A DNA stretch of 63,320 nt, counting the filler, from Sphacelaria rigidula (Eukaryota), in the NCBI GenBank assembly GCA_964200075.2. It is 7 parts of 7 records of this genome, joined end to end, with 100 filler letters (N's around TTAATTAATTAA, not from the genome) between each part and the next. Parts side by side here need not be neighbours in the genome. Positions count along the whole stretch, not along the records: positions 1 to 8,960 come from CAXNAA020009643.1; positions 9,061 to 18,020 come from CAXNAA020009644.1; positions 18,121 to 27,080 come from CAXNAA020009645.1; positions 27,181 to 36,140 come from CAXNAA020009646.1; positions 36,241 to 45,200 come from CAXNAA020009647.1; positions 45,301 to 54,260 come from CAXNAA020009648.1; positions 54,361 to 63,320 come from CAXNAA020009649.1. One strand, given 5' to 3'. The stretch's first letter is position 1, and every line of letters starts with the position of its first letter. The position numbers were made by a program, and so were the translations under genes. A model generated the notes under the pieces. It did not search any database, was not told the origin of the DNA, and was given only the letters and a program-made list of their open reading frames with translations. Positions 1 through 63,320 of this stretch are shown in pieces.

Positions 1-63
1 GGGATGCGTGGTCAATGGTCAAACGACTAAGGCAAGCAACAAATGAGTACGCCCCCCCCCCCC
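1..63 (+). mobile_element. 3' end of poly(C)-tailed non-LTR-like element (subfamily A)
   Basis: GGGATGCGTGGTCAATGGTCAAACGACTAAGGCAAGCAACAAATGAGTACG followed by a C-run. Identical or near-identical copies at 52115, 54210 and 54361 (minus). Confidence 0.75.
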
Positions 64-477
64 GGAGGGCCCTGCTGGAGGTGCCGTGTCGGAGACACGT
101 TTTTGCGCGATTTGGCTTCATTAGAGCTAAAAAATAAGATACATTTGGGGCAATTTTTCAAGGACCGTATGTAGCACACGTAGCCGGTAACGGCTTATAA
201 AGCCGGTAACGGTAAATAATGGTTTCAAACCATCATCCAAAAGTTTCATGTAACCATTACCATTATTACCATTATATTGATAATGGCCAGTTATAACTGG
301 CACCATATCCGAGCTCTACTAATCGAGGAGGACTTTCAGAACCCTTGTCCAAAATCACAAATAGGTGACAGCGGGTCTGAGAAGCCGAAGCCCTACCTTC
401 GCGCTACTCCCCGTGCTGGGTGTCCAGCGCTGTAGGAAGAAAATATGCGAAAAAAACGCCCAAATGAAATGGCTCAT

Positions 478-1082
478 GAGTGATGCTACAGTAGGGGTAC
501 ACGGATATTTTCGCAGGTTAAACTTGTTCGGAGCTATTTATCTCATCCCAAAACACGGCTGATGAAATGCTTCGTATATGAGAGTCTGTTGTCGTCCCAT
601 CTATTCTGGACGCCGGGCTACAACATTCGGTACATGTGGGCGCACCAGCCGGGGTCACACAGGAGGAATTCTATTTTTTCATTTTTCTAGTACTCCACCT
701 TTCTTCTGCGGTACTTGCCTTTTATTTTTCATCGCGTGAGGAGTTCAGCAGTCCCTTTTCCTCGTCGACCGTTCAGTCGAATATTGTGTACCTACGACAT
801 CGTCGCTCTCCACTGTTGGGCATGGTGTGGGAAAATATCCCAAATCGCCCCGAGATTTGAACCCACGACCCAACCGTGAGAAGGTTTCGACGCTTCCAAC
901 TGAGCCACCGGGGCGATCGGCAGAGTAAGCCAGGATTACTATTCCAATGTGCTAGAGATATCCAGAATGGATTTGCAAACGGGGATGTCCTGACCCATAT
1001 TTTTGTGCATCTAGTATCGTTGGGAGCCCTTGAACCAGACACGAATGTGCGCAAAAAATACACCCCTACCGTAGCATTTCTC
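478..1082. mobile_element. Sola2-like MITE family 1, interrupted by a SINE
   Basis: TIRs GAGTGATGCTACAGTAGGGGT...ACCCCTACCGTAGCATTTCTC with a 4-bp TSD TCAT on both sides. Internal sequence is homologous to the copies at 3310, 41167, 43607 and 46490. Confidence 0.8.
586..921 (-). mobile_element. tRNA-derived SINE (full length) nested in a MITE
   Basis: Minus-strand head GCCCCGGTGGCTCAGTTGG (A box) ... GGTTCAAATCTCGGGGC (B box). The body matches the copies at 28180 and 32580. AGAGT is duplicated at 581-585 and 922-926. Confidence 0.8.
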
Positions 1083-1109
1083 TCATAATCCGGATCAATA
1101 CAGTAGCAG

Positions 1110-1427
1110 GAAGTAATATTGAAGTAGCTCGTGACCTGTCCGACGCGTGAGATACGGTGGTATGAAATCATTCGGTGTATTCTTGAAGGTGATCGCGAGA
1201 AAAACGATCGCTAGACTGGGAGATGGATTGTGGCCACAGGCGGCGAAACAGGAAGGGGGTTTGAGATCATGTGAAGAAGGTTTTTGTGCAATGTATGGAA
1301 GAAACTTCTTGAGCGCCCAAAGGTCGGATGTGTCCCTGTCTCGAACGTTGCTCCGCCTCGAAAGGGATGCGTGGTAAATGGTCAAATGACCAAGGCAAGC
1401 AAATTATCACGCTCCTCCGTCCCCCCC
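1110..1427 (+). mobile_element. Longer, degenerate 3' fragment of poly(C)-tailed element (subfamily A) with an ORF C-terminal remnant
   Basis: Contains the shared GGGATGCGTGGT.AATGGTCAAA.GAC.AAGGCAAGCAA tail. Frameshifted peptide KTIARLGDGLWPQAAKQEG / FLCNVWKKLLERP...GCVVNGQMTKAS. The 5' boundary is approximate. Confidence 0.55.
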
Positions 1428-2605
1428 ATAGGATTGGCGTCGGTTGGCAACGATGCTGTAAAACACGCCACTCACTGCGTAAGCTAGGCAACCAGGTTAC
1501 CGTTTTTATTTGCGCTTGCGTTTTTGTTGCGGCGACCATGATGGTGGTCGAGCTATCAATAGATCATATCGTGCGGGATGGGAGAACCTCACTTGCGCAT
1601 AATGGGAATGGTCGTACTACGTGGTGTTTAAATGGTGAAACGCAAATGAGGCAGTGTTTAAGCCATGGCTATCTCTGACACCAGAAAATGAAGAATTCGT
1701 TTGAGGCTGTCATTCAAATGCAAGATAATCAGTACGCTTCGGGCCGGACAATCTTAGCAGGATGCAGCTCACCCTTTGTGCGACCTGCCGAACACATCAC
1801 GGCGCTTCGCGCTTGGTGATTGATTTCAAGCATGGTCCGGCGAAAACTCGGTGTGCTCCGTCCCGGCTCCGTAGGGATGCGAGGTAAATGGTCTTATGAC
1901 TACGAGCTGGGCCAGCAGTAAATCCCGCATTTGCATAGCACACCATAACATATCAAGTGTACCAAATCAGCCCGACTTGAATATATCGGTGTGACGTACA
2001 GACCAACGTGGTAACGCACGGGACCGCCGCTGATTGAAAGAAAAAAAAAAGCAAAGAAAATGTACTGCATAATGTATCACCTAACCGACGGAACAAAAAA
2101 AGGAATCCGTCGGGATTCGATCTCCTGACCTCCATAACTGGAGTCGACTGCATCACTTGGGTTAGAGGAGCGCAGTCGTGCCACACGAAAATTTGGATGC
2201 TGCGCCAAATTTCGGGAAATTTTGGCCGAAATTGTACCAGGGTTTCCTCCACACAAGGACGCACAACTACACCAGGGATGCCCCCGTGTTTCTTTATTTT
2301 CACGGAGCTATATACGTCGCATTTTTCTAGTTTTTGCAGAAACTCCAAATCGCTCTAACTTTTTTTTTTTGGCATCCCCGGGAAGGTTGTGCGTAGTGAT
2401 GATAAAAAATGTTGTGTCAAAATTTCAGCACCCAACACTTCGGATTACCCACCGCCCGGCCCGGATACATTCACAAATCACTGTCAGCTGGCCCTGCTCG
2501 TACGGAATGCAAGATCATGAATACATCGCCCCGCCTCCCCAATCGAAGTCAGTGGCCTCATGACTATGGCGTGGATGATCATGAGTACACCCCCCCGGCC
2601 TCCCC
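1428..2605 (+). mobile_element. Poly(C)-tailed element subfamily B, split by a MITE at 1903-2500, plus a second short tail copy at 2547-2605
   Basis: Homologous to 18121-18500 (minus), 38193-38370 and 8866-8960 (minus). Removing the MITE restores GGTCTTATGACTACGGAATGCAAGATCATGAATAC followed by a C-rich run. Confidence 0.7.
1903..2500. mobile_element. Tc1/mariner-like MITE
   Basis: TA|CGAGCTGGGCCAGC ... GCTGGCCCTGCTCG|TA. Homologous in the opposite orientation to 58726-59301. Confidence 0.75.
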
Positions 2606-2642
2606 ATTTCTTTTCCCCCGGACGCACACGCTGATTCTGCAG

Positions 2643-2818
2643 CAACATTGGGAGGTACAGCAGAGGCGTACGGCCCGCATCGACAACGAAGACTTCGACA
2701 GGGGTTTCTACTTGAGCGAGGAAGGGGGGGGTATGGGCGATGACATGGATGGGGGGGCTCCGTTCCTGGGGGACGAGAAGAAGTTTGCCGCTAAGGAGGC
2801 GGAAATGGCTAAGCTCAG
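2643..2818 (+). CDS. PRP16: Pre-mRNA splicing DEAH-box helicase PRP16/DHX38, internal exon of the N-terminal region
   Basis: QHWEVQQRRTARIDNEDFDRGFYLSEEG...KEAEMAKLR, bounded by ctgcag| and ag|gtgaac. Phase 2 matches the next exon. The acceptor position is less certain than the donor. Confidence 0.75.
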
Positions 2819-3059
2819 GTGAACAAGGGGCGAAAAAAGGAGAAACGGTCACCGTTGGTTCATGTTTGTGTGGTATAGTACCAGCTTAACCCTATGGGAA
2901 CTGAAGTGCTGATTTTTGGTTTGTGAATTTTTGTGAATCGGCATCATTTTGACTTGAAAATTAATGAAGATGATGCCGATTCACAAAAACAAAAATCAGT
3001 ACTCCCTGGGGGTCTAGCTCCATGAGAGTTGAATAGTTTTTCGGGGGGGAACAAAATTG

Positions 3060-3253
3060 CAAGGGCAGGTCGAGTAGAGTATACTCAACTGCGGGGTATT
3101 TTGAAAGTCGTACTTGAAGTACACAAAGTGAGGGTAGGGTTTTAGGAATCCCTTTCCAGTTACATTTTTGGGTACGACTCCCAACACTGCCCTAATGTGA
3201 GTGCTTCAAGTGCGTCTTTCAAGACTGAGAGTACTCTACTCGACCTGCCCTTG
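3060..3253. mobile_element. hAT-like MITE
   Basis: TIR CAAGGGCAGGTCGAGTAGAGTA...TACTCTACTCGACCTGCCCTTG with a perfect 8-bp TSD CAAAATTG (3052-3059 and 3254-3261). Confidence 0.8.
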
Positions 3254-3309
3254 CAAAATTGCTCGCCATGTTTTTGGTGTTCCAGAAACGCAGACAAACA
3301 GAAGAAGGG

Positions 3310-3566
3310 GAGTAATGCTACGGTAGGGGTGCACTTTTTTCGCGAAATTATGTCTAGTTCAGGGGCTCCCAACGGTTCTAGATGCACAAAATATGAGTCA
3401 GGGCATCCCCGTTTGCAAGTTCATTCGGGATATCCCCAGCACATTAAAGTATTAATCCTGGCGTACTTTCACATCTGTGCATATGTCGTGCTTTGCATGA
3501 GGTGAAGGACTCTTAACAATTCTAACCTCAGAAAATATTTATGCACCCCTACCATAGCATCACTCA
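3310..3566. mobile_element. Sola2-like MITE family 1
   Basis: GAGTAATGCTACGGTAGGGGTGCA...TGCACCCCTACCATAGCATCACTC with TSD AGGG on both sides. Confidence 0.8.
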
Positions 3567-4243
3567 GGGCTTCAGTGTTTTTTTGTGTGTTGGTTCTCTG
3601 GTCCCCCTGATGGAATTTGTGCAGGTTGTGTCCCGCGGGGGTACTGGTACGTCCAGTAGGGTATACAATTTCCTACAGAAGTTACACAACTGTCGGGCAC
3701 TGGTATGAAAGTACTACATAACTTACAGGATCTGTCGGGTACGGTATGGGGGTTGTACAGAAACCCTTGAAGGGTGTGTGTTGGGTAGGGTAAATGCCCC
3801 GATATTTAGCCCCCCGAACTTTGCGTTGTGATGATCCGATCTCCAAACTCTACTCAATTTTCCGGTAAAGTTAGGTGCGATCGCGCGTTGCTCTTACCCA
3901 AAACCCAGGTATTGTCGAGTATGATTTCAATACTCTACCCGAGTTTTTGAGTATGAGAATTGGAGACACTACAGAATCCGGCAAATATAGGATCATTTTC
4001 TTCTTTCTTTTCCCCCTCTTTTCCCCCCTTTTTTCCCCTCATTTTTTCTCGTGTATTGTATTTTCCTTTTTTTTCTCTCTTTCCTCTCTTTTCTTCTTTT
4101 CTTCTTTTCTTCTTTTCTTGCTGTCTTTCCTCCGCTTTTTTCCTCCCCCTTTTTTCTTTTGGTCATGTTCCGTTATTTTCGTTCTTTTGTAAAAAAAAAA
4201 ATCCGCTTGCTTCTTCGTTAAAAACAATACTGATGCTATACAG

Positions 4244-4466
4244 AGCGAGGGGCGAGGGAAAGATCGCGAACCGGTCGGCAAAGGCCAGCCAGATGAGCGC
4301 GGACCAGGACGCGTGGGAAAACAACCGTCTCTTGACAAGCGGCGCCATGTTTGCCGGAGAAGTTTCTCTGACCTTCGACGACGGGGAGGATCAGCGCGTG
4401 CAGCTCATCGTGCACAGTCTCAAGCCCCCGTTTTTGGACGGACGAGTCAGCTTCAGCATGCAGCAG
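4244..4466 (+). CDS. PRP16: PRP16/DHX38 exon
   Basis: DQDAWENNRLLTSG...RVQLIVHSLKPPFLDGRVSFSMQQ matches the conserved PRP16 WE.NR.LTSG and PPFLDGR motifs. Bounded by atacag| and cag|gtgtga. Confidence 0.9.
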
Positions 4467-5878
4467 GTGTGAGATGAGAGCCTGTGTCATTCGCGTGTGC
4501 GGTATTCGAGCAAACCCTACTAGGTTACCGCAATTATCGTCATCCTCCTCCGTCCGGGGGTGCGGGCGATGACCTTTTGAGTGAACTTGAACAGACAAGA
4601 GCCGGAAGCAATGGTTGAAGTGTGGGGTCTCGTGTCTTGAGAGGCTGATAAAAATACAGAAAAAAGCAAAGCAAGAGTCTAAAAGCAGCAAATAGATGGG
4701 GTATCCCGCTGCGACACCACGCTCTGCTTTTTTCGGGACGCCTGCGTTGCTCTTTTCTGTTTTTTTTTCCCTTCGAGCCCGATGAAACAACGAGCTAAGC
4801 GAAGTCGATACGTGACGTAACGTTAACGCTATTGATATCGTTCTTTTATTTCAAGCTCGATGAGATACGGGTTAAGCAAAGCTAATTTGCATCGTAACGT
4901 AACGCTAACGCTAACACTAGCGCTTGATCCTAAGCTGAAGCACAACCATGTGGAGTGTGATGGCGTTATGAGTGAGTGAGGTATCTGCGCCAATCACGTG
5001 TACGTATTTCAGGTTCAACCACTAGCTTACGGCTGTTAAACTGATTCTGTTCCACCTCATTGGGGGGCCGAACACATGTCTTCGGGGGGCGGTATTCGGG
5101 AACGGAGATAATGTACGTACATTCGCCGATATTGTGCTGTATGTATGTACCGATGTGATGCCGAAGATAGCGAACAATCTTTTATCACCCGGAGGTGTTT
5201 CTCGGGGGTGGTATACAACGTACAGTACTGGAATTAAATTACTTTTTACCGGCATTTTACGATGCCAAAAAAAACGGTCCTTGTTTTTGAGGCACGTTTA
5301 TTACACGAGCTGGTCTTCAATTCAAGTATCATGCTTCAACATACTTTTTTTTTTCTTCTTCGAACCTCAAAAAGGCGATAGATAACCCCAACCCTGACCA
5401 TGGTTTGAAACCCAAGCCAAGGCATACTGAGGACCCTCGGAGAGAGGTTGGTGATACGTGATGTTCTATTACCGGGAAAGCGTGCGGTGGCAAAGCTCAA
5501 TTCGGCGCCTGCAGCGCTAATGTGAGCACAAACGCATTCCGCACACGCTGTGCGGGACCCTGGGACTGTCAACCCCAAAGATCCGAATATGATCATACTC
5601 CATGGCCCACACGAAACATCTATTGCGAGTTTTTCTTTAATTCAATCACGAATTTAGTTGATCAGTTCGCAGCAGCTTAGCTCTAACGCTTTGTTCCGAT
5701 TTTATTTTTTTATTTTTTTGTTTCTTGTTTCGTTCTGTTCTTGTTTTATTAGTTCGTTTTTTTTTTTTCGTTCTTTGTTTTTGTCTTGTTTCTTGATTTT
5801 CAGGTCTTCGGTTTTCGTTTTCTGGAATCACAATGCACACCATTCACTTTTTTTTCTTTTCTTCTCTCCTGGACACAG

Positions 5879-6097
5879 AAAATGGTGCCCACCGTGAAAG
5901 ATCCGTCGAGCGACTTCGCTCTCTGCGCGAGGAACGGATCGGCGACCCTCAGGCACCAGCGAGAGAAGAGGGAGAAGGGCAAGATGCGCCAACGCTTCTG
6001 GGAACTGGGTGGCAGTCGCATGGGCAAAGCTATGGGTGTGGAGGATGACGCCGCCGCGAAGGCAGCAGAGGAAAAGGAGGAGGAGGGGAAGGGTGAG
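5879..6097 (+). CDS. PRP16: PRP16/DHX38 exon; the helicase core exons are not seen in this contig
   Basis: KMVPTVKDPSSDFALCARNGSATLRHQREKREKGKMRQRFWELGGSRMGKAMGV matches the PRP16 V.D.TSD.A..AR.GS and WEL.G..MG motifs. Bounded by acacag| and gag|gtaggt; phase 0 join. Confidence 0.9.
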
Positions 6098-7201
6098 GTA
6101 GGTGGATACCATGCCGTAATATTCATGCCAATATTTGGGAATAGGTCTCACCCTGGACACTATTATATGGTCAATAATTGCAACACTGTGGAAAAAAAAC
6201 TGTGCTGCGTACCGTATAGGCGTATTGCAACTACTGACCATATGTTGTGCAAGTCGTGGATTTTTTTTTCTGTTCCGGAGCTCAAGAAATACCTGCCAAT
6301 ATATATATATATATATGTATGTGTGTGTTTTCGGGAGAGCTGTCACTAAAACTGGCTGGCAATCTCTTCATTCATGTCCCAAACGGCAAGGAAGGCACAT
6401 ACGTTTTTAAACAGTTATCGTCAATCCCACTTCGTCCGCCCCAATAAAATTCATGGTTGAAAGATACACCTGATTTGAGTGTGGACACCGAGATTCGGAT
6501 TTTTACTGGGACTGACGATCCCGAGGACTCCTAATTTAGCTCGCCCAGAACGCGTTATTGTCAGAATCAGTGCTTGTTATTGTTCAAATCGGCGCCTATG
6601 GGCACCGATTTGAGGTTTGCCTTCTAGGGCACCCACCCTCTGCACCCCCCGTGCCCGAGGCTTTCTCGGTATGCCTTGGTTGGCATTAGCGTTAGCGTTA
6701 GCGTTACTTTGAAAATGTGTCAACCATGGATTTGTGTAGACGCATGTTTTTTTTCTTTTCTTTCTTGTCTATCCTTTGTCTTGTCGTATGTTGTTGGAAG
6801 CGTTCATCTCGTAATGGTCACGTGCATGAAAATATATACAAGTAAAAGTTTTTGACATCGGCTGAAGTCGCATCGGACCAGTTCATGAGCGGCAACCGAC
6901 CAGTCAATGAAGACAATCAACCAATCCGATCGTTGGATCAATTAAATAGCCCCCGGAGACGAGAACCACTATCATCCCGCCGCGTCCCGGTGGTCGGATG
7001 GGCGCATCGAGTGCTGAATTTGGAGCGGATGTTGGGAGTTCGAACCCCGACACGGAAGTGAAATTCTTCTCTTCTTTTTCCTCTTTCATCTCCGGAAATA
7101 GTGGGTGGGAGTATTCTCAATGGATGTATATTTTTTCTCGAAATCTTTGAATTTTTGGGTGGAAAAATTATTTTTCCTCCGAAAATGTGAGAGCAGATTT
7201 C

Positions 7202-7506
7202 TCAACCCTTGGACAGCAAGAGTAGGTAATCTGTTAAATCGGCATCAATTCCACTTGAAAGAAGTATGTATGATCCAGATGAACTGCCCTCGGGGTCTGA
7301 GGGTTCAAACCTTTGACTGCGAGCGGTCACTATTTTTCAATCCCTTGGCAAGTGAAAGTGATGTCGATTCACAAACAGACCACCGCTCGCAGTGGAAGGG
7401 TTAACCCTCAGACGGCGAGAGTAGGTAATCTATCGAAGCAGCATCAATTTCGCTTGAAAAAAGTATGCATGCTCCAGATGGACGACCCTCTTAGTCTAAT
7501 GGTTAA
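7202..7506. mobile_element. Three adjacent ~100-bp piggyBac-like MITEs
   Basis: Units at 7206-7303, 7310-7400 and 7405-7502 with CCCT...AGGG-type termini, separated by TTAA or degenerate TTAA. Confidence 0.65.
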
Positions 7507-7596
7507 GGCTGCAAATTATGCACGGTTTGGACGAATGAAATCATGATTCGACTCACGTTCAACATTCGTACAAATCAATCGTACGATTCGTACCCA

Positions 7597-8130
7597 AGTT
7601 GTGATTTGTACATGTTTTGGGTTCGTGATTCGTACTGCACCACTTTGTGTGTACACATTCCCAGTTCGTCATTCGTGCGGTACATCGTCGAAGGTACACG
7701 TTTCCTACCGTCCATTCGTTTGGCGTGAATCATAGGTACATGTTCCCCACTTTCCATTAATTCATCGTGAATCGTCGGTACACCTTCCCTACCTTCCAGT
7801 TATACGAGGTGAATCAAGCGTACGTGGTTCCCGATTTTCGTTCATGCAGCATGAATCATACGTACATGTTCCCCGCCTTCCATCCACACGAGGTGAATCA
7901 AGCGTAGATGTTTCCCAATTTCCGTTCAAGCAGCATGAATGATACCTACATGCTCCCCACCTTTCGGTACATACGAAATGAATTAGGTGTACATCTTTCC
8001 CACCCATGGTTCATACAGGAATTGTGACTCGTACATATTTTGCACTCTTGATTCGTCTGATACTGCTTGGAGTGTGCACATGCTCAGTTCGTGATTCGTG
8101 CGGTAGACCTGATGTACAACTTTACCGTCC
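7597..8130. repeat. Degenerate ~42-bp tandem array (about 7 units) between two ~115-bp diverged direct repeats
   Basis: Units TGAATC..N..GTACA..TTCCC at 7726-8019. The flanks 7597-7713 and 8021-8130 align with each other. Confidence 0.65.
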
Positions 8131-8865
8131 GTGATTCATAATGGATGACTATTTGGTACATGACTCGCATTCACCATTGGTGGGGAGTCAACCCGTGTGA
8201 ACCCTGATTGGTCCGAACCGTGAAATGATGTGTGATGCCTGGGAGTTGCCTTCACTGACGAATCCGTATTTGGCTCAAGAACAGCTGTGAAAAATTATTT
8301 TTATTCTAGCAGCTGTTCAAACTCGGCGTGATTTTGATTTCGGAGGGCTCCCGGTGAGAGCTGGTCCAAGATATGCGCTCAAAATCGGGGGAGAAACCAA
8401 CGGCGATCAAAAGTTGCCCCAAAACATTAATTTCGTGTTGCCGCTCAAGACTTGAATCTTTGACTGCGAGCGGTGGTCCATTTGTTTGTGAATTGGTACC
8501 ACGTCATTTTCCCATCCCTTTTTCAAGTGAAAGTGAAACCGATTTTACGATTGAGCCAGCGCTCGTGGTCAAAGAGTCAACCAGGTCAGGGAATATATCA
8601 ATTTGAAGACTACAATTTTATCCGAAGATACACGAGCTAGGCTAGTTGATGGCGTTTCTTGTCCCTTATCGGGTGAGGCGGTAGTAAATTTGAGGAGTAA
8701 GGCGCTAAAAAAAATGACACGGCTTTTATCACCACGGCTTTTATCACCACGCGTTACATATCTCGGGATGCAAAGACAAATAAAACAAAACAAAAAGTTG
8801 GAGCGGTTTGAAAGTACAGCAAAAACTGGAAAATTTTACAACTCCGTGAAAAAATGGGGGGGGGG

Positions 8866-8960
8866 AGGAAGGGTGTTCTCATGATCATGTATGTCATAGT
8901 CATGAGACCATTGACCTCACATCCCTACAAAGCCGGGACGGAGCACGCCGGGTTTTCGCC
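8866..8960 (-). mobile_element. 3' end of poly(C)-tailed element subfamily B
   Basis: Minus strand GGCGAAAACCCGGCGTGCTCCGTCCCGGCTTTGTAGGGATGTGAGGTCAATGGTCTCATGACTATG...ATCATGAGAACAC followed by a C-run. The contig ends inside it. Confidence 0.75.
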
Positions 8961-9060
8961 NNNNNNNNNNNNNNNNNNNNNNNNNNNNNNNNNNNNNNNN
9001 NNNNTTAATTAATTAANNNNNNNNNNNNNNNNNNNNNNNNNNNNNNNNNNNNNNNNNNNN
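8961..9060. other. Artificial contig linker N44-TTAATTAATTAA-N44
   Basis: Six-frame stop spacer, repeated every 9060 bp. Confidence 0.98.
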
Positions 9061-9131
9061 GGGAATCGAACCCCCCAACTCAACCGTCAGAAGGTTACGA
9101 GGTTACCAACTGAGCCACCGGGGCGACCGGC
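9061..9131 (-). mobile_element. tRNA-like head of the SINE, truncated by the contig edge
   Basis: Minus strand CCGGTCGCCCCGGTGGCTCAGTTGGTAACCTCG...GGTTCGATTCCC with A and B boxes. Confidence 0.75.
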
Positions 9132-9681
9132 TTCTGCTATCCCTTATTTTGTGGCAGATTTTGACGCCTTTCTTGAGTCAAGAAACAATACTTCTTTCGA
9201 CAACCAAGGCTTATTTCTTTTCCAACTCGTGTCTTGAGAAGAGTGAATCTTCTGTGCTAAGTTAGCCCCCAAGAACAGCTCATGCCTGGTCAGTATTGCA
9301 TAACGTACATGACAACTGGTTCGGTGGGGTAATATTTTCCTACACGCCCCCCTGTAGGGTGTGGTGCCGTCTCCAAGAATCTCCAAAACTTGGCACCGAC
9401 ACTGCTGTTTTTCTAGTCGCCACAGTTCGATCTTCATGAGTTGTGATAAACCCATACATCCTTGAGTCCAGAAGCGTACCTTCATCAAGTGGGCCACCTT
9501 TATTTTCACAGCTCATTGAATAAGTCTGGTGGCCTAGTGACGTGGATTAGGAGTACCCCCACGCCCCCCCCCCCCCCCCCTCCCCCCGCCAAGCTTGGGC
9601 CGAATAAGGGAGGTTTATGTGCGATGCCTGGACTGAGAGATATGCCACCTGTTCATGATGATGCACGGGTTCCTTGACCAG

Positions 9682-9870
9682 ATCGCAGCGACGAGGGTGG
9701 CGGCCCTCCTGCCCGATCCGAGTAAATGGGAGGAGGCGTTGACCATGTTGCGATCACCGCCGCTCTCGGAGCAAGACTTCAGAACGACGCTGGATCGATA
9801 CAGCGATTCCAACTGGGAGAAGCACATGCTTGGGGATTTGTACCGGAACCAGGGGCTGGACAGCATCAAG
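9682..9870 (+). CDS. Uncharacterised protein, penultimate exon
   Basis: gaccag|ATC...AAG|gtttgc encoding IAATRVAALLPDPSKWEEALTMLRSPPLSEQDFRTTLDRYSDSNWEKHMLGDLYRNQGLDSIK. Coding-like codon usage; phase 0. Confidence 0.65.
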
Positions 9871-10408
9871 GTTTGCTTATTATGTATGCTGTTGAGTAAG
9901 TAAGCACAGCGCGGGACGCCACGGATGTGTTATGAAAAATGGTGCTCCTCGGAGGCATGCTCTCTATCGCTTGCGGGTGAAAGCTTGAACGTTTCTGGGT
10001 TGCTCGGTTGTTCTATTACTCTCGCTGGCTTTACAGAAAGTGCATATGGTCTCAGGTACCGCAGTGGTGCCGTTATGTGTACCTCGTGCTCTCTGGATCA
10101 ACACGAAAAAATCGGCTTTCAACGCGTATTACAGGCTATCTTGACCATCGTGCGTGTTTGATTCTACTTTGAACGGCGTCGCAGGTTGTGTTTTCAGTGA
10201 TTTCAAGACGTTACAGGTTGCGATTACCCATGAAATTTCGAGGGCTACACGAGATCAGAGAGCTCATTGCTGTACCGCTGTTCATCAGGTCACCGTCATC
10301 TGCCTCGTACAACTACTTGTTTCACTTTGTTGCCATCGATTGACTATACAGCATATATCAATAATATATTGTGCGCGTATGTTACTGCTCTCTCCCACGC
10401 ACACACAG

Positions 10409-10624
10409 GCTCTGAAGGAGATGATTGCGTTCTCGCTCGAGGAACAGGCGAAAGGGGTGGATATATCCCAAGACGATATCCAGGATGTGGGAGGAGAAGG
10501 GCGTGCTCTGCTGGCCAGTTTGGACAACTTCGTGTCTCTCGCGCCTCCGGCTGATGTAAAAATGATCGAGGAGCTTGTTAACGATTCGTCGCAGCAACCC
10601 CCGAAGCGATATAATTTGTTCTAA
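10409..10624 (+). CDS. Uncharacterised protein, last exon
   Basis: acacag|GCT encoding ALKEMIAFSLEEQAKG...LLASLDNFVSLAPPADVKMIEELVND...YNLF-stop, in phase with the previous exon. Confidence 0.65.
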   Translation, partial: ALKEMIAFSLEEQAKGVDISQDDIQDVGGEGRALLASLDNFVSLAPPADVKMIEELVNDSSQQPPKRYNLF

Positions 10625-11450
10625 TTAATGAAATCCTGACGGAAGTCCGCATTGGACTACAGGTTTAGAATGTGTTTTTTGGTTGACATCTGGCGGGGAG
10701 TATGAGGTGGGCCACAGACAAAAGAGTGAAGTGGCGCGCAGCTTCCAGAGTAGAAAAACAAAGATATTCCTTGGTCGACGACTGACGTCACCCACAGCTC
10801 TGTGGGGCTTAGGGACTTTTGGATATGGATGACGTGTTGACTGATAATTTTCGGCATGATTTCTACACTTGTCACCAGCTTCTATTTTGTTTTTTGCCAG
10901 GGGAACGATATCCTATAATCGTAGCAGAAGGAGCGTCCTTGCTGCATCCGAAGTGGACTCGACAACGATGTATACCACGATAACCCAGGAGCACCACCTG
11001 GCTACGCATGGCCATGTCTTGAGTCGTCTCCAGAGGATCACATTTTCGCTCGCGCGCTCATCTTGGCGGTAGTGTTGTACCTTTAGACAGCATTGCGAAG
11101 AAGAAGGGTGAAGGAGCACTCGTTCCGACGTGTTCGTTGTTCATTTCCCAAGCATGCCCACGCAGGACGTGATGTCAACACCATCAGGGACGCCCTCAAG
11201 TTGGCGAGCATAGAGAACGACATCGAGACCCATGCACTCAGACTAGCCAAGATAGTGTGTGTCCAAAAGGTTCAGTTTTCGGAGCAAGGTGCGATACCTG
11301 CCACCGCCCCCAGGAATCGAGATATAGGTCACGAACACGGATGTAAAGCCCAACAGTTACCCATTTGCGACGTCTTGGCTTCCTGTGCTTTCGAGCCTTC
11401 AATCAATAATAATCTTATGTTTCGAAAGTTCACATGTGGGGTGCAGACTA

Positions 11451-11686
11451 TTAGTGTTCTCCCGCAAAGGGGTACGCCGCGTGGGATCTCCTTGCCGTTG
11501 CCCGACGCGGAACAAACTCAGGAAGTGCTGCACTGTCGAGGCAATCCAGCTTGCCTTTCTCTAGCATGGCCTGCACGTGGTTGTACCCCCTTTCCTGCAT
11601 GAACAACAAACCGTCCCGGTTCGTGAGCTTCAAGAATTTCCGCCGTCTTCTGACCATCACTTCGTCGTCCTTATGGTCGATGTACA
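11451..11686 (-). CDS. Patatin-like phospholipase, last exon
   Basis: ccgcag|TG TAC, phase 1 join, encoding VYIDHKDDEVMVRRRRKFLKLTNRDGLLFMQERGYNHV...stop. Confidence 0.75.
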
Positions 11687-11888
11687 CTGCGGACAACAAT
11701 TTTTAGACGGGAGGACGGAGGGGAAACGCCGGGGCACAGCTGTTGATAGCGTGAACTTGCGATCCTCTCGAGCGCTCTGGTGGGAATGGTAATCTCGAGA
11801 TGGGCACAGTACAACTCACGAACACTTCACCTTCCGTGTCATGACCCACAGACACATTTAGTCCAGTACAAAATCGACTGAGGCTCAC

Positions 11889-11953
11889 CGGTCGGTCTGT
11901 GTTGCCCGAGAGAGAGCGCTTCCCGACTAGCTCGGAAAGAACCGTCAACAAAC
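11889..11953 (-). CDS. Patatin-like phospholipase exon carrying the catalytic Asp (DGS)
   Basis: RFVDGSFRASREALSLGQHRPT, bounded by cgccag| and |gtgagc; phases 2 and 1 are consistent with neighbours. Confidence 0.8.
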
Positions 11954-12371
11954 CTGGCGTGACGTGCACCGGGGAGGTGGGGGGAGGTGGGGTCACAAAC
12001 AGCAACGCCGCACGCGGCGTCGTTGGGCGCAGTGTACAACATACTGGGTACGCCAAATGTGTCAGACGCGATCGAGGGATATTGCTACCGGGAACGACGA
12101 CGCACTGCCGCAGTTATACCGTACATGATCCACCATGCATGCATGGCTTTTGTAACACTCGACACATTTTTACTGCTAAACTTTCAACGGCCAGAACTGG
12201 CTGTTGCGAAGCAGCATCGGTAACTGGAGCAAAGTTTCGATATTTACTTCATACGCGTCCACCATCGCACCAAACGACACATGTTCAGATTTCGATGTGC
12301 AAAAGTGCGCAATCGTCTTCGTCCCCCCGCCGGAGACACGACTTGCACAACACGCGAAGCACTCGAATCAC

Positions 12372-12517
12372 CTGCTGCCCCGATGCCGCGCGGTAAATTT
12401 CTTGTTCATGAAGTACGGGATGTGCACGGAAGCCATGCAGGTCTTGATCAGATCCTCTTTACTTGAGAAGTCAGATACAGCCAGACGCCTGCCGAATTGA
12501 GGCCACATACCCAAGAC
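12372..12517 (-). CDS. Patatin-like phospholipase exon
   Basis: VLGMWPQFGRRLAVSDFSSKEDLIKTCMASVHIPYFMNKK matches the PNPLA S.F.SK.DLI.A..AS..IP motif. Confidence 0.88.
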
Positions 12518-12884
12518 CTGGAAGCAGTGTTTATGCGTCCACGAGTTGAAGTCGTGAAATGCTTGGCCCCACATCATATTATTTCGCAAGTTACAAAAAC
12601 GCAAGTGCCTCGATAATGTTGTCAATGAGCACGCTAGATCCCCGTCTCATACAAAGATTCACACGTACGCCAATCATTCGTATACAGTGCCTGGACGCTT
12701 GACACAGCGCGTAAGATACCACATGTTATCGTCGATACACTGTCGATCAATGCCTACGGCATCTGATCTTCAGGGGTGATTGCTATCTACTCTTCTTTTA
12801 GCGTGCCGCGCCTGTGCTAATTTTTTCTGGATCCTTATTTGATATTTCTTGGATCTCATCATACCTTGTTCTGGGTAGTTGGCC

Positions 12885-12992
12885 TCTCATCACGGGAGGC
12901 GTCCGCATCAGACGCTCAGTGTGGATGTTGGAAGATACTGAGCACAGAGATCGGAACGGTTTTTAATGTGAAGAAAGCAGCAACAACAACAA
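12885..12992 (+). mobile_element. (CAA)n-tailed retroposon 3' fragment
   Basis: CACGGGAGGCGTCCGCAT...ATCGGAACGGTTTTTAATGT followed by (CAA)n. A second copy lies on the minus strand at 23297-23420. Confidence 0.55.
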
Positions 12993-13265
12993 GTACAACA
13001 CAAAGTGATGTTCACGATCACAAATGGAGAAGAAAAAAGAGAGAGGGACGCCGTTTAGGCAGCTGATGTATGTGCAAGTACGCCGCTCGATATTTTAGTG
13101 CTGTGTGTGGTGTTGGGGAAGGGGGGTGCCTGTGCTGGGACATCTAACGCCGTGTCGAAACAACCGACGGAGTGCCCTCCAGGATATCTACCGTTACACC
13201 CAATACACGTACAACCCAGGATGCATTTGAACCCCCTCCCAAAGGCCGGCCATGAACCCACCCAC

Positions 13266-13382
13266 CAACAGATGTACGCGGTTGAGACAAATTTTGTCAG
13301 CGTCTGCGGGCAGAAGTTCGTCCAGCCAGTCCTCCACCATAGCGCCCCACACACCAGCTAGCCCAAGTGGCCGCGACCAGAT
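13266..13382 (-). CDS. Patatin-like phospholipase exon
   Basis: IWSRPLGLAGVWGAMVEDWLDELLPADADKICLNRVHLL, 39 codons, bounded by tttcag| and |gtgggt. Confidence 0.85.
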
Positions 13383-15904
13383 CTGAAACGAAACAAAGCG
13401 AGCAGCGAGAGGAAAAGGTGTACAGCAGAGCAAGACGTACACAACTTCGACGTTAACGGGTTGCCGCTCGGACGGTTTGACGTCTATATTGAGATTCACG
13501 CAGCTGTGTCTAATCTGAGAAGGCTGTAATCCTTTGTCGTGAACAATTGAAGTAGTGCTCCCAGTAAAAAATCGAAGCCGGTTAGTGAACCAGCGCAAAA
13601 CTAGTCCGCTGGAAAGAAGCAAATCCATGGGAAGCTACGCCTTACTTTTTGAAAAGACCAAAGGAATATCGCTCGAGAGACGAACCTAGCAATCCGTCAT
13701 AACGCAAGGAACAGCCAAACTGTAGCCACACACAGACCATAAGCATGGTTCTGCGACCTCGAAGGGCTGCTACCTCGCTAAGGGGGAACAGGAAATGCGC
13801 TAGCACCCCACTAGCACCTTGAGCACAGCTCATAAACCAGACGTAACTTGAACCTGTACAGTTGAATGACAAGTGCCAGGGGTTAGAGAAAATGTGTACC
13901 ATGTACTATTTATTGTAACGTTCGAATTGTACAGCATTCACTGCTGACTGCGCGGGGGAAAAAACAGTCTCAACTTTTTTCACAGCGCAGCGCCCGCTGA
14001 GGACCCCTGACAACATGGACATGAACAGCGTCTATCTGCTGATATATTAACCCACATCGTGGAAGCATTCATTCATCTCGTGAAGCTGCTGTGCGCGCTC
14101 CAGCAATAACGGCAGTGCAAGAGTCACTGTCAAGACTACTCAGAAACGAACTCTTCGAAGGAAATGGGGATAATATATCATCAGTACCTTCTGGCCAACA
14201 TCTAACGGGGAGGGAACAAAACACCTGAGGACGGGAGAGAGGAAGGGAAATATCTAGGTGGCCCTCTAGATTCGGCCCCGGGCGAGTCCTGGGCCCCAAA
14301 TAATGTGCGTTGATGGCGGTTCGCGTTCCGTATGCACAACGACAGCAGTTTCTCACGATGAGGACAAACAAATACTCCAGGATTTGATCGGGAAGGCGGT
14401 GAGAGCTTGGGGTACGCGAGAGGTTGGGAGCAAAGAGCTGTTGCCAAGAGCTGCAAGGTTCTCCGATAGCTGCGGCGTTGGGAGAGTTGGTTCGATATGG
14501 CCGTGTGTACACTTTTTTTTTTTGCGTGATTGACTGTTCGCCTTGCAGTCACTGATCTGCTCCGAATCCAGTCATTAGTCATGAGACAGACGTGGCTTGT
14601 GAAACACCTGGAGCTAACCGTCGCCGAAGCAATTCGAGAAATATAAATAGAGAAAACCGAGAGGGGGGAACACACATGATAAAGAGACGCCACGCTGAGA
14701 ACGAGGAACGACCCCGAGAAAATTCCCGACTGGTCTCTGCGAGGCTTCGGACGGGATGCCGTACAAGAAGCAAGGCCGTGGGAGCATGTTGCGAATCAGC
14801 TACATGGGGATCGCACGATTTGGGTGGGAACTCTCAGTCACGAGCTCTGAACAAAGGACACGCTAACGCTACTGCAGCAAACGGGGGGGGGAAACGAGAG
14901 AGAACAAAAAGCTACGCGCTCATACATCGCTGTCGCTCTACTACTGACTGGCACCGGGCTACAAGAGGTTCTTGATGTTCTCATAGGTGGGAGTCCTTTT
15001 CCGGTGTCGTCGTGGCGGAGAGCAGATTAGCAAGAGAGCTTCGAAAGCGGCTTTGAAAGCGGGCCTTCTGTATCACGAGCAGAGCAGTGGCGTTTGCAAG
15101 ACCCCCAAAATAACCTGAAAATATTTCACTTCGAGCTCCGAAGCAGCAATGATATGATGTGCACAACATACGTAGCGGTACAGTGCTGCATCGGTGTTTA
15201 CCCAGGTACCATTCAAGGCCGCCGCGCCCCGGTGGTGTAACGGTACATTCAGCATTTTCAGGGTGGAAAGAACATGAGTAGCATTGAACAGTTTTCTCGG
15301 CTGAGCTTGCTTGGCAAGAGCCGATGCGGTGCGGCAGTGTGGGTCATGATCCACTCCGCGAGACCGAAATGCAAGGCGTGCACTGGGGAAGAGATGGGTC
15401 TATCCCTTGAGACTAGTAGACCACTGAGTCGTCCCGAGGGAGGGAAGGGTTAAAAGTGAGAATCGAGTAACTTCATTACCCTACATTTAAGCAAGGGCCG
15501 AACGAATTTAATAATTCGTCTGGAGATTAATCGATTTTAGGGTAATTGATTCGTACCGTATGAATCAATCCTTAGGCTTTGTTGTCACCGTTGCAACCCA
15601 GGTGCGCGCAGCCCAGGCACGTAAAATGGCGCAAACATTGCGTGGAGAATTCCTTAACCAGGGGTCAACTTTTCTTCATCTCTTTCGAGCAATCAGGCCT
15701 GAAAAATTGTGGATTTGGTTACTTGAACCGGCGATGATTCGTCCGGGCCGTGCAATCAAAGACAGCACCGAAGGTTGACGTCTAACTTGCGTGCAGGATT
15801 GCGAGGTACACTCATAGTATCTCTTAAACAGATCATTTCACATAGTGTACCGGCTGTTTGTCCACGCTAGCCGCTCTTTCGAGAAGTGCTGCTGAGGTCG
15901 ATAC

Positions 15905-16066
15905 CTCATTTTCGTCACACAAGTTCAGCGCGAGGGTCATGGCCAGCTCCATATCTGCGTCACAAGCTGCGAGCGTAGCAGCCAAGGCCCCCGCCGAGGC
16001 TCCGACCATATCCAAGGACGACATATCGTACCGTTCCTGAAGTGCCGTGATGGCCCCCGCCTGCCA
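15905..16066 (-). CDS. Patatin-like phospholipase exon with the GxSxG nucleophile motif; upstream exons not identified
   Basis: WQAGAITALQERYDMSSLDMVGASAGALAATLAAC contains GASAG. Bounded by gtgcag| and |gtatcg. Confidence 0.9.
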
Positions 16067-18020
16067 CTGCACAGAACGATCGACGCATGACAGGATTGGT
16101 GGAAGGATCAAAATGTAGTATCTCCAGGGTACTCTGCAGTCCAGAATACCGAGCGATGTTTTGTCACACCGTAGGATCAGGGCTAGTTCTAGCAGCCACC
16201 GTTATTTCGTGTATGAATAGTTATTTTAGAAGCCTGCCGGACAAACACGTAGCTCCGCGAATAATGGAATCCAACGCTTTGAAAAAATCGTCAACTATTT
16301 TTCACCACTTGCCTATGCTGATCACAAGGCATTTCAAGGCTGTCTGTCGTGTTGGTGGGCAATATTTGCTGGGTGCATGTACTCCAATATCAGGTCACAC
16401 GCACAAACTACGAAGCGAGAAGACAGCACCATCCCGAAGCACGAACCATGAGTGTTGCGGCATACAAAAATGGTCCCCGTAAGAGGCGCAAGATTCTTTC
16501 ACCGCTACTGTTCTCGGGGTGGTCCATGAGTAGATACTCATCATCGCGTAGTCACCTAAAATCTGGGAGCAAAGTGAACACGATGGCGTGGCCCCAATCG
16601 GTCGGCGATGCTGTGTTCTCATCAGTCGAAAAAAGATACCAAGGCCCTTTAATTCAATATGCGACGAGTTTTTTCGCGGGGAAGTGGTTCCAGCGAATGT
16701 TGTGCGCCCAATGGGTCACCAGAGTTTTTCTCCAGTATCTTGTGGCGACCCCCCCCTTGACCCCCCCCCAGCCGACCCCAACAGCTAATGGAGATGGAGG
16801 CACCCCAGCCTGTCAGGTGATTTGGCAGGTGCTGTATTGTTGGAGGCCCGTGTGGCTTGTCAAGCAGCACCATCGGCAGCAGCATCAGAGAGGCCGTCTG
16901 GAACTTGCGCCAATGCCTACCATACCTTGTAATCTAGTCCACTTTCGAGTAAATTGCTGCCAGCAATCCTGTTTCTCGTAAGACACTGAACGAACGAACC
17001 TTGTCATCGGGATGTAGATTTTCTCCCTCTATTTTATATTTTTCAGATGTGCAGTCAGCCAAAATTCCGATTTTTTTGTGTAGTCGTGCCGCTGTGCCAT
17101 AACCTGCATCGTTTCCACCCACAACTCTTCTCGCACACAACGACGATTGGAGTAAACTTCAACACAAAATGCACCGAGACACAGACTGGATAAATATAGT
17201 TAGTCCTGGGCCATGGGCTCGACCGTGGCGGTCCTTCTGCTGTCGTTGGTGGCGGGAGTTGTCACTCGAATCCCCTCATTACGAGCAGCAGCTTTCACTC
17301 CCGTCATCACAGGGGGCAGCATGACAGCCACCGTCCACTCCATGCTCAAAACCTTGTTGAGAATATTCGACCAGGGCACGAACGACGTGAAAGCTCAACC
17401 TGTCTTTGTATGGAACAGCATAACGGCCGCGGTCCACTCCATACCGTGAGACTTGATCTGCTGCTCCAGTATGTATATCAGTACGTTGGATGAGAGAGCT
17501 GACTCCACTCGTCGGTTTGCGTGAGGAGCTGTGGGCTAAGACGATATCGATTATGTCACAGTGGCCTTGAGATCCAATAAATGCCACATGGGTTGATCAT
17601 TTTCTGGAAAAAAATATAATCGAGGCCGCTTCTTACAATGCAAGGTAACAATCTGCCGAAGAAAAATCGGGCGGCGACCTGTCCCCCGACAACTTTTTTC
17701 GACATCAAAAAATTCCCAAACTGTATCCTACAACTCTGGGGGAAGCACTTGGGTAGGTTCTTTACACCCTGGAGTAGGGGGAATTCCGAGCAACCCGGGA
17801 ATTCAGGGCACTCCGGGGTACGGACCTTACCCTTAGCGCTATTGGAACTTTTCTCCCACAAAAGGGTGACAAGAAATGTTTTCAGGAAACCCACTGGCAA
17901 AAACTCTGGATTATTTTCTGGGCTGGATTTCAGACTAAAACAAGCACCCTGGGGTGAAAAATTGACACTAGTCGGAAAGCCAGACACAAGACACGGCAGC
18001 GGGAAGAAACAGGGCACTGG

Positions 18021-18120
18021 NNNNNNNNNNNNNNNNNNNNNNNNNNNNNNNNNNNNNNNNNNNNTTAATTAATTAANNNNNNNNNNNNNNNNNNNNNNNN
18101 NNNNNNNNNNNNNNNNNNNN
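18021..18120. other. Artificial contig linker
   Basis: N44-TTAATTAATTAA-N44. Confidence 0.98.
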
Positions 18121-18520
18121 CGCCTACTGACCACCTTGGATTTGGATGATAGCCTACAATGAGTTGCTTCATTTTCTGGTGTCGCCACTTCCAGAGACAG
18201 CCACGGCTTATACACTGCCTCGTGGGTATCTGACCATGTAAAACCCACGTAGTACGACTATCCCCATTGTGCGGAGTTGAGGTTTTCCCACGCCGCACAT
18301 CATGATCTAGCTCGACCACCATCATGGTAACCGAAAAAAAAAAAGCGCAGGCGCGCAAAACAAATCGTTAACTTGGTTGCCTCGCTTACGTAGTAAGTGG
18401 CGTGTTTTATAGCGCCATAGCCAAACGACGCCAACCCCATCGAGGGTCCGCCCCTACAAAGCCGGGACGGAGCACGCCGGGTTTTCGCCGGAGATTGCAC
18501 CGGGGGGGGGGGGGGGGGGG
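18121..18520 (-). mobile_element. Poly(C)-associated element subfamily B, internal part
   Basis: Homologous to 1428-1740. Its 5' side abuts a long C-run (G-run at about 18502-18520 on plus). The contig ends inside it. Confidence 0.7.
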
Positions 18521-20085
18521 AGGGTAGACAAGTAGCCCAAGCATAAAATGTCGGACGTGTCGTTCGGGTAGGAAAAAGGTGCAGACAAGAATGCTGGATG
18601 ACTTGGCAACAAAAGAACCAAAGTGAAAAGAGCGCGCGTGGAGTGGAGGGGGGAGGGGTTGACAGTAATGTTTACTAGTATCACAAGATAGGCGGAATCT
18701 CTCCTGCACATTTCTGCATAAACAGTGAGACTCTGAATGCTCCAATGGTACATAGTTGCGACACGTACATGTCATAATCCACATATGGATCGATCGTCAT
18801 GTGTGTACTCGGACCCTGGTGCTTGTTGCTACTACATCAAGAGCTCGCACTATCCCCTCTAGTATATAAGGGGTCATGTTCTTGTGTAATCTACATACGT
18901 CATGTTTATGTAGGTGGCGGCAGATAAATGAGAAGGCGGGAAAAGAGATATAAGCCGCAGGGGCCTGTACATGGAGTGGAGAAGCACTTGTGGAGAAGCA
19001 CTTGTGAAATAACTATAAACGAAAACAGAGCGACTTGAGTGTTCACAATTTCTCGTCGAAAGAGTGTGTGTCCACGCTTCTCCCCTTTCCACACCCCCAT
19101 CTTTCGTCGATCATTACATGGCGGGGCTTCAACTACTCTCCCTGATGTGTACAGATGGAGAAAACAAGAACTTTGACAAGTGAAGATAAGCCGCGTGAGA
19201 GCGAAACGTACTTTCCGATGATGGGGAAAAGGTTGCACACGACAGCATTGTATTGTACACCCGTGAATGGATAATGACCGGCAGCCATATAGTCGACAGC
19301 GTACAGTGACCCACTGGACGGAGTTTTGTTTATTGTAAAGTTGTCGCGTGTTACTTGAACCAACTAGTCTACAATATTGCCATCATTTACAGGTCAGGCT
19401 TTCAGCTGTGAAGGGTATCCATCATATGTAAGAAGCATGTGTGTACTAAACGCCGACCAAACGGCGTTACATGCATCTCCTCAACAAATTGCACACCAAA
19501 AACACCTCGCACCCGACGGTAAACCACGCCTTCTGCCAACGGAGTGGTACTGTTACGCCAGGCCTGGTGGTGTATCGTCTCACGACCTCATCATTTTCAT
19601 CGCTCGACAGAGATCAAATCTTTCAACCAAGTGTTGTTTCTTGTCAGACACATCGAACTTCGTTCCGACAAATATTTAACATACTGCCATACATGTGAAC
19701 CCTTAGGGCTATTGTACGAGCCGTTTGAGATCTCACACTGCAGGAATCACTTGCCTACAAAAAACAATTTCACCAACTCGTGCATTGTCATCTTCGATTG
19801 ATTGATTTTTCCTTTTAATTGCCGCACATTTGATGCGGATTGGGCTCAATTAGACTGATGGATCACGACCCACCTGCTAGGCAGCCTCTGAAATAAAGTT
19901 ACACAGATTTGCTCAAAGTAGGCACTGTACTTACAGTAGTGGTGCATTTGCCGGGCCGGCATGATCAATTACTTTGCCTTAGGGATCGGCACAGTGTTGT
20001 ATTTTGTAGTCCAATGAATCTGAAAGCATTGTGGGTCGGACTGGTCAGGAGCGCTTGCTTTCACCGTACTGTACTGGACTCGTAC

Positions 20086-20285
20086 CTGAGGAAGTCCATC
20101 GACGAGGATTGGCACGAGAAAACAAGGTCTGTCCTGAATTTGGTGGACGGGAACACGAAGAAATTGAAGGGCCGAGCCTCCAGGCCACTGCCACCATTTT
20201 CTCCGTCTCTGAAGCGGAAGCAGCAGACGCCGTACTGGGTCACCATGAAGGAGGACGTCGAAGAGCGGCCGCGAGCGTAACGCGT
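20086..20285 (-). CDS. PARN: Poly(A)-specific ribonuclease PARN (CAF1/DEDD family), exon 3
   Basis: TRYARGRSSTSSFMVTQYGVCCFRF...ARPFNFFVFP...DLVFSCQSSSMDFL matches the PARN QFG.C.F, FNF.VFP and F.CQSSS.DFL motifs. Confidence 0.88.
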
Positions 20286-20943
20286 CTGCTCTCTCCCGGG
20301 GCGGCGAGTGACCAACGGGACATGTGTTTTGTTTGAAACTTGAAGGAGAAAATGATGCGGTCACGTACAGCACAGTCAGTGCAAAACAGTCAGTGCAGCC
20401 CATGACTATTATTTGAGACACGTTCGGTTTGTCTTTTTCTTTTGTCCATCTAGGACAAGTTCTTCCAGGGCTTTGGTTTGTCATTCGCTCGTGCATGATG
20501 TTGGGGGGGGGGGGGATATATACTGTAGGGCTGAGGACATGCAATGAAAATGTAGAGTAAGCGCTCGCCATATGATGAGAGTAAAAACCTTGATTATTAT
20601 CGCACGGTAGTACAGTAAAGTAGGTATGGTACATAGAGAAAATACGGTGCGCACCGCACATCGGACTGCGGTATAGGATCTTGAATATACCTGATGGCTC
20701 GCCACTAGGTTGGATACCCATATATCGATGAGTATTGTTAATTGTTGACCAAAACTTTAGATGGCCTCATATGCGCTCAGATTCGGGGAAAACCGTTCTC
20801 AAATCGTGACATACCGATTTTGAGCTTCCCCGATTTGGGCCAGATTGGGGTCCATTCAAGGCGTATCCGGATCTGAGGTCCCCCTATCTGCGTACAGATC
20901 CGTTTTTGTGACTGCCATTTAAGATGGTGGTCTAAAAAATGAA

Positions 20944-21040
20944 CCCTTAGACCGCGAAATTAGTCTTTTGGATCATGCATACTCTTCTTCACTTGGAATT
21001 GATGCCGATTCAATAGAAGATCAACCTTGTGGTCTAAGGG
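20944..21040. mobile_element. piggyBac-like MITE
   Basis: CCCTTAGACC...GGTCTAAGGG|TTAA, homologous to 25034-25131. Confidence 0.7.
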
Positions 21041-22484
21041 TTAAATGAAAATTACAGTAAAATATACCAGGAATCTCGAGTTGGAGATACCTCTAGTATG
21101 CTGTCGTGACCCCTTGGCGGGCATACTCAGTACACCGAATGATCCATCATGCTTTTGGGTATATGCATTCAATAATACACCGAGACCCGTTGGAATCCTC
21201 AACTATTCCAATAAAGGAATCCTTCGTATGTGCACTTGCACAACGCGGCGAGACATTTCTCCGCGGGAGCCGTAACTTATTAGAGGTACGAGTATCTCAA
21301 ACTCGGCTCCCGATATCCTGGTTTGTTTTGTTCTACTTTCTCAAGTGAAAGTGGTGGCGACTCATCAGGTGATGAGACCCTTTGACCGCCAGATCAGGTC
21401 CTCCTATGAATCGCGACCACTTTCACTTGCAAAAATAGTACACAACTCAGAGCTAGCGAGTGAACCAGGATACCGTGAGCCGAGTTCGAGAACACCTCTA
21501 TTATTCTTGCTGTAGGGATAGTACAGTCAACAGGCCTTCGAGAACAAGTATCAAGACATATTGAAAGATGAGCAGGTTTGTGATAGTTGGGTATCCAAAT
21601 ATATTGCCACTAACAACGTGCTAAATGGCAGCATTATCGATATCCATTTCCCGTCACTCTTCCAACGCGTTCCCTTCGTGGAGACGAATCCGCGGTCTCA
21701 AGGGATCAACCCGTCTCTCCCCAGTACACGCCTTGCATTCTGGTCTCGCCGAATCGATCAACACTCCCGCACCGCATCAACTCGCGTGAAACCAACTGAG
21801 TCAAACTCTTTTTGCCTACTCACATCCTCATGCTGTCAGCGGTGGAAACTAGAAACCAGAAACCAAATACCTGACAAAGAATAGAAACACCCAGCCAAAC
21901 CCTCCTGGCTGAAGTCGAGCCTGCGTTCTCTCCACCCTAATGGTGTTAGTTGGACCATTAGACTGGGCGCGGCATATCATCGTGATAACACCACAAGTTG
22001 CTGCGTCTTGAATTATCAAAATACTACTATTATAGTATCTGCCGATCAATAGCTCTGTTGAAGAGCCTATCGATGCGAGTGCTTGTCACGGCTGCCTAAT
22101 GATTTGGGACGTCCATATCGACAACATATCGTGTGTTCAATAGTTGGTCGAGGGCGACTGGTCGAGGGCGACTATGGACAGTCATTTGTGGTCACCAAAT
22201 GCTCCAGAATGTGCCATCTACAGGTACTAACGCGCGCGATAGGGCAGTCTTTGCAATAGGAACCTATCACTAGCACAAATGGCTTTAACTTGCTGTCAAA
22301 GGTGTGGTACGGACAGCACAATGACAACAGTAGATTGGTACACCAGCAGCAGTGCAGTGGTGCTTTTTCCTTCAACATCTCTTTTGTGTTGCTTCGTCGG
22401 CACGAACCCAGGCGTGTTCTTACGGTTGAGTGCCATACTCCTAAACCGGCATTGAAATAGGGCCCGCTGTAATCAACAATTCAC

Positions 22485-22534
22485 CTGAATACTGTCCAGG
22501 GATCGATCCTTGGGCGCATCTGCAAGTTGTAGAC
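22485..22534 (-). CDS. PARN: PARN exon 2
   Basis: ttgcag|GT CTA...CAG|gtgaat encoding GLQLADAPKDRSLDSIQ. It bridges the phases of exons 1 and 3. Confidence 0.75.
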
Positions 22535-22899
22535 CTGCAACAGGGGTGAAGGGGACAAATGGGCACAAACGAGGAGGAGAGGAACAACACGGTCCACGAC
22601 GAACATGATTCAAATTTTGAACTGTCTCGGCGTGAGTATGCCCTGGTTCTTTGATTTTGGCGGCTCGTCCATTTGACACGGGTACAGCTAGTCTACATGT
22701 CAGCAACAAGATCACCAACGAGCACAGAGCATCTAGGCGCGACGAACGGGAAACCAGCGTGCGACCAAAACTGTTATGGTCACGTGTGACTTCACTCTTC
22801 GGTTGAACCGCGATACAACAGAATGCACGTCCTAGCTGTCATACGGCTGACCATGCCACAAGAACTGGATATGCACGCGCCAACTGCTTGCTGCTATAC

Positions 22900-22996
22900 C
22901 TGTAAACTCGCAATCAATGGCGACGAAGTGCGACGTCCGTATCGCCTCGCGTATAGTTGAAAATGATTCCTCGAAATTCTCTTTCGTAATATTCAT
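22900..22996 (-). CDS. PARN: PARN exon 1
   Basis: MNITKENFEESFSTIREAIRTSHFVAIDCEFTG contains the DEDD motif I (D.E). Donor g|gtatag. Confidence 0.9.
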
Positions 22997-23296
22997 GTTG
23001 TTGTCGCTGTCATATAGTGTAACGCAGGAGCTGCTGCCCGTGACGGCAGCCAAGCACTGGATTGCAGTCTTGCTGCGGGGGAATTACCACAATAATTGAT
23101 AAAATTCCTTGGTCAGACCCGTGGGTCACAAGTCCATTGGTCCTATTACGGGCATTTGCACGGGAGTGGGAAATTTCCTGTTCTTGAGGATAAAAAAATC
23201 ATGATGTTTTATTTATTCAAATATCAAAAATGTAGGTGTATAGTACAAAGAATCGTGAAAACTTGCAACTTCCCTACGAGTGCATGATAAGCAAAT

Positions 23297-23327
<31 letters not shown>

Positions 23328-23420
23328 CTGTTGTCTTTACATTAAAAACCGTTCCGATATCTGCGCGGTACATTAGTACTGGGCATCTTATGCGGACGCC
23401 TTCCGTGGTCACAGGCTAGC
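23297..23420 (-). mobile_element. (CAA)n-tailed retroposon 3' fragment
   Basis: Homologous to 12885-12992, with a (GTT)n tract on the plus strand. Confidence 0.55.
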
Positions 23421-23725
23421 AGTGGTGGGAAATAATATGGTTTGTTTACCATAATCTATTTTGGTTCAATCCCATAGTCATATTCCATCCGCGTACCCTT
23501 CTGCGCAGCTCGGCATGCTGTCGCGCGCCATGGACGGTAAACAGTTTTATCTGCGGTAGCTACATATGCGGTGCTACACTATTGGAAGTTCCGAACCAAT
23601 AATATTTCCCTGAAGTCAGCGGAGAAAGCTAGTCGGGCACAACATCTAGGACTCGAATTTTTCAAACCCGACAGCACCAAGTTGCCGTTTCGTGGGCGAG
23701 AACCATCACCCAGTGAGACGAACAG

Positions 23726-23814
23726 ATGTTTCGTGACAAGAATTACTCTCCACCACCAGGAGACGGCTTGGTCGTCAATTCCGACGAGATGCGAGTACTC
23801 ACGCAGCACAGAAG
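23726..23814 (+). CDS. EAF6: EAF6/MEAF6 (NuA4 histone acetyltransferase subunit), probable exon 1
   Basis: MFRDKNYSPPPGDGLVVNSDEMRVLTQHR. Donor ag|gtcagc, phase 2, fits the next exon. Confidence 0.6.
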
Positions 23815-24707
23815 GTCAGCTCCAGCAGATGTTGTGTACTGTACTGGAGATATTTTCTGCGGTCGTTGCTGTGTCGGGGTTGGCATGTTGACATTCTTTC
23901 AGCGATTGGGGATGTTTGTTCGGAAACTGAACACAAAACCGGTCGGTGCGCGGACAGTTGAAGAAGACATGCACGAGTCATGAAAATGCGATGTTCCGTG
24001 TGTCGCGCCCTGTGTGAAGCTGTGTGTGTGGGTTTGTCCGCTCCTAACGATCGGGTTGGGCCTTCGTCAACACGAAATGTAGGTATACATGATTCATGTG
24101 TATTCATCAAACGAGTAAATTGTGTAGACCCGTGTCTCCTCGCATCCTAATTTCTTGTAAATTGAAGAATACATGCACTCGTCGAGTTCATGTTCCTGGA
24201 GACTTCGAAACACTACCATATCGTAGGGGCGAACAAAACGGTTACCCACCATATTATACTCGTACCGATCATTGAACCCGACACGGCGATGCATCTCCGC
24301 GTGATGGGAACGATTTTTTCTAAGTCGCTGCAAGGGGTTGAAGCCTTCCTCTCAAGAACTTACACCAGTTGCCCGAAGACCCGGGTGTATCACCTTGCGA
24401 TGGCCATGCGGGACGGGTACTCCAGAAACATGTTATACCCAGAGAAATGTAGAACGGTTACCCACTGAAGCCCCCTTTGTGTGCCCCAGCTCTGCGTTGT
24501 ACACGGGGCACCCAACCTATATGGCCGGCAATTTTTGGCCAATGGAAAGCATGCTGCAGAAGCCACCCACATAAACCAAGCCTGTGGACCCGAGAGTATT
24601 ATTGCTCGACATGTACAGTATTACTGCGTTTGAATTTGCAGACATGAACCCCTCTTGACCCGAACGAAACGCCCGGTGTCACGAAACGTCCGTTGTGGAC
24701 CAACCAG

Positions 24708-24824
24708 GGAGGTCGACGTAAGCTTGGCAGACATTGAGGCGCAGATCTTCCACGAGGAAGGGTCTTACATCAAAGAGACGCCATGTGGGAACGTCATTCG
24801 GGGATTCGACTCTTTTCACGACAG
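24708..24824 (+). CDS. EAF6: EAF6/MEAF6 exon 2 (absent from the supplied ORF track)
   Basis: EVDVSLADIEAQIFHEEGSYIKETPCGNVIRGFDSFHD matches the Eaf6 core L..LE.QI...EGSYL.ET..GN.IRG.D. Bounded by aaccag| and ag|gtgatg. A possible further exon at 25422-25479 is tentative. Confidence 0.85.
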
Positions 24825-25033
24825 GTGATGAAAATGACCACTATGAACTAGACTTGTCTCCGTACAGTAACCCTTTGGAACGCGCGTGTTTTTTTTTCTT
24901 GTCTTCGTTGTCCACGAACAGTTCAGTCTCGCGAGGTTCGGGACAATCAATACACGCCAATTCGGTCATGGGCGATCAGCACTTTAGAAGGGATTGAGCA
25001 TTTCAATACTCTACGGCAAGAACATTTACTTAA

Positions 25034-25131
25034 CCCTTAGACCGCGAGATTAGTCTTTCTGGATCATGCCTACTTTTTTTCACTTGAAATTGATGCCGAC
25101 TCAACAGAAGACTAACTTCGACGTCTAAGGG
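25034..25131. mobile_element. piggyBac-like MITE (98 bp)
   Basis: TTAA|CCCTTAGAC...GTCTAAGGG|TTAA. Confidence 0.8.
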
Positions 25132-25868
25132 TTAAGTTAATCCGCAGACCGCTCGGGTGCGTCGTCTGGGTATTGCATCCATTTTTGCGAAGGGAAATTA
25201 TACCATTTCGTCAGATTGCCTACCATGGCGGTCAAAGGAGCTGACTCCTTGGACGGCCGGGCCCCTGGTTGGGCCCTAAACGGATAGGACAGGCTTGTTG
25301 GAGGGTTCGATACAAAGGTTTTCATGAAAGATAGTTCCTCGAAAGAAAATGCTGTCGTCACGGACATGCCACATGTTGTGCTTCTTCGTCCGGAAGCCGC
25401 GACAGCACATTGCCATTCCAGCACAGCAAAGCAACAGCGGCGATCGCGCCAGCCAGAGCGTAGAGCGCACAGACCAAAGGTATGGAGGCAGAGCAGGTCT
25501 GTCCATACCCTGTTGCACCAGTTGTACATGTTGCCATACGTGCACGAAAATGTTAGCACACACAACAGTGTAGTGATTGACACAACAAAGAAAGCTTTCG
25601 CTCTCTTCTCTCATCCATGGCTCAAGACTGTTGCATACCTATGGGCTCACTTTTTGTTTTACAACTCGTCTGCAGAGCGCTTCTGTTTTCAAGTGTCCGC
25701 CCATGCCTTCGAAAGCCATCCTCCAAACTTCGCGGACCTGTCAGCGGCAGAATAACTCGAAACAGAAAGCACGGGCGTTAAGAGAGTTCAAATCAACTCT
25801 TCAGAAGATATCTCTGATGCAAATTGATCGGGATATTTTTGCACTACCTCAGGCAAAAGGGTATTTAA

Positions 25869-25977
25869 CCCTTTGACCGCCGGAGGTGGTCCATTTTCGA
25901 ATCGGCATTATATTTGATCCCTTTTCAAGTGAAAATAACGCTGATTCACAAATACACCACCTCCGGCGATCAAAGGC
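25869..25977. mobile_element. piggyBac-like MITE, second family
   Basis: TTAA|CCCTTTGACCGCCGGAGGTGGT...ACCACCTCCGGCGATCAAAGG, related to 7310-7400 and about 8457-8577. Confidence 0.65.
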
Positions 25978-26216
25978 TTACTGTAGGCAGCCACAGGTAG
26001 TATCTAGATGAGACAACAAAATGGCAAATCGTCACCAGGTGGTGCCTGAAAGACGGACGGATAAACGAAGAAAAACACGTGTGTATGCAATTGAAAAGCT
26101 GATGAACTTTGCACTGTAGATCAATCTGCGAGCATGATATCAGAGCATCCAAATGACTTGCTTTCTCTGCTGTGACCATGTACAGGCTGGGCCGCCTAAG
26201 ACGCGGACAAGGATGT

Positions 26217-26514
26217 GAACACGCGATTTAGCAGCTGAATTTCAGGTCGTTTTCTATGAAATTTCGACACGATGTAAAGGATGTATGTGCAAAGACGCCA
26301 CCTTTTCCACCCTATATTTTTTCTTTTCTTTTTTGAAGTTTTTCACGATTTTGTTCCGAAAAACTGCTCTGAGATGTTTGGTCGCCGATTACTCACGGAG
26401 AAGAAAAAAAATATATAGGACGGGAAAAGGTGGCGTCTTTGCGCATACATCCTGTACATCGTGTCAAAATTTCATAGAAAACGATCTGAAATTAGGTTGC
26501 TGAATCGCGTGTTC
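26217..26514. mobile_element. Foldback MITE with ~110-bp inverted arms
   Basis: GAACACGCGATTTAGCA... / ...TGCTGAATCGCGTGTTC. A related diverged copy follows at about 26590-26850. Confidence 0.7.
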
Positions 26515-27080
26515 GTGTTCGAGACTGGTTCCCATGTGGAGATGGACGAGCCACGAAAAATGAAACGCGGTTAGGCTGTTCAATATCAAGTATTTTTTCA
26601 CGAAATCCCGACATGATGCGCATGTGGTATGTTGTGAAGTCCCTATTGTCCCCCCTTGACATTTTTGTTTTTTTTCAATGAGCTGTCGACGCTTTTGTAG
26701 CCGGAAAACTGTTTCGAAATTCAGATCACCAATAACTCACGAGGGGAAAAAATACGGGAAAACGGTAGGGGCTTGACATATACCTAATGTACATCATGTC
26801 AAAATTTCATGGAAAACGACTTGAAATTGAGCAGTGAAATCGTGTTTTTCTGTCGAGAATCGGTTCACTTGCTTTTAGAGTACAACAACCTCAGCCCGAA
26901 CTTTGACGTTTTCTACAAGCCCGACGCCTTGGGGCGCTGGAGGTCTCGTCTGCGTGCCACCTCAGATCCTGCGCGTACAGAACGACATGAAATGTTGTAT
27001 AACCACAACTAGTGCAGCACCATCACTTTGCGGCCGCGGCACAACCGACTGTAACCGTAAATGCGATTTCAGCCGTTTTT

Positions 27081-27180
27081 NNNNNNNNNNNNNNNNNNNN
27101 NNNNNNNNNNNNNNNNNNNNNNNNTTAATTAATTAANNNNNNNNNNNNNNNNNNNNNNNNNNNNNNNNNNNNNNNNNNNN
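27081..27180. other. Artificial contig linker
   Basis: N44-TTAATTAATTAA-N44. Confidence 0.98.
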
Positions 27181-28179
27181 GTTGTGGTGGGCTTGCGGGG
27201 TGTGGGTGTGGGGGCGGTGGGGGGGGGGATGTCCCTTTGGGGCATTGCAGGGGGGCTCACAGATGTCCGTCGAGGAATCTTTTTTTTACTTACACTCGTC
27301 ACTTTAGGTCTTCGTTCAATATTTAATTGGGTTCCTTATTATCTAAATTGCTTTTTCGGAATTCTCCGAAATTGTCGAGACAGGAAACGTGCTTGATGGT
27401 TCTCGAAAACTTGCGAGCGCCACGGCGTTTTCACAGGGCAGCTCTCCAAAGTGCTGCGTTGCCGTCCGGATTTTCCGGACTTCTCCAAAAATGAAGCTTA
27501 GGAGAAAAATCAAGCCGTTTCTGAACGCAGGGTCCGAAAACTCAGAAATTTTCTGAGATCCCTGAAAAAAAGCAGCGTCGATAATAATGGGCCTCGGTGA
27601 GGCATACTGTGTCACTTCTCACCCCTCCCCTTCCCCCGGACAAGCCCGTGACCACAAGGGACCGGCCCATCTGCCCTTCGGCACAAATCTTACATTTTGG
27701 TTTCGCGGATTAGATCAGCACTTACTTCCCCCGCACCACGTCATCTTATCGTGTGATAAGCTCAAACAAGATGCTACTACTCACGTCCTCACGTTTCCAG
27801 CGGAAATCAGCTACGGTGTGTTTGGGGAAAATGTCGAACGAGACGAATCTGGCGGATCCAACCCCCAGCAAGGCTTGTTTTTCCGACCTCGTAATGCTGT
27901 GTGTCAAGTGGACCATTGGACAACCGCGGCGCGGCGGCAATATCTCAACATCGCAATAACAGTACAGTGTGCATCTGTCCTGTGTATATACTTGGAACGG
28001 TATCGTGAATAAGTCTGTGTTCTATCCAGCATTCATTAGTATATACCGGGCGTTGCTCCCTGCTTCATCCATATATATATGTCTGATTTCTAGTCTGCGT
28101 ACGTCTCTGCTCGCAAATTCCGTACCTACACCACTATTATTTCCAAAGAAACACAGAATAACGCATGCAAACTGTATGT

Positions 28180-28546
28180 GTTGCAATCCCATCTATTAGT
28201 TTGGACACCATGCACGCTACACTTTTTCGTGTATGTGGGCGCATCAGCCGGCATCACACAAGAAGAAGGGCACACACACCGACTTTTAGATTTTGTTTTG
28301 TTTCAGTACTTTCGCCCCACATCTGTGGTGCTTGCATTTTTGTTTATCGCGAGGAGGGTTCAGCGATCCCCTTCCCTCGTCGGCGGTGATCTGGAACTTT
28401 GTGTACTCACGACATGGTCGCCCTTCATTGTTGAGCATGATGCGAGGAAAACAAAAACTCAGATCTTGTGAGTTTAACGAGATTCGAACCCAGTCCGAAC
28501 TGTCAGAAGGCTTCGAGGTTACCAACTCAGCCACGGGGGCAACGGG
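28180..28546 (-). mobile_element. tRNA-derived SINE, diverged full-length copy
   Basis: Head CCCCCGTGGCTGAGTTGGTAACCTCG...GGGTTCGAATCTCG. The body aligns to 586-921. Confidence 0.75.
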
Positions 28547-29011
28547 TGTGACATTATAGCTATTATAGTAGAATGACATACCCTTTGCACCTGGGCAACC
28601 AGCAGTGTAGTGCAATATACTACAGTACACAGTACCATACAACTGTCGCGGTCGTTCTGATTGCATGCGCGTGCGTGCGTGCGTGCGTGGCTACCCACAT
28701 CCCAATTTCTTTCGGATAATTCGCGGTGGCTATGTTGCAGCACGATATTTCAGAAAGAGATATCGAAGGATTATATTGATACCACCACACTACATTTTCG
28801 TTATTTCCATACCAGACCCGACTGATGCGCCCACATAATATGCCGAAAGTTGTAGACTGGCGTCTAGAATAGATAAGAAAACAACACGCACCACACCACT
28901 TGTTGTGCTGCCCCACACCATCATAATAACCAGGCAAGCTTCTTTCTGTTCGGTGGTGAGTCGTCGAAAAGCAAGAAACCGCATGTGATGAGATGCGAGG
29001 CAATACACGGC

Positions 29012-29125
29012 TGATGGTGATGGTGATGGTGGTGGTGGTGGTGGTGATGGTGGTGGTGGTGGTGGTGGTGGTGGTGGTGGCGGTGGCGGTGGTGGTGTGG
29101 CGGTGGTGGTGTGGCGGTGGTGGTG
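29012..29125. repeat. (GGT)n microsatellite
   Basis: Seen directly; it produces the poly-His, poly-Val and poly-Thr pseudo-ORFs. Confidence 0.95.
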
Positions 29126-30977
29126 CTACTACTACGACCGCGATGATACATGTACTACATGTATCACAACAGAGAGTTCGAGCTTCCGAAAGTTCAAGCC
29201 CTTTGTGCTCGCCATGCAGGAAGACCGTTGCCACACCCCCTGACATCCCGCTTAACAGCGAAATGATTTCAAGTGTTTTCTAATAATCCGGACTTGTACA
29301 GGAGACATTTCGGCCGCGGGTGATTGCCATTTAGCGTACATATGTTGGGAAAATCGAGGGGGTAGAAATAAATTGCCTGTGGGAGGTGCTAGATCCATCC
29401 CGTCATGTGACACGGGGGGACGCAATTGCTCCAAGGACAACAAAAAGCTTGATTCATTTCTAGAGTAAAAAAAGGTATCTCCGCGACCAACTGAACCAAC
29501 TGTTGAGCAAGTGTTCAGTATAATAAATAATCGAATTACTTGGACCTTGAATCTCAAACCACACCCATACGCACACACCCTCAGATCGAAACACACGTAG
29601 CATTATTTCGGCATTTACCGTACACGGCTTATGCTAGGTAGCGGCGGGTAAACAGAACGATGAAATACACAGCAGTTGGTTCACGCCACACACCTAACTC
29701 GTATTTCCTTCTCGCAAAGAAGGACAGCAGCAGGAACCGGTGAAACCCGGCAGCCCACAAACCAACCTGCCGTAGGTTGCCCCGAACCTCCATCCTTCAT
29801 CATCAGAGCACTGGCGATTGCCACAAACCACGTCGCTGAATCACCTTCACCGAGGTTGTTCGAAAGAAAGCGCGAGAGCGATTTTCTACACAAATACCAC
29901 TCAGCCAAGCAGCGCTGCACAACCCACAGCAGGCAGTAGATAAAGCGGGAACGCCAGGTGAGAGCGGCGTGCTGCGGGTGATTCTTACTGCGAAAGAAGC
30001 GGTATGCGCCCGGTAGTGGCCGCAGGTTTCTCGCCTCTTCAACCTCTCTGAGTGTGTTCTCGTTGTCTTGACGTGGCCCCAACCACAACGCGATGTGCGA
30101 TCGACTCGTTTCTAGAAAGCCACAGAGGTGAAGGTTTTCCAGGCACATCTGATGATTTGCGTGTCAAAAACAACTACCGCTACACCGCCAACATAATCCA
30201 CCACGAGCAGAAAAGAATCAGAGAGTGGGGTATGTGCCTGGGATACTACGGCATGGAGTGTGTAATGTCCTTGAAGTTTGCCCTCGGCGTGTGTGTCTGT
30301 GTGAGAGAGAGACTGCACATACATGAAATTTCGATTTTCCATTTGTGGACCGTATGTAAGTCCGTTTTCAAGTCATGGAGTTCTGAACGGCAAGCATCCA
30401 TCGCGTTTCCTTTTTTCTGGATGTACTCTTCACACATTTACCAATGAGCACAGAGAAACAACATCGCTCATCACCGTGGTAGTTCAGTCTATTGCCGGTG
30501 CTCAGGATAGCGGTGAGGGGCTCGGGGCCAGAGCTGCTGTCACGACAGCGGGTTGATGATTCGGGACATATATGCACAGCACAGAACAGCAGCATAATAA
30601 CGTATTATATGCATGCCGTGCACGAAAGAAGACGTCTCACTCGTCATCGTACACACGGTACAGGCCGAACGACAACCCACCTTACTCATTGTCCCCACTA
30701 CCTTTCATGAGGTGGATTTCCGTTTTACGCGTATTCTGTAGTGGCCTTGTGGTGATTTGGGGCTTTTGTGCGGCATGTTACACATGTATTTCATGCTGCC
30801 GCGGAACGCCGTGGCTCCTCCCCAAACTATCTTGCTCACGCCTTTCCGTTTCCGTACGTTTTTCTTCGAGAAACAAGAATGAGAGGGTTTCACAACTACA
30901 GTACACATAATGAATTAGTTAGCACACGCACACACACTACACTGTCATCGTGATGGGGTGGCGATCGATCCGCTGTT

Positions 30978-31014
<37 letters not shown>

Positions 31015-31229
31015 TGTAGCAAACATACGGTACGGGCCCTTCGATCTTGTGTGTCCGCGAAGCCGATGTGGATGCGTGCCACTGTCTTTCGTTGAAGAAA
31101 AAAAAGAGGGAGAGTCTTACTTGCTGCTCTGCCACTGTTGGTTTTCCGCTGGTCTTCTCCCGCTTTTCGTGTGCTTGTGCTCGTCGACGCGCGCGCAACA
31201 ACGATGAATCTGCAGATTGGGAAGCAAAT

Positions 31230-31311
31230 ATGAATCAAGCAGGGGTAGAGGCGGACAACAGCGTCGGCGGCACTGACAACGGCCCAATCATCCACGTGGA
31301 GAACGTGACAG
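31230..31311 (+). CDS. MYB-like (SHAQKYF class) transcription factor, first coding exon
   Basis: MNQAGVEADNSVGGTDNGPIIHVENVT with donor g|gtgcaa. The phase-1 join yields ENVTGRWT. The start codon is uncertain because there is also an acceptor at 31216. Confidence 0.6.
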
Positions 31312-32314
31312 GTGCAAGCGTACCGGTATAAAGCAGCACACAGTCAGAGAAGACGGGTATAGGTAATAATATGGGCACAGAGCATACGCACTGCACGATA
31401 CCACCCGCTGCAACAAGGCTACGAAGAGAAAAAGTAATACGAGGATGAGTCTGTTCAAGTTTCGTGCGTGGTGTCTGACTACAGACCGCAAATATTTCAT
31501 GTGCGCGCATACTGACTAAACTTTTTACCAGTGCCATTCCAATTCACGTCGAGATCTAGTTCGTGAACGGAAGTCACTGTGATGCCTGTCCTTCAAGCAA
31601 GGTAAAGCGGGCATCACTCCGTGTTCCGTTTGTTCTGTTACGTTCAAGGAGAAATACTGCTTCCACTATAGCACAGTCCGCCCTTTCATCGTGGTGGTGG
31701 TGGGCCATCTGGTGATGTGTTGAATCGTCAGCATATTTTCACTCGAAAATTGAATCCAAGATCCATTTCGCCAGCGGAACGTCCCTATATTGATAGCATA
31801 CACTGCCGTGCAATTGATGGTGGTGGATGAGGCCTTCAACGACCAAAAACGCGCGGCCAGTCTAATGAAGCGAATAACGCGGGGGAATAATGGACACGTC
31901 ATCTACCCCAAGCTGTTCAGCTGTTTTGTGTAGGACACGCGCTTCGTCCCGTATCCAGTTGGTTATTGCCTTCAGTATATGGCAACCGCAGTACTTTCAT
32001 CGCGGTTCCCTCGGCACAGGAAGCAAGCGGGCCTGTGGCACTTTATGTTTATTCCCCCGCCCACACGCAGCTAAAGAAATATCTTCTGAGAAACCCTCAA
32101 GCAAGGGATACACGTATACGGTGTCCGACGCAAAGTAAGTGTACGTTAGAATGCAGAGCTAAAATCTGCGCCCACGGCGCTGATTTCGGCAAAAAAGCGA
32201 CCTGCCGATGCTGGCGGCACCTGGGACAACTATGATCAGCCCCCTAAAGAGGGCTACTTGGATGTGGTCGTCTACACTGAAACCGAGGATTTACTCAACC
32301 ATGAAAAAAGCTCC

Positions 32315-32408
32315 TGTGTTGGCCTTCCTCCTGCGTGACCCCGGCTGATGTGCCCACATATTTTTGTACCGAAAGGTGGAGACTGGCGTCCAGAATAAAT
32401 GGGGTGAC

Positions 32409-32463
<55 letters not shown>

Positions 32464-32465
32464 AC
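32315..32465 (+). mobile_element. 3' part of the SINE with an expanded (CA)n tail
   Basis: CCTCCTGCGTGACCCCGGCTGATGTGCCCACAT...CGTCCAGAATAAATGGGGTGACAA followed by a long (CA)n. Confidence 0.75.
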
Positions 32466-32579
32466 GCATGAAAATTGCCCGCCATCCAGTTCGCGCCCTC
32501 CACGAAATCTCACTATTTTGCCGTTGCTTCGTTCGAGGACAGACACCTGTTACGAGTAAAAAATAGCTCTACAGTCACC

Positions 32580-32934
32580 CCGGTCGCCCCGGTCGCCCAG
32601 TTGGTAACCTCGAGACCTTTGACGGATGGATCGCGGCTTCGAATCTCGGAGCGATCTGGGATTTTCTCTCCCACAATGCCCAACAGTGGAGAGCGACCAT
32701 GTCGTGGGTACACAAAATTCGACTTGATGGCCGATGAGGGAAAGGGACTACTGCACCCCTCCCGCGATAAAAAGAACAGGCAAGCGCCGCAGAAGGAAGG
32801 TGGAAAACGAAAAACAAACAAACGAACAAACAAGTGCGTTGGCCCTCCTCCTGTGTAGCCCCGGCTGGTGTGCCCACATACACTGTATACCGCAAGGTAT
32901 AGACCGGCGTCCGGAATAGATGGGACGGACACAC
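32580..32934 (+). mobile_element. tRNA-derived SINE, full length
   Basis: A/B-box head, short (AC)n tail and a 9-bp TSD ACAGTCACC (32571-32579 and 32935-32943). Confidence 0.85.
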
Positions 32935-34894
32935 ACAGTCACCGCAATAATATGGCACCACCTCTTCTTCTTGACGTCTCACGTGGGCCGTCTGATTTGT
33001 TGAGTTGGCACTACATAATATCTTGTTCACTTTCTTCAAATCCAGCCGACATACACGATGAGGAAAGCGTTGGTGAAAACGTGCGTGTAGATACGATTAG
33101 ACACTATTATACTCATTATTACTGCAGGCTGCCTGACAGTGCTATCATCAATTAATTGTGTATTATAGTTTTAGACTGTAGTAGCTGAATGGTGGTATTG
33201 TACTCCTTTCTATTTCTAAAAAATGGGTGGGAGATGCACCCTGCCTGCCGCCTGCGGCAATGAAAGGGCTACTATTACCATTGTTCACAAGATACCAGCG
33301 GATCCTGAAAAATGGGTCGATCTCAAGAATGAGGTTCGCGTGGCATATCGTTTTTACAGGGATGACGCGTAACAGTAACACACAGCGAAAACATATTTCC
33401 CGTCAAAACTCTGCAACTGTGGATCATCAGTAGCTGTGGCTAAATGCACCGAACGACTGCGGTGTACGCGCGTGTCGATGACGATATCACCAGAGAGAAA
33501 AGCAACAACAGAGAGGAAGCTCCTCGCCCGTGTCCTTTGTGTGCCCTCACTGGGCGATTATCAATCGCTCGAGAGACTGGCATCATGCATGCTATCAGCA
33601 CGTACCGCATTTCTCATGTGCCGGTAGGTATCCCCAAAGAACATCAAGCTGCGGAGAGATTTCGTCTCTTTGTCCGTGGAGGTCACCAATGCGAAGATCG
33701 ATTTCTCTCCGCCTCTATTTTTGGACAGGACGCGCCTCTATGCGCTGAACAATAGGATAATATTCCCATCACCGCTACTACTGTTCTATGTCACACACAG
33801 GCCAGCAAGGACGGTGCGCTGCGGCAAAAATAACAGATTACTAAATTTGAACTGGGGGGGGGTGTTATTCATCGTTGATTTTCCCAACATGACGTATCTG
33901 ACCATCCCGACCACAGGAGCCTGCCACAGGCCAGTCGGGGTATGTGTGAGAGAGAGATCAAAAACTGGTGGAGACCTTCTTGACATGAGGAGTGAAAAAA
34001 GATACCTATGGTGTGACCGGACAGTTGCTAGCGTGGTGTAGAGGGGTGCGTCAGCTGCGATCTGGAGCTTTCCTGGCTCTACTCTACCGACTTCCATCCG
34101 CAGATCGTATCTCGGGAGGTCATACACGGTAACATTAATATGTTATCATGTCCCCAAAATCGGAACAATTACTTATGAAAACAAAACAGTTCGGTTTTCG
34201 ACACTACGTCCAGATCATTGAAATGGCTCTTCTTACCCGAGGGAAAGTGTCCGTTTTGGGCCCGGTCAAAAGTTCGAAGAAACTGTCGAACAGCACCACC
34301 AAACTTTGCTGGCATTAGCATCCGCCAATCAGTACAGTACGGAACACAAATCGACTGTTTAACGTTTTATTATTCTTACTATCTGAGTTTCGGAAACGAT
34401 GTTTTTTTCTGTCCGCGTTAATTTCTGAACAATTTGACAATTCCCCAAGACTCGCACTACTTACCTCATCCTTTTGAGCTTCGCATGTGTGGTGCGAGAA
34501 ACGAAGAGAGTTTAGAGGTCCTGACTTCATGAGATATATACCAGGCTGAGAAAAACCAGGCTGAGAAAAGAATCGCGTTTCCGAAACTCTCTATTGACCA
34601 ACTGAATAATGAGTGAGCTGTCGCTCTGGCTTCAAAAAAGGGTGAAGCAACTGGACGGGTATTAGTTGACCATATGAGCACCCCTTGTTTTCATCCGGTA
34701 GCCGTGGTCACAGCACGATCGAGTCAACTGGTTAGGTTTACTTGGACTGGAATAGTTCGCGGCGGAGTTAAATTGTGCTGAGTCAGCATAGCCCTGTACT
34801 GAACCAATGAAAGCAGGGTCCGACGTGGCGAAAACGTTCGTTAGTTATCATTTGTTTCTCGTTGTATCTGTTTATCACGATTTCTGTCTTCTGC

Positions 34895-34930
<36 letters not shown>

Positions 34931-35087
34931 AGTGCCGGCTGCTAATGGCATACAAACTGAACAAAATAACTTTCAAGCCTTTGAATATTCGTATACTTAC
35001 CCCACATCGATGTGCGCAAATACTCGTTAACAACCTGCGTGTGTGTTTGTATACCATTCATTGACTCTCTGTCTTCTAAACATACAG

Positions 35088-35199
35088 GACGATGGACTAC
35101 GAACGAGCACACCCGGTTCGTTGACGCCACGCGACTCCACGGAAAGAACTGGAAAATCGTCCAGCAGTACGTGCCCACGCGTACCGTCGTTCAGATTCG
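35088..35199 (+). CDS. MYB-like (SHAQKYF class) DNA-binding domain exon; the rest of the gene is not seen
   Basis: GRWTTNEHTRFVDATRLHGKNWKIVQQYVPTRTVVQIR, bounded by atacag| and cg|gtgaga. The exon ends just before the expected (T/S)HAQKY. Confidence 0.9.
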
Positions 35200-35208
35200 G
35201 TGAGAACC

Positions 35209-35240
<32 letters not shown>

Positions 35241-36140
35241 CTAGCGTAACATGACAGTGGCGATTTGCTCTCAGCAGCACGTCACGACGCAACACAGGAA
35301 ACTCGACACAACAGCGATTTCAGTTTGTCTTTCATCCAGCCCATCCCTACTCCGCAGTATGTATGCGTTGGCACTGGTTGGCGATTAAAAAAGAACGCAC
35401 GAGTTCCTTAAACAAGCACATCGCCACTTATGTGATTCTCTCCAAGTGATGGGAGTCCTTATAGGCACTGTTTTTGCACCCCCGCTAGCTCACCAATCCT
35501 ATGAATGACGTGCTTTAATCGCAAGCTAAGGAAGCACTCCCTTTCAATGATGATCCCCACCCTTCGGGCAGTTTGTTTGCCAAAATGGTTCTCCATGCTA
35601 GCGCGTGAACGCATGATGCGCCGTACATTTGAAAGAGTAATCTCCGCCCCCTAGTTCCCGCTATTCATCTGGACGCTACATGTAGTCGAGGCATTTAAGC
35701 TCTACAGAGTTTCGAAGAGGCATTGGTCGGAGAATGACGACGTCGGCGTTGAGTCGATTTCTCATAAACAGCAATTGTCGCAGACTAGAGTGCCCTTGCA
35801 AAATAATCAGGGGTCACCTAAGCAGTGGTGCTTGGAAAATGATTGTGCGGCAAGCTATTTGATTATCGCGGTATCACTGCAGTTCATGGCACGGCTCGAC
35901 GTGGCGTGGGTGATAACAGCCAGTCATCGAAATGGATGATGGAGCTTTTCATCGAAGATGAGAACCCGGAGGATTAATATCTTTGTATCCACACCAAAGG
36001 TTTGAAATATGGTCCCATTTCTTCACCTGCTGATAGCTATTGGCCGGTACTACACGTCATGGAAAATTGGATTTCGAAAAGAGTCATCCTACGATAGGGG
36101 GGGGGGTATTTTGGGCCATTTGTTGCTCGAAATTCCGAGT

Positions 36141-36240
36141 NNNNNNNNNNNNNNNNNNNNNNNNNNNNNNNNNNNNNNNNNNNNTTAATTAATTAANNNN
36201 NNNNNNNNNNNNNNNNNNNNNNNNNNNNNNNNNNNNNNNN
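36141..36240. other. Artificial contig linker
   Basis: N44-TTAATTAATTAA-N44. Confidence 0.98.
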
Positions 36241-36589
36241 CCCCCCCCCATATCGCACTTCAATCCTTATTTTCACATGAAACCATTGTCCAGCGCTTCA
36301 TTCAGCTCCAAAAATGATTTTGACATTTCTACGCGCGCGACACACACACACACACACACACACACCCGTGTTCGGAACAATTTTCGAAACAATTTTCGGA
36401 TAGCGGGAGGCTTTCGGAACGTTTTATTTGCGTTTTCGGCACAATTTTCGGACAAGAGAATGCAGAACAGAGTACTCCTCCCGGAATCCGGACCCGCACG
36501 ATCCGCTCGAAGTCGTGCACAGTTGTGCTCGTATAGTAGCATTTTTACCATCGGGGAAGGACGCCCCAGGCCGTCCGTGTCTTGGGGTA

Positions 36590-37042
36590 CTTCTTATGTA
36601 TTAAAAGAAAACTTGTTGAAAAGTGCATTTTTGGCCCTCCTGCGTCGTTTCCCCCCCGAAAAGAGGGCTAGGCGGACGTTGACACGTTTTGACTTGCTCT
36701 ACTCGCTGAGGCGGTTCCAAGGCACCTTCGCGTTACCCCTGGGTCAAGGTTTCGTTTTCAGCCAAAGTTGCATTTTCAATAAAAAAACGGCCAAGTTACC
36801 AGAAAAATGTCATTCTTCCCCTTGTTTTTTGATAACTTGACTGTTTGTTATTGAAAATGCAACTTTGGCCAAAAATGAAACCGTGACCCACGGGTAACGC
36901 AAAGGTGCCCTGGAACCGTCTCGGCGAGTAGAGCAAGTCAAAAGGTGTCAACGTCCGCCTAGCCCTCTTTTCGGGGGGGAAACGACGCAGGAGGGCCAAA
37001 AATGCACTTTTCAACAAGTTTTGTTTTTTGATACATAAGAAG
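36590..37042. mobile_element. Foldback element with ~215-bp inverted arms and a TA TSD
   Basis: TA|CTTCTTATGTA...TACATAAGAAG|TA. The same pseudo-peptide reads from both strands. Confidence 0.85.
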
Positions 37043-37050
37043 TAAGAAGT

Positions 37051-37229
37051 AGCCTTACCACATCATTTTTCGATCGAAAATGTGCGGTGGAAAACAAGTA
37101 TTCCGATCTGATAGGTTGTGATTTCAACCATCGTGGGTTTTTTTCAAGATGGTTTAAATCATGACCTGTCAGATCGGAATACTTGTTTTTCACCGCACTT
37201 TTTCGATCAAAAAATGATTTGCGAAGACT
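37051..37229. mobile_element. Second foldback MITE with ~80-bp arms
   Basis: ATCATTTTTCGATCGAAAA..GTGCGGTG..AACAAGTATTCCGATCTGA and its reverse complement. Confidence 0.75.
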
Positions 37230-38192
37230 CGGCCTCAGCTAACGAATCACTACGAATTTCGATGAAATCCTCGGGGTAGATTAGATTCGTCCGCAAAAAT
37301 ATTTGCGCGCAAGACAGACGTGTAAATTTCGCGCGCGTGTGTGTATGTGTGTGTGTTTTCGTTATATGAACATACCTGTTTGACTATTTTCATGATGTTC
37401 GAGTATGACACACGATTAGTGAGGCTTTTCACTATTATAATTTCAAAACATGATAGAAATGGAGATCAAAAGCAAAACACAGCGTGACGTGGCGTGACGC
37501 GACTTGATTCGACTTGACTGGACGACGTGACACTTTTTCTTTTTTTTTCAATTCCGCCTGCCAACAACACTACACGCAGCAGCGAAAAATCTGACTGCGC
37601 GCAGTAACCGTCTTGTTTGTCACTATTTTGAATTTCCGTTCTCAATTGAATGCAGGGTCAAGGCGGAGCTGCTCGCCAAGGGAATAAGCTAAAGGTGTAA
37701 ACGCCTCCGTACGGAAGAGTCGCTGCATCCCCCCCCCCCTTCCCCCCGCCCCCAGTTCAGTTTCGCGGGTGCCCCTGGCCTTCGTATGGAGTTTTGCTGG
37801 TGCAAAGGTCGCGAGTATTGCTGATAGGTGTACCGTGTGTCGTACTGATTGAGTCTTCGTGCAGACGTGTGTAGTCGAACTTCTTATAAAGCATTCGACG
37901 GTTGATATGCACGCGAAGTGAATACTCGCGTGAAGTGATTCGATTTCGACAATTTTTTCATTAATTTCGTCAAAAAAATCCACAGCATGAGTTTTTTTTT
38001 TTAATCGAAACGACACGCAACTCCACGCACGCACGCACGTCCTATCGATCCGTGCACTGCATGTTACAGACATTATGTACAGTAGCGCCCTGCTGTGTGC
38101 ACGTGGCATTTTTCGGAATAGTTTATTTCTAGCACGCCGGCGAGGGCACAAAATCAAGTTCGAGCGACTGTAGAAGCGAGCCCCCCCCCCCC

Positions 38193-38370
38193 AACATTAG
38201 TAGGATACAAATCACTTTTCTGCGGCTCGTCGAACACATCACGGCGGTTCGCGCTTGGTGATTACGAGCCCGGTCCTGCGAAAACCCGGCGTGCGCTGTC
38301 TCGCTGTGTAGGGATGCGAGGCCAATGGTCTTCACTACGGCATGCAAGATCATGAGTAGCCCCCTCCCCC
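38193..38370 (+). mobile_element. 5'-truncated poly(C)-tailed element subfamily B, with C-runs on both sides
   Basis: Begins directly after the C-run ending at 38192, aligns to 1750-1900 and ends ATCATGAGTAG followed by a C-run. Confidence 0.75.
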
Positions 38371-40429
38371 TCACACAGTCTAGTAGGACGTTGTTCTACT
38401 CTTTGACAAGTTATGCCCCCTCAAAAAGTGACTTTTGCGATATATCTGAGCGAACTGCACCGCAATGCTTTCTCCGGGCCATCGTTTGAATGTTTATGAT
38501 TGCTGTAGGGCTGGGAAGTTGTGTTCGCCATGATACTGTGTACAGTACCTATCCTCGTGGACATCCGCCATCCATTACAGGGTAGTAGTGGTACTACCTC
38601 TTGGTACTATTATTTGCCCTACGTCGGGTGTTGGTTGTCGATGGGGATGAGACTTGGCAATGACTATGGTCTGTTGGGCGTAGGGGCCAGTGGTGTTCAC
38701 TTTCACCCCTGCGGTGCCAGATGCTTTATAGATGGATGGTAGACGGAGCGCTCACTGGAGTACCGTGAAAAACAGTGGCTTTGGTTGAATGATATAGAGC
38801 AATGGAGGAGTTGGGAGTCACGTAAGATATGATATATGTTATCATCAGTAAGGCCGGAGCTGGCAAACGCGAAGAGGAGCTGCTCAGGGTATGTAGTGTC
38901 GCAATTTTTCCGTTGGAGGTCAGACGGAGGTGAATTCCCGGAATGAGTTCTGGCGCTCAAGGGGTTGAGTATCGATTGTTACGCTGATGCGCAGTACTGG
39001 GTACCGCATCTTTACAACCCAAACCCCCCCCCCGTGAACTACTCTGGACCTGAANNNNNNNNNNCTGAATGAGTTCTGGCGCTTAGGGGGTTGAGTTTCG
39101 ATTCTTACACTATTGGGCAATCATGGGTTCCCCCCCTCCCCCCCCCCCCCCGCCTCCCTCGACTGACTCGAGCAAGCATGTATATATTTGTTTGATTGTA
39201 CGGATATCTCTCTGTCTTTCTCGCAGTATCCAGCCGGTTCGGTTGATAGTGCGCGTGCGTGGTACTGGAAATAGCGACGAACACGATGTCGCTGTGTGTG
39301 TTATAGTGTGTGACTTGCTTTTTGGCGCCTTATGTGGTGTTGTTTTTGTTGTTGTTGTCGTTGTTGTCGTTGTTGTCGTTGTTGTTGTTGTTGGTGGTGG
39401 TGGTTGTGTTCATTGTTGTTTTCGAGCAAGGCACGTGATTCCCTTATTCTGTCGATTTTTGTGACCCTGGGTTGAGTCAAGTACAGTATGAGTTCGGACC
39501 GAAGCAGCGAGCAATAGCCTTGTGTTATTTTCCTCTTTTGTTTTTCGGGTATAGAGGGAAAACCAAATGATGAGGAGCCTGCCTATTGTCCGTTTCGTTG
39601 ACCACTGAGAACGACCTGGTTGTGTGTCATCTCTCATCGGATGATCCGGCATCCTCTCCACTTTATGAATGGATGAGTTTCAAGAAGTTGTCGCCCCCCT
39701 ACGGGTCTGTCTCAAAACGTCCGGAAACAAGGAATGCTGCGTACGGTATATGGAGAGGAGATCGATCATCGCGTATGCGCGCTGATTGCTGACTGTGCGT
39801 GATGGCTGAGCATCTTCATGCATGTCATTTTGACGACACTCTGTACCCACCCTATAATTTTTTTCCTCACCTGGAGTTGTTCTCGGAAATACCCACCTGG
39901 CACTGGGATTCTTCCACTTGTTTCCGGAGTTTTCTTCGAAAAAGTCGTACCACACAAAAACAATAGTACGCGTGCTAGAGTCGAAGAGAAAAGCTATCAA
40001 CAACGTTTTCGTGAGTTCGAGAGTAGAGCGCTGATCAAGAGTGGCTTCTGTAATTCGCTTTAACCCAGCCATTTTTTCGTCCCGTTTGTGATTTTATTTG
40101 CCTCCACTCGCGTGTGCTCACAGCTACACGTCGATATCTCACTCAGGGCTATCAAGGACCTCAGTTGCAAGGTATTATTACTACAGAAAGCATATCAGGC
40201 GTCGTGGAGGGGCATTTCGGAACTGAAACGACTCATTCACTAATTGACCGCTTTTCACTCTCAATCGTATCCTCTACTCTCAATCTCACGAAAACGTTGT
40301 TTATCGTAGCCTGCACCGTGATGGAAGCTTTCTGTTTCGTTGGATTGATGAAAAAGTGGAAAATCTGTCCCATGATGCCCGGGTGTCGATCAGTTCTTGT
40401 GCAAAGCACAATTAATCTACCCTTTTTGT

Positions 40430-40669
40430 GACTGATGCCGCGATAAGCCCCCCCCCCCCCCCTCAGAAAAATGACCGGTTTGTGGGGGGAAAAATTTACG
40501 TGTGGATCAAAATGACAAATGCCGAGCACGCCGAGTAGCTACTACTGTAGGAACTCCCATCGCACCCTTGAGAATCCTGTCTGCAACCAGCTATCATGGG
40601 CGATCTGGACATTTTCTTCGCGACAGGTTTGGGGCTCGTTTGTAGGGGGGCTATTGCGCGGCGCTACTC
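40430..40669. mobile_element. Sola2-like MITE family 2, degenerate copy
   Basis: Homologous to 41925-42205; termini and TSD are decayed. Confidence 0.55.
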
Positions 40670-40971
40670 TTTTGTGGAGAAAACTTGGAGGGTACGTTTT
40701 TTTTTCTTCACGAGGGCGGGCTAGAGGGTGTTTTCCACCGTAATACATGCACGGTGGGATATATTTCATCATGCAGTCTGGGTGCTGCTACGGATATGAT
40801 GCACGTCTGGACCGTCAAAGCACCCCTATTTTGTTCTTGTGGGGGGAAGTAGCAACACTACGTGACCCCAAAAAGTGTTTCCGGCACAAATGGGGCCAAC
40901 GCAAACAGGACCAAGCTGCGGAGTGCGCGGCGTCCTCTGATCGGTCATCATCCGGCACTTTTTTTACTTTT

Positions 40972-41684
40972 AACAGCCGATCATCGAAATCGAGGATGAA
41001 GCTTTTCATTGAGTGGATAAGGACCCGGAGGAGAGAAATCTTCGTACCCACGCCGAGTCTTCGAAATATGGTTCACTCCTCCACCTACTGGTAGCTATTG
41101 ACAAATACTGCACGTCATACAAATTTGGATTTCGATAACCGAAATAAATGTTGGGGTTGTGGATGAGAGTGATGCTACGGTAGGGGTACACCAATATTTT
41201 ATGAGGTTTGAGTTGTTAGGAGCCCTTTATCTCATCCCAAACACGACTTATGAAAATATGTGAGAGTAGGCCAGGATCACTATTCCATTGTGCTGGGGAT
41301 ATCCCGAATTAATCTGCAAACGGGGATGCCCCGACCCATATTCTTGTGCGTCTAGAATCGTTAGGAGCCCCTGAACCAGACAAAATTTAGCAAAAAAAGT
41401 GCACCCCTACCGTAGCATTGCTCATGAAAAAACTATTTTGGGGAATTCCGGCGATCCGATCGGATCACCTAAATTCCCCAAAATTATTTCCTCATCTAGG
41501 ACCCCAACATTTCGGTTATTGGATTCCAAATTTGTAGGGCGTGTAGCAGTTGCCAATGGCTACCAGTAAGTGAAGGAATGGAACCATAATATTTCGAAGA
41601 TTTGGTGTGGATACGAAGATTTTGATCCTCCGGGTTCTCATCCTCAATGAAAAGCTCCGTCCTCAATTTCGATGATCGGCTGTT
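40972..41684. mobile_element. Long-TIR (~185 bp) foldback element with AACAG termini, host to a Sola2-like MITE
   Basis: AACAGCCGATCATCGAAA...TTTCGATGATCGGCTGTT. Second copy at 49550-50015 and a partial copy at about 35925-36140. Confidence 0.75.
41167..41423. mobile_element. Sola2-like MITE family 1
   Basis: GAGTGATGCTACGGTAGGGGT...ACCCCTACCGTAGCATTGCTC with TSD ATGA on both sides. Confidence 0.85.
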
Positions 41685-41924
41685 TTCTCACTATTCTGCG
41701 ACACAAAATATCTCCTGGTGGTGGTACCCGTTTGTGGCGGTTTGGTACAAGAGTTCGAAAGTATGGTAAGATACATGCAAGACGATGCTGCACCCCAAGG
41801 GGAGCGATGATATATGTGCATGGTCAGGAATAGTATTGTTTTATTATCATTGTACACGACAACGGCAAAACGTCTAGGGGAGAAATATCCGCTTCTCAAA
41901 AATCTACTACATTATTCCTCACCA

Positions 41925-42205
41925 GAGTGATGCCGCGACAGTCCCCCCCGCCCCCCCCGAATAAGAGTGGCTGATTTGAGGAGAAAAAATCTGCACTCAC
42001 AAATCAAAATCACAAACATCGAGGGCATCGAGCAGCTGGGAACTCCCACGCTTGCGATCGTTTTCCCCAATGCCGCCCACATGATGAGGCGCTTCATCAC
42101 GCAGTCTGAAACCAGCTATCATGCGCTGTATGGCCATCTTCTTCGCGGCAGTTTTGGGGCTGGTTTGGGGAGGGGGCGGGGGGGGGGTCTATCGCGGAAT
42201 CACTC
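41925..42205. mobile_element. Sola2-like MITE family 2
   Basis: GAGTGATGCCGCGA...TCGCGGAATCACTC with TSD ACCA on both sides. Confidence 0.75.
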
Positions 42206-42819
42206 ACCAGTTAGTTCTTATGATTGCTCCCCAGTTTCCATAACAAAAATGTCGTGTTTTTATATGTACCCGAATTATTGTCCGATGAGCTGAAATTTAT
42301 GGACGACGTGTAACTAACATCAAGGCAGCGACAACTGAATGTTTCGGTCATCCACTTATCGAGGTTCGAAAGTTACGGTCACGACAAAAGTTGGTGGAAT
42401 TTTCTACACCAACAGTGAACGGGATTTCCGGGCCGTTGGGAATCTACATTATTATATATCTCCTTGGGGTTCTCGCTCGAGGTCTGAGAGTTTGGCCCTG
42501 AAATGTTTGGGAGAAAAGCTCATCGAGCATCCGAAACGGTCATTATTGAATGTAATGATAGTGTCAAAAGTTGAAGTGCGACAATCAATCAATCAAATCG
42601 AATCGAATCATCAATCGAATCATCAATCGAATCAATCAATCAATCAATCAATGATGATGATGACGGTGCTCTGATCGCATTCGCATTTTGGGAGAATTCT
42701 GGCCTTTGTTGCTTCGTGGGCGCGTACACGTGTAAATGCACACGTGCTACTAATAATATGCAGTAGTAGTGGCAGGCCAACTAAGATACCTTCTCACCAT
42801 ATGGCGAAATAACCCGGAC

Positions 42820-44190
42820 TTTTCACGGGAAGACGGCATGGGACGGGACGGCATGGGACGGGACGGAAATCACCGTCCTTTCAAAGACGACGGAAGGAGG
42901 AGGAAATTTTCCCTGTTGCATCGAAAAATGACAGGACGGAACGGGGCACGGGGAACTTTTGCTATATGTCGGGACGGGACAGGGCGGGAAGTATCCCCCT
43001 GAAAACACGACGGGACTAGACGGGATGAGACGGGACGGGAAGGAGTAATACCGTCCACTGAGATTCCCGTCCCGTTTCGGCTCGTTTCCACGTTGAAATC
43101 AAGGTAATCCCTTAAATTCCTAAAATAATGTATGCGCTGGGGCAAAAAATTCGTGAAGACGATGCCTTCACACATCGGTAAACACAAACATTTAAATAAT
43201 ATTGCGTTATTCCCACCAGCAGCGGGCGGCAATAACGATTAACTTGAAGCACGGCAGCAGCAACCAGCGACACGGCAGACCCTTACCAAGCAGTGTATCC
43301 GAATATAAACTCCAAGACGGGAAAAGCGCAAATGAACAAGGGTCACTAAGCAGTACATGCTGCTGAAATACTGCACATATCAACTAATCCCTCCAGCTAT
43401 GCGCAGGTACAACAGCAGGACCGTTGAGTGACCCAAGGAGCGCTGAAGCCTTTTTTATACATTTTTTTTCTGCAAGTGACATGCCTCGAATATGACAAAG
43501 GTCCGGACGTACTTCGAACTCGAAATACATTCAATTTCCCATGAGAGACTGGATGGGAATTCCCGTTCCATTGACGGGAAGTTTCGGAGGGACATAATGA
43601 AGTGTCGAGGGATGCTACGGTAGGAGTGCACAGACATTTTCTGATATAGGAATTATTAATAGCCCTTTACCTCATCCAAAACACGACTTATGAAATATGT
43701 GAGTGTACGTCAGGATTACTATTCTAATGTGCTAGGGATACCCCGAATGAAATTGCAAACGGGGGTGCCCTGACCCATATTCTTGTGCATGTAAAATCTT
43801 TGGGAGCCCCTGAACCAGACGAGATTCCGCGCAAAAACTGCAACCCTACCATAGCATTGCTCTGTCCCGTGAAGTACTATATCAGAAACTAGCCACCATT
43901 CATGTCCCGTGAGGAGACGGAACAAAAACGGGGAAAACGGGAAAAGGGTACGGGACGGGACTTTTCTTTCTCCCCTCGAATACGGCGGGACGGGATGGAG
44001 GTTTTCGCCGTTGCTAAAAACTGCCCGAACAATAACGGGGTGGGGCAGGAAGTTGAGAGTTGTCGGGGCCGGACGGGACGGAAGTGTCTCCCTGAACAAA
44101 GAAGGAGATGCGAGGGGGAATCCGCTCCCTGAAGAAGGACGGGACGGGATGGGACAGGAAAATCCGTCCCGTTCCGTCGTTTTCCCCGTG
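42820..44190. repeat. GGGAC/GACGG motif arrays in both orientations, probably DNA transposon subterminal repeats
   Basis: Clusters at 42825-43090 and 43905-44190. Boundaries are approximate. Confidence 0.5.
43607..43862. mobile_element. Sola2-like MITE family 1
   Basis: GAGGGATGCTACGGTAGGAGTGCA...CCCTACCATAGCATTGCTC with TSD TGTC on both sides. Confidence 0.85.
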
Positions 44191-45200
44191 AGATTTCCCC
44201 TCGTAATGAGCCGTGGAATGAACTGCGCGCATGAAGTTCCGGCGGGTCCAACAAAAAAGGAAAGGTGAGTAATAATCGGAAAATATTTGTTTTGCTCCTT
44301 TTGCCTCCAAAAGAAGGCCATCACGTCGCGATCCTGGATTGTTGGTGATCGGTGTAAAAGTAGACATCATCAACACCCACCACACACACACATTTTTTTC
44401 TTCAAGTGAATGAACAGAACGCGCACTGATCATCCCACATCACTACGATAACAGCTCCCCGCCATCATTCATTATTCATCCTCTACACGCCAAGAAAGAA
44501 AGAAATACAGCACGCGCAAAACATCATGCCCGTGTAGTTATTATATGTCACCACAAATCAACGAACTAGACGCACGTGAATAATTTCGGGGTGCACGACA
44601 TGAAAGCACATGAAATAAACTGAAACAAGTCACCGAAACGATGTAGATTTACTACTATTTCTACACCTTTTGCACGGAAATGTGCATGTCGACGTTTGTC
44701 GCACGATCGGAACCGGCGTAGCAACGTCAACGACGACGACGACGACAACGACACGACATGAAAACAGCACGCACAACAACAACAACAAACAACAACAACA
44801 ACAACACGGCGTAATAACAGCACGCACAACAACCACCAACGGCACTAAGGATATGTACGTGAACAACCGGGAGTCACAAAAAGTAAGCCACAAACAAGGC
44901 CGGGAAACAATCATGGATGGTACCGAACTACTGTACATGCGCTGTGCGCAACGTAGAGTGGTACGTGACGGCTACTGCTGCTGCTGCTGCTGCCCGAATA
45001 CTCGAAATAGCCCTGGGCATACGGTAGCTCGCACCCACTATCCGTGAGCCTCTCTCACGTTTATGGAAGCATAATGTTACCACCAAATCACGCAGAATAA
45101 AGCAGCAGCATCACTTGGCATCATCGTCGTCACAGATGGGCTCGAATTCATCTTGTGAGCCAGCCCCGAAGCATGAGTCTTCTTCTAGCGTGAGCTCGAG

Positions 45201-45300
45201 NNNNNNNNNNNNNNNNNNNNNNNNNNNNNNNNNNNNNNNNNNNNTTAATTAATTAANNNNNNNNNNNNNNNNNNNNNNNNNNNNNNNNNNNNNNNNNNNN
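45201..45300. other. Artificial contig linker
   Basis: N44-TTAATTAATTAA-N44. Confidence 0.98.
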
Positions 45301-45563
45301 AAGGCAAGCAACAAATGAGTACCCCCCCCCCCTTCCCCCTGCCTATGTCAATGGTCTAATGACTATGGCATGCATGATCATGAGTACACCCCCCTCCCTA
45401 TGCCTCTCAAAAACCCGGCGTGCTCCGATTCTGCTTTGTATGGATACGGGGCCAACCATCTCGTGACTACGATATTCAAGACCATGGGTACACCCGCCCC
45501 CCCCCCCCCCACCCGTCCAAGTGCGTACGTATGAGGTATGAGTACCCTCCCCCACCCCCCCCC
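45301..45563 (+). mobile_element. Head-to-tail stack of four poly(C)-tailed 3' ends
   Basis: Four segments each ending ATG(A/G)GTAC followed by a C-run, with tails near 45322, 45388, 45493 and 45545. Confidence 0.75.
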
Positions 45564-46489
45564 GCCATACCCAACTGAGCCGGACGAGCACAAGTTGACA
45601 GCCAAACAAGCAATGCACACGGAAGCACAGCAATGGCCATGCGCAGTAACGTCATCATGGGGCGGTCATGGTAGGGCTGAAGAGGCAGGGGCGGCGCTGC
45701 CATCGGGGGGTGTGCCACGGTGGCGTCGGGTCCGCCGCTCATCTGTCGCGTTGGAGTCGGTGGAGTCGCGAGCTCAAAAAAAGGATAGGCAGATGTGGAA
45801 GATCATCACTTTCATTGTTCGACGGACACCATGGCTTCAGTGATGATGTCTCTAAGCTGTACATAGTGGGAACGGGACAGTGGGACTGAAAGTTTCTAAG
45901 TTCGTGAGGCCACTGTGCGTGGATGGTGCAAGTAGTGTCCGGTGGTGAACACATTCTATCCTTCCCAAAATGTGAAATCGCAGGTGGTGGTCATAGATGG
46001 GCATGCTGTGCCAATTGTGCACTAGGCATACACACTGACGGCAACTATCTATGCCGCAGGCGTCAATCGTTATCCGGCCCGCGCTGGCCGTGACGTCTCG
46101 AAACGATGATTCCTTCATACTCGGGTCCTAGACTCCTGCGCGAGAAACTGGAGGACATCGCAGCAGCGGGGGGTGGCTCGCATGGGGAGTCGAGGGATGA
46201 TGCAAGGAGCACGGACCGGGCTCCGGCCAAGGTACCGGTTATGCCGGTTGGTGATGGACGTATGACGGTCACCATGCGGGCGATGCAGCAGCCAGTCGAG
46301 GAGAAAAAGTCATATTTACACACATTGTCGTCATATTGTAGGCAGCACTGGGTCTGTGCATTCCCTTAGCTGATTACAACAAGCAGCAATGCTGATGTTC
46401 GGGGTTGCCCATTGTTCAATTTGAAAATGGGCACGAAAAACGCGACGAGAAAAACTCCATTCACGTCTCGAAAGTGAATAGATGGAGAT

Positions 46490-46747
46490 GAGCAATGCTA
46501 CGGTAGGGGTGCACTTTTTTCGCGAAATTATGTCTAGTCCAGCGGCACCTAACGATTCTAGACGTACAAAAGTGTGGATCAGGACATCCCCGTTTGCAAA
46601 TTCATTCGGGATATCTCCAGCACATTGGAAATAGTAATCCTGGCGTACTTTCACATGTTTTCATAGGTAGTGTTTTGCATGAGATAAAGGGCGCCTAACA
46701 ATTCTAACCCCAGAAAATGTTTCTGCACTCCCACCGTAGCATCACTC
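46490..46747. mobile_element. Sola2-like MITE family 1
   Basis: GAGCAATGCTACGGTAGGGGTGCA...TGCACTCCCACCGTAGCATCACTC with TSD AGAT/GGAT (one mismatch). Confidence 0.8.
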
Positions 46748-47489
46748 GGATGAGAAACGCGCTCGTTCGGAAAACGAGGGGAAACGTGAAAAAATGTGAC
46801 AAAGAGCCCCTTTTTCATACTCAAAACTGGCGCTCAAGGGGATGCGATCCTCCGAGCCTGCAGTTGGTAGGCCCCCTTGGCAGAACAGTCGACTTGAAAC
46901 AACTGTGGAGAATTTCAAAAGCACGAGGCAACGGGCGACAAAGAATTACGTATGGAACACCTTATCTACTGTATCCAACCCCCTATTCCGTGTTTGGGGG
47001 TAGTCGAGACACCGCACTGTTCCGCCAGAACTACGCCCGACCACCCTGTCAGTCAGAGAGAGGTATGGTATGGGGAATCGTCAACCTCATATTGTATTTT
47101 GAACTTGTCAACGTCCGCCTGTAATCCTCCCCAATATCCCCCGCGATATGGCCACAATTACATAGAGCGCAAGATGTTGTGCAAAGATTCGTGCTTTGAC
47201 TGTGTTCAACTTGGCACCTGTGTGGTTGGATCGATCAAGTGTCACGTCGTCGAGGGCGCGTGGGAGTATTTTGTATGATAGTCTTTACACTAACCGCGAC
47301 TTTCAGACGCGTGGTTGAGTCGTGGGTCGTGGAATTTGTCGATGTGGGCGCGTCTTGAAGTACTGTTGACACGAAAAACCTTTTCCCTCTACACCTTGAA
47401 CTGTATGACAGTTCTACCCCAGGGAAATATTTCGTCCCGAATTTCACAAGTGGCTCTATTTCAGGTAGAAGATTATGTTATCGCCCTGC

Positions 47490-50120
47490 AACTTTCATCT
47501 GGGATGTAGTATCCCCCAGGGATATCCACTTACATCCGAGGTATCCGTATCCATCTGCGATATCCATCTGGGATATGGATATCCACGTAGGATATCTGAG
47601 TCCATCCATGGAATACTCATCAGGGATATTCACAGCTATCTGGGATAATATCATGTTCATCTGGAATGTCCATCCGGGATATGAATATCCACTTGGGAAA
47701 TACCAGATGGATCTGAAATCCCAGATCGATCTAAAGTCTCAGATGGACATCCCAGGTGGATCCGAAATTCCAGACGGATATCCCGAATGGATATCACAGG
47801 TGAAAATCACAGGTGGATATCCCAGTGCCAATTATATCCCACATGAACATCATCGACGGATAATCACGTGTATGGGATATCGATACCCCATCTAACAGGC
47901 GATCCTGGTCATGGGAACGAAAGTTTGATATGGGAACGAACTGAGGTCGAAATTGCATGTTATATTGCAACCGATCATGTAAAATCTGCGTGGATCATCA
48001 ACGTTGACGCGGAACCTCCATACGAGACCACGGTTAGTCTGTATCTTTTATATGAATACCCTGGAGGATATCCAAGATAGATATACCAGAAGATGGACCT
48101 CATGTCTCAGATGGATATCTCAGATGTACAGTACCTCAAGCTCAAAGTAGGGTATTTGGTAATTTCTTCGTAATCGGCGATTCTTTCGCATGCCACCGCT
48201 CATCACATTAAGAATTCCAAGAAAAAAAAAATCTGTATTGAATACTGAGTGACTGACGGGCTGACTGGTCATCGGGGGTCCTGTTACAGACAGAATGGTT
48301 GGTAGCCCCTCTGGCTTGTCCGTGCACTAGTTCGTTCTTACTACTGTCTCAATTGTTGTGGTTATCATGATCGCTGCGCAAGCGCTGTGATGGCGGATCT
48401 TCACAAGACGGGGCATGACGTGAAATTTCCTACTTCAACCAAACATGCGGCATATTTATCCATGTACAGTGCAGTATGCACTGATTTGTACGTACTCGCT
48501 CACCATCATCGCAGCGCAAAACGGTTTTCCAGCGCAAGAGATGATCAGTTTAACGCAGAACAGCTAATCCTGAATGTCAGGGTGTCTTGATCACAGCTTC
48601 AGGCGATAGTATTTCTCTTTTGTGGCGGTGGCTTTGATAGCCTCATCAATACATTTACATGAGCTCTCAGCTCGTTTTTGTGCCCGTGAAGAGAGTAAAA
48701 CCAAGGGTCGCACCGGGTCATGCTACCACGGCGCGCACGGAGGCGTGTCTGTAACCATCACAACGGACACCACTCCCTCTCCTCTAGTTGGAAGACCCGT
48801 AGGTTACATTAACTAGCCCTCCGAGTCCGTCAGTCGGAAAGCTGGGCTCATCCTCGTATTACCCTCCCACCATTACGCCGTGACTCATAACAGTCCTGCC
48901 ACTTTTTCAGCCGCGGATTCTGATGCTTCGATATTTTCGGTTGATCGAGCCTGTCCCGATTGTATTTGTGAAGAAATGGACAGTCTTGTTTTATTCAAGT
49001 TCTACCTACTCATCGTACTAGAGCCGAAAAACTGTGTGTTCACGGTCAAAAACACCTTCCTGATAAACGCGGTACCTACTCGTATCGTCCGATAACACCA
49101 ACTAGCAATAACTTGGGCACTGACTGTGTTTTCAGAAAGATTTGTTTATTTTACGATAATTTACCGACGCTAGCACTTTCGAGTTCTATCGAAGAGTAGT
49201 ACACGAGAAACCACCCGAAAAGACCCAGGTACTTTGAACTTGAGGAATAAATGATATATAAGATGGACATCCCAGATGGATATATGGCATCTTAGATGGA
49301 CATCGCAGGTGGACACGTATATCCATCTGGGATATGACTTTCCAGATGGATATCGCAGATGGATACCATTCAGTCTGGAATAGCCACCTGAGATATGACT
49401 TTCCAGATGGATATCATAGATCGATAAATCTGTAAGATGGACATCCCAGATGGATATCACAGATCGATAAATCTGTAAGATGGACATCCCAGATGGATAT
49501 ATATATCCCCAGATGGATGTCGCAGATGGATACCATTGCGTCTGGAATAAACAGTCGATCATCGAAAGTGGGGATGGAGTTTTTCATTGAGGATGAGAAC
49601 ACGGAAAATTAAAATCTTCGCGTCAACATCAAATCTTCGAAATATGGTTCCATTTCTTCACCCATCATCATCATCATCATTCCTTCACCTACTGGTAGCT
49701 ATTGACAACTGCTACGCGCGCTACAAATTTGGATCTCGATAACCGAAATGTTGGGGTCTTGGATTAAAAAAATCGGGGAAATTAGGTCATCCGATCGGAT
49801 CGTGGAAATTCCCAGAAATTGTTTTTCATTTATGACCCCAACATTTCGGTTATCGAAATCATGATTTGTATGGCGTGTAGTACTTGTTAATAGCTACCAT
49901 TAGATGAAGGGATGGACCCATATTTCGAAGATCTGGTGTGGATACGAAGATTTTAATCCTCCGGTTTCTGATCCTCAATGAAGAGCCCCATCCTCAATTT
50001 CCATGATCGGCTTTTAATAGCCGTCTGAGATATGACTTTCCAGATGGATATCACAGGTGGGAAAAATTATGATATCCCAGGCGGATATTCCAGGTGGACA
50101 TGATATCCCAGATGGAAATT
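47490..50120. repeat. CCAGATGGATATC motif arrays at 47490-48130, 49250-49545 and 50020-50120
   Basis: Degenerate short units, inverted at 47490-47700 and forward thereafter. There is a ~43-bp tandem duplication at 49406-49491. Confidence 0.65.
49550..50015. mobile_element. Long-TIR foldback element with AACAG termini
   Basis: 4-bp TSD AATA. The empty site CTGGAATAGCC is visible in the paralogous array unit at about 49375. Confidence 0.8.
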
Positions 50121-50239
50121 GCACGATAATGCAAGAACTTGCAGGCACTAGATTATATTTCGCGATGATCCCGTCCGCAACGACAAATACCGAAAACTTT
50201 CATGATCAGCTTTTAGTCACGGAGCGTCGACTACTATTA

Positions 50240-51060
50240 CAAGCTGGGCCGACCGGAAAGCTCACAATGTGTCAGATCGCCATATCTCTACTTCCTCTAG
50301 GTTGTAGCTCGAACCGGAAACATTGCTGCAATTGGTGAACTCATGCGCTGAAGCTCAAACCCTCCAGATCCCGCAGAGAGCACGTTCTGCACTTGAAGGA
50401 TTTCTGACCAATCACAGCCCGCTATGGTGCGGCGTAATTGAGGCGCGAAACGATCATTTTCGTTAAATTAAAAAAAAAAAACGCGGTGCAATCAAGTGTT
50501 ACAGCAGACGACAGCTCAGCAGCGCAGCAGTTTCTCCCCTGCAAGAGCTCTCTGCTGGCCAGATATCATGCAGTGGGTGAAGACCACTCCCCCTGCAGCT
50601 GTCCTAACTGTACTTCCTTGCAATCACCATCCACCGTAAGGAGCACTCACAAAAGGCAACATAATTCGAGACTTTCTCGTTGATTTTTATGCAGGCACTT
50701 GCAGGTTTTCCATGGAATTCCTGAGGAAAAGCGTCCATCGCAAGATTCGCCGTGCCCCACTCACTTTTGGGAATTGAAACCTGAAATTTTGCCACGCGAT
50801 TGAGAGCAGTGTGATGAAAATAAAACTTGGAGGTCGGAAAAAAAAAAAAATCTTGCCGACTTACGGTCGAACTAAGGAAGTTCAGGATCACATCATTGAC
50901 AAAAAGTATAGAAAAAAACTTTTTTTATTTTGCGACCTCCTAGTAATTTGTTCAGCAAACGGCTCTGAATCACGTGTCCAAATTTCAGACCCGAACTCCA
51001 AAAACTGAGCGGGGCACAGCGATATTGGTTAAATGCTGGCGTTTTCGTCGGCCCAGCTTG
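50240..51060. mobile_element. Tc1/mariner-like non-autonomous element
   Basis: TA|CAAGCTGGGCCGAC...GTCGGCCCAGCTTG|TA. The TIR is related to the elements at 1903 and 58726. Confidence 0.7.
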
Positions 51061-52114
51061 TATAACAGTTCTTTTTCTTAGTCCGGTACTTTGTGGTTTC
51101 TGACAAAATGCAACCGACCAACGGGACAGCAACGTATTGTCGGGCCCCAGAAAACCAAGATTATAAAAGCGGTGATGGACACGAATGCGTAATGTTGCTA
51201 GATCGGACAATCAGATCAAGTTTGAATTTCCGAATATGTTACCGACGGCGCCAGTTTTGAGCATGTAGGTAGCCTAGTACAGTAGAGATGTGCTCCGCTC
51301 CATCCACTCCGGATGTCCTCTCCGTTCGACTCCAATCCTATTAGTGCAGGGTTTTGAATGTGCTGCAGCCAGAGCAAACCATGAAGGCTGTGACCTTCAC
51401 ACGGTACGTGATTGTTTGATGCGAGATGTTTACATCTTCATGTGCCCTGGAGCGGGTGATATACTGCAAGTGCTGCATGAGTGGAGGTGAGCTGCAAGCA
51501 GTGCATTACAGCGTCTCATGCGACAATTCTGATGTAAACGCATACCTGTAGCAGTACCAATCCAACAAGGATGAGGGGCTTCATGTGTGCGTAGTCTCCT
51601 CCAGTATTTTCATTTCAGTAGGTAGTACGATGCTTGTTTGGGTACGTGAACTGCTTGCTCAACATCATCTGACTGTCACCGTATTTACCACCCTCTCCCG
51701 AAATCGTACCGTGGCCAACTCTACAGATTTCACGAAGCAGCTAGCCGCGAACGTACTGTGATACATCTGTGGAACATATTCAAAGCTATTCCCCCGAAGA
51801 TTTGTCGCTCGATTCTACGCACTCCAGCGCAAACCTGCTGACGGGATACGTCGCAAACAGAGCGAAACCGCTGATAGTACAGCCGAACCGAAGTCATCTT
51901 CCACCCTGACGAGCGCTTCAGATGGATGTTGCGGTGTTGCGGTTTCGTATCAGCTGGGCTAAAAATTAGGAGAGGCGCATCCCCTGCAATGTGGCATGTG
52001 CGGTATGATATAAATCACCGAAGCCGACAAACAAATGGGGTCCGTTTTTGTCGCCGCTAGGCAAGGGTACACGAACAAAGGCACACCGCACACATCCCCC
52101 CTCCCCCCCACACC

Positions 52115-52164
52115 CAATGGTCAAACGACTAAGGCAAGCAACAAATGAGTACGCCCCCCCCCCC
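52115..52164 (+). mobile_element. Severely 5'-truncated poly(C)-tailed element (subfamily A) with a TSD
   Basis: CCCCCCCACACC|CAATGGTCAAACGACTAAGGCAAGCAACAAATGAGTACG(C)n|CCCCCCCACACC. Confidence 0.8.
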
Positions 52165-52299
52165 ACACCCCGCGAGGGCCGAAGTCGATTTTGTTTTTAT
52201 CTTGTTCACATCTCTGTTTCCTCGTTGTATTTCCCCCCTCAATCCGTGTGTTCACTGCACGTTACCCCTCAAGCGCATTCTAGATACCTACTTGTTGGA

Positions 52300-54160
52300 A
52301 ACACCTATATGCTGATGATGCTACATGCTGACGGTGGCACGCTTGGCTTGCTTCAACACTCGTGGTTGGGGACGATCCCCGACCGAAAACATCTCCTGCA
52401 ACAGCGATTGCCTCCCGAGTTGCATGGCGAGGATTGCCAAGTCAAAAAAGTTCACCCCTATTGCGTCATTTGGCGCTGTACGTACCGCTCACCGCCTGGT
52501 CTAGCTTGTGCAAGATGGCGTTTCACCTCACAGACAAGCCGTCTCGCTGCAACTGACCCGTTGACGTTCGAACACCACACACGTCATGGTCTGCCAAGTA
52601 AATGAAGATGCGCTTGGCGAGTGCCAAGCGACGATGGGAAACTTTCCACTTTTCCTGACATGTTCCAGGTTGGAGAGCTTCTACACTTCAAACCTTCCCT
52701 TCAACCTGCGCAACGTTCCTCGTCTTTGGTATGGAGAAAATACTCTAGAGCAACGATATTTGCCCCCCTCGTGCTCTGCCTCCAGCGCTGATCGCTGAAT
52801 CAAGCCTGCTCGGAGACGGAAAAAGCGCAGAGGACACACCGCTTGTGAGGAAAAAAAAATCTGAAGCGAGGGTGCGCTGGTGCGGGACATTACGAACAGA
52901 ACTCCGATGCGTATCCAACGTCAAAGGATGACAGCAGCCCTCGAGTGTTGCAAGTGCGTTCTACGTGACAGTTTCATCCTAGGTGGCCTCACCTCTGGAA
53001 GCGCTCGTGTACTTCATGTCCATGCACGGGGTACATGTTCCTCCTGCTTGTTCCATCGTCACTGCACATCCTGTGCTCGGGGTGCCGCGGGAGACGATTG
53101 CCGTTGCATGAAGGAACATGCGATTCGGATATACCCGAGCCTCCATCGACACTCCCTGGTTGGCGGTACCATGCAGGCCGACGGTTAGTTTGGATGAGAA
53201 CAGGCTCCCGGACCTCCGGAGATAGTCCCGCGCAGTAGGTAAGGGGTTGAGCACGCGTCTCAGGCAGCATGGCGGGGGGGGCACTGTCGTTGCCTGCCTT
53301 GAACCCTCCTTCAACGTTAGAAATGTACTTTGTCAATCCCACTGTCCGCGCTGGCACCACCTTCAGGCCTGCTCGGAATTCCCTCCGGAAGCACATCAAA
53401 GTCTCTTCCCGCGCCCACACTACTTCTGGCCTCCGTCACCACCGTTGACCCCTTCGCGGCGTCTTTGATGCTTGCAGCTGGCAACAGCTAGAAAAATGAC
53501 AACGTTGTGGTGTTCGTCGCCGCCGCTTGAACAGCTTGCCTGGCGATGTGATCAATATCAGTTGATCGGCCGCTCTAGAGAGCTCCAAAATGTTCTGTGG
53601 ACTCTTTTTCAAATGCATTGGAGCGGGAGGGGTAGCGTCTTTAGCTTCGTACACGGCGCAATGTGCGTGCAGCGGCGACGATATGCAACGGGTGACAAAA
53701 AGAAATACGAACTCTCCATAATGTGTAAAAAATCTACAGCATCTGTGTCGCCGTTGGTTGGAGTCCTCGTGCCGCTACATGTGCGTTCGGCTCCATCTCT
53801 GTAGATCAAATCCCAGATCTCTCACGCACTTGCAAGGCCACTTGCCACTCCTGCCTCTCGTGATGATTCTTGCTACAGCCGTCGCTGCACTGCTCTCGTG
53901 GGTAGTATTGCACTTGTTCATGCTGCCGCCACTGTTCATGCGGCGCTGGTTCACGAGGCAGAGGATGCGCGCCATGAACACAATCAAGTCTTCACTTCCC
54001 TGTACTCACTCCTTGTGCTTCTCGGAAAGCTCATGCTGCGCCTCGGCTGCATCTTCTCCGGAACCCTCGCCGAAGCTGTGCCCGCAGAAGCGACTCACAC
54101 CGGACTATCGAATGGCTTCTGGCAGACGCGCTGCAGCCAGGCCTTTTCATCGAAGGGGGC
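52300..54160 (-). pseudogene. Possible decayed coding relic (LTR-retrotransposon gag-like?)
   Basis: Stop-riddled minus-strand peptide AEAQHELSEKHKE*VQGSEDLIVFMARILCLVNQ loosely recalls copia gag helices. No diagnostic motif is seen. Confidence 0.2.
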
Positions 54161-54190
54161 GAGGGTTATGTCTCCCCCCCCCCCCGGAGG

Positions 54191-54260
54191 CTCTTGCTCC
54201 GTCTCGAAAGGGATGCGTGGTCAATGGTCAAACGACTAAGGCAAGCAACAAATGAGTACG
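54191..54260 (+). mobile_element. 3' end of poly(C)-tailed element (subfamily A)
   Basis: Preceded by a C-run plus GGAGG. The last 51 nt are identical to window positions 1-51. Confidence 0.8.
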
Positions 54261-54360
54261 NNNNNNNNNNNNNNNNNNNNNNNNNNNNNNNNNNNNNNNN
54301 NNNNTTAATTAATTAANNNNNNNNNNNNNNNNNNNNNNNNNNNNNNNNNNNNNNNNNNNN
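54261..54360. other. Artificial contig linker
   Basis: N44-TTAATTAATTAA-N44. Confidence 0.98.
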
Positions 54361-54482
54361 GGGGGAGGGCGGGGGGGGGATACTCATTTGTTGCTTGCCT
54401 TAGTCGTTTGACCATTGACCACGCATCCCTGTCGAGACGGAGCAAGAGCAAGCAAGCAGGGGGGGATGGGGGGGGGGGGGGG
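54361..54482 (-). mobile_element. 5'-truncated poly(C)-tailed element (subfamily A), with C-runs on both sides
   Basis: Minus strand: C-run, then GCTCTTGCTCCGTCTCGACAGGGATGCGTGG...AAATGAGTAT, then C-run. Confidence 0.8.
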
Positions 54483-57400
54483 AAACTTCCGCAAATTTCG
54501 TTCAGAAAAGCATAATGCCACCAAGACACAGCCGCATGCGCCGCCCACGGCACGTTCAACCTAAGGACGCATGCACTACTTTTGATGCCATCAGCACTGC
54601 TGTTCAGTACTCTTTGAAGATATTTGGTCCCCATAATAAAGCGGCAATGCCGCTGGCGGTGCCCCGTCCACGAATATGTATGACGCGCGGCATATGTGTA
54701 GCAATTTTTTGATCCTTGTAAGCCTTGTAGTTTCACCGAAGACAACTATTTGGAACCACCGCCAAAAAAAACTAAAAAAAACGAACTATTGGTGCATGGA
54801 CGCCAAAAGGGTAATCCTGAATTTGAGGCCCGGTTTTCTGACTAGCTTAACATTCATGCTGGCGGATCTGTTATTGGCGGGTTTCGACATTGATATAATT
54901 GACCATTTTTTGCAACCCGTTGTTCCAAGCCATTATAAGAGTTTCAGCCTGAAAAAGAATGAACGGAACGGTAAACAAGAACATGACGGGGATCGTGACG
55001 GTTTTGTAGCTATCGAATGGTGCGCAAGAGATGGATAAACACAGTACTGCACCTAACCGTGCGAGGTCTACTGCTCCCGATGCAGTAACACGCCTGAATA
55101 AAGCTTGTTCACTGACTGACTACGGTGCATCCTTTACGAGTTGGATCAAACCAGCACTGGATGGGAGCATACATTTTAAGTAGCTGTGACGCAGTCGAAA
55201 CGACGCAAATGATGCTCAAATACTCCCGCTTCCATTTTGATATTTCGCCACTGTTGGTGTTGCTCAACCCCTACTGAACCAATTTCCGTGAAGGATAAGC
55301 TTCTTCAACTTAGCTGAGAGAGGACTCGCGTCAAAGGAAATGCTCTTGTGCTTAGCACTCCACAAACGCTGGTACGAGCGGTCGTTCATTGAGGAGCCTT
55401 TGGAGCATTTGGTATCCATCGCAAACCAGTTCCTGTAGCATGCCTTGCTCGGTGAAGTTACCGTTCGTTCCCTCGGTCATTTTTTTTTTTGAACCCAGGT
55501 CTTCCCAAAACAGGGAACGAACCGATCAAGATTAGGCGCCATTATTGCAGAATTGGGGTCAAAACACGACATCATGAGTGATAAACTGTGCTGTCTGACT
55601 GTCGTATTTTGAACAGTGGAATTCCCTGTCTCACTGACTGCAATTCCTGCTGTGCGGAAAACGGCTCTGCCTGAGTGCCTTGTGTTTCATTGAAAATCCC
55701 AATACCAGTGACTACGCTTTTCTGCTGTGCAAAGTGTATCGTGTAGAAGTCATGGATCCATGAGACGTAAGCCAATCTTCATGCAGCTATTAATCGAACG
55801 CCCTGCTTAGTCTTCCCTGCGTGTTGCTGACTCCCTGCTATGGATTATTTCAATCATTCAGGTGGTCTCCTCTCCCACAGGAATGAGGCCCCCGTTTACT
55901 TTTGGGTTTTGCTGCTGTTGTACCGTAGGCATAAGCTGAGATATAGTACCCCCTACCGATGTGTCGAGCGACACTCGATGTTTCAAGAGTCCAGACCCTG
56001 CAAACTTTGGGCATTCCACACGTACCGAATAGCGAGATCAGTTTCTCGTAGACAAGAGTACCCCACTTTTCTGGCGACTCTGCCGCACTTTTCAAGCAGT
56101 CAAAGTTTGAAAACTATTATGAGGAAGTAAGAATAGCACCCATCCTGTTGCTGTCAGAGATTTCCAAGATGGATTGCCAAATGGTTATGGAATGTTTTGT
56201 ACCGTGACATGAGTATCGGGGGTTCATCGACAATTCAAAACCAGTCCCAACGACTGGCGAGAAGTGTCCCCTACTATTTCTAGTGTCGTGTGAAGAAGTG
56301 GTCGGTTTGATGACAGAAAATAGGAAGCTTGGAGCTTCACGTTGACCAGATCTACACTCTCATTGAGATATGGTAAATGCCACAGGTAGATGCACTGCTG
56401 GACAGGTATGATCTAATGCATGTACGATCCACAACTTGTCTCAATCGCTTCGCGGTGACGCACGTACCAAAAACAGTCTATGTTTAGGACCTTTGTGCAT
56501 CTCTGAGGCGTCATTTTAGAGTATTAAAATGCGGACTGCATATGCCCTGGATTGACTCACGCGGAGCACACCTCAACGCAACGTCACACACACCGAAATA
56601 AATTGAAATTGGAAGCGCCCTGGACACAAGGCAATCTATACAATGAACCGTGCGAGATTTCTCGTTGTGATTATCGCGATTACTTCCGTAGAGAAGGGGA
56701 TGCCACCCTCAAACTGGAAGCAAACGCAAGCTTACGTATTTCTGGTAGGATTGTCTCGCAGTGTGTTCTTGAATCTCTGAGTGCCCCCCCCCTCCTATTT
56801 CGTTGTTATCCGTTATTCTACAGTGCGCCGAATGCATCAACTCTAGGGATTTATTGATGACCTAGGACCTAAAATAAGAGACGCAGCCTTAGCTTTGATC
56901 AAATGATCAACGTCTCATCGTACTTCGGTCATGGTTTATCTCTGCTGCAATCGGTACAAAGTGGCAGGAGCATGCAACATGTATGTTCAGACCCGCGGTC
57001 AGGAGGGTTGAGCAGCCTGTGTGCACCTACCCGAGGACATCGTGATTGCCAGTTTTGGCTGCAATGTTCGCTTGTGTTCAGACCTCATGCCGTGTTGAAC
57101 GAGGCTTAACCATCACAAATAGTGGTGCGATACTATGTATTTAGAGTGGAGGAGCAAGATACACTAAATGGAATGTTTCATGGGGATCGGAGGGCATCCG
57201 AAATCTCGTTTTGAGACGCGATCAATTTATGCGGTTTCGATCTGTTTTGTGTTGATAAAGCACCGGAGAAAAGAATGTCTGTGGAATTACGAGCCACCTC
57301 CAACAACACTGCCGGCATAGCACGCATTGAGAAGCCGAAATCCACCACACCTCTCTGGGCAAAGCTACCTTTGCTGGCACGGATAGGTTCGCGGTGTCAG

Positions 57401-57825
57401 TCTACATCTATTTCGTAATGAGTTGTGTTTGGCAGGGTTCGAAGAAATTCCATGTGTCTTGGCCAGCCTCCAACGCGTCCGTCACGCACACTATGGTACA
57501 AGGTTGGTTGCAAGTTGGTTGCACGGGGTTATTCACATCGTTCTCAAATTTCATCATGGGTAGAAAGCCATACGTTGCGTGTTCGTGTCCGTGGTGTTCA
57601 TTCAATATGTCGCATTATTATAGCAGCCAGCTCCTCTTAAAACTACGACTTACCTGATATAAGTCTCAAAAATATTTGTTCAACATAGGAGCCGTGTGCA
57701 AAAATTGAACCCAACTCACCTATGGCCAAACCGTGAGGGTAAGATGGAGAGTTGTCAAGGGGGATTTCGTATAGTGATGTGGTAGGCCACCTGCGGCTTT
57801 AGCAGCATGAACAGTTTAACTCTTA

Positions 57826-58208
57826 CAAGGACAGGTCGGGTAGGGTATACTCAATACTCGGTATCTAGAAAAGTCATACTCTTAGTACCGAAACATTTGG
57901 GTAGAGTTTTGAAATCGTACCTAATCTACCCAAGATTTGGGTAGCAGAGTATTTTTGATCGTACCCAAGATACCCAAGTTTTGGGGACAATATCGAGATC
58001 ATACCCGAGTGATACTCTATACCCGGGTATTGCTGAGAGCGCTTCGTCCAAATTTGGGTAGAGTACTTGAGGTCGTGCCCAATCTACCCAAAGTTTGGGT
58101 AGGGTATTTGCGGCCGCACCCTACCTTCCCAAACCTTGGGTCGAGTAAATACCCGGGTATCCTACCCGAGTATTCAAAATGACATACCCTACCCCCGACC
58201 TGCCCTTG
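57826..58208. mobile_element. hAT-like MITE with GGGTA/TACCC subterminal motifs
   Basis: CAAGGACAGGTCGGG...CCCGACCTGCCCTTG, the same TIR as 3060-3253. No TSD is retained. Confidence 0.65.
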
Positions 58209-58725
58209 CCCTTTTCGACCAAAAACATGCGGAGGAAAGGTACGAAGGGGCACTTGCTTGACTCCTAACTTGCAGACCACCACGCTAGATAACGCCCGTC
58301 CACATAATCATGCAAACTTCACGCAGCTCATTCTCAGCTACCACCACAACCCTGCAGCATAGAGCACGAATTGGGCACAGTGATAGGTACACTGCAGTAG
58401 TTGGGTATTACGTGTGCGTGTGTGTTTTTTCTTGGCGAAAACTTGAGCATCTTCTTTCATGGTAGGGATACGGAACTGCGCAGTAGGATGGGCGACCGAC
58501 TTGCGTACATTCATGGATAGTGCAGGCAGTACAAAGCTGCACGTTGTTCAAGTCCTTTTCACGTTGCACTGTAAGCGGAGTACATGTAGTCCTGCGCTGT
58601 CTGCACTGCACATTTCCCGCTTCTCTTCCAGACCCTACTGTATGAAACACGCACACACCCTTCGGTACACTGTATGCAATCAGCGCAGACGGTATAGTCC
58701 TGTACTGTAGACAAGCGAACAAGTA

Positions 58726-59301
58726 CGAGCTGGGCCAGCCAAGAGTAGGTCTGAATCTCGCTCAGGCGACGCACGGCGTGATATCAGGAGTTGGACGCTG
58801 ACATTTTGACAGCAGTTTTTTATGATCGAAATGCAGAAGATGATGTGAGCAAAAAAAAAAAAAGTTGCAGGCAGTTGAAATTTCAAGATAATGTCATAAG
58901 TTCAGGGAAAATATGAGAATCTGCAGCTGGACACGTGAAGTATCATTTCCTTGGGTGCAGAAGGTATCCCTGAAATTTCAGCTCAAGAGTCGTTCGAATT
59001 GGGCCGTGCGTTCAACATTTTCCGTGACGCTGCTGCACCCCTATGAATCAAGTGATGGGAGGCCCCAATGATGGAGGTCATGAGTTCGAATCCCGACATA
59101 TTATATATATTTTTTTGTCCGTCGTTAAGGTCATACATTATGAAATACATTTTTTTCTTCTTCTTTTTATTCAGCGGCGGTGCCGTGTGTCACCAGGTTG
59201 GTCTACACTTCGCAGTGATATGCTCACATCGGGTTCATTCGGGAAACTGGGGAAGCTGTGGTGTGACCAAGTTTTAGCAGCTTTTAAGCTGGCCCAGCTC
59301 G
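58726..59301. mobile_element. Tc1/mariner-like MITE
   Basis: TA|CGAGCTGGGCCAGC...GCTGGCCCAGCTCG|TA, a perfect 14-bp TIR. Confidence 0.8.
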
Positions 59302-59449
59302 TACCACTTCACGAGGTTCACTCTCTTTTTTCGATCGAAAGCTTGCAAATTCGCTTGAACCCAACTCGCGAGAAATGGACGAATTCGCTCAAAATAATTC
59401 CACCGCACTTTCATTTCATCGAGATGTGATGTGCGACGACACGGACTTA

Positions 59450-59891
59450 CCCAATAGATGGTACAGTATTGATATCGTCCCCAATCAACCCAAAATCTGG
59501 GCAGTAGAGTATTTTAGACCGTACCTAACATACTCAAATTTTCGAAAGAGTATTGAGGTCATAGTAAGGTGATACTCTATACCCAGGTATTGCTGAGAGT
59601 GCTTTACCCAGATTTTGGTATAGTATTTGAGACCGTACCCAATCTACCCAGATTTTGGGCAGGGTATTGAGGTCATACCCACGTAATACTCTATACCCAG
59701 GTATTGGTGAGAGTGTTTTACCTCAATTGGGTATAATTGGGTAGGGTGTTCGAGGTCGTACCCAATCTACCCGAAATTTGGGTAGAGAGTATTTGAGGCC
59801 GTACCCAATCTACTCAAACCTTGGGTAGAGTCAATACCCGGGTATTTTACCCGAGTATTCAAAAGTACATACCTTGCCCGACCTGCCCTTG
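59450..59891. mobile_element. hAT-like MITE, partial (one TIR)
   Basis: TACCC motif array ending CCCGACCTGCCCTTG, homologous to 57826-58208. Confidence 0.6.
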
Positions 59892-60813
59892 AAACCGCGT
59901 ACAGGGAAATGGCCGAAACGCAACCAAAGGTTTTTTTTTTCTGTGTCAATGAACAATGCGGCTTTTCGTGCCGACTGAAACAGAGGTGCATTGTGAATCA
60001 AATCTCCGGATATACGCCGGCGTATGCCGTGTCACCGAGCCCACGCCGTGTAGTATGACATGGGCAATGCCGTTGTGCCTACGGTGGATATATGGTGGAA
60101 CTGCGGACTCTTAGAGCGTCGAGCGGACAGAAGCACGTGCGTGGTACTTGCTTTGTTGTTTCAACGTTTTGGGGGTTGTGGCTCCTTATCTTCGAGCCAG
60201 TATATCACGAGGGAGCCTATTGTTTCCCCACGAGTGTATATTCCTGGAGACCCTAAATGGTGCTGTAGTACTCTATAGTTGATCACAACCGAACATATTT
60301 CTGGTTATACGATAACCAAGGCCACCCCACCAACTCCACGCCGCGTTCTGTGATGTAGTCAAAGTGCCATGCCAACGGTTCAGGTCTGAAAGAGGTTTGG
60401 AGGCTCAGACGGTGGCGTGCTAGGTCACTGCTCGCCCCCCCGCAAATTTCCACAAACGCGCCACGTAGCGGTTGTCCATGAGATATGCTCAAAATATTAA
60501 AAAAAAAAAACTCTGTAACCTTTATGCCAGGGCTGAAAAGGAACGAGAAAAAGGCAGGGGCCAGTTTTCAACCCCTGATAGCCCCCTCACTGATGCTAAG
60601 AGAATCTACCTTGGCATAGGTAGCAGGTTCACGTATTATCTAATTGCTGACTCCTACATCCAGGCATTCCCAATCTACGCCCATGTACGTCTTTCGAGGA
60701 GTATTGTCCTTTTCCTCTCGCCTATGATATATATAACACAACGTCGGTGCCCCCCTGTTTTCTCTGTTCCTTGTCCTACACCTATTTTTACTGCTCGCTC
60801 AACTTACACGCAG

Positions 60814-60914
60814 AAGGTTCATGCGTAGGGCTATTGCGCCCTTCCTCTCCACGGCAAATGTGGCATCTTGTCCCCCCGGGGAGCCCGCCCTCGGCACCTG
60901 ACCTACACAGCAAG
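60814..60914 (+). CDS. Possible upstream exon of the Ser/Gly-rich protein
   Basis: acgcag|...AAG|gtacag, open frame, phase 0 into 61565. Confidence 0.35.
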
Positions 60915-61564
60915 GTACAGCAATTTTACAAACCAACTTATGTTCTTATGGAGCCAGAGTTTGAATCGGCTGCAAGTTTGGAGCGTCTTTTCCGTTTCAC
61001 GGAGTGCTGAGTATTGTGTCCGTCTTCTACATCAGTTCATATTGATTTGCCGTACAGTGCGTGGTAGAGCTCTAATAGTGATCGGCGCTTCGGTATGGAC
61101 TGCCGACCAAAACTCGCCACTCGAGTACACTCGAGTCCCACAAGAAAATAACCATCGTAGCGACGTGTGTATCCGTCCAAACCTTGAAATATCGCAAAAT
61201 GGCACCGGCAAGCTCCTTGGTTGGCATGGCTTGCACCTATTTGTTTTGCTCAGTCACCATCCGAGGGGGGCGAATACGCACCATTTTCCCCAAGAGTTTA
61301 TTTTCAACGTGACGAGTACACGAAAAAAGGGGTCGTATTCCTCTGAAAGTGCGGGAGTTCTTGTTTGATGCCAACTTGTACAGCTTACACCTCCTTATGA
61401 TGCCGTCAGTACACCAGGTGAACAGGGAACACGAAACAACCCAATCTGAAGAAAGAAATCCTCCCACTACCGACACTACATCGTTGATCGCAAGCCTAAC
61501 TCCCAGCGTGGCGGCTGCTCTCTACTAACTTTCCACGCGCAATTGTCAACACACATTCGAACAG

Positions 61565-62953
61565 GCAAGAAACAAGCCCTTCATTCTCCTGCAAAGTCTC
61601 GAGCCGCCTCGGGGTCCCGACTACTTTCCAATAGAACGATTCAGGGGCTCCGGTGTGGCGTGGCCAAGCCGTGACATTGACATCAATAGCTCGGGAACAC
61701 CGGACGACCGGAGCGGCGGCGGCGGCTTCAAACGCTTCTCCAGTGGCGGCGGTAGTCAACCGGCGACAGGTCTTAATTTCACATCGCGAAATTCTCAAAC
61801 CGATGTCCGCCGTGATCGTATGAACGACACCGATGGGCAATCCTCCAGCAGTGGGGGAGGGGTCACCGGGTTCCAACATCACCGTCCGGGAAGATTCCGA
61901 TCTCCCGATCACCATGAGAATAACACCCCCTCTTCCTCCTTATCTTATTCGTCGCAAGCCCGTCGGGGAGATTCGATTGTAGGTTTGGTCGACAGCCGTC
62001 ACACCGCCGCCGCTACCTCCAGCGGAATACTGACACCGGCAAGATCCTCTGGCCGTGGCGGTGGCTCTCAGCAGGGGTTCAGCCTTTTTGGCGGAGCGGT
62101 GTTGTCCACCCCCGGCAGCACCGGCCATGATACGCAGATCTGCGGCGGAACTCCACTGTCTTCTTCCTCTGTGATCGACTCGCACGGTGGCGGTGATGTC
62201 GAAGGTGGTGGCGGCGGCGGCAGCGGCCACTGTAGTGGTATGTCTCGCATGTCGGCATCTCCTGCGCCCCCCACACCTCACTTCCACGATCCAATATCCT
62301 CCAACCGTAGTTTAAGCACACCTCATTTCAACGATGCTACATCCTCGAACCGTAGATTAAGTGGCTCAGGTGGCCTTCATGGCATTTCTGGAGATGGGTC
62401 CAGTACATCATCACCTGCCCCCTCGGCCACCCCCTTCTCCGCCGCTGGAGGTGGGGGTTCCGGCGAAACCGAGAGGAGTTTTGGCGCCGAGAGCGGGAGA
62501 TCTGAGCGAGTAAGAGCCCTGGACGGGCTGCTTGCGACCCCCGCGACAGCAGCAGCGTCGAGCACGCCGTCGAGCAATACTCCCAGTGGTATGAAGAGAC
62601 CTCGACCGTCGCCGCCGGCGCCGGCGCCGCCACCGCCACCGCTATTCGCTATCCAAAGATCGTCAACTGGTGCATACTCTGAGTCGCAAAATGCCCCATC
62701 GGCAGCAGCACCTGCGTTAGGTACGCCGGTACTTCTTGGGAACGCGAAGCAATCTCCCCCCCCTGCTCCTCAGTTTTCTTCTTCCGAGATCCGGAGATCC
62801 GAGGCTCGTTCTTGGGAAACATCCTCCGAACGTTCCTGGGGAAGCGTGGAAAACAACAATAGCGGTCGGAGGAGGGGTGGGTCTCCCGCCCCCGCTGGAA
62901 GCGGCCGGACTCAGCAGCAATTGCAAAAGCAAACCCACAAAAGTCCCAAATAG
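61565..62953 (+). CDS. Large exon of an uncharacterised low-complexity Ser/Gly/Pro-rich (disordered) protein
   Basis: gaacag|GCA opens a ~460-codon frame with many SP/TP sites. It ends at a TAG, but similar composition continues in frame to about 63200. Confidence 0.65.
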   Translation, partial: ARNKPFILLQSLEPPRGPDYFPIERFRGSGVAWPSRDIDINSSGTPDDRSGGGGFKRFSSGGGSQPATGLNFTSRNSQTDVRRDRMNDTDGQSSSSGGGVTGFQHHRPGRFRSPDHHENNTPSSSLSYSSQARRGDSIVGLVDSRHTAAATSSGILTPARSSGRGGGSQQGFSLFGGAVLSTPGSTGHDTQICGGTPLSSSSVIDSHGGGDVEGGGGGGSGHCSGMSRMSASPAPPTPHFHDPISSNRSLSTPHFNDATSSNRRLSGSGGLHGISGDGSSTSSPAPSATPFSAAGGGGSGETERSFGAESGRSERVRALDGLLATPATAAASSTPSSNTPSGMKRPRPSPPAPAPPPPPLFAIQRSSTGAYSESQNAPSAAAPALGTPVLLGNAKQSPPPAPQFSSSEIRRSEARSWETSSERSWGSVENNNSGRRRGGSPAPAGSGRTQQQLQKQTHKSPK

Positions 62954-63213
62954 TCCTTGCTGGGCCCGGCGGCGCATGGCGGCCGCGGGTTGGGGTCACC
63001 GAAGACTCCAAGCAGTTCTCGTTCGTCCCCGCGACCGAAAAACCGAGGGTCAGCACCATCTTCGCGGGGAAGGGGTGGGGCTGGCGGGGGTCTGGTGGTC
63101 ACTGCGGCGCCCCCCCCGCTGAAGTTAACCTTGACGGATTTTGAGGGCGCTGATGAAGTCTGCTTTAATCCAGGTGAAAGAGAAGATCGGCGTCGGGGGT
63201 AAGGTGCAACAAT

Positions 63214-63248
<35 letters not shown>

Positions 63249-63320
63249 GGTCGGGGGGTGGGGGGGGGTTTTTTTTGTGTTGGGGGGGGGGGTTGCGGGA
63301 GGGGGGGTGGGGGTGTTGTG

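Follow-up and report, generated by a model that had tools for sequence, protein, structure and literature searches.

The analysed stretch of Sphacelaria rigidula DNA (63,320 nt; hereafter the window) consists of seven 8,960-nt pieces with six spacers of N around TTAATTAATTAA between them. Dispersed over it, on both strands, are repeat copies with a fixed 3' end, ATG[AG]GTAC or a variant, followed by a C-run, as the initial annotation had described (Table 1). The copies belong to two sequence types, designated family A and family B. A near-full-length family A copy, L152, served as the reference for the match at 1–63.

Contig edges cut five of the window copies, as checked at the piece boundaries. 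The 5' ends at 1, 8875–8960, and 45301 are contig edges rather than truncations; at 18121 and 54260, it is the 3' end of the copy that an edge removes. The variable 5' truncation proposed earlier holds genome-wide, but not for the former three copies. The five C-runs named at 5' junctions are all present: G19 at 18502–18520, C12 at 38181–38192, a C-rich stretch before 52115, C12 at 54174–54185, and G-runs at 54460–54482. Among the 34 C or G runs of at least 8 nt in the window, 10 have a copy end no more than 30 nt away, versus about 0.5 expected.

Several copies required reinterpretation. The stretch at 1428–2540, previously read as a single long element, is a family B copy (1422–1902 and 2501–2524) split by an element of about 600 nt with inverted ends. 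The intervening element has a 70.8% match to 58997–59303; it is probably MITE-like, and its TA duplication suggests a Tc1/mariner type. The copy placed at 1110 is related to family A over about 1162–1402 alone, and it stops ~11 nt short of the element's 3' end. The faint relatives at 9520–9556 and 39067–39131 do not match the body of any A or B reference copy, and their membership is unproven.

Table 1. Element copies and associated features in the window
Feature	Position	Strand	Evidence
Terminal 50 nt of family A + C12	1–63	+	5' side cut by contig start; 100% to L152 3' end; window 1 = contig 1
Old family A fragment, ORF end, without last ~11 nt	1162–1402	+	tblastn to P0003 residues 1281–1358; 74–77% to A copies over 1200–1402
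Family B copy without first ~53 nt, start in C-run	1422–1902	+	81% to B copies over 493 nt
Unrelated insertion in B copy (inverted ends, TA duplication)	1903–2500	.	Both junctions read in sequence
Rest of 3' end of interrupted B copy	2501–2524	+	Read from sequence
Short B-type tail + C7	2548–2595	+	87.5% to last 32 nt of B
Terminal 86 nt of family B + C-rich tail; 5' part lost at contig end	8856–8960	-	89% to B; spacer from 8961
Faint tail-like stretch ending GAGTAC + C-rich run; candidate only	9520–9588	+	Read from sequence; BLAST matched C-run alone
Family B 5' part after C19; 3' part cut by contig edge	18121–18520	-	85% to B positions -553 to -188
C12 + last 171 nt of family B + C-rich tail	38181–38370	+	78% to B
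Separate small repeat, then C-rich run; candidate only	39067–39157	+	81.5% over 65 nt to 38941–39005; no A/B body match
Final 22 nt of family A + C11; 5' part lost at contig start	45301–45332	+	Sequence match to A
Family B last 41 nt + C-rich tail, right behind C-run of preceding copy	45347–45398	+	83–90% to B
Diverged family B 3' end (~82 nt) + C14	45410–45510	+	78% to B
Short stretch ending ATGAGTAC + C-run; neither family by BLAST	45511–45563	+	Read from sequence; no match to A/B references
Family A last 38 nt, flanked on both sides by C-run + ACACC target duplication	52096–52170	+	100% to A; flanks read
C12 + ~66-nt family A copy (modal short size); tail cut by contig end	54174–54260	+	100% over 65 nt
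C-runs + ~65-nt family A copy + C9 tail	54371–54482	-	98% over 64 nt

Two families with a common 3' end

The family A tail has 2,955 exact matches in the genome, versus none for the reversed pattern. The element is about 6.0 kb long (6,064 nt in L152 and 5,840 nt in L158) and comprises, in order, a C-run, a short 5' head, a leader of about 2 kb that includes a ~63-nt tandem array, an ORF, and a C-run. The single ORF of about 1,360 residues encodes APE, RT, and a zinc knuckle, an EN-RT order, and its stop codon lies 5 nt before the element end. All five 5' heads recovered are preceded by a C-run.

The initial annotation had proposed a LINE-like element with an RT and endonuclease ORF, which is borne out by protein-level matches in the S. 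rigidula genome. RT motifs lie upstream of the tail in genome copies, and the APE endonuclease yields 154 genome matches (best E 1e-117). Nearly the whole length of the ORF is covered in 11 of 20 fetched genome stretches, every one in several pieces, and all family A copies examined in this genome are degenerate. A metagenome copy, L234, contains a stop-free frame of 1,361 codons and a C-run tail; the frame carries the motifs GSWN, GDFN, TDH, QAGFR, FLDV, QGV, FADD, YLG, and C-x-C...H...C. Two full-length homologues, P0003 and P0005, match Pfam Exo_endo_phos and RVT_1 above the cut-off (RVT_1 E 1e-30), and their C-terminal peptide is the one encoded at the family A tail. The 291 homologues found are unnamed or called 'unnamed protein product'.

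Family A displays the features of non-LTR elements: a fixed 3' end, 5' truncation, a simple-sequence tail, variable target-site duplications (TSDs), and no LTR or TIR. DNA transposon, LTR, and Penelope readings were rejected because the EN-RT ORF runs to the 3' end. One long ORF is seen in family A, and the motifs following its RT are presumably RTEX-like. The RTE-X clade is described as having a separate ORF1, which bears an esterase in some members (PMC3905857). A separate ORF1 does not define the Ectocarpus RTEX families, however, for these too are annotated with a single ORF (PMC12477816).

Family B is non-coding and about 560 nt long (560–563 nt); its tail has 2,038 exact genome matches versus none for the reversed pattern. 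The two subfamilies proposed earlier thus stand as sequence types but not as subfamilies, one being an autonomous LINE and the other a separate non-coding element. The last ~65 nt are common to both families, with about 80% identity over the last 52 nt. In addition, B positions 68–104 match five A heads at 81–85%, constituting a common 5' head motif. The first ~50 nt of B duplicate its own -105 to -50 region, and a short form of B of about 100 nt begins at the same motif. A SINE in the strict sense has a tRNA-, 5S-, or 7SL-derived head with a Pol III promoter. Rfam gives no match for B at its gathering score, nor with E relaxed to 10, and none for the A head; a ribozyme or small-RNA origin of either was rejected on this ground.

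C-runs at the junctions and proposed insertion mechanism

A sample of 90 family A tails was analyzed, of which 70 were usable for flanks and TSDs after 20 had been dropped for edges or Ns. In 75 of the 90 tails, the 8 nt that follow contain at least six C, against a background of 0.9%. On the other side, CCCC is present within 25 nt upstream of the 5' junction in 53 of 70 copies, compared with 4 for GGGG, 8 for AAAA, and 4 for TTTT (window background, 7.5%). TSDs are found in 31 of 70 copies versus 13 of 700 mismatched-pair controls; the other 39 copies have none by the criterion used. As anticipated, TSDs are present, and they mostly start within the C-run, which supports G:C priming as a mirror of the A:T priming of L1.

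Some further observations concern these flanks. A few of the 31 TSD calls (e.g., L025 and L217) extend into an adjacent element copy. Like genomic C-runs, the tails frequently contain interspersed A, T, or G, and homopolymer lengths are prone to assembly error and later slippage. The suggested search for empty sites, covering 77 copies, gave informative paralogous empty sites for L171 and L184 only, which are two independent targets, each with a short C-run. In most other rows of that search, the hit is the locus itself or a nested copy. Capture of telomere repeats at 5' junctions, noted by eye in L006 and L033, was rejected as a general feature, with genome counts of 1 in the expected and 1 in the opposite orientation.

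An insertion mechanism in line with the priming on G/C homopolymers suggested initially can be proposed from the established chemistry of target-primed reverse transcription. The ORF protein would bind a pair of hairpins within the final ~65 nt of the RNA, the 3' end of which is probably C-rich, and the G-rich strand would be nicked in or beside a G-run. The G-ended 3'-OH could pair with the C-rich RNA end and prime reverse transcription, a mirror image of the T-run and poly(A) of L1. The second nick would fall a few to ~15 nt beyond the run, so the duplication would contain the C-run plus unique bases. The most likely sources of the C's in the tail would be read-through into the C-run at the donor copy and RT slippage, which may sometimes lengthen a short run. 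Most family A events would stop just after the structured element, yielding the ~65-nt copies.

Other origins of the C-runs have to be weighed. The C 'tail' could be TSD only, the RNA ending at about GTACG(CC), priming by short microhomology, and adding no C. Consistent with this, there is no overall 3' excess of C among the 31 TSD copies: in 14 of them the longer run is on the 3' side, in 13 it is on the 5' side, and in 4 both runs have the same length (sign test p = 1.0). L006 and L024, moreover, possess a TSD without a C tail. However, where TSD copies have no more than 4 C upstream, 8 of 13 carry at least 7 C downstream (e.g., L175, L176, L219, and L224), and we consider a tail made of TSD only rather doubtful. 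Alternatively, a C-adding nucleotidyltransferase might extend the RNA after recognizing a compact 3' fold that resembles a tRNA. Such an activity exists, some copies gain C, and the 3' end is predicted to be compact and structured, but the tails are broken in the manner of genomic C-runs and the predicted fold consists of two hairpins with no cloverleaf and no Rfam match, making enzymatic addition quite improbable. Least credible is an assembly or microsatellite artefact, or a reading of the repeats as DNA transposon or LTR ends. The five edge-touching window copies and the 20 sampled tails dropped would agree with it, but C enrichment is strand-specific at both junctions of interior copies, coverage is asymmetric, family A lacks terminal repeats, and like C tails occur in four independent metagenome contigs. 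These contigs, the ORF span to the 3' end, and the junction and TSD statistics refute this reading, to which we attach almost no weight.

The earlier suggestion that the element generates the C/G runs of the genome is supported in part only. Short runs seem to be lengthened at times, but there is no net 3' gain, and a core copy is missing next to 24 of the window's 34 long runs.

The 65-nt copies and the predicted 3' RNA structure

The 5' end lies 59–73 nt from the 3' end in 45 of 70 family A copies, with a sharp mode at 64–66 nt. Exact genome counts along the A tail fall from 2,611 at -64 to -40 to 383 at -88 to -64, displaying the 3' pile-up that had been expected. The cut falls just beyond the two-hairpin RNA element, which shows compensatory changes. 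The folding energy of the 3' 65–70 nt is no better than that of shuffles (z of -0.93, -0.89, +0.16, and -0.55), so the predicted structure is argued solely from covariation. A hand-proposed closing stem (columns 4–6 with 60–62) was discarded, as it has no two-sided change and RNAalifold favours another partner.

The peak might arise not from RT drop-off on a full-length template but from a discrete short RNA, either a 3' piece of A left by processing or shielded from nucleases, or a mini-element that propagates itself. The sharp mode and the drop in counts across the boundary would fit such an RNA, but the 5' ends range over 59–73 nt with no single base, and the lower upstream count may partly reflect less conserved coding sequence. 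Family B, with the same RT and 3' hairpins, also speaks for it: among 27 non-edge copies, none ends at 59–73 nt and 7 end at 94–107 nt. T at position -27 is enriched in short copies (19 of 48 versus 2 of 24 long copies, p = 0.006), a comparison confounded by a long set taken partly from different searches, and this T is also present in the long coding copy L233. Contigs of four public runs, with four organism labels, break at the same boundary into C-runs, but contigs cannot reveal RNA ends, and the labels are no evidence of host range. No promoter or ribozyme was found (no Rfam match). We regard a discrete short RNA as a tentative possibility.

Somewhat less probable is a broader proposal, in which the last ~65 nt form a deeply conserved two-hairpin module that overlaps the ORF end, persists or is set free as a separate short RNA, and has been retrotransposed alone thousands of times. 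It would be a promoter-less, tail-only retroposon of ~65 nt, G:C-primed at homopolymer runs and duplicating or sometimes lengthening C-runs; its C-run specificity would be a brown-algal retargeting, with distant members keeping the module and carrying A/T-rich microsatellite tails.

The 65-nt peak probably marks a minimal RNA recognition element, so the template needs of an RTE-X protein are directly testable. No report of a truncation peak at ~65 nt was found in the literature, and neither a title-level search on truncation hot spots nor literature titles on poly(C)-tailed retroposons gave anything relevant. Truncation of most A copies to about 65 bases seems to be new.

Comparison with known systems

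The supplement of Dinatale et al. 2025 (PMC12477816) lists Ectocarpus RTEX-1 and RTEX-2 with '(C)n 3'' and C-rich TSDs, and a non-autonomous RTEX-N1. Both the type of family and the C tails are thus on record already, in this one supplementary table among the sources found. The novelty claim of the initial annotation fails, since a match to a described family was named there as its refutation, and the contribution here is the anatomy of a known family type. The family A endonuclease is a natural test case for shifts in APE-domain target preference, and in practical terms thousands of C-flanked copies lie at many contig breaks in the S. rigidula assembly.

RTEX-1a_Ec32 is entered as 'single EN-RT ORF; (C)n 3'', 5.5–5.9 kb, TSD 'C-rich' (PMC12477816, Supplementary Material 3), and RTEX-1b as 3,007 copies over 1.06 Mb in Ectocarpus sp. 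7. By description, RTEX-1a/1b and RTEX-2_Ec32 share with family A the single EN-RT ORF, the (C)n 3' end, and the C-rich TSD, and RTEX-1/-2 and A alike have thousands of mostly short copies. RTEX-1/-2 are 5.5–5.9 kb long, whereas family A is about 5.8–6.1 kb and degenerate in all copies examined; their entries describe no insertion mechanism, 65-nt truncation peak, or 3' RNA structure. Ectocarpus proteins are 63–72% identical to family A over the post-RT region, one with a nearly identical C-terminal peptide, and the 90% cluster of P0005 includes two Ectocarpus proteins. RTE-1/-2 and CRE-1 of Ectocarpus, with (CAA)n or (CA)n tails and, in CRE, an RT-EN order (PMC12477816), were ruled out by the C-run tails and EN-RT order of family A.

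RTEX-N1 is 604–607 bp long, with a 60-bp 3' end 83% identical to RTEX-1/2 and weak homology to the RTEX-2 5' end (PMC12477816). By description, RTEX-N1a/b_Ec32 (and RTEX-N2_Ec32) resemble family B in being non-coding, ~600 nt long, and equipped with a ~60-nt 3' end in common with the LINE. RTEX-N1 and B also share weak homology to the LINE 5' end, which in B corresponds to the head in common with A, as well as a C-rich TSD and a frequent tandem arrangement. However, B is shorter (560–563 nt), and its internal head duplication and ~100-nt short form are absent from the RTEX-N1 table entry. Family A is very probably an autonomous brown-algal LINE of RTE-X type related to RTEX-1_Ec32, and family B its non-autonomous passenger and the counterpart of RTEX-N1_Ec32, as judged from descriptions of the Ec32 elements and from Ectocarpus proteins.

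As in A and B, RTE-clade LINE/SINE pairs have a 3' end in common, a homopolymer stretch marks the target, and the first TSD base correlates with the simple repeat at the element 3' end (Nishiyama and Ohshima 2018, PMC6007223). The signature described there is a T stretch ~10 nt upstream of the TSD, with microsatellite tails, whereas here the TSD itself begins in a C-run.

Family A has one ORF and an architecture unlike that of the L1 clade. In mammalian L1 and Alu, the tail is a homopolymer that anneals to its nicked complement, copies are 5'-truncated, and variable TSDs start with the homopolymer. L1 and Alu use A:T pairing, whereas family A would use C:G and carries a conserved, putative structured recognition element at its 3' end.

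An autonomous LINE and its non-coding partner

Family A is a LINE. In the longer copies, the sequence 5′ of the tail translates into reverse transcriptase (RT) and post-RT regions. A 180-aa query piece matches 26 proteins, including P0003 (1,360 aa) and P0005 (1,328 aa), which both contain an APE endonuclease and an RVT_1 domain above Pfam cut-offs. Their C-terminal peptide is the one encoded by the A tail, and 5 nt separate the A stop codon from the end of the element. The closest named proteins are from Ectocarpus, and the host was therefore taken to be a brown alga. A GCVVNG-like C-terminal peptide is also kept in distant relatives, the unnamed ENA proteins P0028–P0049 (42–47% identical), which would be in line with nucleotide-level constraint from a 3′ RNA element.

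Searched against the genome, the endonuclease region gives 154 matches. Twenty stretches containing such a match were fetched; 11 of them extend over nearly the full span of the ORF, which is broken into several pieces in each. Five A copies keep a common 5′ head about 1.5–2.2 kb upstream of the ORF, directly after a C-run in all five. The ~2-kb leader contains a tandem array (~63 nt) whose copy number varies (genome copies L152, L158, L164, L169, and L163); L152 and L158 measure 6,064 and 5,840 nt. On one metagenome contig, L234, a stop-free frame of 1,361 codons contains the catalytic motifs, and the element has a C-run tail. Where the end of a metagenome locus is visible, the four close relatives (L233, L234, L235, and L237) have C-runs there; the end is an A/T-rich repeat in L232 and (CTA)n in L242.

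Family B is 560–563 nt long and has no match to the ORF protein. It shares its last ~65 nt with A (~80% identity over the last 52 nt). Positions 68–104 form a motif 81–85% like the A head, and the start is a ~50-nt duplicate of B's own 3′ region. Inspection of 32 long matches by eye places the start of 12 at the same motif; the matches were picked by best score and are therefore biased toward long copies. The head common to A and B could fold into a hairpin, and its loop could pair with a complementary GCCAC further downstream as a possible pseudoknot; Rfam has no match to it.

The window (seven pieces of 8,960 nt and six spacers, the first piece from contig C9643) and the assembly (244 Mb in 27,214 contigs) were searched for copies. 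Window self-BLAST and sequence reading bear out that copies are dispersed and that their fixed 3′ end is followed by C-runs, as described in the initial annotation. Exact 26–27-nt tail patterns have 2,955 (type A) and 2,038 (type B) genome matches, and the reversed controls have none. The 5′ ends at 1, 8960, and 45301 are contig edges; so are the 3′ ends at 18121 and 54260. The interval 1428–2540, listed as one copy, is a B copy interrupted by a TA-flanked, inverted-end element, and the faint relatives proposed near 9520 and 39065 have, beyond their C-runs, no match to the A or B references. The copy at a contig start (1) and the copy at a contig end (54260) are flanked by the same C12 + GGAGG and resemble one split insertion. 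Coincidence or a common target is equally likely, because the order of the pieces apparently reflects no more than their length. Several further dispersed repeat families in the window (~260 and ~350 nt) have no relation to A and B, and inverted ends occur in some of them; the window also contains an open frame that is probably a host exon.

Coordinates of features in the window and in fetched loci
Feature	Position	Strand	Remarks
MITE-like element	window 1903–2500		~15-nt inverted ends, TA duplication, inside B copy
Relative of MITE-like element	window 58997–59303		71% identical
C12 + GGAGG	window 52–68		after copy at contig start
C12 + GGAGG	window 54174–54190		before copy at contig end
TATCGTAGGATGAC-like motif	window 36080–36106	-	
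Other repeat family with C-run end	window 35912–36080, 40967–41157, 49850–50020		
Inverted tail piece	window 54445–54460	-	at 5′ junction
TTAGGG repeats	L006:1440–1465; L033:~2290–2320		
Possible hairpin in head	L169 ~745–790 (A); 68–104 (B)		
Unrelated dispersed repeats	window 473–1083, 3297–3565, 41167–41425, 43606–43863		
Unrelated dispersed repeats	window 46477–46748, 32315–32937, 28229–28896		
Open frame rich in Ser, Gly, Pro	window 61529–62953		474 codons

Junctions and target sites

Ninety distinct A tails, the first listed genome matches (L001–L030, L171–L230), were analyzed. At least six C occupy the 8 nt past the element end in 75 of the 90, versus a window background of 0.9%. Exclusion of 20 tails (contig edges, Ns, short flanks) left 70 usable copies. 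The 25 nt preceding the 5′ junction include CCCC in 53 of these (window background 7.5%), and GGGG, AAAA, and TTTT in 4, 8, and 4, respectively. Target-site duplications (TSDs; exact, at least 7 nt, at least 4 non-C bases) are present in 31/70 copies versus 13/700 mismatched pairs; a few calls run into an adjacent copy, and in 18 of the 31 the duplication opens with at least two C. Among TSD copies, the 3′ C-run exceeds the 5′ run in 14, matches it in 4, and falls short of it in 13 (p = 1.0); where the upstream run is short, at least 7 C lie downstream in 8 of 13. Informative empty paralogous sites were found for 2 of 77 copies, each with a short C-run. These junction counts, TSDs, and empty sites together indicate that existing C-runs serve as targets of the element and are duplicated, sometimes also lengthened, by its insertion.

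The first reading of a LINE system priming on C-runs was correct. Its extension, that the element may generate the C/G runs of the genome, is supported as far as this duplication and occasional lengthening go; a role as the main source of the runs would go further than these data. Of 34 window runs of at least 8 nt, 10 have a core copy end no more than 30 nt away (~0.5 expected), and 24 have none.

Following established target-primed reverse transcription chemistry, the G-rich strand would be nicked in or beside the run, the G-ended primer would pair with the C-rich RNA end, and reverse transcription would proceed from the paired primer. The second nick would fall a few to ~15 nt beyond the run. 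L006 and L024 carry a TSD without a C tail, which suggests that a short microhomology to the end of the element may be enough for priming. Read-through with slippage and enzymatic addition are both candidate sources of the tail C's.

A TATCGTAGGATGAC-like short motif follows the C-run at insertion sites L006, L122, L133, L142, L172, and L234. Its recurrence at several sites suggests that a different repeat family is a frequent target, at its C-run end. Inverted tail pieces adjoin some 5′ junctions, including L211 and L226, for which twin priming, fold-back, and head-to-head insertion are alternatives. In L006 and L033, TTAGGG repeats lie between the target duplication and the truncated copy; as a general feature of 5′ junctions they were rejected, being rare (genome counts 1 vs 1).

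Short copies and the 3′ RNA module

An extent of 59–73 nt is seen in 45 of the 70 usable A copies. Exact genome counts drop from 2,611 at −64 to −40 to 383 at −88 to −64, counted back from the 3′ end; lower conservation of the sequence further upstream partly confounds this drop. In contigs from four public runs, one of which may be the source of this genome, loose ends lie at the same ~65-nt boundary and continue into C-runs; the main position accounts for 16, 19, 89, and 34 contigs. Family B differs in its size classes and lacks this peak: among 27 non-edge copies, none measure 59–73 nt, 14 measure 27–53, 7 measure 94–107, 2 are full length, and 4 are of other sizes.

The boundary lies ~4 nt outside a two-hairpin structure, modeled on 12 aligned element ends from A, B, the L235 family (51–57% identical), and the L232 relative (37% identical). 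Two-sided changes occur in 6 of 14 pairs, each resting on one sequence (L232 or L235), and none of 500 shuffles reaches 6. Paired cells amount to 96% versus 29–48% in slid controls. Single-sequence folding of the 3′ end was not significant. Short and long copies differ at position −27 (19/48 vs 2/24, p = 0.006), which hints at lineage structure; the way in which the long copies were collected confounds the comparison. The boldest reading, a discrete retroposon of 65 nt made of the tail alone, is rather unlikely.

Relation to annotated elements

The motifs of family A look RTEX-like. Two Ectocarpus proteins fall within the 90% cluster of P0005. The initial annotation knew of no described family of this type, but the group is already annotated in Ectocarpus, in the account of PMC12477816 (Dinatale et al. 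2025). As tabulated there, RTEX-1a, -1b, and -2_Ec32 have a single EN-RT ORF, lengths of 5.5–5.9 kb, (C)n ends, and C-rich TSDs. The non-autonomous partner RTEX-N1 is 604–607 bp; its 60-bp 3′ end is 83% identical to the LINEs, it is weakly homologous to the 5′ end of RTEX-2, and it can occur in tandem. A second non-autonomous partner, RTEX-N2, is 188 bp (PMC12477816). Ectocarpus RTE and CRE tails are given as (CAA)n and (CA)n (PMC12477816), which do not fit family A, and both identities were rejected. RTE elements are described with a T-stretch signature (PMC6007223). An RTEX-1 is named in Saccharina, tail details not being given in the portion consulted (PMC4421812); PMC3905857 and PMC5753468 supply clade context. 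Beyond PMC12477816, the open-access literature searched held no other account of C-tailed LINEs or a 65-nt peak.

The RTE-X label reflects agreement with the PMC12477816 table and the RTEX-like motifs rather than an RT tree. Compared by published description, the families here belong to the group annotated in Ectocarpus; the junction statistics, the covarying module at the 3′ end, and the peak of copies at 65 nt add modestly to that record.
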